A stretch of 64,000 nt of DNA from Blastocladiella emersonii ATCC 22665 (Eukaryota; Fungi; Blastocladiomycota), in contig JANHCV010000010.1 in assembly GCA_025594325.1 (NCBI GenBank), positions 1,612,001 to 1,676,000 on the forward strand, written 5' to 3'. The position numbers and the translations under genes are program-made. The notes below the pieces were generated by a model. It was given only the letters and a program-made list of their open reading frames with translations, made no database searches and was not told the origin of the DNA. Below, in pieces: positions 1 through 64,000 of this stretch (position 1 is the stretch's first letter; each line of letters starts with the position of its first letter).

Positions 1-184
1 GAGCCCATCAGGATCGCAGCGCCGACGCGGAACTTGGAGTAGGGCGAGTACGAGAACTCCTTGGCCTTGACGGCCTCGGCGACGAGCAGGTCGCGCTGCG
101 ACTCGGTGATCGAGTAGTTGCCTACGCGACAGCAGCGTGAGCCGACCGAGATCATGGAGATGCATAGTGTTACTACTCACTCAT
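1..184 (-). CDS. CDD1: Cytidine deaminase, 5' part only (gene runs off the window start)
   Basis: Manual translation: ATG+A (184-181), intron GTGAGT..TAG (180-122), then MSNYSITESQRDLLVAEAVKAKEFSYSPYSKFRVGAAILMG. The 'A...AYxPYSxFxVGAA' N-terminal signature is typical of cytidine deaminases. Not in the ORF track. Confidence 0.85.
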
Positions 185-707
185 GGTGGTGATATTAGAT
201 AAATAGCGTTTGCGGCGGGAGGGGGGAAAACCCGAACAAGCTGGCGCCATCGCCGCCTTTTGTAGCCGCCGCCGCCGCCACCCACCCGACCGGGTGGCGC
301 GCGGATCATCCTCGGAAGGTTGCGCCGCTCACGTGTGGCGTGCAGCGAGGGTTGGACGCACGTGCGGCGACCGCGGATGAGCGGCGCGTCCATGGCCGCG
401 GACTCGGTCGGGGCGACGTGCTCGCGCTCAAGGCCCGGTCGCGGTCACCAAACGTGGTGCCACGCTCGGGGTCCCCCGGCCGTGACGGCGCCGCCCTGAG
501 TGGGCAGACCGCGATGCGCGGGCACCAGTCAGCGACGAGGTTCGAGGACCGACTCAACCGAGCCAGCATCAGGTCAAGACTCTTTCACGCAGTACGTCAA
601 GGGACCGTTACGCAACAAGGAAGTTGTAACGAGGGGATTGAGTGGTATGGGAAACACATGTGCGTTTGTCAAAGAAGCAAGTAGTGGTCGTGCTCAGTAC
701 TCGAGAG

Positions 708-2560
708 TTACACGAGGTAGGCCCGAACCACGTCGGCCGAGATGCGCGACGCGTTGAGGAACAGCAGCGTGTTGGCCGTGTTGGCGCGGCTGATCGTGTT
801 GACCACGCCCTTGGTCGCCGCGTTGCGCAGGTACCGCACCATGAGCGACGGCGACATGCCGACCTGCGCCAGGATCCCCGCCACGGCGCCCTGTTGAGAG
901 TCACTCGAGTCAGTCGGTGGCCTTCGAGGGTGCAGGTCCGAGAGAAGCGTACCGTAACGTGCGGCGAGGCCATGGACGTGCCGCTCATCATGACCGTACC
1001 GGTACTCGACGCGCGGCTCAGCGAAGTGATCCCGTCGCCGGGCGCGAGAACATTGACGCTACACGACGACCGAAACCGAGTAAGTCGAGAGCCCAAAGGC
1101 CGACGATCAGCATATGACGTACCAGCTGCCCCAGTTGCTCCACGACGTGAGTCTGTTCTGCGAGTTGATGGCGCCCACGACCAGGACCCCGGGCGTGACC
1201 AGGGACGCCGACGCGGGCGAGTACTGGCACGAGTCGGCCCCCGAGTTGCCCGCCGCCACGACCACATGCACGCCGCTGTCGACGGCGCTCTTGACCGCCG
1301 CGTTCAGCGCGTCGCTTTTCGGACCGGCAATCGACATGCTACGGGACGACGGGACGGGTGAGTTAGTTAGGGGACCGAGCAGCGCAACTGACTGCTCACA
1401 AGCAACGTACTTGACCACCGAGGCGCGGCCAGTCGAGTTCTTGCGCGAGACAACCCTGAAAGTACGCGTGTGACGGGGTCAGTCATGGGCGGCCATCAAC
1501 ATCAACATGAGCGCTAGAAGACTTACCAGTTGAGCGCCGAGATCATCGAACTCCACGAGCCCGAGCCCGCCGCGTTGAGCACCTTGACGTTGATGATGCT
1601 GGTGTTCCGGGCGACGCCGTTGATGATGGCCCCCGAAATGCCGGCGACGTGGCTCCCGTGGCCATTGAGGTCTACGGAGGGCGAATCTGTCAGCTTTGTG
1701 TCCGCTCAGCAGTGAAGAGTTGATGAGGCGTACCGTTGGACGTGTTGTCCGACGAGAAGTTGGGCCCGGCCAGGACGCGGCCGGCGAGCTGGACGTGGTC
1801 TACAGGTGCGCGCAAATGAGTGTCGTCAGCGTGTGGCAACCCGTCGAGGAATGACGCGTTCACGTACTCGGCATCACGCCCGTGTCGAGAATGTACACGT
1901 CGACGTTCTTGCCGGACCGCGGGTTGAAGCTGTAGACGGACGGCTGCGTGACGGCGCGCTGCCAGATGCGGGCCAGGTTCCAGGTCGCGCCCGTCTGCGT
2001 CAGGGGCGGCTCGATGACCTGGCTCAGCGTCACCGTCTGGTCCTTCTCGATCGACTTGATGACGGGCAGCCGGCGCAGCAGCTCGACCACGAACGGGTGG
2101 AAGTGGCCCAGGTACCCGTGGAACTGGCCGGGACCAAAGTCGTACCGGTCGAGGATGTGGCCGACTGGCAGCGACGAGCCCAGCTGGTTCTTGAGCCACT
2201 CGACGTGCTGGTCGACTACGCGGGACGCGGCGCGCGGGGTCAGCTTCGCCGTATCTGGGACCGACGCGTGCAAGGCGGCGTACCGATATCCGTGTCAATG
2301 TCCTCCTGGAGCCGCACAATGTACTTGTCGCCGCTGCCGACGAGGTTGATGAGGCCCGACAGGTCCGGGAACGCGAAAGCCGACGACGACGCCTCCTCGA
2401 CGTAGCCGCCGCTCACGTCGGGGAACAGGCCGTCCGCACTCGGCAACGCGGCCACGACCGAGTCGGACTGCAGGACGACCAGGCCGAACGCCAGCGCGGC
2501 CAGGGCGGCGAGGACGAGGTGTGCAATGCGAGTGCGCGAAGTGGTGGAGCGCTGCTTCAT
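708..2560 (-). CDS. Secreted/vacuolar subtilisin-like serine protease (S8, proteinase K/proteinase B type) with I9 propeptide; multi-exon
   Basis: Hydrophobic N-terminal segment, propeptide (YIVRLQE..HVEWL..VIKSIEKDQTV), catalytic motifs VDVYILDTG, DLNGHGSHVAG, VVVAAGNS and SGTSMASPHV; stop TAA at 710-708 after LLFLNASRISADVVRAYLV. Confidence 0.93.
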
Positions 2561-2797
2561 GGTTGTGTACAGTTTACTTGCTATTCTAGATCAGGATGGC
2601 GGATTGAGAGAGAGCGGGAAGGGCCTGCGATGGCAAGCGGGGACCCGCGCTGGCGTCGCGCGCGTGCCGAAAACAAGCAGGCGCGGTAGCAAGAATGATC
2701 GTGTGGGAGTGCCGTCCGACGCGTCGCGCCACCACGTGGCCGTGTCTCTCACACTGTCTCCAGCTCGCGCGTCACATTGTAAAACCACATATACCAT

Positions 2798-3948
2798 TCA
2801 TAGCTTCTGATTGGTGGTGGTTGACTTTGGTGGCCGCGCTGCCGAACCACTGCCACTGCTGGCGACCGCCGCCGCTGCCGCCGCGGACGACTGGGTCAGG
2901 AACGAGCGGAGGTTGAGGGAGAAGGTGCGCAGGCCCTGCATCTCCTCGCGCAGTCGCAGCGACTCGGCCTGCAGCTCGACGTTGGCGCGGAGCTCGACGC
3001 GGGCGAGCGACGCGCGCAGGCCGTCGACCTCGGCGACGAGGCGGTCCAGCACGGCCTCGTGCTCGAGGACCTGGGCGGAAAGCGGCGGCGGCGGTGGGGG
3101 CAGTGGCGGCTCTCGGGCGGCGAGCTCAAGGGCAGCGACGCGTTCGAGCACCGCGTCCAGCGTGGACGCCATGTTGGCCTGCGCGAACCGCAGCGTCGCG
3201 TTCTCGGTCTCGAGGGCCGCGGCCCGCTCGCGGTCGGCGGCGCATGCGGGGCATCCGCACCGGGTGCATGCGGTCGGCGATGTTGGGCTCGCTTCGGGGC
3301 ATCGGTGCGACTACAGTCAGGGTGTAGTGTCAGCCACTCGCAAACTCGCGCGCGATGAAGGGAATGAGCCACGGGGTACATCAGCGTCGGCCAGGGCAAG
3401 CAGCTCGCCGCAGCCGCGGGGGCACGCGTGGCGCGCCGCCACGCACGAGGCCTGGTGCGAGTCGAGATCGTGCGCTGGGACTTGGGCGGCGCAGTGGGCG
3501 CACGCGGCGAGGCGGAACGGACACTGCGACCGCGCGTGGTCGGGCAGCTGCGCGCGCGCGACGGTGGCGGGGCACCCGCGGTCCGCGTTCGGGCACAGCA
3601 CCAGCAGCTCGTCGGCGAGGCTCCGGACGACGTAGGCGGGCGTCGGGTCGCGGGTGCACTCGGCGCGGCACGCCGGGCATGCGGCGTTGGACGCGAGCGA
3701 GCGGCGCAGGCACGCGGCGCAGAACGTGTGTCTGGCGGCTCGTGAGAGAGTCAGCGCGACGCTGTGGGGTGTCTCGGGATCGGGCGGCCGTACCCGCACG
3801 GCGTGCTCTCGGCGTCGAGGAAGGGCAGCGTGCAGATGGGGCAGACCAGGTTGGCGTTGGGCGCGCCGGCGTAGTGCAGAGCGGCGTAGTCGAGCTCGCC
3901 GTGGCTCAGCGGCTGCCGCGGGTCTGCTCCGTGTCCAGCCGCGTCCAT
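2798..3948 (-). CDS. RING (C3HC4) plus TRAF-type zinc-finger, coiled-coil protein (putative E3 ligase), copy 1
   Basis: Spliced RING CPICTLPFLDAESTPCG|HTFCAACLRRSLASNAACPACR (intron 3793-3732), then CPNADRGC..HARSQCPFRLAACAHC..HQASC..CPRGC zinc-finger repeats and a C-terminal heptad-rich helix ending QKL*. Confidence 0.85.
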
Positions 3949-4149
3949 TGGTTGTGATGCATGAGTTGGTTGGCGTTGCGAGTTGGGGGGAGATGGGACG
4001 GTTAGGATGGTTGGCGCCGACCCTTTCGGCAGAGCGCGCCTCGAGCCCCGTTCCCCGCTCTCCCCCACACGCATCGCACGAAGCACATGAATACGGCCTG
4101 AGAGTGAGGGCCTTGCATATACTATATCATACTTGCTGCATCTGAGACA

Positions 4150-4904
4150 ATGGCGCCGCCAACACCGCCCGAGGACCCGTCGCGGCAGCATCGGCCAGCC
4201 ACTGCCGACACTGCCGACGACACCGCCGACGCGCCGCCGTTCGACCACCGCGGGCAGCGGTCCGTGTGCTTTCTGCTCGAGCGCTTCGAGCGGACCGCCG
4301 GCGAGCTGCAGGACCGGGACCGGGACCGGCAGCGGCAGGCCGGCGAGAACGACGACTCGCCGCCGCGCACGCGCGTCCGCACGGCGTACTGCTTCCGGCG
4401 GGACCCGGCGCACGCGCGGGCGCAGTGGTGGAACCCGGGCGCGGGCGTGTACCTGACCCGCTTCGCGCAGCCGCACCCGCGCGCGCCGTGGGAGCGCGAC
4501 CGCCGCGGCGAGGTGCACGTCGGCGACGAGCTGGCGGGCGTGCCGTCGCACGGTGCGTGTGCGCTCACGCTCACCCTCGAGAGACGACCACTGACATGCG
4601 ATGAGGGCACCTCCTAGTGGCGGCCGTGGCGCAGCGCACCTTCGCGCCGCCGATCGAGCTGACGGCGCGGTACGTGGCGGGGTTCGCGGACGGCACGCAC
4701 GCGGGCCTGCTGTCGCGGGTCGCGGCTAACGTGGCGTCGGGCGCGCCGGTACGGGCGGCCGAGCGCATCGCCGACCTGTGGGCCGCGGCGCTCGCCAGGA
4801 CTGCGGGCTCAGTCGACGGCGGCGGTGGCGACCCGCCGCGCGCTTCCTCCCAGCCCGGCGCCCGCGACGACGACGACGGCAATGACAAGAGCCGGAAACG
4901 GTGA
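4150..4904 (+). CDS. Hypothetical protein, two exons, copy 1
   Basis: ATG 4150; intron GTGCGT..TAG 4553-4617 joins ORF 4150..4617 in frame to ORF 4617..4904; codons mostly end in G/C; no recognisable domain. Confidence 0.6.
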
Positions 4905-4994
4905 CGGAAGCGTGTATACTGTAATAAAGACTCTTAGCGAACGGGGATCCATGGAGTGGACTGAAAAGGGAGGAGAGGTTGGCCCACTGACAGA

Positions 4995-5743
4995 CTACTG
5001 GAGGAGGGCGAGGCCCGCCACGGCAGCGAGAACGAGGCCGCCCGACGACGCGGCCGCGCGCTCCGAGGCAGCGCCGCTGTTGAGGGCGGGCGCCACGGAC
5101 GCCGTGGGCGCGGGACCCGTAGCGGTGCTCGCAGACTTGGCCGAGGCAGAGCCCGTCGACGTGGCGGACGCCGAGGCCGACGTGGTCGTCGTCGACGCGG
5201 CGGAGGTGGTCGTGGCGGACGTCGTCGCGGAGCGGCTCGCCGACGTCGAGGTGGCCGAGATGAAGACGGACGTCTGGCCGGTGCCGCCCTGCACGGCGAA
5301 CGGCGCCGAGTACTTGAAGGTGGCGGCGTCCAGGCCGTCCCACCGCCACTGCAGCGCGTAGTCGACGCCGTTGACGATGCCCGCGGGCACGATCCACGAC
5401 ATGGAGCCGGCCTCGGGGCGGGCGGCGCCGATGGCGGCGATGGGCGTCTGTCGGTTGCGGCAGCGCAGTGTTGGTGAGTTGGGAGATGCACAAAGTGGAG
5501 CTAGCGCCGCCCGGCCGGCACACGCACCATGTTGTCCGGGTTGCCGTTGACGCGCATCAGCACGACGGAGCCCGTGGTGCCCGCGGGCGCGCCCTGGGCG
5601 GCGGGGTCGAACGTCCAGCTGATGGGGACCGTCGAGCCGGCCGTCCACGGCGCCGTCGGCGTGCTGAGCGTGACCTGGCCGGCGTGCACGGCGGCGACGG
5701 CGGCCAGCGCGAGGGCGAGGAGGGCGACGAGGTGGTGCTTCAT
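4995..5743 (-). CDS. Secreted, Ser/Thr-rich, probably GPI-anchored cell-surface protein (Kre9/Knh1-like N-terminal domain), copy 1
   Basis: Signal peptide MKHHLVALLALALAAVAAVHA, WTAGSTVPISW..SMSWIVP..DYALQW..YSAPFAV domain, S/T-rich stalk, hydrophobic C-terminal tail (GGLVLAAVAGLALLQ); one intron. Confidence 0.8.
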
Positions 5744-6135
5744 CTGCTAAGTAGTGTGTGGTGGTTGCTATTTAATGGGTTGTGCGAGAGAGAGAGAGCG
5801 GGAACGTGTTGACCGACGGCGGCCGAGCGCCACCGATGCCGGCGAGTCGGCCGGCTGAAACTGCCTCCGTGCGTTTCATCATGCACTCATCGCAGCGTTT
5901 GATTGGCCGGCCTTGGACGCCATGACGCACTGCGAGGGATCCACGCGCCCATGTCCGACGCGTCCGCCCGTCCGTCCGTCGTCCCCTCCCGCCGGCCCGG
6001 GTCGCTCTACGTCGTCGAACGAGAAATACAAAAAGGGGGACTCGTGGATTGCAAAAAAAAAGGATCAAACAAAACTCGGCAGCGAGCAAGCAGGCCATCA
6101 TCGGCTCGCCTCGGACACCACCCATCCATCACGGC

Positions 6136-7993
6136 TCACTCGAACAGCGTGTTCTTGACCGCGTTCTCGGCATAGTGCAGCACCGCGGGCAGGATCTCCT
6201 CGCCCGTCGGGATGATCTCTACACGCGTGGACGCCACCCCAAGTTAGCCCACCCGTACTTGTTCCCGTTCCTCAGGGACACCGCCGTACCCTTCTTGTCG
6301 AGCACAAAGCCCGGGCCCCACCACTCGGCCGTCGGGCGCAGCTCGATCGTGATCCCGTACGGCCGCACGTACTTGGCCTTGGCCGGCGCGCCCTCGGCCG
6401 TCGCCGGCGTGATCGGGAACTGCTGCAGGGCAAAGTAGTCGCTCGCGCCGCCCGTCGTCGCTACGCGCGTGGACACGTCAAGTCAGCTCCCGCAATCAGA
6501 GCCACCCCCACCCCCAGCCAGCCGTACCGTAGAGGTCAATCGACTTCTGCGACGTGTAGCTCTTGCCGTGCACCTTCTTGATGATCTTGGCCATGGCGTC
6601 GCACACGGCCTTGTGCTCCTTCTCGTACGCGTAGTCCTTGCGCTCCCACCCGAGCGGGCGCAGGATCAGCTGCGAGTACGAGTGCAGGTCGAGCCCCGCC
6701 ACTGTGCGCGGGTGGCTCAGGAAGAACTTGGTCAGCGCCTGCACCTCGGGCTCGGACGCCTCGGACGGGCCCCTACGAGTACCCCACGAATGAATGCGTC
6801 AGTACCCCCGACCGGTCCTCCCAACACTCGACAAACAAGTATGGGCGACGCACATGTACGTGTCCGAGTAGGGGAACTTGGAGCTGCCGCCGTGGCCCCA
6901 GTTGGCCGGGTAGTTGCGGTTGAGGTCGACGCCGTACGCCCCGCCGCCGTTGCTGCGCCGGTTCTTGCGCCACAGCCGGTCGCTCTCCCACGTGTACGCG
7001 TACCCGTCCGGGTTCACCACGGGCACGATGATCCACTCGGCCGCGTCGAGCAGCGCCGTGATGCGCGGCGCGCTGCTCGTCACCAGGTGGTACGTGAGGT
7101 ACTGCGTCGTCGCGTCTACGTTTGTGTAGTTTGTGTGAGGGGCGAGCGTCAGTGAAGTTATGAGGAGGACCGACTGCCGCCGCGGAACGCAAAGGACGTA
7201 CGCGAAATCCACTCGCGCGCGTGGATACCGCCCTGCACGTAGATCTGCTTCTTGCGGTCGAGCGGCACCGACGAGTTGCGGTTGGTGATCTTGAGCGCCA
7301 TGAGCGTGCGGCCCTCGTGCGTCGTGCCAATGTTGGGCACCAGCTCGACGCGCTCCGGGTGGCGCTGCGCGAGGATCGTGTACCACTCGACAATCTCGTC
7401 GAACGGGTGGTACTCGCTGAACCACGTCTTGGGGTCCGACACGAGGTCGCGCACCGGGGTCGTCGCGGTCGCGACCGTGGCCCTGACGGCGCGGCGGGAC
7501 GCGGCCTCGGGCGCCAGCATGTCGGCCTCAATGTCGCGCACGAGCGTCTCGGCCGACGCGAGCGGGACGTGGCGGCCGGCCACCTCGGCGAGGTCGGGGC
7601 GCGCGGCACGCACGTCGATGCGGCCGTCGGCAACCGCCCACACGTCGGCGTTGAGATCGAGCAGCAGCTGGTGCAGGCGCGGCACGTCCTCGCGCTTGGC
7701 GGCGGTCAGGCGGAGCAGCTGCTGGCCTGCGGGTTGAGAGTGGCGTGTGGTGGGAAGTAGACGGTTAGTTGGACGGACGCGGCAAAGGGCGGGCGAGGTC
7801 GGTACGCACCCGAGTAGTCGGCGCGGGTAGGGCGCGAGCGCAGGGCCCACTGCGACGGGAGCGAGGCAAGGCTGCCGAGCCACGACGGCGCCGCGTCGGC
7901 CGGAGGGGCGGCCGCGAGGAGCAGCAGCGCGCACGCAGCGGCGGCGGCGAGGGCGGCGAGGACGCCGAGGGTGGGGCGCGATGAGCGTTTCAT
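6136..7993 (-). CDS. Secreted zinc carboxypeptidase (M14A) with propeptide, multi-exon, copy 1
   Basis: Signal peptide, GGIHAREWIS (HxxE zinc motif), LWRKNRR, GVDLNRNYP, DLHSYSQ and YGITIELRP (catalytic Glu); stop at 6138-6136 after HYAENAVKNTLFE. Confidence 0.92.
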
Positions 7994-8276
7994 TGATTGA
8001 TGTGTTTAATCTCCGCGGGCGATGAGCTACTGGGGAGGGAAGAAGCGAGAGGGTGGGAACCGGACCGCCCCAAACCCTTTCTTTCGCGGCGGCTGACCAA
8101 CGCGCGCGCGGTGCCGAGCGACCGAATTTCGACGCGTTTTTCGCCCCCGCGTGACGCCCACCTGACCGCGTCTCGCCCGGTTTTCGCCAAGACGCGTCCC
8201 GCGCTCGTTGTCAGGCAGGGTTATAGATGGAAAAGGCTATGTATGGAATGCTGGACGACTCGGCGACACATCCACA

Positions 8277-9692
8277 TCACCACGGGAACGACGGGTCGTA
8301 GGCCGCCCACCCAGCGGACCGCGGGCGCGGCTGCGCGGTCCCGAGCTCGTGCTCGTCATCGTCGCTCCCATCAACCGACGACGCTGGTTCAAAGTCGTGC
8401 GGCGGCGGGGCGTGGGTCGGTGGCGGCGGAAACGCAGGCAGCGGGCGGACCAGCATCTCCCAGTCAATGTCGTCCGAGTGGTCCGAGTCGGACCCGGACG
8501 CGCCCTGGGCGTCGAGATCGTCGCCGAGGTTGCCGTACGACGCGTAGAAGCTGGACAACGGGATCGGCGGGATGGAAGGACGCCACGCCGCGGCACGCGA
8601 GTGCTGCGGGGCGAGGAAGTCGGGCGGAAGCTGGCTAGGGCGCCGGTCGAGGTCATCTTCGTCCTCGTCGTCGTCGGTCTGGTCGGGAGCAGCCGTGGCA
8701 GCAGAAGCAGAGGCCGATGAGGAAGAAGCGGCGGGGCGGTCAGCGTCGAGCTCGTAAGCGAGCGGCGAGTTGGGTCCACCGGGAGGATGTATGGTGCGAC
8801 CGTCGCGACGAGTCCGTTGCGTGGATGAGAGACGGGCGAGAATGCTGTTGTAGAGGGCGTCGTCTTCGCGGTCGCTCGACTCGCCGTCCTCCTCGTCACT
8901 CGCCTCGTCGTTGTCAAGCGCGTAACGTTGCCGAAGGTTGTCGACTCGGCGGCTCAGCGAAGCAAGATGGTCGGCAAGGGAATTCGAGAAGCTTCCGGGC
9001 ACGTCATTCGGGTGGGCTGAGCTGGACACGGAAAGCGGGCGCGGCGCGGTACTGCGCGGGAGCAGAGGGGGCAAAATCGGCTCCCCATTCGGGTTGGGCG
9101 AGAGGTCGGTCGGGGTGAAGTAGATGCCGCCGGGAGGGAGGCGCGGGGGAGGGCCGAGCGGGGCACGTGTCATAGCCGCGGTCGACGCGGGCTGCGCGGG
9201 AGCGGCAGTGGCGGAGGCGGAGGAGAGGCGAGGAAGGTAGATGTGAGGCGCAGGCAAGCGGCCTTGGGTAGATCCGCTTGCCGGGGACGAGTTGCTGCCG
9301 CCGGGCTGCAACACGACGGGCAGCGGGGTTTGGGACGTGAGGGGCTCGGTCAAGCCGGCGCCGCCCTCGCCCTGGATCCCCCCAGGGAGCGGGCTGAACA
9401 GGTGGCGGAAGAGGAAAGAGCCCGGGGCGCCCGGCTCGTCGAGGTCAGACGGCGGAAGCGACGTGGACATGACGGCGGGATCAAGGAAGGCGGGTGCGCG
9501 AGCGCCGAAAGCAGGCTGCGAGGCGGAACCGGCAGTAGCGGTGGGCCGGCGCGGCGGGTACGGCATGCCGCGGGGAGCCGGGGCGGGGCAGCACGGGCAG
9601 TCGCGGTGCGGGCCGCCGAGATGGCGTGACCCGCCCACGCGCTTGAGGCGGCGGGGCGTGCGGAGCGAGCGGAGCGAGCCGGGGTTGCCCAT
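8277..9692 (-). CDS. Hypothetical low-complexity (P/S/D/E-rich) protein; start uncertain
   Basis: Long ORF 8277..9782 with first plausible ATG at 9692 (MGNPG); acidic tracts and short ordered segments (FLFRHLFSPLPGG, DDALYNSILARL); no family recognised. Confidence 0.5.
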   Translation of the reverse strand: MGNPGSLRSLRTPRRLKRVGGSRHLGGPHRDCPCCPAPAPRGMPYPPRRPTATAGSASQPAFGARAPAFLDPAVMSTSLPPSDLDEPGAPGSFLFRHLFSPLPGGIQGEGGAGLTEPLTSQTPLPVVLQPGGSNSSPASGSTQGRLPAPHIYLPRLSSASATAAPAQPASTAAMTRAPLGPPPRLPPGGIYFTPTDLSPNPNGEPILPPLLPRSTAPRPLSVSSSAHPNDVPGSFSNSLADHLASLSRRVDNLRQRYALDNDEASDEEDGESSDREDDALYNSILARLSSTQRTRRDGRTIHPPGGPNSPLAYELDADRPAASSSSASASAATAAPDQTDDDEDEDDLDRRPSQLPPDFLAPQHSRAAAWRPSIPPIPLSSFYASYGNLGDDLDAQGASGSDSDHSDDIDWEMLVRPLPAFPPPPTHAPPPHDFEPASSVDGSDDDEHELGTAQPRPRSAGWAAYDPSFPW

Positions 9693-9733
9693 GGTCAGGT
9701 TCGATACGTTGCAGCAGGTGTGAGGGGGCCGAT

Positions 9734-10597
9734 GTGGGCCGTGGCAGTGGTAGCGAGAAGGGGCCTGGGGCCTGGTGGACACCCGGCCGGCGAAGGCGCT
9801 GGTTCCAGCGCTGGTTCACTCGCCGGTTCTGTTGTCGTGCGCGGCCCTGCTCTTGCGCGCTTGCGGCGGCAAGGCCGGTGAGTCACCTTTTTGGCTTGCC
9901 CGGACGGTTCGCCGCTGACCAGATCGGCGACCTTTGCTCTTCAGCGCTCGCTTCGCTCTCCCCTCCATCCGAACTCAGCGTTCCATGTAACTTGGCCACC
10001 ACGCGTGGGCGGTCGTACGGGCGCATCTCGCAGCGCGCGGTTCGGGTCAGCGGACCCGTGTCGCGCAAGCTGCCGCTGTCGCTCGAGGACCTGTACCGCG
10101 GCACAACCAAGAAGCTCAAGGTGACGCGCACCACGCTGGCCGGCACCGCCTCGGACAAGGTGCTCGAGGTGCACGTGAAGCCCGGGTGGAAGGCGGGCAC
10201 CAAGGTCAAGTTTCCCGGCGAGGGCGACGAGCTGCCCGACGGGACGGTGCAGACCATCGAGTTTGTGATTGACGAGAAGCCGCACCCGGTGTTCAAGCGC
10301 CAGGGCGACGACCTCGTCGTCGCGCTCGACCTCGTCGTCGCGCTCGACCTGTCGCTCGCCGAGGCCCTGACGGGGTTCCCGCGCGTCGTCAAGACGCTCG
10401 ACGACCGCAACCTCAAGATCGCGTCCGACAAGGTGTCGTCGCACGGCCAGACGATGCGGTTCCGCGGCGAGGGCATGTCCGTGTCCACGTCGCCCGGCGC
10501 CAGGGGCGACCTCGTCGTCAACATCACCGTCAAGTTTCCCGCGGCCGTCCCCGAGGCTGAGAAGGACGAGATCCGCCGCGTCCTCGCGGGCCTGTGA
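9734..10597 (+). CDS. Hsp40 (Sis1/DNAJB-type) C-terminal substrate-binding domain only; no J domain found; possibly truncated
   Basis: From about 10058: VSRKLPLSLEDLYRGTTKKLKVTR, VKPGWKAGTKVKFPGEGDE, HPVFKRQGDDL, LAEALTGF, GEGM..RGDLVVNITVKFP. No HPD motif or in-frame ATG seen upstream. Confidence 0.75.
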   Translation: MGRGSGSEKGPGAWWTPGRRRRWFQRWFTRRFCCRARPCSCALAAARPVSHLFGLPGRFAADQIGDLCSSALASLSPPSELSVPCNLATTRGRSYGRISQRAVRVSGPVSRKLPLSLEDLYRGTTKKLKVTRTTLAGTASDKVLEVHVKPGWKAGTKVKFPGEGDELPDGTVQTIEFVIDEKPHPVFKRQGDDLVVALDLVVALDLSLAEALTGFPRVVKTLDDRNLKIASDKVSSHGQTMRFRGEGMSVSTSPGARGDLVVNITVKFPAAVPEAEKDEIRRVLAGL

Positions 10598-10650
10598 TCT
10601 GGTTCTCGTTCTCGCACCCAACCCACTCGATGATTGTACATATATACAGG

Positions 10651-10716
10651 GCGCTTACGACGTCCGAGATTCTGTCTCCTCAGCGCTTACGACGTCCGAG
10701 ATTCTGTCTCCTCAGC
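10651..10716. repeat. Two tandem copies of a 32-bp unit (GCGCTTACGACGTCCGAGATTCTGTCTCCTCA)
   Basis: Units at 10651-10682 and 10683-10714, read directly. Confidence 0.95.
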
Positions 10717-10880
10717 ACCTTTATTGTGGAACTCGAATCCCAGGGCTCGAGCCGCTGGTGTTCACCGCGGCGCTACGTCGCGCGCCCGCCTCCTCGGCGG
10801 ATCAGCGCGCCTCAGAAAGGACGAGAACAAGCGAGACGATGAGGCAGCGGGATAGTCGCAAGTGTGGATAAATTAGGTAC

Positions 10881-11193
10881 GAGGGACGAGGGACGAGGGA
10901 CGAGGGACGAGGGACGAGGGACGAGGGACGAGGGACGAGGGACGAGGGACGAGGGACGAGGGACGAGGGACGAGGGACGAGGGACGAGGGACGAGGGACG
11001 AGGGACGAGGGACGAGGGACGAGGGACGAGGGACGAGGGACGAGGGACGAGGGACGAGGGACGAGGGACGAGGGACGAGGGACGAGGGACGAGGGACGAG
11101 GGACGAGGGACGAGGGACGAGGGACGAGGGACGAGGGACGAGGGACGAGGGACGAGGGACGAGGGACGAGGGACGAGGGACGAGGGACGAGGG
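10881..11193. repeat. Perfect heptanucleotide array (GAGGGAC)x44 plus a partial unit
   Basis: Read directly; it gives the DEGRGT / PRPSSLV peptide repeats in the ORF track. Confidence 0.98.
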
Positions 11194-11235
11194 TAGGGTA
11201 TGGTAGAGTAGGGTAGGGTAGGGTATGGTCGGGTC
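11191..11235. repeat. Degenerate pentamer array (GGGTA)n abutting the heptamer array
   Basis: gggta gggta tggta gagta gggta gggta gggta tggtc gggtc. Confidence 0.85.
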
Positions 11236-11302
11236 GAGGGGGTATGGCAGACAAATGACAACCAGAAGAGCACGACGACCGCCGCCGCCGCCTCGACGGG
11301 GC

Positions 11303-11880
11303 TCACTCAGCCGCCGAAATCGACGTCGCGGCCGAGCTCGACGAACTCGACGCCGTGGTGGCGATCTCGAACGGGCACTGACGGACAAAGTCGCGCACGT
11401 CGACGGGCATGGCCCCGCACACGCCCTGCAGGTACTTGGCGAGCTGCGTGACCACCTTGGCGGCCGTGAGGGCGGGCGTCGACCCGATCTGGCCCGCGTC
11501 GGCAGCCTCGTCGGCCCCGTCGGCGGCGAACTCGGGGGCCACGATCACGTTGGCATGCGCGGCGGCGCCCGAGTCCTCAATCAGGACCATGAGCATGTGG
11601 TCGTGCGCGTAGGGCCACGCGAGCACCTTGGCGGGGCTCTTGACCAGGACGCCCCCGGGCTCCTTGGACGTTGCGTACTCGCCACCGGCGGCCCAGTAGT
11701 ACGGGACGCGCGCCATGGCGAAGCGCGCGCCCAGCCGGCGGGACAGGCACCGCTTGGCCGCGCCCTCGTCCATGGCGGCGGTCCACACCCCCACGTTACA
11801 CAGGCCGCTGTCGGTGACCGCCTCGACAAAGTGTCGGAGGTGCTTGTCCGAGACGTTGCGGAACAGCTTGCTCCACGGGT
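11303..11880 (-). CDS. Probable FCP1/NIF-like HAD-fold phosphatase-like protein; 5' end unresolved
   Basis: Frame reads PWSKLFRNVSDKHLRHFVEAVTDSGLCNVGVWTAAMDEGAAKRC...LVKSPAKVLAW..HMLMVLIEDS, resembling the NIF 'L..F...vgvWTaa...K.l..v...liDDs' pattern. The N-terminal DxDxT motif was not found. Confidence 0.45.
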
Positions 11881-12424
11881 CTAGACGGGGCGATGGCGAG
11901 GACGAGCGGGTCAGCCGTCCGGTCCTGGGCGCGCGTGGACGAGGCGGGAGTCACGCGCGGGTCGAGGGCGTAGTAGAGCGACCGGAGAGCGCGCGGGGCG
12001 CCGATGTGGGTCACTCGGAGTGATCGCGGAATTGTCTCGCGGCTGCTCACGTGGTAGGCCGAGACGCGTCTCCCGTCTCCCTGTTTTCTCCGCCACGCGT
12101 CTCCCTTCTCGCACTCAACCGGGTCGAAAATTTGCGAGCGAGAGCGAGAGCAACAGCGGCGAGTGGAGCATGCCCGCCCGTCCCCACGCGTTGCACCAAG
12201 AGACGATACGAGCCTGGGCATCGCGGCACGCACCGCGGCGGGGCACCCGCCCGCGCTCGCCCCTCCTCCTCGCCTCGATCCGAGCCGAAAGCTGTGCTCC
12301 TCGCCACCCACCGCACACCACTCTATGACATCGACCCAATCACGCTGCTTCAGCCTCGCCGCCACCGCCAGCGAGTGCGGTCCGCCGACGGCGACGCGTC
12401 CGCATCGAGCCACCCTTGCGACAT

Positions 12425-13620
12425 GGCGGGCATGAGCTCCGGCCGGCCGCGCAGCTCGCGGTTAAGTCCTCGGTCGCGGTCGACAACGAGGTACGCCTCG
12501 TCCGCGGGCAACTCACGCTCGGTGATCCGTGTAGACTCTCGAGAACATCATCCGCGCCATCCGCACCACCCTCCAGCTCTTCACGATCGGCTCGCGGTAC
12601 GGGATCGGGATCGGGATCGCGGCCACACTCGCTCGACGTGCATGCCCGACACGCCTTCAGAGTACGCACTGCCCTCCTGGCACGTGTCGGGAATATCGGC
12701 GAGCTATATTCATAGCGTCGGGTGTCGGGCGACTGGTCGCGCGGTCCCGCGCCACGAGCCGGGCTCGGCAGCGGCGGCGGGCATGAGCAACGGCCGGCCG
12801 CGCAGCTCACGGTCGAGTCCTCGGCCACGGTCAACAACAAGGTACGTTTCTCCCGTCTCGCGGCCGTCGTCGTGATCCGGCAACTCACGCTCGCTGATCC
12901 GTGTAGTGTAGATTCTCCGAGGACATCATGATCATCCGCGCCATCCGCACCATCATCCATCCAGCTCTTCACGATCGTCTCGCGGTACGGGATCGGGATC
13001 GGGATCGCGGCCACACTCGCTCGACGTGCATGCCCGACACGCCTTCAGAGTACGCACTGCCCTCCTGGCACGTGTCGGGAATATCGGCGAGCTATATTCA
13101 TAGCGTCGGGTGTCGAGCGACTGGTCGCGCGGTCCCGCGCCACGAGCCGGGATCGGCAGCGGCGGCGGGCATGAGCTACGGCCGGCCGATCAGCTCACGG
13201 TCGAGTCCTCGGCCACGGTCAACGACGAGCCACGGTCAACGACAAGGTACGCCACCTCCGACTCGTGGCTGTCGTCGCCGCGATTGGATCGGGCAAGGCA
13301 ACTCACTACTCGCTTGCGCCGACAGGTTTCCAAGCTCTCCGCGCCAGGTCGTCACCACCAGCAAGTTCACGCTCAGTGTCAAGTCCCACGCCCGGCGCAC
13401 GGTGAATCGTGCCTCTCTTCATCAAGGTACGCGCGTTCCGACCTGGCTGCGCCGTGATCCGGTAACTGACTCCCGTTTGCCGCGCAGTTTCATCAAGCTT
13501 TGCGCAAATCAGCAAGCCGTGTCCGCCCAGGTCGTCGTTGGCCTTCAACACGCCCAAGTGCCGCGAGTTACAGGTGCGGGCCACGTCTCGCGCGCCCTCA
13601 ACTTCCTCTTCATTGTCAAC
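12425..13620 (+). pseudogene. Degenerate gene remnant containing three diverged tandem copies (about 350-390 bp period) of an exon-intron unit
   Basis: Unit start GGCGGGCATGAGC at 12425, 12776 and 13164; each copy has a GTACG donor (12491, 12842, 13247) and a downstream AG; coding-like stretches (TLENIIRAIRTTLQLFTIGSRY; QVVTTSKFTLSVKS; SRALNFLFIVN) are interrupted by frameshifts and stops. Confidence 0.5.
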
Positions 13621-15293
13621 CATCAGCCATCAGCTATCAGCCGTCAACCCATCAACCTATCAACCCATCAACGCCCCCAACACGTCGTTGCCCAAGCTCC
13701 CGGCCTCACGCTCCTCATTGCCAAGGCTGTCGCGATCGACCACACCATCCTCGGGGAAACTTGCTGTACTCTGAGATCATATCATCACTTGTCGCGCCGT
13801 GTATACACTTCTCGGCCGTCACGGACGCGCTCCCCTTGTGCGACTCACTCTCTGGCCACGTCTCTGGCCGCGGCGCTCGCCCCCGCCCGTCGTCCTCTGA
13901 ATCCAGCCGGCAGCAGCCCTGTCGCAACTTGCGAGTCGCAAGCCAAAGCGCCGCCGAGCGGCTCTGGCTCCCCGCGCGCCGAGCTCGGCCAACACTGCGC
14001 TGCACGGTGTGATGGGCCGTTCAGCTCGCCTGCCTCGCCTCGCCTTGCCTCGCCTTGCCCTTCCAGCCGATCGCGCCGGCGGTACGGTGCTGCTGAGAGC
14101 TGAGAGCTGATCGCGCAGGCGGCAGGGCGAGCGAAAAGTAGTAAATACGCTCCCGATGGCCACCGCGCCGCCGACGCCGCGCTGCTTACAAGTACGGTAT
14201 GCCCGGCTTCTCATCGAATCGGATGATCGAGATGAGTGAACCGCCCGCTCGTCTTGAGCTTCGCGCGTTTATTACGATAATCGACGGCGACGAGCAGCAT
14301 CGCCTTCTGCTCTCTGCTGTTCGCGCAACACTACACGGACCCAGCGGTCGTCCTGCTGCTCGCTCCCTCGCGAGATTCCAGTGAAAAGAGGGAACCCGTC
14401 CGTCCGTGCGAGCGGCGCGCGCCGTTCGCACGGCACCCCGCACGAACGATTCCGCCCGGCAACGAGCAGCAGGGCGGCCGCGGGGTCTCCAGCGTGCGCC
14501 GAGCTCGAGCGAGCGGCAAAAGGGTTTCGTGGATCGAGTCGGCGGACTCGCTCGCGCCGTGCAAGGTCGCGGGCAGCAAAGACGGCTTATCGAGCGCTTG
14601 ATCCGTATTGCCCGTATCCTCGCCGCCCTGGCACTGGTGCTCCCACTGGCTGCCTCACTCAGCCTCGTAGCGCACGGTGAAGCCACCCTTGAGGCTTCGA
14701 GCGAGAAGACCTGGCCACCGCAGAACGGGTTGAGCCCGCAAACCGTGTGTACCGCCACATGAACGTGATGCGGTTCACGGCCGCGTCGCCAAACGCCGCG
14801 CTCCACCCACGGAGGGCAGGCAGCACGTCAACCGAGGCGTGGCGCAGAACGTCGAGGCCTACTCGGGATGCAGCGGCGTTTGAGCCAGCTGTCCGACGAA
14901 GCGGTCTGCCAGCGCACACACGGGTAGATGAAGGCGCCATGGACGACGTGTCCGGGCACGGACAAGTGTGTGGCGAGTGTGCGGGCGACCTCGCTGGCAA
15001 GCGTCCTCCGAGTCGCATTACTTTCGAGCGAGCGCGTCCAGGTGGCGAGGCTGAACAAAGATTCACGCGAGAAGCATAATGCGGCAAGTTGGATTCATAG
15101 TCTTCATGGTTTGGTGCGAGTAGCGTGCATGATGGGGCAGCAGAAGGGAGGGAGAGCGCGGGCCTACTACTACTCGAGGCCGCGGCGGTGGTCTCCTGCA
15201 TGCCCGCCTGCATGCTGCGCCTGCGGTCGTTATGTCGCTTTATCCCTCACGGTCACCCGCTCTCACCCTTCCACCACCCGCAGCCGCGCCATC

Positions 15294-15809
15294 ATGGAAA
15301 CTCATGCAAACGTCGCAGCCGTGCCGACCTACGCGCTCCTCGAGGAGACGCTCGCCTACTACCGCGACATGCTCGACGGCGCGGACCCCACGGTGCTGGT
15401 CTCCTTCGGGTCGTCCCCGGCCGCGTCGCCGCTAGACCCGCGTCAGGGCGTACGTGCCGTCGAGTCTGTCGCGCACCCTAGCCATGTCATGGCCCAGATC
15501 CTGCTTCCGCGGCCGCTCCCGTCCGGCCGTCGCGGTGCAACGTGCGCGCTCGTCGAGTTCACGCCCGTGGGGTTCACCGTCGCTGACGTGGTCCCGTGCT
15601 ACGCGTCCAAGCCGGAGTCTGGCGTGTCGCTGTCGCCCGAGGACGAGGACGCGCTTGAGCTGGCAGCAAGAGATCTCGACGCGATGCGCGGGCGCACCTT
15701 CGACTCGCTCGAGGCGCTGTTTGACGTGGTGGGAGGCGCCGGCCACCGCGCGAACCTGGCGTCGGTCCTCGGCGCGCGGCTCGCGGCGCTGGCTGCCTCT
15801 CGGTCATGA
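15294..15809 (+). CDS. GSKIP/DUF727-domain protein
   Basis: CALVEFTPVGFTV...TFDSLEALFDVVGGAGHRANLASVLGARLAAL parallels the GSKIP pattern (CLELTEAGLKV...HETVYSLLD...FGNALLQRLEAL); ATG 15294. Confidence 0.65.
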   Translation: METHANVAAVPTYALLEETLAYYRDMLDGADPTVLVSFGSSPAASPLDPRQGVRAVESVAHPSHVMAQILLPRPLPSGRRGATCALVEFTPVGFTVADVVPCYASKPESGVSLSPEDEDALELAARDLDAMRGRTFDSLEALFDVVGGAGHRANLASVLGARLAALAASRS

Positions 15810-15931
15810 ACCTCAATAGATCCTTCCACCGAGTTGATGATTGACTAGTGAACATATTTCAGATATGATGAGAATGACAAGACTACGACTAGCTACAACT
15901 CCTCGTCCCGCCGACCGCGTCGTGGCGGCGC

Positions 15932-18900
15932 CTACTTGACCTCGAGCTTGAGGCGGATGCCCATGGCGAGCAGCTCCGTGCACAGGTACCGGAACACGTA
16001 TGGGATCGCCACCACGTCCATGGCCTTGCCGTCGCCGCACGCCCGGCAGATCACCTCGCGCGGCGAGTACGAGTCCTGCGGCGGCAGCGACATGGCCGCC
16101 AGGAACGACCCGCACTTCTTGCACACGTGCGCCTGCGAGTAGTCGGAGCAGTTCATCAACCGGTCCTGCAGCAGGAACGACACGCCGTGGCCCAGCAGCG
16201 AGTCGCGCTCCATCTCGCCGAACCGGATCCCACCCGCGCGCTTGCGGCCCTTGACCGGCTGCATCGTCAGGTTGTGCACCGGACCCGTCGTGCGCACCTG
16301 GAACTTGTCGCTGACCATGTGACGCAGGCGCTGGTAGTACACCACGCCGAGGTAGATGTCGGCCTTGAACTCCTGGCCCGTGATGCCCGAGTACATGGGC
16401 TCGTTGCCAAAGTAGTTGAACCCGGCCGACCGCAACTGCTCGCCAAAGTAGTCGGCCGCGGGGTGGTCCTCGTTGAACTGGAACGGCGTCGCGTCCTGCT
16501 TGATGCCGTGCAGCGCGCCCGCCTTGGCCGCCATCTGCTCGACGAACATGCCAATCGTCATTCGCGACGGGAACGCGTGCGGGTTGATGATCACGTCGGG
16601 CACGATCCCCGTCTCGCTAAACGGCATGTCGGCCGCCGGCCACTTCTGCGAGCACACACCCTTCTGCCCGTGACGCGACGAGAACTTGTCGCCGATGACG
16701 GGCGGGCGCGGAATGCGCAGCTTGATGTGCACCTTGGTGCACTGGCCGTCGCCCGAGTCGTTGCCGAGCACGCGCACCGTGTCGACGTACGCGTCCTCGA
16801 GACCCTTGTACTTGGACAAGCGGTGCTTGCCCGTCACCTCGTCGATGATGCACGCCAGCGGGTCGCCCGTCTTGATGAGGGTGCCGACCGCGGGGAGACC
16901 GTCGGCCTCGAGCTTCTCGTGCTCGCCCAGCTCGGCGGGGAGGCCAAAGTACTTGGTCAGCGGGCCGGCGCGCCGGTCGCTGCGCCCGTCGTCGAGGCTG
17001 ACAATCTCCGACTTGTACACGGTACCGTAGCCGAACCCGCGCTCGTGGCTCGACTTGTTAATGATCATGGCGTCCTCCATGTCGTACGACGTGTACGAGA
17101 TGACGGCAATGACGGCGTTGGTGCCCATGGGCATCTCGTCCATGCCGTAGTGGTCGTGCAGCTTGGGCCGCACAATGGGCGTCTGCGGCGTCTGGATGCG
17201 GTACATCTTGTTGTCGGTGCGTCGCTCGATGGCCATGGCGGGGCTGCCCATGGTCTGCTTGCCCATCTGGCACTGGTACATGTTGCGCGGGGACTGGTTG
17301 AAGTCGGAGAAGGGCGTGAGGTTGGCCACCACCGACAGGATCGACGTGGGCGACAGCTCAATGTGGGTCGTGGTGCCGGGGACCACGTCCTCCTTGAGGC
17401 AGGCAATGTCCATGTACACCTGCTCGAAACTGCCGACGTAGTCGACGGCGTGCGCGTCCTCGTCGCCCTCGGCCGAGCCGGGCTTGGTGGCGCCGAGGTA
17501 GTTGACGGGGCGCACCATGCGGGCGGGGCACGCGAACAGGAACAGGCCTGAGTACTGACCGCCGTTGCTCAATGGGACGAACCCGATCTCGAGCTCGAGC
17601 GGCAGACCGTACAGGCCCTTGACCTTGTAGTCGCGCAGCTGCGCGGCCATCTTGGCGCACAGGTCGGGCGAGGCGAAGCCGAGCACCTTGCCGTCGAGCT
17701 GGATGCACAGGTCGCCCTCGGGGACCACGTAGCCGGGGAGCGCCGGGGCCATGCCGAGCTGGGTGAGCAGCGGCGCGACCGTGGACGCGTTGGCGGCGCG
17801 GGTGGTGATCACGCACGTGTGCGACAGGTGGTTGAGGAGACCGCAGGGCGCGCCATCGGGCGTGTGGACGGGGCACAGGAAACCCCACGCCTCGGGCAGC
17901 AGCTTGCGGACCGTAGTGGTCTTGAGCTCGGCGAAGAAGGCACCGCGATGCACGCAGCGGAAGTGCGAGAGGAAGCGGTAGTAGTTGAGCTTCTCGGCCA
18001 CGATCGTGTAGCCCGACATCTGCTGCAGGTCCATGCCCGTGCTGGTGATGATGTTGCCCGTGGCGAGGAAGTACTCGAGCTTCTTCCCCATGTCGGCCGG
18101 CACGCGGCCGATCATGCGCTGGATGTACTTGGGGTCGGAGAACTCGGAGGAGGCGGGGCGCAGGCGCACCTCGGTGTTGACCGTCTTGATGATCTGAAGC
18201 AGGTACTCCTCGAGCTTCTCCTTGAGGTAGGCACCGTACATGTGGCCGCCGAGCAGAATCTCCTGGTGCTGCGGCGAATCGGGGTTGTCCTGAGCGCACT
18301 CGCCGTTGGCCAGGGCGTAAAGCTTGCGGATCATGAAGACGAGCATGTTGTACTTGTCGCGCGGGTGCTCGAGGTGGACGAGCACGAGGCGGCGGATGAA
18401 CTCGAGGCCGTTCTCAATGTCGGTCGCGTCCTCGGGCAGGTTCATGAGCACGTGGAAGTGCTTGCCGAGGTAGGCCAGGCACGCGTCGCGCGTGTGCAGG
18501 GCGTGCGGCTTGAACGAGCGCAGCAGGCCCTCGACACTGCCCACGAGCGACGTGTTGCCCGTGTTGCCCTGGACAATCGAGTCGAAGATGGCCTTGTCCG
18601 AGTTGCCCTGGAGGGCGCGCAGGACGAGCATGACGGGGACGAGGAACTCCTGCTTGCGGTGGGCGACGCGGAACACGCACGACCCGTCCGTGAGGAAGTG
18701 CAGCGTGTTGGACTGCGACGTCTGGTCGGGGCGCACGCAGCGGATCTGCACACCGTACTGCGAGTAGGCCGGGCCGCGGTTGGTGAAGGACGGGCGGATG
18801 AGCGCGAGCGGGTGGTTGCGGCGGCCGACGATGAGCATGCGGATGAGACGCTCAATGCCGTTCACGATGAAGTAGCCGCCCATCTCCTCGGTCTCCTCGC

Positions 18901-19472
18901 CCTGCTTGCCGAGCTCGAGGGCGCCCATGCCGTACAGGTTGCACTTGTTGGAGCGGACCATGATGGGGATGGCGCCCATGTCGGTGGTGATGCGCTGCGG
19001 GGCGCCGTCGTTGAGCGAGACGCACAGCTTGGCCTGCAGGCGGCCGCGGTACGACACGAGGCGCTCGCGGCACTACGGGGGGAAGGCAATCGTGCGTTAA
19101 CTTCAGATCGCCGGCGTGAACCCTCCGCGATGGAGAGGAGCGCACCTCGGTGGGGTAGGTGAGGCGCTTGTCGGCCTTGGCCTTGTCCGGGATTGTGGGC
19201 TTGGTGAGCGAGAGCTCCTCGATCCAGAAGGTCAGCTTGTTGCCGAGGCCATCGTACTTGTCCGACTTGCGGTCAAAGGCGGCAAACTTGCCGACCTCGT
19301 TGACGTAGAGGTTGAGCAGCGAGTCGCCGTTGCCGAGGTCGGTCAGGTTGTTGAACGACTCGAGGTGCGGCGCAACGAGCGAGTGCAGGTGCGGGTACAG
19401 CGACGCGTTGGACGGCGGCGACTGCGCGTTCTTGGTCCGCTCGAGCGGCGCAAAGTGGTGCTGGACGCCCAT
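15932..19472 (-). CDS. RPA135: RNA polymerase I second-largest subunit
   Basis: HLESFN N-terminus, RHPLALIRPSF, RKLLPEAWGFLCPVHTPDGAPCGLLNH, DFNQSPRNMYQCQMGKQTMG, GDKFSSRHGQKG, GGIRFGEMERD, C-terminal zinc ribbon; intron 19145-19073. Confidence 0.97.
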
Positions 19473-19726
19473 GGCGGAGGCGGGGGCGGGTCGTCGTCGC
19501 AGAGCGTGGGGGGAGCGCGAAGCGGGCGGTTCGCGAACACGATGGCGACCAGGCGATGTGGCGTGCGTGCCCGTCAGCGTCTCGATGCAGGGACGTCAGC
19601 TAGCCGGAGCCCCATCGGCAGGCCGGCCGCGGAGGTCGCTGGTCCGCGGGCACGTCGAGTTCGAAGTTGTGGAGGCTCAGCTGACAGCACGTGGCCCGTC
19701 GCCAGCTGGCCCGCACGAATCGCCTG

Positions 19727-19736
19727 ACGCGTCGCG
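19727..19736. promoter_or_regulatory. Candidate promoter element ACGCGTCGCG in the RPA135/VPS15 divergent intergenic region
   Basis: The exact 10-mer also occurs at 2719, 29779 and 34279, all intergenic and upstream of genes. Confidence 0.35.
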
Positions 19737-19922
19737 TCGCGGCTTCGCGGCGCCGGCGCGCTCGGCGTTGGCGACCACTGCAACGGAATAAATTAGTCTT
19801 GACGCTGAATCTGCTCTCCACACTCTATGCATCTGGCCGGCGTGCCCGCTAAATAGCCCAACGTCTCGTCGCCGGCTGCCCGCCTGCCGCCCTGCCACCC
19901 GAAAGCGCCGCCACCCGCAACG

Positions 19923-22900
19923 ATGGGCAACCACGTCTCGCATCCGGTTGCGACCTCGCTCGACGTCATTGTGACCGATGTTCCCGACTTCACCCTCAGC
20001 AAAAGGTGTGTGGCTGCCAGCTGCAGCAGCTCGCAGGGTGGGGTGAATCGCCCGACCGAGTCTGACGGAGCGCATACCGTAGGCTCGGGAGCGCCCGGTT
20101 CCTGAAAACGCTCCGAGGCCGCGGTCCCTCGGGCCAGCCGACCGTGCTCAAGGTCTTTGTCAAACCCGAGCCCGACTTTGACGTGAGTGTCGAGATCCGC
20201 CGCGCTCAAGGTGCGCTCGGCTCCATTCGCCGGTCCCGGCACTGCTCGCTCACCGTCCGCTGTCTGGGTAGCCGAGTCCCGCGCCATCGCCGGCATCTCG
20301 GGCCTGTGCGGCTACACCAGCGTGTTTGAAACCGACAAGGCCGTGTTCCTCATGCGCCCCTTCTTCCACTCCAACCTCTACGACCGCATCAGCACCCGGC
20401 CGTTCCTGCACGTCCTCGAGCGCAAGTGGATCGCGTTCCAGCTCATCAGCGCGCTCCACCAGTGCCACGCGCGCAAGGTACACTGCGTCATCCGTCTCGA
20501 TTGAACCGGTCCTCACGCGCTTGCGCATCTAGGTCCGCCATGGCGATATCAAATCCGAAAACGTCATGGTCACGTCGTGGAATAGCGTGCACCTGACCGA
20601 CTTTGCCTCGTTCAAGCCGCCCACCCTGCCCGTTGACAACCCGTCCGAGTTTGTCTACTTTTTCGATGCCCGCTCGCGCCGCACCTGCTACCTCGCGCCC
20701 GAGCGCTTCCAGGAGGACGAGGTACTCGAGCTGACCGACGCCATGGACATTTTCTCGCTCGGCTGCGTCATCGCCGAGCTGTTCCTGGAGGGCCGCGTGC
20801 TCTTCAACCTCTCACAGCTCCTCAAGTACCGCCGCGGGGAACACAGTCCATTGCCTGATCTCGAGGCCATCGAAGATGAGGGGATCCGGGTACGCTGTTC
20901 TTGGGATGGGTGCGATTGACCACGGTCACTGACTAGCTCCGCCATACTGTATCAGTCGATGGTCACCTCAATGATCAGCCTTGACCCCGCTTCCCGCCCA
21001 TCTGCTCAGGTGCTCTTAGATCCCGAACGCGGGCCGTTCCCGATCTCGTTCCGCGACTCGCTTGCGTCGTTTGCTGAGGGCTTCCTCGAGCCTGGATCGC
21101 TTGGCATGGATCCCGCGTGCCCGGGCACCGCCGCCATGACCCTTTCCGACCTTCGAGTGCTTCACATCCACCGCTCGCTGCCGGACCTGACTGAGCACGC
21201 GCTGATTGTGCTGTCCTACCTCTCGAGCACCATCCGCACGCTCTCATACCCTCGCACCTTGGTTCTCGCCATCGATGCGTTGCTCCAGCTGTCTGCTCAC
21301 ATCTCGGACGTGCAGCGGCTCGACCGCGTCGTGCCGTACCTGCTGTGGGTGGTTCAGAACGTTGCTGCGCCATCGGTCCAGTCATTGGCGCTTCGGACCC
21401 TGACCCAGATTGTACGTCTCCTCGGACCCTCGCCCACAAGCCTCGTAACACTCACTCGGCTATGCGTGTAGCTCGCCTCAATCAAGTCGATTGCGTCCGA
21501 GGACATGGGCCTGTTCACGGAGCTCCTGTTCCCGCTCTTCTCCCGCCTCGTGTGTCACCCCGAGCCCGTCCTCCGCGCGACGTTTGCCTACTGCCTGGCG
21601 GACCTCGCCGATGCGTGCGTCCAGTTCCTCGATCTCGGCAACGTCATCGCCGAGCGGGAGCAGGTGCACCGCGATGGAGGGTACTTGATGCTGCAGGTAC
21701 GCGTATTTGCTTCATTGAGGTATCTCGAACCAGCGCTTACCCACTTGGCGAGTCAACAGACGCCCGATATCATCCTGGCCGAGATCCAGCGCACTTTCCT
21801 CGACTATCTCCAGACCCTCCTCTCGGACGAGAACGTGTTTGTTCGACGCGCCGTGCTATCGAAAGTCTCGCGTTTCTGCGTCTTCTTTGGCCGACAAATT
21901 GCCAACGACGTGATCCTCAGCCACATTATCACGTACCTCAACGACAAGGACCCGCTGCTGCGCAGGTACGGTGACGTTAGGGAGGATTTCGGGTACAGAT
22001 GGACCCTACTCACGTCCGAGTTTGCCATCGTCTAGCGCCCTGTTCGAGAGCATGGCGGGTGTCAGCGCCGTGGCGGGGGAGCGGAGCCTCCAAGAGTACA
22101 TCCTGCCGTTGCTCCTGCCGTCGCTCCATCAAGGTACACGCCCTGCCTCGCCTTGTGATGGAAACCCACTTCTCACCCCCGCTCAACGCGTAGACCCGAG
22201 CCCCATGGTCGTCGAGCGCGTCCTCGATGCGCTGTCGGCGATCGCGAACCTCAAGCAGCTCAACAAGATCCAGCTGCGTGACATCGTCCGGCAGTGCGCG
22301 CCCTTCCTCATCCACCCGAGCGCCTTCCTGCGCTCCGCGGCCGTGTCCACAGTCTGCGAGTGTGCGAGCGCCCTCAACGACCTTGACGTCATGTGCCTGC
22401 TGATGCCGTCCCTGACGCCCTACTTTGTGTCGCCCGCGCCGCCGTTCGTTGTCGGGCTGACCCCGCTGCATCTCATGCACATGCTGATCTCGCCGGTACG
22501 CCTTCGAGATCACCCGATTTGGATACAAGAACTAACCAAACTGCTTAGATCAAACACTCGACCATGTACCAGCTCAAGGCGCCCGCCGACCAGCAGTCCA
22601 AGGCCGGCGGCCTGCGGCACCGCGGGTCGATGCCGTCGGGCGAGTCGGCCAAACTGGCGCTAATCCGCCCTATCCTTCGGCAGGCGGCTGCCGCGAGCGA
22701 GGACGCGCTCGCGACGTCCGACTCGAACCTGCCGCCGTTCCAGAACGGACGGCGCATCTCCATGCAGTCGCTGCGGATCGCGCCGCACACCGTGTTCCTG
22801 ACGCCCGACCTCGCGAACTCGGGTCCGTCAACGCGCCGTAACGGGACCAGCGCTGCTCACGGGCAGCGGCGCGCGCAGTCCATGATCCTCGACGCGAGCT

Positions 22901-24998
22901 ACGTGGTACCGGGCGCGCACGCGGCGTTCAGCGGGGTGGAGCACCGCTCCAACTCGATGGGCATGGCGGAATGGGACGCGGTCAACCGGTTTGGCCCTGG
23001 GCACCACCGCGCGTCAGACCCGACGGCGCTCCGGCAGCGGACCGGGTCCAACGCGTCGATCCACTCGACCAGCAGCCAGGGTGGCGGCAGCAGCCTGCCG
23101 CTCAAGGCGCGCGCGGAAACGTCGACGGTCAACGCGACCATCACGGCCAGCCTGTCCCGCGGGACCAGCCCGTTCTCGCCGCGGCGCGGGGTCAACGGCG
23201 GCGGAGGTGGTGGGCCGAGCGGGCTCGCGGCTGGGTTGACGCTGCGGAACGAGTGGGCGAACCAGCACGGTACGATTTCTCACGACATGGTTTGGAACAT
23301 CGATAACTAACACACTCACTCGTGTATCTAGAGGGCAAGAACTGGTACGTCCGCGAGCTACTGGCGACCAAGGCGCGCGAGGGCACATCGCCGTACCTGG
23401 CCGCGGCTGGCTCGGCGGTCCCGCCGCCTGCGCCCGTCCCCGCCCCGGCAGCCGGCGCCGACCTCGCGTCGTGGCGTCCCAAGGGCGCGCTGCTCGCGCT
23501 GTTCACAGAGCACACGGGCGCCGTCAACCACGTGGCCGTGTCGGGCGACTCGTCCATCATCGTGTCCGTGTCGAGCGACGGGTGCATGAAGGTGTGGGAC
23601 GTGTCGCGGGTGTGCCGCAACCTGGGCGTCAAGTCGCGCATCACGCACCGCGTCGGCGGCGTGGTCCGGGCGGCCGTGTTCCTCGCCGACGCGCCGCACG
23701 TGGTGGCGGCCGCGTCCGAGACGGGCGCGGTGCATGTGGTCGCGCTCAACGTCCGGGCGCGGTCGGCGCGCACGCTGCATAAGCACGCGCTGCCGCCGGG
23801 CGAGGGCGCGGTGGCGCTCGCGCACTACCGGACCGACGGCGAGTCGGTGCTGCTGGTGGCGTCGACGGCGTCGGCGCTGTACGGGTTCCGGGCGGGGACG
23901 AGCGAGGTGGCGTTCACGCTGGCGTGCCCGCCGGCGTACGGCATGATCTCGTCGCTCTTGGTGGACCCGCGGCCCACGGGCCCCGCGGCGTGGGCGCTCG
24001 TCGGGACGATGCGCGGGATCCTGGTGCTGTTTGACCTGCGGTTCCGTACCGCGGTGGCGGCGTGGACGCACCCGGCGCGGTCACGCGTGCACGCGCTCAC
24101 GGCGCACGCGGGCGACCCGGACTCGGTGCTCGTGGCGTGCGGGCGCGGCGAGGTGTCGGTGTGGCACCTCTCAACGCAGCGGTGCACGCACCTGTTCACG
24201 CGGTACCCGGCGCCGGCGATCGTCGCGGCCGTGACGGTGGCGGCTGGCGGGGATGCTGCGGCCGCAGCAGCAGCAGCTACGGCGTCGGCCGGGAGCCCGC
24301 AACGCACGCGGCACGGCGGCATGGCGCGGGCCACGACACCGCCATCTCCGGCGACCGCGAGCGGCGGCGGCAGCGGCGGGTGGTCGTACCAGGCGCTCGT
24401 GTCGCCCAAGGCCAGCGACTTTGTGCTCAACTCGACGCGCGTGTTCGAGGAGACGCAGGCGACCGAGGGCGTGTTTGCGATCGCGGCGGGACCCGGCAGC
24501 AGCACCGGTCGCGGCGGCAGCAGCAGCGGCGGGCAGCGCGTGTTCATGGCGGGCTCGGACCGGCGGGTGCGGTGGTGGGACCCGCAGTCGGGCACGGGCG
24601 CACAGGTCATTGGGCGCGACGAGGCCGGGGGCGAGGGTAGCGGGCTCGCGGCCGTGTACGCGGCGGCCGATTGTGACGTGGTCCGGGTGACGGTCGAAAG
24701 CGTCGGGCCCGTGTCCGCGGCCGCGCAGGGCGACGCCGGCCCGGGTGCGACGGCCGCGGCAGCCGGTGCGGGTCGTGGCGGGGCCCGGGCTCGTACTGGG
24801 TCGGGCACGGCGCCCGCAGCAGCGCCGCCATCATCAACGGGGTCGGGTTCGTCGAGCAGCGTCGGGTTCACGCTGGGCGAGGGCCGCGCGGCGGCGACCG
24901 AGCACCGCGACGCGATCACGGGCGTGGCGGTGGTGAGTCACCCGCAGCCGCTGCTGGTGACGTGCTCGCGCGACGGGACGATCCGGCTGTGGAAGTGA
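19923..24998 (+). CDS. VPS15: Vps15/PIK3R4: kinase, HEAT repeats and WD40; multi-exon
   Basis: MGN myristoylation-type start, [72 protein letters not shown] region ([16 protein letters not shown]), [16 protein letters not shown]40 start, [10 protein letters not shown] end. Confidence 0.96.
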
Positions 24999-25729
24999 TT
25001 TCGTTTGATGGAGCGAATACATGTATTTATCGTCTACGCTCATTCAGGCTGTTCGGCGGGATATTCGCAGCAGGCACGGGTATGATGGGGCAGGAGCGCG
25101 AGCAAAGCGAAAGGCGGTGTGATCCGCGGACCGGGCCGCCTCATCTTGAGGCGCATCCCGCAGGCGGCCGGTCCCCGCTGTCCCAGACTTGTCGTCGACC
25201 CCGCTGCACTGCCACCCTCACAATCAAGGTGCGCCCTCATTTTCCAGCACGACCGCAGCACGCGCGCGCCGTCCCCCACCCGTCCCGCCCCGCGCGCGCA
25301 CGGCACGGGGGCCAGCGGGCCGGCCCGGCGGGAGCGGCCCGCGGTGAGCCACGGTGACGGCGGCGTGACGAGGCGAGCGTCGCGCGCGAGCTGGCGTGTG
25401 TGTGACGACGTGGCGGGCGTGCGGGCGAGCACGCGGCGGCGCAGCAGGGTGGGCGAGCGGGGCGTGCGGGCCTAGCGGAAGGTGGTCGACGGCGGCGGTG
25501 CTCGCTCATCACGCCGCTCAGCACGCCGCGCTCGGGCCCGCTCGCCTCCCCTCACCCTCGCCCCGGCCACGCCGCCTCCTTGTGCACTGTGCCCGCTGCC
25601 CGACGCTCTCGCTGATATCCAACGCGCGCATCGCCGCATCCAAATTGACCCGGCGCCGCTGTGCAGACGCCACCCCGCACAACGCGCAACTCTACGACTC
25701 ATCCACCCCACCACCCACCACCCGCGCAA

Positions 25730-28700
25730 ATGCATCGCCGCGCGCGGCCACACGAACCCACGGCGACCGCTGCCGCGCCCGCTGATGCGGAGCCGGGCCG
25801 CGACGTCGCGCAGGCGCACGACCCGCAGGCACCCGCGGCGGCGAGCGGACTGGTCCCGCCGCGCGCGCTCGAGGAGCTGATGCGGATGCAGGCGATCCTC
25901 GAGCTGCTGCACGACCTCGTGTTCGTGGTGACGGCGGCGGGCGAGGTGGTGTACGCCTCGGCGAGCGTGGCGACGGTTCTCGGTGCGTTGTTCTGTGCTT
26001 CATGGGCGCGCGGACGGCGGCGGTGTGTGGCGACGGGACGAGGTCGGTCGGGGCGGGCGGAGAGAGAGGGCAGCGACCACGGCCGGCCGGCGCCGCTCCC
26101 CCCGCCGCAGCCGCATCGCATGGCGTGGTTGGCGGTTTGTGCGAGCGTTTTCTGATGATCGGCGGCCCGGTGGCGGTGGTTCGGTCCTTTGGTCGGCCCC
26201 CATCGGGCTTTGCCACGCCAAAGTCCGATGCCCACCGACCTGCCCGCCCCCCGCCCGACCGGCCGCCCGCGTCCGCCGCCGCCGCCCCGTGTCCGCGCCC
26301 CGTTCCCTCGCGCCGTCGCGCGCCCCGCCCTGCCCTGCCCGTGCCCGCGGCCATCGACTGACCCCGCTCCCTCCCGCCCTCGCCTTCGTCCAGGCTTCCG
26401 CCCGCAGGACGTGCTCCACCGCAAGCTCGTCGAGTTCAGCCATCCCGACGACGCCGTCCTCCTCCGCGCCACGCTCCACCGCCTGCTGCGCCCGCCCGCC
26501 GCCCCTGCGCCCGACCTCGCCCCCTCCACCTCCGTCGCCTCGCTCGGCTCTGCGGCGGCCACCACGGCCTCACTCGCCGCCGACCACTTCCAGCACACGG
26601 TCCGCCTCCGCCACCGCTCGGCGCCCACCCACGCCCTCGTCTCGATCCATGGCCGCTGCCTCTCGCTCGCCGCCCTGCCCGCCGCAGCGGCCGCCGCCTC
26701 GGCCGGCGCGCTCTCGCACCCGCTGCTGCACGGCTTCCGCGGCACCGCCCCGCACCCCGCCTCCTTTGCCCACCCGCTCCCGCACCAGCTGAGCGCCGGG
26801 CCCGCGTCGCCAACCGCGCCCGCCGCCGCCGCCGACCCGTTCGCTGCCGCGGCCGCGGCCTCGCGCAGCCCCGAGGACGGGCCGCCCCTGATCCTCCTCG
26901 TCGGCCGCCCCTACCCGCTGCCGCCCCACGACACGCTGCTCGACGAGCTGCTCGAGCTGCAGACCGAGAACCTGCGCCTCCGCGCCCTGCTCTCGGCCCG
27001 CTACTCCGCCCTCGGCGCGTCCCCCGCCGAGCACTCGACCCTGCGCGAGGTCGCCGTCAACCCCATGCTGTTCCTCGCCCCGCGCGGGACCGCCCGCGGG
27101 CCTGACTCGCCGCTCGTCCCCGCGCCGCGCTTCCAGGTCGTCTCGGCCGCCGACCCCGACGCTGACGCGGCCGCGTATGCCACGGCCCCGCTGGATTCGG
27201 CACCAGCTTCCGCACTTCCCGCCGTCCCTCTGCGTCCTCCCCGCGGGTCGCGAGCTGCGAGCGCCCAGCGTACTGCTGCCCCCGCCCTCCTGCGCCGGAC
27301 CGCCCCGCCTGCGCTCATCGACACGGGCCCGGAGCCACCGCCGCTGCCACCACCGTCAGCCGCTGCCGCCGCGCCGCGCCCGTCCACGGCCCACGGCGCC
27401 GCCATGAGCGGCCACCTCCCCGCCATGGGCCAGGGATCCGGCCTCGCCGGCGTCATGTCCCCTTCCGACTACATGAGCGCCAAGATGGCCTCCACCCCGG
27501 CCACGGCCGACGCGTCCGGCGCGCTCGCCACCGACCCGTCCAAGAAGCGCCGCAAGCGCAGCCGCCCCAAGGAAGGCTACGGTACCCTCCCTCCCTCCTC
27601 CTTGACGCGGAGCGACCCTGATCCTCATGTCTCGCCCCACGCCTCCCTGTAGTCTGCATGGACTGCGGCACCGACCAGTCGCCCGAGTGGCGCCGCGGAC
27701 CCAACGGCGAAAAGTGCCTGTGCAACGCGTGCGGCCTCCGCTTCGCCAAGCGCAAGCGCCAGGACCTCGCCGCTGCCGCTGCTGCTGCCGCCCTGTCGGG
27801 CGCTTCCGCAGACCCGGACGCCATGGCCGTCGACCCGCCGCCCATCCGCGTCCTGTTGCCGCAACTGCCGCCGCGCCGCCTCCCCGTCACTAGCCCGCGT
27901 GTCGACGACCCGCCTCGCGCTCGCGCAGACGCTACCCGGGTTCCTGCTCCTGGGCCCGCATCTGTCGCTGTCCCCGCTTCGGCCCCGGCCCCGGCCCCGG
28001 CCCCATCCCCGGCCCCGGCCCCGGCCCCATCCCCCGCGCCAGCTGGCGGCGAGCTGCCGGCTGTCATGAGCTCGCCGACCGGCTTCGCGCATCCCCGCGC
28101 CGGGTCCATGCTGAGCCCCCGCTCGGGCACCGCGACCCCGCGCCTGCAGAGCCCGGTCCACGCGCCGCTCCCCTTCGACGACGATATGTCCTCTTTCACG
28201 GCGCAGCTCGCCGCGCAGCAGCATGTCCACGGCCACATGGTCGGCAGCAGCAACCTCGGGTCCCACGCCGGCTCGGCCCACTCGCACTCGTCGTCGCTGG
28301 GTGCCCCGCACTCCATCTCCACGGCGACGCCGCCCACCAACCCGCCGCTGCCCCCACCCTCGTCGGCCGCCTTCATGGACCAGGTCGGCAGCTGGATGCT
28401 CGGCACGTCCGACGGCCAGGGCACCTCCGAGCCCTACTCGGCCACATCCCCGCAGGTCGACCCGCCGCTGTGCGACGACGGCGAGGGCGGCGGGAACAAC
28501 GCGTTCGGCGTCGGCCTGCTCCCGCTGTCGGGCGGCCCGCTGTGGTCGTTCCCGTCGGCGGCCCTCGGCCGCTTCGAGCGCCTGCCGTCGGGGTCCGCTT
28601 CGCCCGCGGTCGGCGTCTCGGGCGCGTTCGGCGAGCGCCGCCAGCACCCGCACCGCCACCACTCTCCCCAGCACCACCACCAGCAGGCGCGGGAGAGCAC

Positions 28701-29601
28701 CACCGCGTCGAGCAACTCGTCCGCCCCGCGCATCTACTCGGATGGCGCCTCGGCGCTGTTCGCCGCCGACCAGGCCTTCTCGCGCCCGCCCTACGACTTT
28801 TCGCACATGCTGCTCGACCAGCACCATCAGCCGCCGCAGCACCTGGGGATGCGCGACAGCGCGACGCTCGACCAGGCCATGGGCTCGCCTCCCCTCGGCG
28901 AGGACTCGGCCCCACACCACGTCCACACGGTGCACCACCACCACCATCATCACCACCACCACGCGTTTCAGGAGCATCACCGCCACCACGACATGCACAG
29001 CCCGCCACCGGGCCAGCCGGCGCACCTCGGCGGCCCCGCCCCTGTGGGTCCCAGCGGCGGCGCCATGTTCGCGCCGGACGGGTCCCTGCTCGACGCGGCT
29101 TCGGTCCCGCCGGCGCGCCAGAACTCGGCCCCACCACCGCGTGCGTTCCGCGGCGCGAGCGCGTCGGCTGGGCCTGGGCCCGCGTACAGCCCCGAGGTCG
29201 CGCCCACGCGCCGCGACGAGTCGGGCCGGGCAGCCGCAGCGGAGCCGGCCAGCGGTCTCGACGACTACGACGTGTACGAGAAGATGATCGCCATCGGGTT
29301 CCGGCTCCCGTCGGGCGACATCCCCACGTTCGGCGACTTCCACCGCGCCGTCCGCACCTCGCACCTGTTCCACGGCGCCGCGAGCAACCCGTCACAACAG
29401 CAGCAGCCGCAGCCGCCGCTCCCGCCTCCCACGGCGCCGCCAGCCGTGCAGCAGCAGCAGCACTACCCGGCACCCGCGCACGGCGGAGGTCCCGACGCCA
29501 CCCCGCCAATGTCCCCGCACCACGACCATGGCTACGACCAGCCCGCGGCGCCCCGCCCGCGCTCGCGCAAGCGGCACCGCCCGTCTGGTGAGGCGTCCTG
29601 A
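25730..29601 (+). CDS. wc-2: White Collar-2-like PAS + coiled-coil + GATA zinc-finger transcription factor with long low-complexity C-terminus
   Basis: PAS ([26 protein letters not shown]|[19 protein letters not shown]), WC-2-typical [20 protein letters not shown], basic KKRRKR, then EGY|[33 protein letters not shown] (CX2CX18CX2C); introns 25983-26393 and 27582-27652; start uncertain. Confidence 0.82.
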
Positions 29602-29778
29602 GGGCGGTCACCCCTCGCGAACCACCAGAAGTGGCGGCCGTGTTGAGAACGATAGATGGTGGCCGGTGGACGCGTGATTGGATGTTCGCACATATACCGA
29701 AGTTTTGCAGTCAGTCATCCGACGGTCCACGCGCGTAAACCGCGAGTTGCGAGGCGCGAGACACGGGACGCAGAGGAG

Positions 29779-29788
29779 ACGCGTCGCG
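29779..29788. promoter_or_regulatory. Candidate promoter element ACGCGTCGCG about 130 bp upstream of the BK-like gene
   Basis: Recurrent intergenic motif (see findings). Confidence 0.35.
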
Positions 29789-29914
29789 TTATCACGTGGA
29801 ACTCTAAATTGCGCGAAAATGTCTCCCGCGACCGCTGCCCATGGGCCACGCTCGCAATGTAAACTTTCGCGGCTTGCCGCAACCGCTTTCTCTCCGCACG
29901 ATCACCAACAAACC

Positions 29915-32900
29915 ATGTATAGCGCCGTCCTCAGCTCCGCCGCGCGCGGGGAGGACCGCGCGTCGGGCGGCGGCAACTCGTCGTCGTCGTCGTCGTCTTC
30001 GCCAAACCGCGGCCGCGGCACCGGCCGTCTGTCGCCCGTCGGGTCTGGCGGTCTGCGCCACCGGTCGCCGTCCATCAGCCCGACGCGCTCGATCATGGGC
30101 CTCGCGTCGCTCGGGTCGCACTCGCTCAACGGATCCGCCTCGGGCCTCGGCCACGGGCTGCTCATGCGCCGCATCTCGAGCGAGGAGCAGGACGACGCCA
30201 ACGTCGACCCGACGCAGGTCCCGCTGCCGAGCTCGAACCTGTCGCTCGACGGGTCCGACGTGTTCCCGGCCTCGTTCCCCGTATCCACGCCCGGCTCGAC
30301 CATGCCATCGCGCCGCTCGTCTACGGTCGTCTCCAACGCGTCGCTCCGGGCCCCGTCGACGGGCGATATCGCCATCCAGGTGCCCGTCGTCCAGGCGGCA
30401 GCCACGCCGCGCGTGCCCTCGCTTATCCTCGACCAGACGGCGCTCGAGCCGTCCCTGACGCCCATGACGGGCGCCCCGCGCGAGACTATCGATGCCTTTG
30501 CCGAGACGGCAAGCGTGCCCAGTCACGGATACGCCCATGGCCTGGCTCCGGCCGCGCGCAGCGCTAGTCCCCCGCCCGTGGGTGCGAACCAGGCGGGCGC
30601 CACCGTCGTCGAGACGTTCGCCCCGCCGTTGCAGAGCACGCCCACCTTCCGCCAGCGGCTCGCCTTCCACCTCGACACCTCGCGCACCGGCCGCATCCTC
30701 GACTTGGCGGATGCGGTCCTGTCGTTCCTGCACTGCGCTCTCTACGTCTTCAACACGACTTATGCGGTACCCGCTAATCCGTCGACTCCGAGCGCGAGCG
30801 CGAGTGCCGCGGAACCGGAGCTGCTGCCGCTCTTCGTGGACCGCACCGAGCTGCAGTTCCAGGGCATCGACGAGGCCATGGCCAGCATGCTCGGTGGGCC
30901 GTGGCTCGAGACCCAGTCGCGCCGCAAGAACGCGATCCCGCTGCCCATGGTCAACATTGGCCTCGAGCTCGTGCTTGCCGTGTGCCAGCTCGCCATCTTT
31001 GCCTTCCGCGGCTACGTCGCGCCGCGCCGCGCCTACTTCCTCTCGCAGTCGTACGCCCTCTTCACGCTTCTGTCGTGCATTCCCGTCCTCGTCGCGTACG
31101 CGTGGGCTTGGCGCGACGTGGAGGTCTACATGTCGTACATGAGCGCCGGCACGGTGGTCTACTTTTTCCCGCTGCGCTGGGCGCGCTTCCATGAGGTTAC
31201 GGCCACGGTTTTGTTGCCCGTCAAGGACCCTATCTTCCGCCTCTCGGCCATCTCGCGCAAGGCCGCCGCCGTGACCTGCGCCATTCTGTTCACGCTTCTG
31301 ACGGTGACGGCGCTGGTGCACATCAGCCTCTACAAGGGTCCGTCGTCTGTCGCGTAGATATTCACGCTCGGTCCTCACTGACGCTGCGCATCATGTAGAC
31401 GACCGCCAGCTCGTGCGCGATGCCACATTCGCGGACGTCTTCTACTTCACGGTCATGAGCTCAACCAGCGGTCTCTCGACCTCGATCCAGGCTGACTCGT
31501 GGTTTACGCGTGCCCTGCTGCTCTTCATCATGGTTGCGGGAGCGTTCTACATTCCCACGCACCTGAGCGAGCTCTTGACCATGATCCGTAACCGCAGCCA
31601 GTTTACCAAACCGTACCAGGCCACCAACAACCAATCTCACGTCATCGTCACTGGGACTTTTGACGTCAATGCCATTGTCGAGTTCTTGCGCGAGTTCTTC
31701 TGCCCTGGTACGCACGAACCGTCTATCATCAGGGCAACGCGAGTTTGATACTGATACTGCGCTCCTTCCACGTCAGATCATGGCTCGAGTACCATCACCA
31801 CGACCGTCGTCTTCCTCAACCCCAACGAGCCGAGCGAGGAGATTGTGGCCGTGCTGCAGGACCCCGCGTACATGTCGCGCGTCACGTATATCCGCGGCAC
31901 GCCAACGTCCTTCCGGGCACTCGACCGCGCCAAGGCGCGCGAGGCCCGCGCCGTCTTCGTCCTGTGCAGCAAGCTTGCCAGCGAGTCGGGCGACCTCATG
32001 ATTGACGACGCCGAGACGGTGATGCGGTCTCTGGCCGTCAAAAAGTACTATCCCAAGCTGCCGGTCTTTGTCGAGTCGATGCTTCCCGAGAACCAGTCGC
32101 AGTTCCACTACCTCGCCGACCAGATCCTTTGCGTCGACGAGCTGACGCTTGGCATGATGAGCCAGTCGTCGCGGCTGCCCGGGTTCGCCGCGCTCATCTC
32201 GCTCCTGTGCTCGTCCATGACCGACGCGTCGCGCAAGGCGCTCGTGCGCCAGGCCGACAAGCAAAACCTCGGGTTCCTCAAGCCGTACATCCGCGGCGCG
32301 AGTCAGGAGGTATATGCTTGCGCTTTCCCGCCAGCTCTCATCGGCCGCACCTTCATTGAGGTCAGCAAGCGCATCTACCTCGCCTTCGGCGCGTGTCTCA
32401 TCGCGCTCGGTGTCCCTGTCGACCGCCAGGACCTCCCGCCGTCGCTTCGGTTCCACTTGGTGCTCAACCCCATATCGCACGTCATCACTGGCCGGGAGAC
32501 GGGTTTCTTGATTGGCTCCGAGAGCGAGGTGGTCGAGGAGCTGCTCGCCTACGACTGGGACGCCGAGGACAACGCCGAGACGGTTCTCGACATGGTCGGC
32601 CTCTCGGCGGCGTCATCGGCGCAGACCATCACCCCCGCTGTGGGGAACGCCGAATCGGGCTCGGGTCTCGCGGGCACCAACTCGGCGAGCATCCCGCGCC
32701 TTTTTGTCGATTGCGCCGACCAGTCGAGCGAGTCTACTCCGCTTCTTCCGGGCAGCCACATCGAGGTCCCGCTTCGGACTGGCAGCGGTGTGGAGTCGTT
32801 GAGCAGCAACCCCAATCTGCGTGGCGGGCGCAAGCTTTTCGCGATCCCCGGCGCCAGCCGCGCTAAGCTTACCGGCGGCGAGTCGGACGACAACGACGGT

Positions 32901-34217
32901 TCGGATGATGACGACGACAGCGACGACGGGGATAGCACGGCGATGGACCTGCCCCCGTCCATGTCCACGTCCATCGACAGTCTCGCCGACATTCGCGATT
33001 TCCATGGTCCGCAGGCCGGCGGCCGCTACGAGTCGGACGAGGTCGAGAAGCCGCTTCACACATACGGTCTCGAGCCCGAGAAGGTGGGGGCAGTCTCGTC
33101 TGCAGCTGGCCGTGGCCTCGAAGACGTCGTCGACCCGAATGCCGAGCACACGGCCGACATTTACTCGCGCGGGCGCCCATCCGCTGCGCGCGGTCTGACT
33201 ACTGGATCGCAGAGCACGCTCTTCCCGCCGTCGGCCACTCAGCAGCAACAGCAGCAGTCGCCACGCCGCCACCGCCGCCGTGTTCCGAGCCCTTCGGCCA
33301 CGGGTACGCTGCTCCAGGCCGGACGCGTAGTCCTCGATGACGCTGCGCCCGACGTCGATGTCCTCGAGCAGCACGTGCGCGACCACATCATCCTGTGTGA
33401 CGCGGCACCCAATGCGCAGCTTCCCGACCACATTGACCTCTTCTTCGAGCCGCTGCGCGACCCGCTCATTGCGCGGCCGCTGCCCGTCGTGATCCTGTCC
33501 AACGAGGACCCGCCCGAGTCGGTGTTCGCGTACCCCGAAGTGTACCACATCCGCGGCAACCCACTGCGGCGGCGCGACCTGGTCCGCGCGGGCGTCGAGC
33601 GCGCGTCGCGGCTGGTCATCCTGTGCAGCCAAAAGGACAACAAGCGGACGGTCGACGCCGGGTCGATCCTGTGCGCGCTCAACGCCGAGTCGACGCAGCG
33701 GGTGCCGGCGCTTACCGTTGAGTTTGTCCACAAGCTCAACTTCAAGTTCATTGGCGAGACGGAGATCCTGCGCGACGTTCAGGATTCGTACGCGCAAACG
33801 ATCCTGCGGCCGGCGTACATGGCGGGCCACGCCTTCTCGAGCTCGCTCTTTGACGGCCTGCTAGCGCAGTCGTACTACTCGCCGCACGTGCTGTCGCTCA
33901 TCAAGCGGCTCATCTTCACGGGCCGCCCTACGCTCGTCGAGAAGCTCGCCAAGTCGTCGAGCAAGCCGCCGTCGATCCTGCCCAGCCAGCACACGGCCAT
34001 CCACGAGTTCCCAGTGCCCCGGCCGCTCATCGGCGCCGCGTACAAGGACCTGTACGCGTACCTCGCGAGCGAGGGCATGGTCCCGCTCGGGCTGTACCGC
34101 AGCCTCATGGTCCCGGCGTGCAAGCGGCCCATCTGCATGACGCTCGTCAACCCGCGGCCCGGCATGCTGCTGCGGGCGTCGGACCGCGTGTTCGTGCTCA
34201 GCAACCACGCGCTCTGA
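29915..34217 (+). CDS. BK/Slo-like (calcium-activated K+ channel family) protein with two RCK domains and a non-canonical pore
   Basis: TM segments, pore exon FYFTVMSSTSGLSTSIQADSWFTR, RCK1 (HVIVTG..EFLREFFCP|DHG..VFLNPNEP..YIRGTP..RAKAREARAVFVL; DQILCVDELTLGMMSQS), RCK2 (DHIILC..IRGNPLRRRDLVRAGVERA; YMAGHAFSSSLFDGLLAQSYY); introns 31338-31399 and 31709-31776. Confidence 0.88.
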
Positions 34218-34278
34218 TATGTTTGTAATGGTGATGTCGAAACGTATATATGAAGTTGGACGCATGGCGTTCCTAAAA

Positions 34279-34288
34279 ACGCGTCGCG
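34279..34288. promoter_or_regulatory. Candidate promoter element ACGCGTCGCG upstream of the Kv-like gene
   Basis: Recurrent intergenic motif, here preceded by an A-tract. Confidence 0.35.
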
Positions 34289-34534
34289 TGAGGAAGGCTT
34301 GCTGCCGTGCTCGCGTCGTGAAATCAGTTTCAGCCACGGCGTGATCGAGGGCGTATTTTTCGCCGTCTCCCGCGAGCGCTTGGCGACGGTCATGCTGGCG
34401 GGTGGCTCGGTGCGGGTGCGGGTGCGGTGCGGGACGCGCCGCGCCGGCTCCGGCCCCTGCTCCGGCCCCGACCCCGCCCCTTCCGGCGACGGCCGCCGCT
34501 CCAGCGCATTGTACTCGCTCATCGCATTCATATC

Positions 34535-37429
34535 ATGGAAAACTCTCCGCCGGGCCAGTTGCCCGTGCCGCCCGCGCCGCGGACGGAGCCCAGTTCGGCT
34601 GCGTCGACGCCAACGGGCGCGAGCCGGCTGATCATCATCGACGACCGCCCCGCTGCTGCCGCGGACCGGCCGTTTCCCGGCCCCGGCCTCGATGCGCGCC
34701 TTTCTGGGGCGTCCTTCCGCGCCCCGATCCCGTTGACGCACTCGCTCACCTCGCCGGCCAACCTCAACGGGCCCAACTCGGCCTCGCGCGCGCCCTCGTC
34801 GTGGTTCCAGCGGTTCGCGTCCGGCATCGGCTTCCCGGCGCCTCCGCCAGATGCGCGCGGGAGCCAGGGCCGCCGGAGCTACCCGGTGAGCCCGAGCGAT
34901 CCGACGGGCGGTGCGCGGCCATGGGCTCCGCCGCCGCCCGTCGGGTTTCCGCGGTCTAACACCCGCGGGTCTCGCTCCTCGGGCCGTCAGCGCTTCGGCC
35001 AGCCGTACCGGTTTGGAGCAAACACGGGGACCACCACGCCGCCGGGCACCGCGCATGGAACGCTGGCGAGCATGCGCCACCGGAACTCTATCGAATTCGG
35101 GGCAGGCGATGGGCTGGCGCACCGCCGCTCGCAGTCGGCCGACGGGCTCCTCGACACGGACGTGCTGGGGACGCACTCCGGCCCGCGCGTCACCATCAGC
35201 GGCGCACCCGACAAGGCGCGCCTTCCCGACGATGAGGATGGCGATGACGGTCCCGAAGACGTCGGGATTGACGAGAACGGGAACGTGCTCGATGAAACTC
35301 TCGAGGACCTTGAGCGCGACATCCAGGACAATGACGAGCGCTCGGTCCTCGAGAACAAGCTGTTCCGCAAGGAGTACCGCCGTCGTCGCGAGCTCGAGTT
35401 CCTCTCGGGCACGCGTAAGAAGATGTACCTGTTCCTCGAGGTCACCGAGACCCCGCTCGTACGCGTCGCCCTCTCCCTCACTGCACTTCCCCACGATCCC
35501 ACGCAGAACACTAACTCTTCCGTCAAATCTGCACTCTAGAGCCAGATCTACTCGCTCTTCTACTTTATCATGGTGCTGACCATGGTCGTGCTCATCTGCA
35601 TCGAGTCGTTGCCATCGTACTACCAGGTCGAGCCGCCGTGGATACTGTTCGACGATCTTTTGGCCATCTACTTTACGATTGATCTCCTTGCCCGCGTCTA
35701 CGCCGTACCTAGCCGAGTACGGTACCTGACACGAGTCTTGACGATTCTCGACATTCTCTCGCTGGTCCCTTTTTGGATCGACCTCGTTGCCCCGACTTCG
35801 ACCGACAACACTTTGATTGTCTTCCGCACACTGCGAATTAGTCGCATCTTCCAGCTATTCCGCCATCTGCGTGAATCGGTGCTCATCTCGATCACGGTGC
35901 AGTCGCTGGTCCGGTCCAAGGAAGCCTTCTTCCTCGTGCTCATGTACTCTTCGCTCGCCATGCTCGTCGCCTCGGCCGGTATGTACATTGTGGAGCGCGG
36001 CACGTTCGATGAGAACACCCGCTTGTGGATGCGGGAAGACGGAAAGGAGTCGCCGTTCCAGTCGATCTTGCACGGGTACGCGCCTTCCGACTTGACCCCA
36101 CTCACCTCCAATCACTCCCTAACACCACAAATCATGTCGTGCGCTAGACTGTACTGGTCGGTCGTGACGCTTTCGACCACGGGATACGGGGACGTGACCC
36201 CCATCACGTCCGCGGGCAAGGCCATCAGTGGGTTGACCATGTTGGTCGGTGTTTCGGTCATTTCGCTGCCTGTGTCGATCATCGGCTCTCATTTCATGGC
36301 AGAATGGCTCGAGTACAACCGGCTTCGTCTCAAGGCCCGCGTTCATACCCAGGACTTGCTGTACGCGCAGGGGGTGGTGGCCACGCCCGGCTCCGCCAGC
36401 ATGGCCTCGACCCGAATGGCTCGCCGCGCCCGCATCCAGCAACTCCGCGACCAGAATGATGCCATCATGCAGCTCGTGAGCCAGGCTCAAGAAGCTCTCA
36501 ATGATGTGAACCCGACCGACACTTACATCCGGTACAAGCGCGTCAAGGCCAAGTACGCGGCGGCGCTTGCGCGGATACAGGTCCTCGAGTCCGAGTTGGT
36601 GCGGTGGAAATCACTTGCCAAGCGCTTCCCTACCCATACGCATCAGTTCCATCGTGGGGTGGAGGAAGTGTTTGGCGCGGCGACCACCAACGAGGCGAGT
36701 GGGAGTACTCTCTTCAGCCGCGGACCTGGCTTGGCTGGAAACAACATCAACGAGGACGACGACCACGCTCATGCTCGGCTTGCTCGTTCCATGACGGTCC
36801 CTGCTCCCTCGCGTCCAAATCTCGCGCACGACGCGACGACCGCGCGCTCGCCCGCTGGCTCCCGCGACCCGTCGCCGATGCCCAGCCCAAACCCGCACTT
36901 TTCGGTGCTGGAGCGGCGCGGTCTCAACCTTTCGTTGACAGGCCTCTTCAATCCGCTCGCGGGCATCGAGCAGCAGCGGGAGTCAGAACCGAGTCGCGGC
37001 CGCACCACGTCCTCGCGCTCCCGGCGCCCCCGCTTACCCAGCATCTTCATGCGCCGCACTGAGACGACCTCGGCCGCCGCCAACCCTCGCATCAGCAAGA
37101 CCATGATCCGGCGCGTCGACCTGCCCTCGGGCCTCGTCTCTGGCACCAGCACTTGGCACGGGCGGCCCATGGAGCTGACTCGCGAGCCGTCGCTTGCTCC
37201 CCAAACCTCGCCGCCGTCCCTGGGCCCCGCATCGCCCAATCCGGCTCCGGCAACGCTGACCCAGCTGTTCCTGGACCAGCCGATTACCATGTCGCCGGCG
37301 AACGCGTCCGTGGCCAACTCGATTGCGGAACAGCAGGACCCTCGCAACGCGTCAACATCAGCGCCAACCGCGGAGCACGCGCCAGCGCCCGAGTCTCCGT
37401 CGCTCGAGGGCAGTCACGGCTTTTCGTAG
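34535..37429 (+). CDS. Voltage-gated K+ channel-like protein (6TM, canonical filter)
   Basis: S4-like VFRTLRISRIFQLFRHL, pore LYWSVVTLSTTGYGDVTP, S6 GVSVISLPVSIIGSHF, C-terminal coiled coil; ATG 34535; introns near 35460-35539 and 36076-36147. Confidence 0.9.
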
Positions 37430-37470
37430 GTTAAAAAATAAATCATATCCTGCTTTCGCAACGCCCCTAC

Positions 37471-37882
37471 CTACTCTGCAAACTCGCTCATGGTCAGCGC
37501 GACGCTGGCCAGCTGCTCCATGAGCGAGTTGACGGCCGTCCGCAGCATCTTGACCGAGGTTGCCTCGACGATCCTAAGGGCCGCAACTGGTTACTTCCAT
37601 GCCGGTTCGGGTGAGATAAAGGGAGAGCGACGAGAGCGACGTACACTTCGAGCATCGAGTCGACCTCATGGAAGCTGGATCGCGACTCGCGCGGTTTCAA
37701 CGGCTTGTCCACAGCCAGAACCCGCGCGGCGATCGAGGCAAGGTGTGCTGTTGGGAACGGGACCTGAAGAGTGCTAAGGGATCGCAGGCGGGTCAGGAAG
37801 CCGTTCAGGAAGGGACCGGCGCGCGGATCACGGCCACGACGACGACTTACACGGAGTGCTCCATGGGTGCGACCTGATCCAT
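37471..37882 (-). CDS. PCC1: KEOPS/EKC complex subunit Pcc1 (LAGE3 family), three exons; start 37864 or 37882
   Basis: Spliced by eye: MEHSV|TLQVPFPTAHLASIAARVLAVDKPLKPRESRSSFHEVDSMLEV|IVEATSVKMLRTAVNSLMEQLASVALTMSEFAE*, matching the Pcc1 pattern (L.IPF.T...A.IA..VL..D..LKP...R.LR..V.S). Confidence 0.8.
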
Positions 37883-38125
37883 CGAGTTTGACTGGACCTC
37901 TGATGCGGCCCGCTTCATGACGTTGCGCCAAGTCTTCCTCGCTTCAGCAACAATCGAGATGACGAGGTGATGCCCCTCAGCAGTTCCCTTGCCCTCAGGC
38001 GTGACGTACGTGAAGGACGAAGGTTCGCGGCATCGCCTCGTCCTCCATCCGCCGCAGCTTCCGCTCTCTCTCACAGCACACGAAGCCGTAGTGGATGAAA
38101 CTGTAGTGCAGAATGTATAGAGGAA

Positions 38126-39679
38126 CTAGATATCCAGGTAGAACGCAACCTCGCAAAAGTTGATGAGCAGCTTAGGTGCCCGCCGCGGGATCTGGACCAT
38201 CCACCGCTCGCTCTGGCGAAGCGCCGTGTCGGCATCGACGAACCCGCCCCACCAGTCTCGCACATCGGCCTGCGACGCGCGTGCGCCGACCACGGAGATG
38301 GCGCGCAGGTGCGGCCAGTAGGAGAGCGCGGCGTGGAGCGTGCGGCGGGAGATGCGGGTGCACCACGCGAGAGACAGCACGCGGAGCGCTGGAGCGTGCC
38401 GTGCGAGCTGGGCGAGCCCAACATCCGTGATGTCGCGGCAGTGGGTCAGGTCGAGGTGAGTGAGCCGTTTCGGCCCGTGCTGCGCCAGCGCGGCGAGGGT
38501 CTGGTCGGTCAGATGTGTGTTCCACGCCAGCGCCAGCCGGATCAGCCGTGGCGCGACCACCGGGAGGACGGCCGTGCACCAGGTGTCGGTGCGGTCGGTT
38601 CCGGAGAGGTTGAGGTGCGTGATGTGCGCCAGCGCGGCTGCAACCGTGGAAGCTGGGAGCGGGCTCGCGAGCAGCCGGAGCTGGAGGCCCTTGAGGAAGG
38701 ACACGTTCAAGTAGCGAAGTCGTGCTGGCGGTGGCGTGAAGATGCTTCCGCGGCGCCGCGCATTGGTGGTAGCGGCCATGGAACCAGCTCCGCCTTGGAT
38801 CGGCCATTGATGAACGCTGCCGAGATCATCTGGATGCCGCGCCAAGGAGCAAGCAAGGACTTGATCAACGAGGCGGCCGAGCATTGGATGGCCACGACTA
38901 GCCTCCTCCAGCTGGGCCAGATTCAGACCTTGAACCCACGCAAACAAGGGAAGTTGTGCGAGTTGGAGGCAAGCACCTGCATCACCACTACTCAACGGCC
39001 GCGAAGCGGCGTGCGCACTTGAGCTGCCATCGAGGATCGAGACCAGTTTGCCGAGCGACTTGACGCTCCGAAGCGCGGGGACGCGGTACAAGATGGGAAG
39101 GATGATTAATGCCATCCGACGCGACACGCGCGTCCACGCCGCGAGGGTTGCTTGGGCGTCCAACGCTGACCACACGAGCGATTCTATACCGCTTGCTGCA
39201 GACTCGGTGAAGAAGCCGAGATCCTGGCAGAGTGTTGGAAACAGCGCAAGTGCAATTTGCTGCAAGATTTCGGCCGGGAGCGCGTCGAGGGAAGCGGGGA
39301 GTGGCTCGCGGTCACCAATGCCTTCAAGGGAGAGAATCGAGAGCCTGCGTCCAGCAAAGGTTACCCCTTGGCCGGGCACACATTCATGGCCGTCGTCGTT
39401 TGACCATGGGACGACAGGGATAGAGAGAAGAGTTGACGATCGTTTTGAGGCTGCGGAAGAGTCGCTCGGGTGGAGTCGGACATCAATGGACGAGAGCGAC
39501 AGCGGCCGGCGCCTTCCGGCACTACTTGAGATACTACTGCTGCTGGACGAGAACCCCGAGAGATGATCAACAGGATCAAGGCGGTTGTCCCCCTTGTCGG
39601 TGCCGATGTGTCGAGCGTGGCGGCCGCCCGAAGCGGGAGTCGAGTAGTGATACTTGGGCGTCAGCGCCTCGTCTTCCAT
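38126..39679 (-). CDS. F-box/leucine-rich-repeat protein
   Basis: F-box-like LDALPAEILQQIALALF; cysteine-containing LRRs (LRYLNVSF, ITHLNLSGT, LTHLDLTHCRDITDVGLAQLA, LRVLSLAWCTRIS); likely ATG 39679. Confidence 0.8.
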   Translation of the reverse strand: MEDEALTPKYHYSTPASGGRHARHIGTDKGDNRLDPVDHLSGFSSSSSSISSSAGRRRPLSLSSIDVRLHPSDSSAASKRSSTLLSIPVVPWSNDDGHECVPGQGVTFAGRRLSILSLEGIGDREPLPASLDALPAEILQQIALALFPTLCQDLGFFTESAASGIESLVWSALDAQATLAAWTRVSRRMALIILPILYRVPALRSVKSLGKLVSILDGSSSAHAASRPLSSGDAGACLQLAQLPLFAWVQGLNLAQLEEASRGHPMLGRLVDQVLACSLARHPDDLGSVHQWPIQGGAGSMAATTNARRRGSIFTPPPARLRYLNVSFLKGLQLRLLASPLPASTVAAALAHITHLNLSGTDRTDTWCTAVLPVVAPRLIRLALAWNTHLTDQTLAALAQHGPKRLTHLDLTHCRDITDVGLAQLARHAPALRVLSLAWCTRISRRTLHAALSYWPHLRAISVVGARASQADVRDWWGGFVDADTALRQSERWMVQIPRRAPKLLINFCEVAFYLDI

Positions 39680-40087
39680 CGCGACATTCGTTGTTGCTTG
39701 GGCGAGAGGGAGAGCTTCACGGCGGGCGGCTTCTCCTCCCCACACCCTCACTCACACGCCTAGGACAGCCAGGTCAAGCCCGTACGATGTCAGGGTCCTG
39801 CGGGTGAAGCGAAGTGGCGGAGTGTGGCGGGTGGCGGCGGCGTGGCTGAGTGCGACCTTCGGGTTCGGCTGGACGGCCGTGGCCGCGTCCCGTTCGTCAC
39901 GCTGAAGGTGGTCAAAGTTGGCGTCCTCCTGGTCACGGTAGCCCAGGAGAAGAACCAGCGCTCTGAACCGCGCCAAGGGATGTATGTAGCCTCAATCCGA
40001 ACCAAACGCGCGCTTCCCAACAGCCTCCAATCCCTGAGACAAGCCAGAATCTGGACTAAGATCGACTTCAATGAACATGACACCAGG

Positions 40088-41051
40088 TCAGTACGGCTTG
40101 AAACGCCGGTTGCGCTTGAGCTCTTCAATCCGCTTCTTGTCCGACTCAAACTTTTCACGCAGCTCCAGCAAACCTAGATCGCAAAAGACGTGGGAGTTGC
40201 AGTTAGTGACCAACTGGCATCTCACAGGCCTGCGTAGATGAGACGTACGGCTGCGCTTCTCCTCGCGCATCTGGAACCGGTAAAAGTCCTTGCGCTCGTG
40301 TTCCTTGGGCTTTGTCCGGGCCGCAGCCTCGGACGTGTTACCACCACGCTTGCGCGTCACGAGAATGAATCCGTCGGCATCAACCGTCTTGGCCTGCTGA
40401 GAGCGGGACTCCTCGGCCTTGCGGGCGTCGTACTCGGCAATCACGGCGGTCGCGGCCTCAACGAGCTGCTGGCGATCGCCCCGCGACGCGAGATGGGCAG
40501 AGAGGTAGGCTAGTGGGTTAAAACGCAATATCATGGTCAGAACGCGATGCATCATGTTCGGGCCGGGCGGGACTCCTCGTACAGGAGATACCGAGGGGCG
40601 CTGCGAGCTTTGCGTCCCACTTCTCACTTGAAACACTCGTCGCCAAGCGGTTCAGCGCAGTTGCCTTCTTAAACACGACGTAGGCGATCTCCGCGGCGGG
40701 AAGAAGCTCCTTTCGTGCTGCGCGAGCTGCCACGTCTTCCTTGGTCTCCGTAGCGTCAAGCGGTCCAATCACCACGCGCTCAACGGCACCGACGGTGCCA
40801 AAGAGTGCCGTGAGCTGCTCCACCGTCGTGTCGATCGGGACATTGAGGACGTAAACCGTCTTGTCTGCGGGAAGCAGCGCATGACCATCGGTTCCACTCA
40901 CGTGCGCGCGGAACAGGAGCTCGTGGGGATGCGCGTGGCTCGGGGTCGCATCACCGGCGTGGTACACGCGGTTCTTCTTCGACAGAACAGGCAAGCGGAG
41001 GACAAAGTAGCCGTTGCCCAGAGCGACGGGTTTGCTCGACGAGTGTGACAT
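40088..41051 (-). CDS. RRP7: rRNA-processing protein Rrp7
   Basis: N-terminal RRM-like (KTVYVLNVPIDTT..LFGTVGAVERV), DADGFILVTR, DFYRFQMREEKR, KFESDKKRIEELKRNRRFKPY. Confidence 0.92.
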
Positions 41052-41306
41052 GCTTTCAGTTGGTTAAGATTTCATGGATGGTGTTTGGCCCGGCTCAGTG
41101 AGTGGTATGGCGCGTTGGATCGAGGAGTGGAGACCGGCGGTGGAGGGGCGTGCAAACGCGTCCAAGGTCAGCTGATATCCTGTGATGCGTCGTCGAGCGC
41201 CACTCAACACTGCTGCAGCTGCTGCTGCAGCGACGCGACGCGCCTTGCCGCTTTCACCCCCTCTGCTCGTTCGCTGCCAACGTCAGCACACACACATTGT
41301 ATAGCC

Positions 41307-41754
41307 ATGAAAGTCAAGCGCATCCCCTTCGATTCCGCGACCGACTTTGACGCGGAGATTGCCAAGATCGTGGCCGACGCCCCGGGTCCGGTCGTCGTCC
41401 TCTTCTTTGGGAACGAGCTCCCGGAGACGAACGAGTCTTTTTGCCCGGACTGCGTGGTCGCTGATCCGCTGATCCGCAAGGCGGTGCTGTCGCACGCTCA
41501 ATCGGCCACCATCACGCTTGTCGAGGTGCCGTCGGGCGCGCGTGACGAGTATGGCCACCAGCGACCCCCAAAAGCGCACTGTCCCTGACATCAACAATTG
41601 TAGGTGGCGCTCCCCGGACAACCGCTACCGCAAGCACCCCCAGATCCAGCTCGCACGGATCCCAACGCTGGTCCAGTGGACCCGTGATGGACCCGCTGGT
41701 CGCCTCGTTGAGGACGAGTGCGCCGACGAGGCCAAGCTCGCGGCATTCCTGTGA
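41307..41754 (+). CDS. TXNDC17: Thioredoxin-like protein TXNDC17/TRP14 (DUF953)
   Basis: VVVLFFG..ESFCPDCVVADPLI..VEVPSGARDE|WRSPDNRYRKHPQIQLARIPTLVQW; one intron. Confidence 0.85.
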
Positions 41755-41833
41755 TTGATTCCTTTCTGTCACAGATGTATCGGCAGTAAAGGATGCGAAT
41801 ACTATCGATTCAATCACAAAGCTCGTTCGCTAC

Positions 41834-43706
41834 CTACGAGTACATCATCCGCTCGACTTGCTCAGGCGCCATATCCCGGGCGTGATCCTGCAACTTTCGC
41901 ACGTTGAGAGCGTCAAGGTGAGCCGAGAGTGCACGGTCGTGTGTGACCATGATGCCGTTCTCAAAGTTGGCGTGGACGAGACAGACGCGCGAAACGCCGG
42001 GTGAGATGGCGAGCATTCCTGCAGTGAAGGCGGCCGTGCGCGGGGCTCCAACGATTTGGACCGCGTGAAGTTGTGCGTCCATGAGATAAGTGGAGCCGTC
42101 GAATCCACAAGCAATGACCACGTTCCCAATGGACGTTGAGTGAAGGAGTTGGTGGTTTACCTGTAGATCTGCTGACTGCGCGGTGCCGTCTGGCAACTGG
42201 AAAGTCAGGGTGCCGTCGGCAGTAACGACGCATAGAGTCCCACAGGGTAGCACGACGACCTCGGTTCCGACTTGGCCAGTGAAACGGCTGCTTGACGTTG
42301 TTGCCGCGGTTGGATCGGATCCGCTCGTCGAGTAGCGTACAGGGTTGAACGACATGGCTTGGTTGAGACTTTGGAGGTACGGGTTCTCTACTTTGGCCCG
42401 ATTTCCAGTCGCTCGGTCACTCACACCTGTCATGCCTGCACGAGGGGGAACGACAGTGACGGTTGCCTGGTCCCCATTAGGCGCAAGGGCAACGTACGTC
42501 CCACTTGGCTGTGACACAAGTAGAAAAGGACTGGCGGTTCCGTCAGGCTTGGTACGGTTGAGCAACGAGAGCGATCCAACCTGCCCAGGGAACCCGTGCC
42601 GCGACTTGAGCACGAGCGCGTTAGAGTCAAGTTGCGCAGCTCCAGAATTGACATGACCGTGGTTGAAAACAGCTTTAAGAGGCCCGCGGCCATGATGTCC
42701 AAGTGGTGAAGGCGAAAACGGTTGCGGCCGAGGTGTTGCAGGTGGAGTTCCTGAAGCTGGCATGGTCGCGTTAGCGGCGGCTGCGAGGATAGCAAGCGGT
42801 GGCGCCGTGAGCGTGCGACGACGGTTCTTGGTCAGTGAAGCGGCCGGGAGTTGGGCAGCTGAAGAAGTGCCCGATGCAAAAAGGCCACCGGACTTGCCCG
42901 TCGCCGTCGTGGCCATCGTGGCCATAGATGAGGTCGAGCTGAAAAGGCTTTCCGGCGCGCTGCCGGTATCAAAGGCAGGATACGGCGGGAGGTGCACGTC
43001 GAACACGTAGATTTGCCGGTCGGTGCGGGCAAGAACGAGCTCGTTTCGGCCATCGCCATCTAAGAGCGGGATCTATGATTAGTCAAGGGAGGGTAAGGCT
43101 ATGTTGACCCATTCCTGAGCCGATTGGCGTACCTGTGTCCGCAATGAGACTTCTGCACACGTTCAGGGGCGCAGAAGCGCGAAGCCGCGTCGCGAGCGCC
43201 TTTGTTCCGTTTGACTGGGTGACAACGTCCAGAACGGTAAGAACTCCTTCCGCGGAGATAGCGACGATTGAAGGTAAGCCAGTCGAGCCAATGTCACCAA
43301 TGACCAGGCTAGTCACGGATCCTAGCCCGTCTGCAACGAGCCAGGGCTCGCCCACGCTCTCAGGCAGCTCTTCGTCGTAGCTGATCGGCGCACTACCATT
43401 CTGGTGCGGCTCGGCGCTGGTGGCATCGTTCGAAACGTTCGGACTTGACTGAGACGGCCATGTTCCGTCACCAGTAAGGTATTTGAAGACGGCTAAGCAC
43501 CCATGAATGTTTGCAACTACGACCTCGTTCTCCTTCGGGCGTCTCGCACGATTAGTAGGGCAATGCAGTGACAGCGGGTATCGATTCGAACTTACCCCAT
43601 CGGCGTCCACATCCCCGAGCGCAATCGCATTTGCGTTCATGTTGCCCTCAAAACGCCATGACGCTATCGACCGACCAGCAGTTGGCTCGGCAGGCGGTGA
43701 GTTCAC
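41834..43706 (-). CDS. ITFG2: ITFG2 (KICSTOR subunit, FG-GAP repeat protein)
   Basis: AIALGDVDADG|ENEVVVANIHGCLAVFK, LDGDGRNELVLARTDRQIYVF and VIACGFDGSTYLMD..AAFTAG match my recollection of ITFG2 motifs (AICLGDVDND..NELVVG; ACAWDGQTYIID..RAFCAG). Confidence 0.78.
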
Positions 43707-43979
43707 GACGGGATTCAGTGGGAACGAGCGAAATCGGGCAACCGTAGTCAGGGAGGGTAATAGTTCGTGCGGGCATCCTATTGCATCAAGTTACTTATTG
43801 TTTCGTAGAATTTCATGGGTTCGGCGTTGCACATGAAGGGGACGCGCCGCGCGATGTTCGCGATCATCTGACCGACGACAGCCCCGCAGGTCAAGTCGGT
43901 TGTTGAGCAGTTGATGAGCCAAGTCCCCCTGGTTGAGCGGGCAGCCCAACTCTCTCTCTCCCGACCCACATAAAACGCT

Positions 43980-45923
43980 ATGCAAACAATGTTACGTGCG
44001 GGTCCACTTCGGGGGCGAAGTTCCTTGCGCGAGGCCGCCCGCTTTTGTCGGAATGGCTCGATGCCTCTGTGCCAGCGCTTCCAGAGCCTTCTCGGGGCCA
44101 GCAGCGCTGCACCTGCGCGCACTCGCACGTTTGGTCAAACCCCGACCGACATGGCTTCGACCGACTGCCCTTACACCAGAACTGCACCATGCGGCTCGTT
44201 GACCCAAGATCACATCGGCCAGTCCGTTAACCTCACGGGTTGGGTCGAGTCGGTCCGCAAGCTTTCGCCCGAGCTCGTCTTTGTCCCGCTTCGCGACGGG
44301 TACGGAAAGACGCAGCTTGTGTTTCGCGGGCGCCCTGACCTCGTCAAGCAACTCGAGACCGGCGCCTCGCCCGAGTCGGTGGTACACATCACGGGCACTG
44401 TGTGCCAACGACCTCCGCCGGATAGTGGCATTGAAATCGAGGTCACTGCTCTCAGCGTTGTCAACCGTGCTGAGAAACTTCCCGTTCAGCTTTTTGTGCC
44501 AGACGACCAGTTGCCCAGCGAAGACGTTCGCCTCAAGTATCGCTACCTCGATCTTCGGCGGCCAGCGATGCAGCATGCACTTCGCACGCGCTCGAGCGCG
44601 CTGCAGGCGGTCCGCTCGGTGCTGACAGACGACCAGTTTGTTGAGGTGGAGACTCCCACGCTATTCAAATCCACGCCCGAGGGAGCTCGCGAGTTTCTCG
44701 TCCCGACGCGTCGTCACGGCCATTTTTACGCGCTAACGCAATCGCCGCAGCAGTACAAGCAGCTGCTCATGGCAGCTGGGCTCGATCGGTACTTCCAGGT
44801 CGCGCGTTGCTACCGCGATGAGGATCAGCGCTCCGACCGCCAGCCCGAGTTTACGCAGATTGATATCGAGATGGCGTGGGCCGATCCACGCAAAATCAAG
44901 ACGATTGTCCAGCGCATCATGCAGCGAACCTTCCGGGACTGCCTTGACGTACAGCTTACAGACGCAGACTTCCCCTCGTACTCCTACAAGGATCTCATGC
45001 AACTCTACGGCTCGGACAAGCCCGATCTTCGCTTTGCTCACTTCCCAACCATTTGCAATGGGTCTCGCTTCCTTGGCTCCGATTTCTCGGCCGCGCACTC
45101 CCTTGACGTCCTTGTCCTGCCGTTCAATAATTACTCACTCTCAAACTCGGAAATCAAGAAGCTTTCGGCTGTGGCCAAGCCGCTTGGTGTCCACATCGTC
45201 AAGTCCAAGGGCCCAAAGCAGGGTCCCTCGCTTCCATTCCTTTCGGGCCAGGAACATCTCTGGGATTTTTCGCCCAACGACGTTGTCATGCTACATCTCC
45301 GCCCAGGCAACACACTGCGCGGTGGCAGTACGACATTGGGCAAATGGCGAACTCAGCTGCTGGCAACGCTCCTGCCCGAGACCATGCGCCCTACCCCGTC
45401 TGCCAAGTACGCTTTCCAGTGGGTCGAAGGCTTTCCTTTGCTCACTCCAACTGAACTCGACGACAAGCCTGAATACGCGCGGGGCGCCAAACTGGATCGC
45501 TGGACTGCGACCCACCATCCGTTCACCGCCCCTCACCCCGCGGATGTCAACCTCTTGACACAATCGCCAAGTGACGTCCGCGGCCTTCATTATGACCTGG
45601 TACTAAACGGGTTTGAAATTGCTGGTGGCTCAATTCGGATCCACAATGCAACCATGCAGGAATCTGTTTTTGAGCTGCTCGGGATGGGCGAGGCGCAAAA
45701 GGAGCAGTTTGCGCATCTTCTCGCCGCACTTCGTCACGGGTGTCCGCCCCACGGCGGCATCGCCATTGGCTTTGATCGGCTTCTCAGTGTCATGCTGGGA
45801 ACCAACTCGATCCGCGACGTGATTGCATTCCCCAAGAGTTCTGGGACTGAGATCATGGTCGGGTCCCCGGCTCCAGTCTCGAGCTCACAACTGTTCGAAT
45901 ATGGGATCAAGGTGTCTCAGTGA
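43980..45923 (+). CDS. MSD1: Mitochondrial aspartyl-tRNA synthetase (bacterial type), intronless
   Basis: R/S/A-rich presequence-like N-terminus, OB fold (FVPLRDGYGKTQLV), RLKYRYLDLRR, STPEGAREFLVP, YFQVARCYRDEDQRSDRQPEFTQIDIEM, PPHGGIAIGFDRL, IRDVIAFPK. Confidence 0.95.
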   Translation: MQTMLRAGPLRGRSSLREAARFCRNGSMPLCQRFQSLLGASSAAPARTRTFGQTPTDMASTDCPYTRTAPCGSLTQDHIGQSVNLTGWVESVRKLSPELVFVPLRDGYGKTQLVFRGRPDLVKQLETGASPESVVHITGTVCQRPPPDSGIEIEVTALSVVNRAEKLPVQLFVPDDQLPSEDVRLKYRYLDLRRPAMQHALRTRSSALQAVRSVLTDDQFVEVETPTLFKSTPEGAREFLVPTRRHGHFYALTQSPQQYKQLLMAAGLDRYFQVARCYRDEDQRSDRQPEFTQIDIEMAWADPRKIKTIVQRIMQRTFRDCLDVQLTDADFPSYSYKDLMQLYGSDKPDLRFAHFPTICNGSRFLGSDFSAAHSLDVLVLPFNNYSLSNSEIKKLSAVAKPLGVHIVKSKGPKQGPSLPFLSGQEHLWDFSPNDVVMLHLRPGNTLRGGSTTLGKWRTQLLATLLPETMRPTPSAKYAFQWVEGFPLLTPTELDDKPEYARGAKLDRWTATHHPFTAPHPADVNLLTQSPSDVRGLHYDLVLNGFEIAGGSIRIHNATMQESVFELLGMGEAQKEQFAHLLAALRHGCPPHGGIAIGFDRLLSVMLGTNSIRDVIAFPKSSGTEIMVGSPAPVSSSQLFEYGIKVSQ

Positions 45924-46455
45924 AGCAGTCGACCAACTGGTCATATATATTGATGTGTGGCAACAAGAGTACCGACCTGAGGACCGTGGACATGCTTGAA
46001 CTTGTGAAGGTCGATCGCAGATTGTTGATCAACAAACGCGGCTCTCATGAGAGCCGCGTCCCGTGTCATGCTACGCTATTGTTGGTCACGGCACAAGGCG
46101 TGCGCATGAGCGAGCCTCCCGCGTGCGGGGCGGACGGAGGGTGGGTCGGTCATGTTGCACTTGGCCATCCTGGTGTCGTTGATCCGTGTAAATCATTTCG
46201 ATGGGTGCTTCATGTTTTACGCGGTGAGGAGGGATTCGTAGCGAGCGGTTACTTGAGGAGGTCCAAAGCAACGTACCGTAGTTAGTTGGACTCAAGTGTA
46301 CGTCCCACTGCTTGCACGTCTGCTGCTGGCCCGGATCATCTATCGGCTCAACACGGTACCACTGGCCGTAAAAAAAAGTACAATTGCCCAAACCAGTGGA
46401 GGGAATTGAGAAGGTTGTATGCAGGCGAATCCAATGGTAACAATGTCAATCTGCA

Positions 46456-47715
46456 TCAGCGCGCCGGCCAGGCACCACATACGACGCAAAACAGCTGTGA
46501 TGGCGACTGAAGCTGGAAGGCACAGTCCTTGCAAGGGTCTGAACCATTCCGCACGGGCGCGCGGTTGATTGGGTTTGAGAGGGGCGAAAGGTGAACGGCT
46601 TCAAAGACTCTGTAGAGGTAGAATTCGCCGTCAGCCCATAGCGGACACGCACTTGCCACGTTGTTAAGGAAACGCACCGAAAGTAGGCCAGGTGCTCCGC
46701 ATCACGAATGCGGATTTGGTACTTGCTCTGCGCGCTCGCAATTCCAGTAGTAAGCGTGCTGGGATCCGTCTGCTGTGCGAGCAACTTTGGGATCGCCGTT
46801 GTACCCGAGCCCACTTCAATGGGCTCCTTCAATCGCCATGCCGAGTGAACCGTTGGAAATGCAGTTCGCAAGATAAACTTGCCGTGCTCAACGCCCTCGT
46901 GGAAAGCGATGAGCTCGTCCTAAGGGCACGAGGAGGGTAAGCAGGGATACGCGAGGGATCCAGCTTTCTACGCACACGTGAGCAAGTAAGAGCAAATTCT
47001 ACGACAGCAGCTGCCATAAACGGCTGATGCACGCGAATTCCGAGAGCGGCGCCTACAGAAGCAGGGTTAGCATTTGAGCGATCGAGTTGGACCAACGTAT
47101 GCACCGCACCAAGACGCCCTGCGCCAAACCGCCAAATCTCGGTCAAGTGCGTCGTATAAGCTTTGAGCTCCTCGGGCGATTTGTTGCGGACGAACGAATA
47201 TCCCGCGAAAAGCTCATCTGCACCATCGCCGGTCATAATGGAGGAGATTCCTCGCTTCTTGCACTCGAGCAACGCGCGCGCAATCACGATCGAGTTGCGG
47301 AGCCTGACGAACAGCGAGGGCAGGCTCGTCAGCGGTTTTACCTGTCAGCAGACGTGCGCACTGCGTACTCCATAGGATCGAAAGTGCTGAGGGTGGAGAC
47401 GGCGAACTCGAGTAGCTCCTGGTCCTGGATTATCTCAAGCGGGGTATTGTAGCGGATCTCGATGTGCTCCAGGCCCATTTTGCGAGCAATGGCTGCCGCG
47501 TAAGGGGCATCCGTGGCCTCGTCCGATGTCATTACTGTGACAGCGTAGCGAAGCCCTGCGATGTCCTTGCCCGCCTCTGCGAGGATGGATGTATCTAGGC
47601 CGCCCGAGAGAATGATCGCGTCTACCGGACCGCACGCCTCGATTGCGCCAAGGAGCCGCTCGCGGACTTCCTTTACACGCTCTGGAGCTGGATGCGCCAA
47701 GTTCGTTTGATCCAT
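46456..47715 (-). CDS. Asparagine synthetase C-terminal (ATP-pyrophosphatase) domain protein without glutaminase domain; C-terminal CxxC..CxxC motif; multi-exon
   Basis: ILSGGLDTSIL about 35 aa from the start, IRNSIVIARAL, MTGDGADELFAGYSF, GKFILRTAF, WRLKEPIEVGSG, final exon ..CKDCAFQLQSPSQLFCVVCGAWPAR*. Confidence 0.8.
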
Positions 47716-47880
47716 GGTGAACGGTGTCGACGGCTTTGGGGTTTGGGGGAGAGGGAGCGGGCGCCTTTCTGCGCTTCCCTGTCGGTGGGCAGGTCGGTGG
47801 GCAGGTCGGCAGGCCCGAGTCGAAGCCGAGGCGAGGTGTTCCTGCACGCTTTCCCTCTCGCAACGCCGCCTTGCGACTGT

Positions 47881-49386
47881 ATGCAACACATGGAAAATAG
47901 CTATGCCCCGCGAGGCGGGCAATCTCGTCCGCGCCAGCCTGCACCGGCGTTCGGGGCCGGCCCCGCTCAGCCGCGGCCGGCTGTACCGACTAACACCCGG
48001 GCTGCCACCACGACGACGGGTTCGCGCGACGCTTTGGCTCAGGCCACACCCGCCCCGCCCAGACTGAGCAATGTTCACGGACTCGCGACCCCAAACCTCA
48101 TCTTTGGCGAGCAGCCTGGCGTTGATGACCGTGCTTCGAGCCAGGCGAACGGGACTCACTTAATCGCTCAGCAGACGCACCTTACGCCTTCGACCCTGGA
48201 GCTCGCCATTATGGCCAATAAGGCCATGGCCATGTTTCGCGCCGACGAGGCAGCAACCGGCGAACCGACGGCTTCCAATCCTGCTGCACATCTCCCTCTC
48301 AGAGCTCAAACCGCGCAGAATCGATCGCAGCTGCAACCACCCCATCAAGCGCAGCCAGCCTATTCCAACATTTACGAGCATCCCGTGCCGTTTGCAGCTT
48401 CCACTCACGGGTCGTCGGATCGGGTCCCGCTCCCACAGGAACTGGCCGGCCAGCAGTTTGCGGGCAGTGATTCCAGCTCGACGGTTGTGGAGCTTCCTCG
48501 TCATTCTTCCGCTCAGTCTCTCGCTGGCCCGCTCGCGTTCCCCTACTCCGGGACTGGAGAACCCCCGCAGTATACCTTACGCGTCCCTGTCGCGTACTCG
48601 TGGACGTTTCACGACCATCCCTCCGCCCGCCACTACGCAGATGGTTGTGTCCCGTTCACACTACCAATGTATCCTCACGCCCCGCCAACGCTCGTACCTG
48701 TCCATCCAAGGACATTTCGCCTCGATCGCGACTGGGCCCGTTCTGGCGAATCGCCGTCCTTCATTTCACTCTCAGCAGCGCTTTCCATCATGGACAATGC
48801 GGCCGCACAAGCAGCGCGCGGCATTGCTGCACCGCTCTGGTTGACGCCGAACCGCGTTGCGTGTGCCCGCGAGCTTCAGCACCGCCTTGCCCACTGGGGA
48901 TCACCTGGAGCCTCGGCCCAACTTTCGCGCGTTGATGCCGGAACCACAGCGGGACCCGACGCGCTTAATGTTATCGACGCAGGGCTTGAGGAGCTGAACA
49001 GGCTATTGCTCTCCTCGGATCGCGTAAGCGCGCATGGAATCCTCGACTTCGCCTTGGGACTTTTGACGGGCTGGTCCCACCATCTGTGCATCAACGCGCC
49101 CGACTCCCAAGTGCGTTCAGTTCGATGCCTCCTCGCACCCGTCCAGCAAACTAACTCGCGTCCGGCCCCCAACCGTTTGCGTGTAGAAGGCTCAGAACGT
49201 GGACGATTGGCTGGACTCCATTAACGACACGCTGTTTCATCCTCGTCGCTTACACCTCCGAAATCCGCTGGACAACGGTCTCATGTTCGTACGTATTACA
49301 TCGAGTCGGAACTGGAACCTAACTTAACTAACTCACTGATGGGCTGGCTGGCTCCTTGTCAGGTCGAGATTGAACTTCTGGAGTAG
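47881..49386 (+). CDS. Hypothetical protein (disordered N-terminus, ordered C-terminal part); exon ends approximate
   Basis: Long ORF 47692..49224 with ATG 47881; plausible GT..AG introns near 49111-49187 and about 49290-49362; no family recognised. Confidence 0.5.
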
Positions 49387-49464
49387 GGATAGATGCGGGC
49401 ATGGAGCGAACACGACCATTTATTGCATTCAACCCTACTGGCATCGGCGTTGACCTCGCGTGCT

Positions 49465-49900
49465 CTACCGGTAGCGGCGAGGATGCTCCACAGCAGGGAC
49501 CTTGAGGCGAGCAAGTTGATGGTTAAGGTTCGGTGCCTTGGTCGCCCCCTTGGCGCCCTGGTAGATGCGGGCGAAAGTGTTTGTCAGAGTCCGTCTGCTT
49601 CTGCGGGGGAAGTGACACACGAAGGCCGGGGAGGCGTACAGAGGAAGCAATGCACTTGCTGATCGCCAGCGCAGCCTCCTTGCAAGCGGGGCTTTCGATG
49701 CCGCTTGCAGACCAGCAGTTGAACAGGACGGTCATTTCAGTTGCGCAAGGCGCAGCTAAACACGTTCATGGTTGGGCGACATGCGGACTTGCGTGAGTCC
49801 ATGGATCACCACAGGCGGCACAGGGGTAGACGCATGACAAACCCTGAAGAAAAGCCTTGGGCCGCAATTGCAGGTACTTCCGAGGTGCAGTAGCAGACAT
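49465..49900 (-). CDS. MRP10: Mitochondrial small-subunit ribosomal protein mS37 (twin CX9C), three exons
   Basis: Spliced by eye: MSATAPRKYLQLRPKAFLQA|APCATEMTVLFNCWSASGIESPACKEAALAISKCIASS|GAKGATKAPNLNHQLARLKVP..; two CX9C motifs, and NLNHQLARL resembles Mrp10 NINYHAARL. Confidence 0.8.
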
Positions 49901-50264
49901 GTTGCTGTTCGTGGAGGTCGCTTACTCGGCCGATGTCGGCGAGTCCCATCCTCCAGGCAAGGCTTGAAGTTGCGTGCTTGGGCATCACGTGGACGGCGAT
50001 CGTGCGGCTTTGCCTTGCGCGCACGACCAGTTCCCTTGCCACGACTGCAACTGGAGGTCCTTGATCCGAGCGGGTCTCCGGTTGCGGTCTCCAATGATCT
50101 GGCGAGGGGGGCGACAGGCCAGAAGCCTGGGCAGAAGCCATCTCTGGAGAGCCTTCCGGCGCACGCGAGCGCGGAATAAATATCCTGGCTTACGGCAGCG
50201 GGGCAACTCTCACACCGTCCCCAGCTCGTTCGTTCCTTCAGGAAGCCTCATAGATGTTGTTCAT

Positions 50265-51415
50265 TCACAGTTTCTGACTGGAGGTAGTCGACTTTGATGG
50301 CCGCGCTGCCGAACCACTGCCACTGCTGGCGACCGCCGCCGCTGCCGCCGCGGACGACTGGGTCAGGAACGAGCGGAGGTTGAGGGAGAAGGTGCGCAGG
50401 CCCTGCATCTCCTCGCGCAGTCGCAGCGACTCGGCCTGCAGCTCGACGTTGGCGCGGAGCTCGACGCGGGCGAGCGACGCGCGCAGGCCGTCGACCTCGG
50501 CGACGAGGCGGTCCAGCACGGCCTCGTGCTCGAGGACCTGGGCGGAAAGCGGCGGCGGCGGTGGGGGCAGTGGCGGCTCTCGGGCGGCGAGCTCAAGGGC
50601 AGCGACGCGTTCGAGCACCGCGTCCAGCGTGGACGCCATGTTGGCCTGCGCGAACCGCAGCGTCGCGTTCTCGGTCTCGAGGGCCGCGGCCCGCTCGCGG
50701 TCGGCGGCGCATGCGGGGCATCCGCACCGGGTGCATGCGGTCGGCGATGTTGGGCTCGCTTCGGGGCATCGGTGCGACTACAGTCAGGGTGTAGTGTCAG
50801 CCACTCGCAAACTCGCGCGCGATGAAGGGAATGAGCCACGGGGTACATCAGCGTCGGCCAGGGCAAGCAGCTCGCCGCAGCCGCGGGGGCACGCGTGGCG
50901 CGCCGCCACGCACGAGGCCTGGTGCGAGTCGAGATCGTGCGCTGGGACTTGGGCGGCGCAGTGGGCGCACGCGGCGAGGCGGAACGGACACTGCGACCGC
51001 GCGTGGTCGGGCAGCTGCGCGCGCGCGACGGTGGCGGGGCACCCGCGGTCCGCGTTCGGGCACAGCACCAGCAGCTCGTCGGCGAGGCTCCGGACGACGT
51101 AGGCGGGCGTCGGGTCGCGGGTGCACTCGGCGCGGCACGCCGGGCATGCGGCGTTGGACGCGAGCGAGCGGCGCAGGCACGCGGCGCAGAACGTGTGTCT
51201 GGCGGCTCGTGAGAGAGTCAGCGCGACGCTGTGGGGTGTCTCGGGATCGGGCGGCCGTACCCGCACGGCGTGCTCTCGGCGTCGAGGAAGGGCAGCGTGC
51301 AGATGGGGCAGACCAGGTTGGCGTTGGGCGCGCCGGCGTAGTGCAGAGCGGCGTAGTCGAGCTCGCCGTGGCTCAGCGGCTGCCGCGGGTCTGCTCCGTG
51401 TCCAGCCGCGTCCAT
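50265..51415 (-). CDS. RING/TRAF-type zinc-finger protein, copy 2 (different last codons: ARPSKSTTSSQKL vs ARPPKSTTTNQKL)
   Basis: Same as copy 1 except the last about 11 codons, which lie outside the identical block. Confidence 0.85.
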
Positions 51416-51616
51416 TGGTTGTGATGCATGAGTTGGTTGGCGTTGCGAGTTGGGGGGAGATGGGACGGTTAGGATGGTTGGCGCCGACCCTTTCGGCAGA
51501 GCGCGCCTCGAGCCCCGTTCCCCGCTCTCCCCCACACGCATCGCACGAAGCACATGAATACGGCCTGAGAGTGAGGGCCTTGCATATACTATATCATACT
51601 TGCTGCATCTGAGACA

Positions 51617-52371
51617 ATGGCGCCGCCAACACCGCCCGAGGACCCGTCGCGGCAGCATCGGCCAGCCACTGCCGACACTGCCGACGACACCGCCGACGCG
51701 CCGCCGTTCGACCACCGCGGGCAGCGGTCCGTGTGCTTTCTGCTCGAGCGCTTCGAGCGGACCGCCGGCGAGCTGCAGGACCGGGACCGGGACCGGCAGC
51801 GGCAGGCCGGCGAGAACGACGACTCGCCGCCGCGCACGCGCGTCCGCACGGCGTACTGCTTCCGGCGGGACCCGGCGCACGCGCGGGCGCAGTGGTGGAA
51901 CCCGGGCGCGGGCGTGTACCTGACCCGCTTCGCGCAGCCGCACCCGCGCGCGCCGTGGGAGCGCGACCGCCGCGGCGAGGTGCACGTCGGCGACGAGCTG
52001 GCGGGCGTGCCGTCGCACGGTGCGTGTGCGCTCACGCTCACCCTCGAGAGACGACCACTGACATGCGATGAGGGCACCTCCTAGTGGCGGCCGTGGCGCA
52101 GCGCACCTTCGCGCCGCCGATCGAGCTGACGGCGCGGTACGTGGCGGGGTTCGCGGACGGCACGCACGCGGGCCTGCTGTCGCGGGTCGCGGCTAACGTG
52201 GCGTCGGGCGCGCCGGTACGGGCGGCCGAGCGCATCGCCGACCTGTGGGCCGCGGCGCTCGCCAGGACTGCGGGCTCAGTCGACGGCGGCGGTGGCGACC
52301 CGCCGCGCGCTTCCTCCCAGCCCGGCGCCCGCGACGACGACGACGGCAATGACAAGAGCCGGAAACGGTGA
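51617..52371 (+). CDS. Hypothetical protein, copy 2
   Basis: Identical translation to 4150-4904. Confidence 0.6.
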
Positions 52372-52461
52372 CGGAAGCGTGTATACTGTAATAAAGACTC
52401 TTAGCGAACGGGGATCCATGGAGTGGACTGAAAAGGGAGGAGAGGTTGGCCCACTGACAGA

Positions 52462-53210
52462 CTACTGGAGGAGGGCGAGGCCCGCCACGGCAGCGAGAAC
52501 GAGGCCGCCCGACGACGCGGCCGCGCGCTCCGAGGCAGCGCCGCTGTTGAGGGCGGGCGCCACGGACGCCGTGGGCGCGGGACCCGTAGCGGTGCTCGCA
52601 GACTTGGCCGAGGCAGAGCCCGTCGACGTGGCGGACGCCGAGGCCGACGTGGTCGTCGTCGACGCGGCGGAGGTGGTCGTGGCGGACGTCGTCGCGGAGC
52701 GGCTCGCCGACGTCGAGGTGGCCGAGATGAAGACGGACGTCTGGCCGGTGCCGCCCTGCACGGCGAACGGCGCCGAGTACTTGAAGGTGGCGGCGTCCAG
52801 GCCGTCCCACCGCCACTGCAGCGCGTAGTCGACGCCGTTGACGATGCCCGCGGGCACGATCCACGACATGGAGCCGGCCTCGGGGCGGGCGGCGCCGATG
52901 GCGGCGATGGGCGTCTGTCGGTTGCGGCAGCGCAGTGTTGGTGAGTTGGGAGATGCACAAAGTGGAGCTAGCGCCGCCCGGCCGGCACACGCACCATGTT
53001 GTCCGGGTTGCCGTTGACGCGCATCAGCACGACGGAGCCCGTGGTGCCCGCGGGCGCGCCCTGGGCGGCGGGGTCGAACGTCCAGCTGATGGGGACCGTC
53101 GAGCCGGCCGTCCACGGCGCCGTCGGCGTGCTGAGCGTGACCTGGCCGGCGTGCACGGCGGCGACGGCGGCCAGCGCGAGGGCGAGGAGGGCGACGAGGT
53201 GGTGCTTCAT
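52462..53210 (-). CDS. Ser/Thr-rich GPI-anchored cell-surface protein, copy 2
   Basis: Identical translation to 4995-5743. Confidence 0.8.
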
Positions 53211-53602
53211 CTGCTAAGTAGTGTGTGGTGGTTGCTATTTAATGGGTTGTGCGAGAGAGAGAGAGCGGGAACGTGTTGACCGACGGCGGCCGAGCGCCAC
53301 CGATGCCGGCGAGTCGGCCGGCTGAAACTGCCTCCGTGCGTTTCATCATGCACTCATCGCAGCGTTTGATTGGCCGGCCTTGGACGCCATGACGCACTGC
53401 GAGGGATCCACGCGCCCATGTCCGACGCGTCCGCCCGTCCGTCCGTCGTCCCCTCCCGCCGGCCCGGGTCGCTCTACGTCGTCGAACGAGAAATACAAAA
53501 AGGGGGACTCGTGGATTGCAAAAAAAAAGGATCAAACAAAACTCGGCAGCGAGCAAGCAGGCCATCATCGGCTCGCCTCGGACACCACCCATCCATCACG
53601 GC

Positions 53603-55460
53603 TCACTCGAACAGCGTGTTCTTGACCGCGTTCTCGGCATAGTGCAGCACCGCGGGCAGGATCTCCTCGCCCGTCGGGATGATCTCTACACGCGTGGACG
53701 CCACCCCAAGTTAGCCCACCCGTACTTGTTCCCGTTCCTCAGGGACACCGCCGTACCCTTCTTGTCGAGCACAAAGCCCGGGCCCCACCACTCGGCCGTC
53801 GGGCGCAGCTCGATCGTGATCCCGTACGGCCGCACGTACTTGGCCTTGGCCGGCGCGCCCTCGGCCGTCGCCGGCGTGATCGGGAACTGCTGCAGGGCAA
53901 AGTAGTCGCTCGCGCCGCCCGTCGTCGCTACGCGCGTGGACACGTCAAGTCAGCTCCCGCAATCAGAGCCACCCCCACCCCCAGCCAGCCGTACCGTAGA
54001 GGTCAATCGACTTCTGCGACGTGTAGCTCTTGCCGTGCACCTTCTTGATGATCTTGGCCATGGCGTCGCACACGGCCTTGTGCTCCTTCTCGTACGCGTA
54101 GTCCTTGCGCTCCCACCCGAGCGGGCGCAGGATCAGCTGCGAGTACGAGTGCAGGTCGAGCCCCGCCACTGTGCGCGGGTGGCTCAGGAAGAACTTGGTC
54201 AGCGCCTGCACCTCGGGCTCGGACGCCTCGGACGGGCCCCTACGAGTACCCCACGAATGAATGCGTCAGTACCCCCGACCGGTCCTCCCAACACTCGACA
54301 AACAAGTATGGGCGACGCACATGTACGTGTCCGAGTAGGGGAACTTGGAGCTGCCGCCGTGGCCCCAGTTGGCCGGGTAGTTGCGGTTGAGGTCGACGCC
54401 GTACGCCCCGCCGCCGTTGCTGCGCCGGTTCTTGCGCCACAGCCGGTCGCTCTCCCACGTGTACGCGTACCCGTCCGGGTTCACCACGGGCACGATGATC
54501 CACTCGGCCGCGTCGAGCAGCGCCGTGATGCGCGGCGCGCTGCTCGTCACCAGGTGGTACGTGAGGTACTGCGTCGTCGCGTCTACGTTTGTGTAGTTTG
54601 TGTGAGGGGCGAGCGTCAGTGAAGTTATGAGGAGGACCGACTGCCGCCGCGGAACGCAAAGGACGTACGCGAAATCCACTCGCGCGCGTGGATACCGCCC
54701 TGCACGTAGATCTGCTTCTTGCGGTCGAGCGGCACCGACGAGTTGCGGTTGGTGATCTTGAGCGCCATGAGCGTGCGGCCCTCGTGCGTCGTGCCAATGT
54801 TGGGCACCAGCTCGACGCGCTCCGGGTGGCGCTGCGCGAGGATCGTGTACCACTCGACAATCTCGTCGAACGGGTGGTACTCGCTGAACCACGTCTTGGG
54901 GTCCGACACGAGGTCGCGCACCGGGGTCGTCGCGGTCGCGACCGTGGCCCTGACGGCGCGGCGGGACGCGGCCTCGGGCGCCAGCATGTCGGCCTCAATG
55001 TCGCGCACGAGCGTCTCGGCCGACGCGAGCGGGACGTGGCGGCCGGCCACCTCGGCGAGGTCGGGGCGCGCGGCACGCACGTCGATGCGGCCGTCGGCAA
55101 CCGCCCACACGTCGGCGTTGAGATCGAGCAGCAGCTGGTGCAGGCGCGGCACGTCCTCGCGCTTGGCGGCGGTCAGGCGGAGCAGCTGCTGGCCTGCGGG
55201 TTGAGAGTGGCGTGTGGTGGGAAGTAGACGGTTAGTTGGACGGACGCGGCAAAGGGCGGGCGAGGTCGGTACGCACCCGAGTAGTCGGCGCGGGTAGGGC
55301 GCGAGCGCAGGGCCCACTGCGACGGGAGCGAGGCAAGGCTGCCGAGCCACGACGGCGCCGCGTCGGCCGGAGGGGCGGCCGCGAGGAGCAGCAGCGCGCA
55401 CGCAGCGGCGGCGGCGAGGGCGGCGAGGACGCCGAGGGTGGGGCGCGATGAGCGTTTCAT
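53603..55460 (-). CDS. M14A zinc carboxypeptidase, copy 2
   Basis: Identical translation to 6136-7993. Confidence 0.92.
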
Positions 55461-55733
55461 TGATTGATGTGTTTAATCTCCGCGGGCGATGAGCTACTGG
55501 GGAGGGAAGAAGCGAGAGGGTGGGAACCGGACCGCCCCAAACCCTTTCTTTCGCGGCGGCTGACCAACGCGCGCGCGGTGCCGAGCGACCGAATTTCGAC
55601 GCGTTTTTCGCCCCCGCGTGACGCCCACCTGACCGCGTCTCGCCCGGTTTTCGCCAAGACGCGTCCCGCGCTGACGGCTTCTCTTGCGCTCTCTAAACTC
55701 ACGCCATATGGAAACCGGAACCTCTGCGACACC

Positions 55734-58700
55734 ATGCAATGCATCGACGCTGATGCCCCGGCGCACCTAGTGGAGTGTTTTGCCGCCTTTGAACTCACGG
55801 CGATCGAAGACTGTGCGACCCCTCTCGTTCGGGCCTCCTACGCGACGAGTCCGCTTTATCACGATCCCGTGCCATGTACAAACTCCTTAAGTCCAAGTCA
55901 CCCTTCGTGTGTCGGCGCTGCTCTCATCGATTCGCTGCATCTCTTTGCACTTCCAAACCCGGCCGCAATCCTGAGGGCAAGCGCCGATACGGACCCACCA
56001 TTTGGCCACCGTGAAACAACATGCAAACGAGGCTCGACAACTGGAGCACGCTGCTTAACCGCTGCGGAGGATTGGACATCTGCGAGCACGGCAGCTGTCC
56101 TGGATCTTCCCGCCTTCCATGAATTTGCGCTGACCGATGCTCACGGTCGACACCGCTATGCAAGCTGTCTTCGCGTTCCCGCACAGTGGGTTAGGTTCGC
56201 AGTTGGCGAAAACCCTGCGGCGGGGGTGCCCGATGTTCCGTTCGAAGCCCACCTTGCTGGGCAGTCCGATGGTCATCACAATTTAACCCCCGTTGACTGT
56301 GACCACGATCGCCCACTGCAGCGTCGCAAAGTAGTAACGTCCGGTGCCGGCGGCCAGCCGGTTCCCCGAAGTCCCTCCACCTCGTCATTGTTTGGAGCGC
56401 GGAGCGTGACCTGCTTCTGTGTCATCTCATCGCTCCCAGCCCTAGACACTCTTCGGCGATGCCTCGGTGATCTTCTCGAGCGAATCCAGAAAACTCGCGC
56501 GGCAGGAGGCTCCCCTTCCGCCCCTGTCATTGAAGAATGGGCCTGGAGCGTGCTTCACGACATTGTTTTACCAGTTCCTTCGTCGGACATTCAGCTCCGC
56601 CTCCAGCTTCCTGCCCTTGGTCAAACGATTTGCATCCCTACCAATGCGGGACGCTCTCAATCAAGCGCGGGCCCGCCCGTTTTGACCTGCGACTTTCCGC
56701 TCGCGCGACTTTCGGAGTATTTGTCAATCAACACCATCTGCTCAGCCATGGCCGCCATTCTTACCGAACGTCGAGTACTGGTCGTATCACGTTCGCCAAC
56801 TCTCACGATGCATGCTTGTGAAACTTTCCGGACACTTGTTGCGCCGTTACATTGGGTGTCAGTCTACATTCCGGTACTTCCAGCATCGCTCTGCGATGTT
56901 ATCGATGCACCGACGGTCTACCTCGTTGGATGTGATCGTTGGGCCCTGTCCGCTGTCGGTGTTGACCGTATCGTTGTACCTCAATCACGGAGCATGTCAC
57001 CACGCGACTCGGCGTACGTGGAAGGCCGCGGTGACGACCTCGTCATACGCACTCACCGGCATACCACTGAGCACCTGCCTGGCGGTGCCCCTCATTCCAG
57101 CTCCGAATCTACGAGTTCACCGTCTTTTGCGCCAGTAGTCGTGGACTTGGACGAGGACTGCCTATACAATTGGGATTCAACTGCGGCTGAACTTCCCTGG
57201 TCCCGGGGTCTCGCGCAGCGACTCAAAGCCGCAATCGGACTGGCCTCAATATCCACGGCTGATTCACTTTTTGGGACATGCGACTCATACACAACTTCTC
57301 CAAGCTCTGAACACGACCGCAACACTCGCGTACAGGAGGCCTGGATGGATTGGTGGGTCGAGGTGTTTGGCCAACATGAAGCTTCTTGTGACCAGGATAT
57401 GTTTTCAACTGAAAAGTGGCTTCAGCGCTTTGTCGAATGTTCGGAGCCCGCTCAAAACTGGGCCAGGGTACGTTTTCTGCTGCGTGTCGCACGTTGTCTC
57501 GTCCTCGCTAATCACTCCTTGAGCTAGGAGTTTTCCTCGACGACCATGTTCCAAGCGTTTATCGCCGATCGCATCCGTTCGAGAGCTGAGTCGCCATCAA
57601 GTGGGCCAACATCTGTGTTTGATCGCTATGCGGAATCGAGACTGAACCTTCCGCAGTGGGCGCGCCGATCTTTGACGACGAGCCTTCATACCTTGCCAAC
57701 CCCACTTCAGGCGACGACCGTCGAGTACTCGCTGGCGCGAATGAGCGAAGCCTCTTCCAGTTCGCCGCCTGACAACTCGTCATACCTTCATGTCCCTGCG
57801 CGTCTATGGAGCAACAGCGAAACCAGCGGCCGCGCCCAACTTACTTTCAGCCCGCAGATCATGGAGCTCCGAAAGCGTACAGAATCTATCATGACAGCTT
57901 ACGAGAGACCACTCGCCTCGGCCTTGGCTCCAACGACTCTATGTAACGTGGCTGGCGCTAGTCCCCCTCTCCACACTTCTGCTGCCGGAGAACTTCTCAA
58001 TGACGCATCAATGTGCGTGGATGTGGAAGGTTCCTCAGTGCCTCGTGTTGGCGCACTGCATGTTTCTTCAAGGGTTTCCGATTTTCAGGAGAGGCAACCG
58101 GACCACCGACATGAAGCGGGTTGTCACTCGCAACGCAAGCGCACGGGTACCGCAGCATCCTCCGGCTCGTACTCTGGTGGCAGTCACCACTTAGGCACAC
58201 CACACAAGGCGCGCAGCCGTGTCTCCAGTTCGTCTGGAACTATCTTGTCAGCGGTTCGACATCCATTGGTTCTCCTTCAGACGCCCTCACAAACCTCAAT
58301 CACGACTGAGCAAATGGCATCCAACTCCTCCAATGAACTTGTGGAGCTTTGTACGATGACGCCCAGGCGCATGCAAGCCTCCGCAAATTCACCACAGGAA
58401 AGCCCAATGAAACGGCGGATCACCGCCGTCCACCGCTCAACACCTTCTAGTGACTTGCGCCGCGGCCTTGCGGCCCTCACCGCCTCACTATCTCTGAGTT
58501 CTGTTGCGCACGAGGCGCGGGCTGGTAGCGTAGAGACTGCACCCGAGTTCCTTCTCCTTAACGCTGGCCTGGAACAGCAACGTGTTGCACCCTCATTACA
58601 AGACCCGCCCGGCTCAAACTTGGAGCATTTGTCGTCTCTTCTGAATGATATGATCCTCGAGTTCACGACACATGCACGAATGGAGCAAGGCTCGAGTGGC

Positions 58701-59541
58701 CGACCGAGAGCTTTCATTGTGGACGATGGGCGGGTGCTCACGAAGATCAGTCGGTCGCCAGGATTCCTCAAAGTTGCCGAGCGTGCTCGATGGCTCGCGC
58801 AGTCTGACCTATGGCCCGAACTTGGCTCTAGCTCAACTCCAACGCTACGCATGTGCGTTTACGCAAACCTGCGCAGTCTCCTCATGCTGCACTCTGCGTG
58901 TTCCATCCTCCATACGGCCACAGGCACGTCAATTGGAAGCCAAACACGGGTTGCTTACAATGTCGCGGGGCAGTCCTTCGATCTGGAAGCGCTTAGTGTG
59001 GCCACTCTGACAACTCCAGTACTCGGTGGAACTGGTAATGGAAGCGACATCACAGCCTCGCCCCTGTTCAGCCTAGCCTTGGCAGACGGCACTTCCCGTG
59101 GTCCAAGAACAATAGTGTGGTCGTCAGAAAACGCTGCCGACATGCTTGTCGAGCAAGCGACTGAATTCGTTGATCGTGCGTTCCTTCCCTTGCTCGAACA
59201 TGGCCGGAGAACGCTTTATGTTCCGCGCATCGGGTACGCTTTACATCGCGCTACTGCTCATCATAGCGCTCCCACTCATGCGCTAACCGACTGTCATTCT
59301 GCTATTCCCTTGTAGTGGAAGCCTGTCACTCGGCCGGTCTGTTGATTCGAGCTCAGCGGCCCGCGACCTTGTGCTCTGGATCGCCACTCACCTTCGAGAG
59401 ACTCGGCTCGTCCAATTTCTCAATGAGCACGGGCTGGTTAAACACACTCCACAGCTGCGACTTTCGAGCAAACTGACTATCCGGTTGCTTCCTGCTGCTG
59501 AGGGTGCTGGTTTCCGCTTTCCGCTGCCACGTTTCGCGTGA
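55734..59541 (+). CDS. DENN-domain Rab GEF with probable C-terminal RUN-like domain (DENND5-like architecture)
   Basis: uDENN (LVECFAAF..FALTDAHGRHRYASCL..CFCVISSLP), cDENN (AAILTERRVLVVSRS..LVAPLHWVSVYIPVLP..VIDAPTVYLVG; VVVDLD), dDENN (FSSTTMFQAFIADR); tail LPLLEHG..LVLWIATHLRETRLVQFL..FRFPLP resembles RUN; introns near 57469-57528 and 59234-59315. Confidence 0.8.
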
Positions 59542-60465
59542 ATGTGAGGATTCTTGATGGAGGATTCACGTAACTTTTATAGACCCGTTCTCTTTCTCTC
59601 TCCAAAGCCAAACCCCATCCATGTTAGCATAAATCCCAGTCATTGGTGTCGCGCGACGCGCGTGATGCTCGGGTCACGCGCGAGCGCGTAGCGCCGATCG
59701 CGCCACATTGCCCACCACCGCGAACACGGCTGTTCGCGCCCGGCCGCAGCTGGTGACTCGCCGCCCGTTTCCTGTCGCCCTCAAAAGGTGGCCGCACCCT
59801 CGCCGCGGACGTGAGCTCTCTTTAGCTCACGTTTCCTGATCATACAGGTGTGTGCGGCCTCCTCACCCTCCTTTTCCCTCTTGTTTCCTCTCCATCTTGT
59901 CCCCATCATTCTCCCGAATAAAGCTCACGTTTCCGGATCATACAGTTGTCTCGGGAATCGTGTGGGCTCGACACCACCAGCGCCGTGCTTTCCCCCGCGG
60001 TGCTCTTCATTGGGACCACTGCTTATGGCTGCAGGACGCCGTGGAGGCGTGTATTGATCTTCAGGGCAAAGAAAACTTCAAGAGCTGGCTGGCCAAGGAG
60101 ATACGGAGACGGATTTCGTGTAATTGGTCTGCGGGTGCGGGGTACTAAGTGGATGGTCGTCAGGCTGGTTTGCGAGTCCTCAAATCTCTCCACAGCGAGA
60201 TTAGACGCTTCGCGGTACCGTCACGGACAACATTGAGAGCGTCCACCAATTGAAGCAGAGCGCCGCCACGGACCGAAATCAGCGAGTGAGTGGACGTGAC
60301 GCTAAGGTGCACGTGACGTTCGACACTGACGCGCCACCGTGTGCGCCACCTGTCGGCGGTCGGCGTTCATCCCCCCCCTCCGGATCACCGTAGGCGTTCA
60401 TTGACTCCTCCCGACAGTCTATGCAACGAACTACTATCACTTGACGCAATCCGCCATTCCAGTCA

Positions 60466-63400
60466 ATGACTTCCCTCGCGCCGGTTCCCGCGCCCCCTGC
60501 CCGGCGGAGGCCGTCCCGCCACCGCCCCGGCAGGACCCCGACCGCGGTGAGCGATCGCGACTGTACGTTGGTTGGATAAATAGCGTCTTGCCGCTGTTCT
60601 GCTAAGTCTACATGTTGGTAAATCTTTCCAGTGCTTCTTGCGTATGGTTTGGACTCGATGGATGCCGATCGCTGGGTTGAGCCCAGCGGCGAATCGAGTG
60701 CTGTTGTCCACGGTCCCACGGTTTCAAGCTTAGGAAGCGCGGAACTTGTCAAATCAGCTTCCAATGCAAGCGTTGGACCACCGGGGCTCCCTCACGCCGT
60801 TGGCCCGGCTGGCAGCCGTGGCGCTGACCTCACTGCAGCCGGCAGCGGAGCCGTCGAGGACATCGACCCGCTTTGCCTCAAGGGCAGTATTTTCCGCGAT
60901 CTTCCCCGGAACTCGGCTGTAAGCCGCGAGCAGCTCTCTATCTCGCATCGTGAGTTCGACCCCAAAAAGTTCCTTGCCCATGTTCACCCTGAAGCAACGT
61001 TTCGGGACCTCGAGTACGGGCTATCCCGGCTGGACGATACGGGCGAGCAGCAGGCGGAACTCATGCGAGGGCTGGTCCGCGACTACTTTGGCGACTTCAT
61101 CATGGCCAAGTCAACCGTCGACGGTACGCAACAGGTATTGATTTGGTGCTGCAGATATCGTTAACTCACTCCTGTCGTTCTTTCTCCTTCCTGTCTTCAG
61201 ACACCTTCCGAGCGATGAGCGCCCGCGAACTTGATCCTGCTGCTCAGTTCGGAACGGATGCGTTCTGGGACACGCTAAATATTGCCTCGACAACCAGCAG
61301 CCAAGTCTTTGGTCCTATTCTGGAACGTCGCTTGCAATCGGAGAAGATCAGATCCACCCTTGCGGTCCTGGAGCGATTCAAGTTTTTTATCAACTTACCC
61401 TCCGCTCTGCAGGCGGCTGTGCTCAATGGTCACTTGGACGCTGCGGTTCGCGACTTCAAAAAGGGGCGCGCCTTGCTGCAGTCCATGTACCCGTCCATAC
61501 TTGCTCCCATGGGGGAGCCGTTTTCCTTGGTGAGTCCCGCGCTATTGCTAGCCAGCAACGCTACTGCTTCGACCTTTTTACATCAACAGCGGCGCTTGTT
61601 TGAGGCTATTTGGGCCGAAGTTACGCATGTTACTGCTCAGGTCCAGGACCGGCTCTTTCGACAGCTCAGCGAGCATTCTCTGCCTGCAGACGAGCAAGAG
61701 CAAGCCATTTCCTTAATCCTGGATATCGACCCTGCAAGTGACCCGGTTTGGTTTTACCTCGAGTCGCGCTTCAAATGGATCCTCTCGCGACTCAAGGAGC
61801 GTGTGTCCCTTCATTACCGAGGTACGCACTGCGCAAGCTTTACCAAAGCCTCCACTTGTGGCCGTACGTGCGTTCGCTGCTAATTCGGGCGTTCCTTGTC
61901 GTTCGTTAGCTCAAGAAAGCAACTCTCAAGTACCTGAGCGTTTCCAGCCGGGCCAATTTCTGCGCGCCATTGCTGTGCGCAACAAAAAGGACTACGAGCA
62001 AGCGTTTGGTACGTATGATCCGGGTATGATCACACCGTTCAATGCTAATGTCGTCTGCACATTTTGCGATACCCATTCACCGCAGGGAAGGAGCCCGAGG
62101 CGGCAAACTGGCAAGCGCGCTCGCAGCTAATGTTGGATCTTGTTCACTGCCTTGCGGGAGCACTCCCCGATTTTTGGAAGCTTGCCAAAGGTTACATCGA
62201 GGGCAAGTACTCATCGAGGGACAATGGTGTACAGCAACCTGTCGGACGAGCCGGTGGCCGCGGAGGTCAGCTCAACTTGGACTTGGCCAAAGTCGAGCAG
62301 TGCCATCGCATGGTCCGTGATCTCGCGGACTACTTTGGGACCCTTGTTCAACATGTTGTCGCTCTTTCACCAGCGCACGGCAACGTACCAGGTACCGTTC
62401 CCGCGCACGGATACCCAAGCACAAGTCCCCCGTCGTCACCAGTGGCAGCAGTTCCAGGGCTCATGTCCCTTCCTCCGCTTCCGCCACTTACGCACGTCAA
62501 CAGCCTCACAGTGGCAGCATTCGCACCACGGATGGCGACTTCTCTTCATGACTGTTCTGAGCAAATCCTTCAAATCAAGGTCCCCTCAGACACTGTTGCT
62601 AGCGTGTTGTCGGCAGTGGACCGGGTTAAGGCACGCCTCCTGGAAATGTTGCTGGCCTCCTGGATCACAGGTACTCGGTTTTGCTTGAACAGCTAGATCT
62701 CTCATCGATATTGACGCGCCGTACCTCTAGACATCCACACTTTGGTTTTGCTCGAGGATTGGAAGCTGGACGAGAGCGGCTCCACTGCTCTGGTTGGCTT
62801 GTTTACTTCATACGAGAAGACCATGCTTCAGGCCGCCTATAAAGTCGCGCGTTCGGCAGCAGCCCAAGATAGCGGAGGGGCACCATCGATGCCAGCCACG
62901 CGCCTTGGCAATCTCATTGTGCCAACGTTTTTCGAATCTGTGGCCCAGTTTTTGGATGGTCTTCGCAACGTCCTTGTCACGGGACGAATCAACGAGGACC
63001 AGGCTGTTCCAGTCCCAGTCACTGCTCGGGGCAAATCTTTGCAAGGGGTCCCCGCAGGATCACTTACTGCTGGCAGCAGCGGGACCTGGCGTGCCCTCGT
63101 CTTATTGTGCAACCTGGACGCTGTCATTCACTCGGCCATACCATCATTGGTCACGATGCTTGAATCGCTTTCGGGGCAGCCCGTCTCTGCCGAGCTGAGC
63201 CGAGCTGTCGCGCTAGCACAGGCATTGGACGCCGAGGCCATGGTCAATGTGGTCCGGAAGTCAATTTCTGTCCTCGAGCCTCCTTTGCTACGAGGAACAG
63301 ACCCCAGCCAGGTCGACTGGCTTAACATGCCAAAGCCAACGGGTACGGGAATTCCATTTCTTCATCGACACCACCACGTAAAGTAACCCGACCTTCCTTT

Positions 63401-63821
63401 CTCTACAGTCGTCCGACCTTGGGTGTACCAGGTCCTTATGGAGGTGGTCGACTTACACGCGCTTGTCTCCACTGCATTTCCGCCTTTGACCACGCGAGTG
63501 ATCACTCAAGTGCTCGCTGGATTTTCGCAGCTCCTCATTTCAGCTGTGAAAAGGCTCGACGCGCTCGGGCTTGGCGGGCTACTCCAAGTCACCCTCGAAA
63601 TCGAGTTCATTCATCAAACTTTGTCAAAGTTCGAGTCACCCGAGGCCACGGAATGTTTCCAATCTGCATACACCTCGGCTATGCAGGCCTTCCGCCCAGC
63701 TCGCGGCGCTGACCCGCAAGCCGCCAAAGCTGAGCTGCACCAAGAGCTCGGAACTGTCAAAAACATCCTTTCGCATGCGTTTAAAGCAACTGACCTCCAG
63801 TATTCTTGCTTCCGCTCGTGA
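60466..63821 (+). CDS. SEC5: Exocyst complex component Sec5/EXOC2, multi-exon
   Basis: LLAYGLDSMDADRW, ISHREFDPKKFLAHVHPEATFRDL..LVRDYFGDFIMAKSTVD, GPILERR..KIRSTLAVLERFKFFINLP, DPVWFYL, LLQVTLEIEFIHQTL..LQYSCFR; ATG 60466 inferred via an intron ending at 60631. Confidence 0.92.
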
Positions 63822-64000
63822 CCGTTGGTGCATACTACACCACTGATCCTCGATTTGACTCTGTGAATTTCGTTGTTCACCGTTGATTATGAATAATAAT
63901 TTAATTTTTAAACCTCTACTAGTTCCCATGTTGTCCCTGGCTACTCTAGCGGGCTCCCCTAGCTTGTGCGTGCCTGCTGCCCGTTGGTAGCCGATTCTAC

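Follow-up and report, generated by a model that had tools for sequence, protein, structure and literature searches.

Two stretches of the Blastocladiella emersonii genome, lying in direct orientation on the same contig (C2), carry what appears to be the same piece of DNA, which raises the question of whether the second copy is real and, if it is, how a gene-bearing cassette came to be written at two places about 47 kb apart. The window, i.e., the whole 64,000-nucleotide stretch analysed here, is laid out around these copies as follows:

2831..8205, unstranded: copy 1 of the identical block, 5,375 bp, probable donor
50298..55672, unstranded: copy 2 of the identical block, probable recipient, a GC-rich island in surroundings of 57-59% GC
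8206..50297, unstranded: spacer between the repeats, 42,092 bp (Pfam and own-genome DNA searches)

The two copies agree at 5,375 of 5,375 bases, with 0 mismatches and 0 indels at a constant offset of 47,467, which bears out the initial annotation in its claim that the first stretch recurs as the second without an indel. On both sides the exact match ends precisely at these limits (2831/8205 and 50298/55672). A whole-genome search recovered only two full copies of the block (C2:1,614,831-1,620,205 and C2:1,662,298-1,667,672), the remaining matches being short stretches of 67-84% identity in M14 paralogs on contigs C18 and C3. With 5,375 bp at 100% identity and two loci, the pair lies well within the bounds used for segmental duplications (at least 1 kb, at least 90% identity and at least two loci), and its two copies, host-type genes and lack of a TIR or LTR set it apart from transposable elements and high-copy repeats. 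Like other segmental duplications, it is a gene-bearing, non-transposon block of more than 1 kb and more than 90% identity that is intrachromosomal and interspersed; it is not a tandem duplication, the copies being separated by the 42,092-bp spacer.

The genes of the block, with the second copy of the one at its left edge, are:

2798..3947, minus strand: RING/TRAF zinc-finger gene, copy 1 (Pfam zf-TRAF and RING; ORF list)
50265..51414, minus strand: RING/TRAF gene, copy 2, of the same length as copy 1 and with a chimeric C-terminus
4150..4904, plus strand: two-exon ORF without a family (4150-4617, 4617-4904), from codon-position GC (GC3 0.86-0.91)
4995..5648, minus strand: Kre9/KNH-like wall protein gene, Ser/Thr-rich with a hydrophobic C-terminus (Pfam PF10342)
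6200..7993, minus strand: secreted M14 zinc carboxypeptidase gene (Peptidase_M14), 3' limit approximate

Spliced gene models were searched exon by exon, and the domains found with Pfam in the block comprise a RING and a TRAF zinc finger, Kre9_KNH and Peptidase_M14, alongside the one family-less ORF. The carboxypeptidase, of about 500 amino acids in full, matches Peptidase_M14 on two exons (E = 6.5e-30 and 1.1e-13); its signal-peptide exon, as read from the sequence, starts with an ATG at 7993, leaving 212 bp of upstream DNA within the block. The Kre9/KNH match (PF10342, E = 1.2e-4) scores 23.2 bits, slightly below the 24.6-bit cut-off. The ORF at 4150..4904 has no match in Pfam, PDB or Atlas and, judged solely from codon-position GC, appears to be coding. 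An exact look-up of six prokaryote-style ORFs of the block and its flanks found them absent from the protein collection.

The remaining gene shows that the cassette is not a set of four whole genes, as the initial annotation had it, because the left edge of the block is reached within the RING/TRAF gene, with its stop codon still 30 bases away. The first copy of this gene has exons at 3947-3794, 3730-3380 and 3312-2801 (splice sites read from the sequence) and encodes about 338 amino acids; the identical block does not reach its stop codon, at 2798-2800. Between the two copies (ORFs 2798-3172 and 50265-50639), 3 of the last 11 residues differ and 8 are kept, both ORFs stop at the same position, and the last exon as a whole is 98% identical. 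A genome search found no third paralog of this exon.

Homology does not stop at 2831, as had been assumed, since a diverged stretch continues beyond it in register:

2746..2830, unstranded: diverged in-register extension to the left of copy 1, with the last RING/TRAF codons, the stop and the start of the 3' UTR
50207..50297, unstranded: partner extension to the left of copy 2, with a 6-bp indel and about 73% identity

This extension spans 85 bp at about 73% identity, runs through the last 11 RING/TRAF codons and the stop, and retains 29 identical bases among its last 36. Its local alignment scores 48, against 19 +/- 2.4 (maximum 27) for shuffled sequences; blastn recovers it with E = 7e-9 and, when gaps are allowed, as part of one alignment with the block. 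Transitions in both directions make up most of the differences, and neither the reading frame nor the position of the stop codon is affected. No third source for the variant tail was found, each left flank being unique in the genome. This in-register homology past the left edge argues that an older copy would have existed at locus 2 before the identical tract was written. That older copy may have been the full cassette or only a stub. When the right flank of copy 2 was compared with the inside-left of the block, the old stub was not found to continue beyond the insertion. The lone mild match there pairs 7917-7964 with 2472-2516, close to where the M14 and subtilisin genes begin, and probably reflects similar GC-rich signal-peptide coding.

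The right edge is of a different nature. Homology between the right flanks does not rise above chance (score 20, against 21 +/- 2.4 for shuffles), and no remnants of the block genes were found around locus 2 or elsewhere in the window. The features of this edge are a short motif and the gene that follows copy 2:

2834..2840, plus strand: CCGCGCT, set 3 bp in from the left end of the block
55734..59315, plus strand: uDENN/DENN gene (Pfam DENN), its first in-frame ATG 62 bp from the right end of copy 2

The motif recurs at 8199-8205 as the final 7 bases of the block, with the corresponding sites of copy 2 at 50301-50307 and 55666-55672, and TGG followed by CCGCGCT forms the end of the stub. Among random 5,375-bp segments drawn from the window, 0.4% have a 7-mer in common within 12 bp of both ends; the argument from the 7-mer is post hoc. 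It is not a target-site duplication, because it belongs to both copies.

Taken together, these edges lead us to regard the block, with somewhat better than even confidence, as a very young segmental duplication made by homology-primed ectopic copying, that is, by interlocus gene conversion in the broad sense. Under this proposal, an older copy of at least the RING/TRAF 3' end would already have stood at locus 2, and a recent break or stalled fork there would have used the old homology for priming. Locus 1 would then have been copied rightwards over 5.4 kb, through four genes, until the newly made strand returned to locus 2, a short way upstream of DENN, via the 7-base microhomology CCGCGCT. 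The outcome would be two identical cassettes in direct orientation, in which the second RING/TRAF copy retains an old tail that differs slightly from the first, and the M14 gene of copy 2 comes to lie head to head with DENN; the latter two genes are about 274 bp apart from ATG to ATG. Of the initial annotation's three options (recent duplication, conversion or artefact), the data point most to genuine, very recent copying with a conversion signature laid over older homology.

As in interlocus gene conversion, the alignment is continuous and switches sharply at 2831, within a coding exon, from 100% to about 73%. A classical conversion tract is expected to have both ends inside homology, which the right end of the block does not: only one end lies in detectable homology, the right flank being at shuffle level and the junction there non-homologous with 7 bp of microhomology. 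Also unlike such conversion, the tract is 5.4 kb long and crosses three intergenic regions. The locus resembles the templated insertions of MMBIR/FoSTeS in its nearby template, direct orientation and short microhomology at the return junction, with neither a target-site duplication nor a mobile-element hallmark; it departs from them in that entry would have relied on diverged homology along an 85-bp stub and not on just a few bases, and the repair pathway behind the block copy is one that we infer here. It counts against our explanation that about 73% homology over 85 bp is a poor substrate for strand invasion. The junction anatomy nevertheless makes a clean, small example of copy writing, with an old stub on one side and a 7-bp microhomology on the other.

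The direction of copying is suggested by base composition. The block has a GC content of 70% and a GC3 of 0.85-0.95; the genes neighbouring locus 1 are block-like (GC3 0.80-0.96), whereas those at locus 2 are not (GC 0.57-0.59, GC3 0.55-0.71). At copy 2 the GC fraction rises from 0.59 to 0.73 at 50298 and returns to 0.59 past about 55800. This fit would point from locus 1 to locus 2, a soft indication because GC3 follows expression level as well.

Two further scenarios, which we jointly consider fairly unlikely, concern the age of the identity: either recurrent conversion across 47 kb keeps old paralogs identical, or copy 2 arose in culture, the strain having been isolated in about 1951. The former would amount to concerted evolution of a four-gene cassette of a secreted protease and an E3 ligase; in the latter, copy 2 would be polymorphic among laboratory stocks, with a rewired DENN promoter.

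A one-step origin is quite unlikely in our estimate. Here about 5,460 bp (2746-8205) would have been duplicated de novo by microhomology-mediated template switching, without any prior copy at the target, and the 85 diverged bases would stem from error-prone synthesis or patchy repair of the junction. The clean right junction, the 7-mer at both block ends and the lack of any other block-gene remnant around locus 2 all agree with this. Yet it has to accommodate 0 differences in 5,375 bp next to about 27% divergence and a 6-bp indel in the adjoining 85 bp, a contrast far above known junction mutagenesis, and differences that are mostly transitions in both directions with the frame and the stop position kept.

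We give little credence to a circle that left locus 1, or its sister chromatid, closed at CCGCGCT and entered locus 2 when a crossover took place in the short homologous stub there. The presence of the same 7-mer at both block ends in both copies, and its place after TGG at the close of the stub, are what such a circle would leave. However, the donor copy is intact, and the route requires the same prior stub as homology-primed copying plus an extra intermediate.

An assembly artefact, in which there is one real copy or a wrong linkage and the assembler, purging or polishing made the second, is likewise improbable to a high degree. A false duplication would give the same perfect identity, and the original assembly of 247 contigs was purged and hand-edited to 21. 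On the other side, the HiFi reads of the published assembly that this genome most likely represents (mean 10.5 kb, about 190x) should span a 5.4-kb repeat, which makes an artefact unlikely: the repeat is about half the mean read length, and by our estimate tens of reads should extend across each copy and both of its flanks. Moreover, both copies are internal to the contig and are separated by 42 kb that is for the most part unique, and the diverged, in-frame, locus-specific 85-bp extension could not be an assembler's invention.

That a cargo-carrying mobile element (a DNA transposon, Helitron, LTR element or giant cargo element) moved the four genes can be dismissed almost entirely: the copy is non-tandem with sharp ends, but, as initially noted, there is no TIR or LTR (end scores of 26 and 27, against 24 +/- 3 for shuffles) and no transposase, integrase or reverse-transcriptase domain by Pfam in the main block ORFs, the genome holds two copies only, the 7-mer common to both gives no one-copy target duplication, and the left end lies within a host gene and is followed by diverged homology. 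A 47.5-kb tandem duplication followed by deletion was also considered and rejected as unparsimonious; it leaves the diverged stub unexplained.

The outer neighbours of the copies proved largely as first annotated. To the left of copy 1 the subtilisin was recognised by its propeptide domain, Inhibitor_I9, and to its right the orphan is a 501-aa ORF without a Pfam family. The gene to the right of copy 2 has the uDENN/DENN domains expected of it (Pfam DENN, E = 4e-30). The MRP10 proposed to the left of copy 2 is weakly supported, its three best PDB matches all being mS37/MRP10 at E values of 0.6-0.9.

Pfam places in the spacer RPA135, RRP7, an Asp-type tRNA synthetase, channel genes and others. 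Own-genome DNA searches found the part at 28-48 kb to be single-copy, and the spacer overall consists mostly of single-copy genes. Among the likely essential genes named for it in the initial annotation, the presence of RPA135, RRP7 and a class-II Asp-type tRNA synthetase is confirmed; VPS15 was seen only as HEAT repeats. The pop-out of the spacer raised there as a possibility would be nothing special to this locus, as any long direct repeat could give it. By own-genome DNA search, the sole full-length RPA135 gene of the genome lies inside the spacer, so that a haploid should not survive deletion of the spacer. With a perfect 5.4-kb direct repeat on either side of 42 kb that include this gene, the interval is prone to changes in copy number. 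For work on this genome that involves mapping, knock-outs or expression, it matters that all four genes are present in two copies that cannot be distinguished; short reads separate them only in the final 36 coding bases of the RING/TRAF gene.

The block had been rated an unusual case, an assessment revised by the presence of other near-identical segmental duplications in the same genome. Our repeat survey drew on the last 175 kb of C2, 40 kb of C11 and own-genome DNA searches. It revealed an older duplication of mixed identity (76-99.9%) adjoining copy 1 and, on C11, a duplication in inverted orientation, at least 12.4 kb long and 99.895% identical. Unlike these other pairs, with 11 differences in 12,358 bp on C11 and 2 in 1,615 bp nearby, the block pair has 0 in 5,375 and is younger. 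The region contains nested duplications of several ages, as is typical of segmental duplications, and, in the manner of those clustered close to chromosome ends and satellite arrays, the block has a 58-kb tandem array about 9.5 kb away. It looks like an ordinary kind of change in a genome with other such duplications, needing no new mechanism, and is one more indication that perfect repeats are tolerated in this early-diverging fungus. According to the published paper, contig c_be_22_2 has telomere repeats at its two ends. Contig C2 here terminates in a tandem array, and the AAACCT telomere repeat is seen in the genome.

Pairwise comparison across the window (C2:1,612,001-1,676,000, C2 being the contig that bears it) revealed that 2831-8205 and 50298-55672 agree base for base over 5,375 of 5,375 positions, the offset staying at 47,467 throughout, and that the exact match breaks off on both sides of each copy. 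The indel-free duplication proposed in the initial annotation is thus borne out with 0 mismatches and 0 indels, and such an identity between the two loci cannot be due to chance; the 95% upper bound on their divergence is ~5.6e-4 per site. When the block was searched as DNA against all 21 contigs of the assembly (32.65 Mb), only these two full copies were recovered; the further matches are short (67-84%), representing M14 paralogs on two other contigs, C18 and C3. The domains of the block proteins were searched for exon by exon, giving the following features.

Genes of the block (window coordinates of copy 1) and its outer neighbors
3947-3794, 3730-3380 and 3312-2801 (exons), minus strand: RING/TRAF zinc-finger gene, ~338 aa, with RING and zf-TRAF matches
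4150-4617 and 4617-4904, plus strand: two-exon ORF without a family, with strong third-position GC bias
4995-5648, minus strand: gene for a Ser/Thr-rich Kre9/KNH-like wall protein, the Pfam match being slightly below the cut-off
~6200-7993, minus strand: M14 zinc carboxypeptidase gene, whose signal-peptide exon begins at the ATG at 7993
Left of copy 1: subtilisin gene with an Inhibitor_I9 propeptide
Right of copy 1: 501-aa ORF without a family, followed by a DnaJ_C-only fragment
Right of copy 2: uDENN/DENN gene, first in-frame ATG at 55734, 62 bp from the block end

The identical block leaves out the stop codon of the RING/TRAF gene (2798-2800), which is 30 bases beyond its edge, and takes in only 212 bp of the DNA upstream of the M14 gene. 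Searches of Pfam, PDB sequences and the Atlas returned nothing for the two-exon ORF at 4150-4904, and six ORFs from the block and its flanks had no exact counterpart in a protein collection. The neighbors previously named for copy 1, a subtilisin and an orphan, were both recovered, as was the DENN gene beside copy 2; the small ORF to the left of copy 2 may be the proposed MRP10, its best PDB matches all being mS37/MRP10, at weak E-values of 0.6-0.9. Directly after the DENN ORF lies a dispersed ~365-bp element (59645-60013) that looks SINE- or MITE-like; many contigs carry it, with at least 30 copies in all, 75-98% identical. The 42-kb spacer between the copies is largely single-copy in a search of its own genome and, as the initial annotation had it, carries RPA135, RRP7 and an MSD1-type gene, the last being recovered as an Asp-type class-II tRNA synthetase. 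No other full-length RPA135 gene exists in the genome; what is found at C6:1,152,567-1,153,848, on another contig, is a partial duplicate (~1.3 kb, 89%) of its 3' end and the adjoining ORF (window 15258-16617), probably a pseudogene fragment.

The homology between the loci does not end at 2831, as had been supposed, but continues in register with the block to 2746 at ~73% identity. The 36 bases preceding 2831 match locus 2 at 29 positions without gaps, and the gapped alignment of 2746-2830 with 50207-50297, which has one 6-bp indel, scores 48 against 19 +/- 2.4 for shuffles (blastn E = 7e-9); ordinary gapped blastn carries the block alignment on through it. This left extension takes in the final 11 codons of the RING/TRAF gene together with its stop, and reaches into the 3' UTR. 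Both gene copies stop at the same position, their tails differ at three residues, and of the 7 coding substitutions 6 are transitions, which go both ways. The genome contains neither a third copy of either left flank nor a third close RING/TRAF paralog; hence, the variant tail was not acquired from another site. The contrast between 0 of 5,375 differences in the block and ~27% in the adjoining 85 bases indicates that an older homologous copy existed and that the identical tract was recently written over or beside it.

At the right edge, there is no similarity past 8205/55672 (score 20 versus 21 +/- 2.4 for shuffles); the diverged left homology does not resume across the insertion, and the window shows no decayed remnants of block genes. 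The 7-mer CCGCGCT occurs at 2834-2840, 3 bp inside the left end, and at 8199-8205 as the last seven bases of the block. A 7-mer shared within 12 bp of both ends is seen in 0.4% of random 5,375-bp segments of the window; this is suggestive of microhomology, the test being post hoc.

The block has a GC content of 70% and a GC3 of 0.85-0.95 in exons with a checked frame. The genes around copy 1 have a GC3 of 0.80-0.96, whereas those around copy 2 have 0.55-0.71 and lie in DNA of 57-59% GC, such that copy 2 forms a GC-rich island with GC steps at both junctions. As the composition of the block resembles that of locus 1 and not locus 2, copying from locus 1 (the donor) into locus 2 (the recipient) is favored; this direction of copying is tentatively read from base composition, and GC3 can also track expression level. 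The window as a whole shows a regional shift, from 64-78% GC and a GC3 of at least 0.8 (1-35000) to 55-62% GC and a GC3 of 0.55-0.71 (35000-64000).

A single copying account would explain the exact identity, the homologous left and non-homologous right junctions and the 7-mer at both ends. Locus 2 would beforehand have held an old copy of at least the RING/TRAF 3' end, either as a stub or as a full old cassette. A break or stalled fork there may have engaged locus 1 via the old homology, with copying proceeding rightwards through the four genes until, immediately upstream of DENN, the nascent strand annealed at CCGCGCT and so returned to locus 2. With a full old cassette in place, this would be gene conversion of the whole cassette, its right side closed by end joining; with only an old stub, it would be a templated insertion. 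Of the options of duplication, conversion or artefact left by the initial annotation, we see what appears to be a real and very young segmental duplication, whose left junction is of the conversion type and whose right junction shows microhomology; the diverged locus-specific junction makes an artefact unlikely.

Among the alternatives, a one-step duplication with a mutated edge survives best but is still improbable: 0 of 5,375 beside ~27% exceeds by far what mutagenesis at junctions is known to cause, and one event with even mutation afterwards could not yield it. Re-integration of a circle strikes us as rather less probable again, and we rate an assembly artefact about as low. For the assembly, 605,547 PacBio HiFi reads (mean 10.5 kb) were run through the La Jolla Assembler, at a coverage of ~190x as derived from the mitochondrion at 8,400x being 44x above the mean, and duplicate contigs were purged before Pilon polishing with 65-bp Illumina reads (PMC9730499). 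Against an artefact, both copies are mid-contig and parted by the largely single-copy spacer, locus-specific diverged homology at one junction is nothing an assembler would invent, and the 5.4-kb repeat is about half a mean HiFi read, so that, by rough estimate, each copy, along with both its unique flanks, should be bridged by tens of reads. A cargo-carrying transposon scarcely merits consideration, no TIR or LTR having been found at the block ends and no mobility domain in the main block ORFs.

The duplication is a fresh instance of a well-known kind, and the genome has others. C2 is 1.735 Mb long and the block sits in its terminal 7%; ~9.5 kb past copy 2 (1,213 bp past the window end) starts a 58-kb tandem array of ~18.6 copies of a 3,124-bp unit at ~99.8% identity (C2:1,677,213-1,735,363). 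C2 begins with a long AAACCT array and ends inside the 3,124-bp array without telomere repeat; AAACCT is the telomere-like motif reported for this strain, with 21 contigs, of which c_be_22_2 has telomere repeats at both ends (PMC9730499). Beside copy 1, 10266-15147 is a rearranged older duplicate of DNA 8.4-13.2 kb before the window, taking in the 3' end of the DnaJ_C-only Hsp40 fragment (9647-10594). It is patchy (99.9% over 1.6 kb, 88% over 416 bp, 76% elsewhere), with one piece inverted, and parts recur inverted at 98% at C2:1,533,336-1,535,051 and also on C6; its pattern is that of the block, an old duplication with partial re-homogenization. A local 388-bp tandem unit at 12505-12946 belongs to an older dispersed family (at least 10 copies, 68-77%, several contigs). 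On contig C11, an inverted pair (C11:2,543,627-2,555,984 and 2,612,001-2,624,356) differs by 11 mismatches and 1 gap over at least 12.36 kb (99.895% identity); its arms are at most ~56 kb apart, extend past the compared stretch and include part of a giant ORF (open frame 3,484 aa). At this divergence ~4.8 differences would be expected per 5,375 bp, against 0 observed (P ~0.8%); hence, the block pair is the youngest or latest homogenized among the pairs measured. We found no published description of segmental duplications in B. emersonii, the genome paper being silent on them (PMC9730499).

The duplication would double the dose of the four block genes. At locus 2, the RING/TRAF gene probably has three altered tail residues and a 3' UTR unlike that of copy 1, and the M14 gene would retain its 212 bp of own upstream DNA and face DENN, with ~274 bp between the ATGs; if copy 2 is the new one, DENN retains only 62 bp of its former upstream region. 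Moreover, unequal recombination could act on the perfect direct repeats. Loss of the 47.5-kb unit would take the only full-length RPA135, RRP7 and the tRNA synthetase with it and would thus be expected to kill a haploid, whereas an extra unit would presumably be tolerated.
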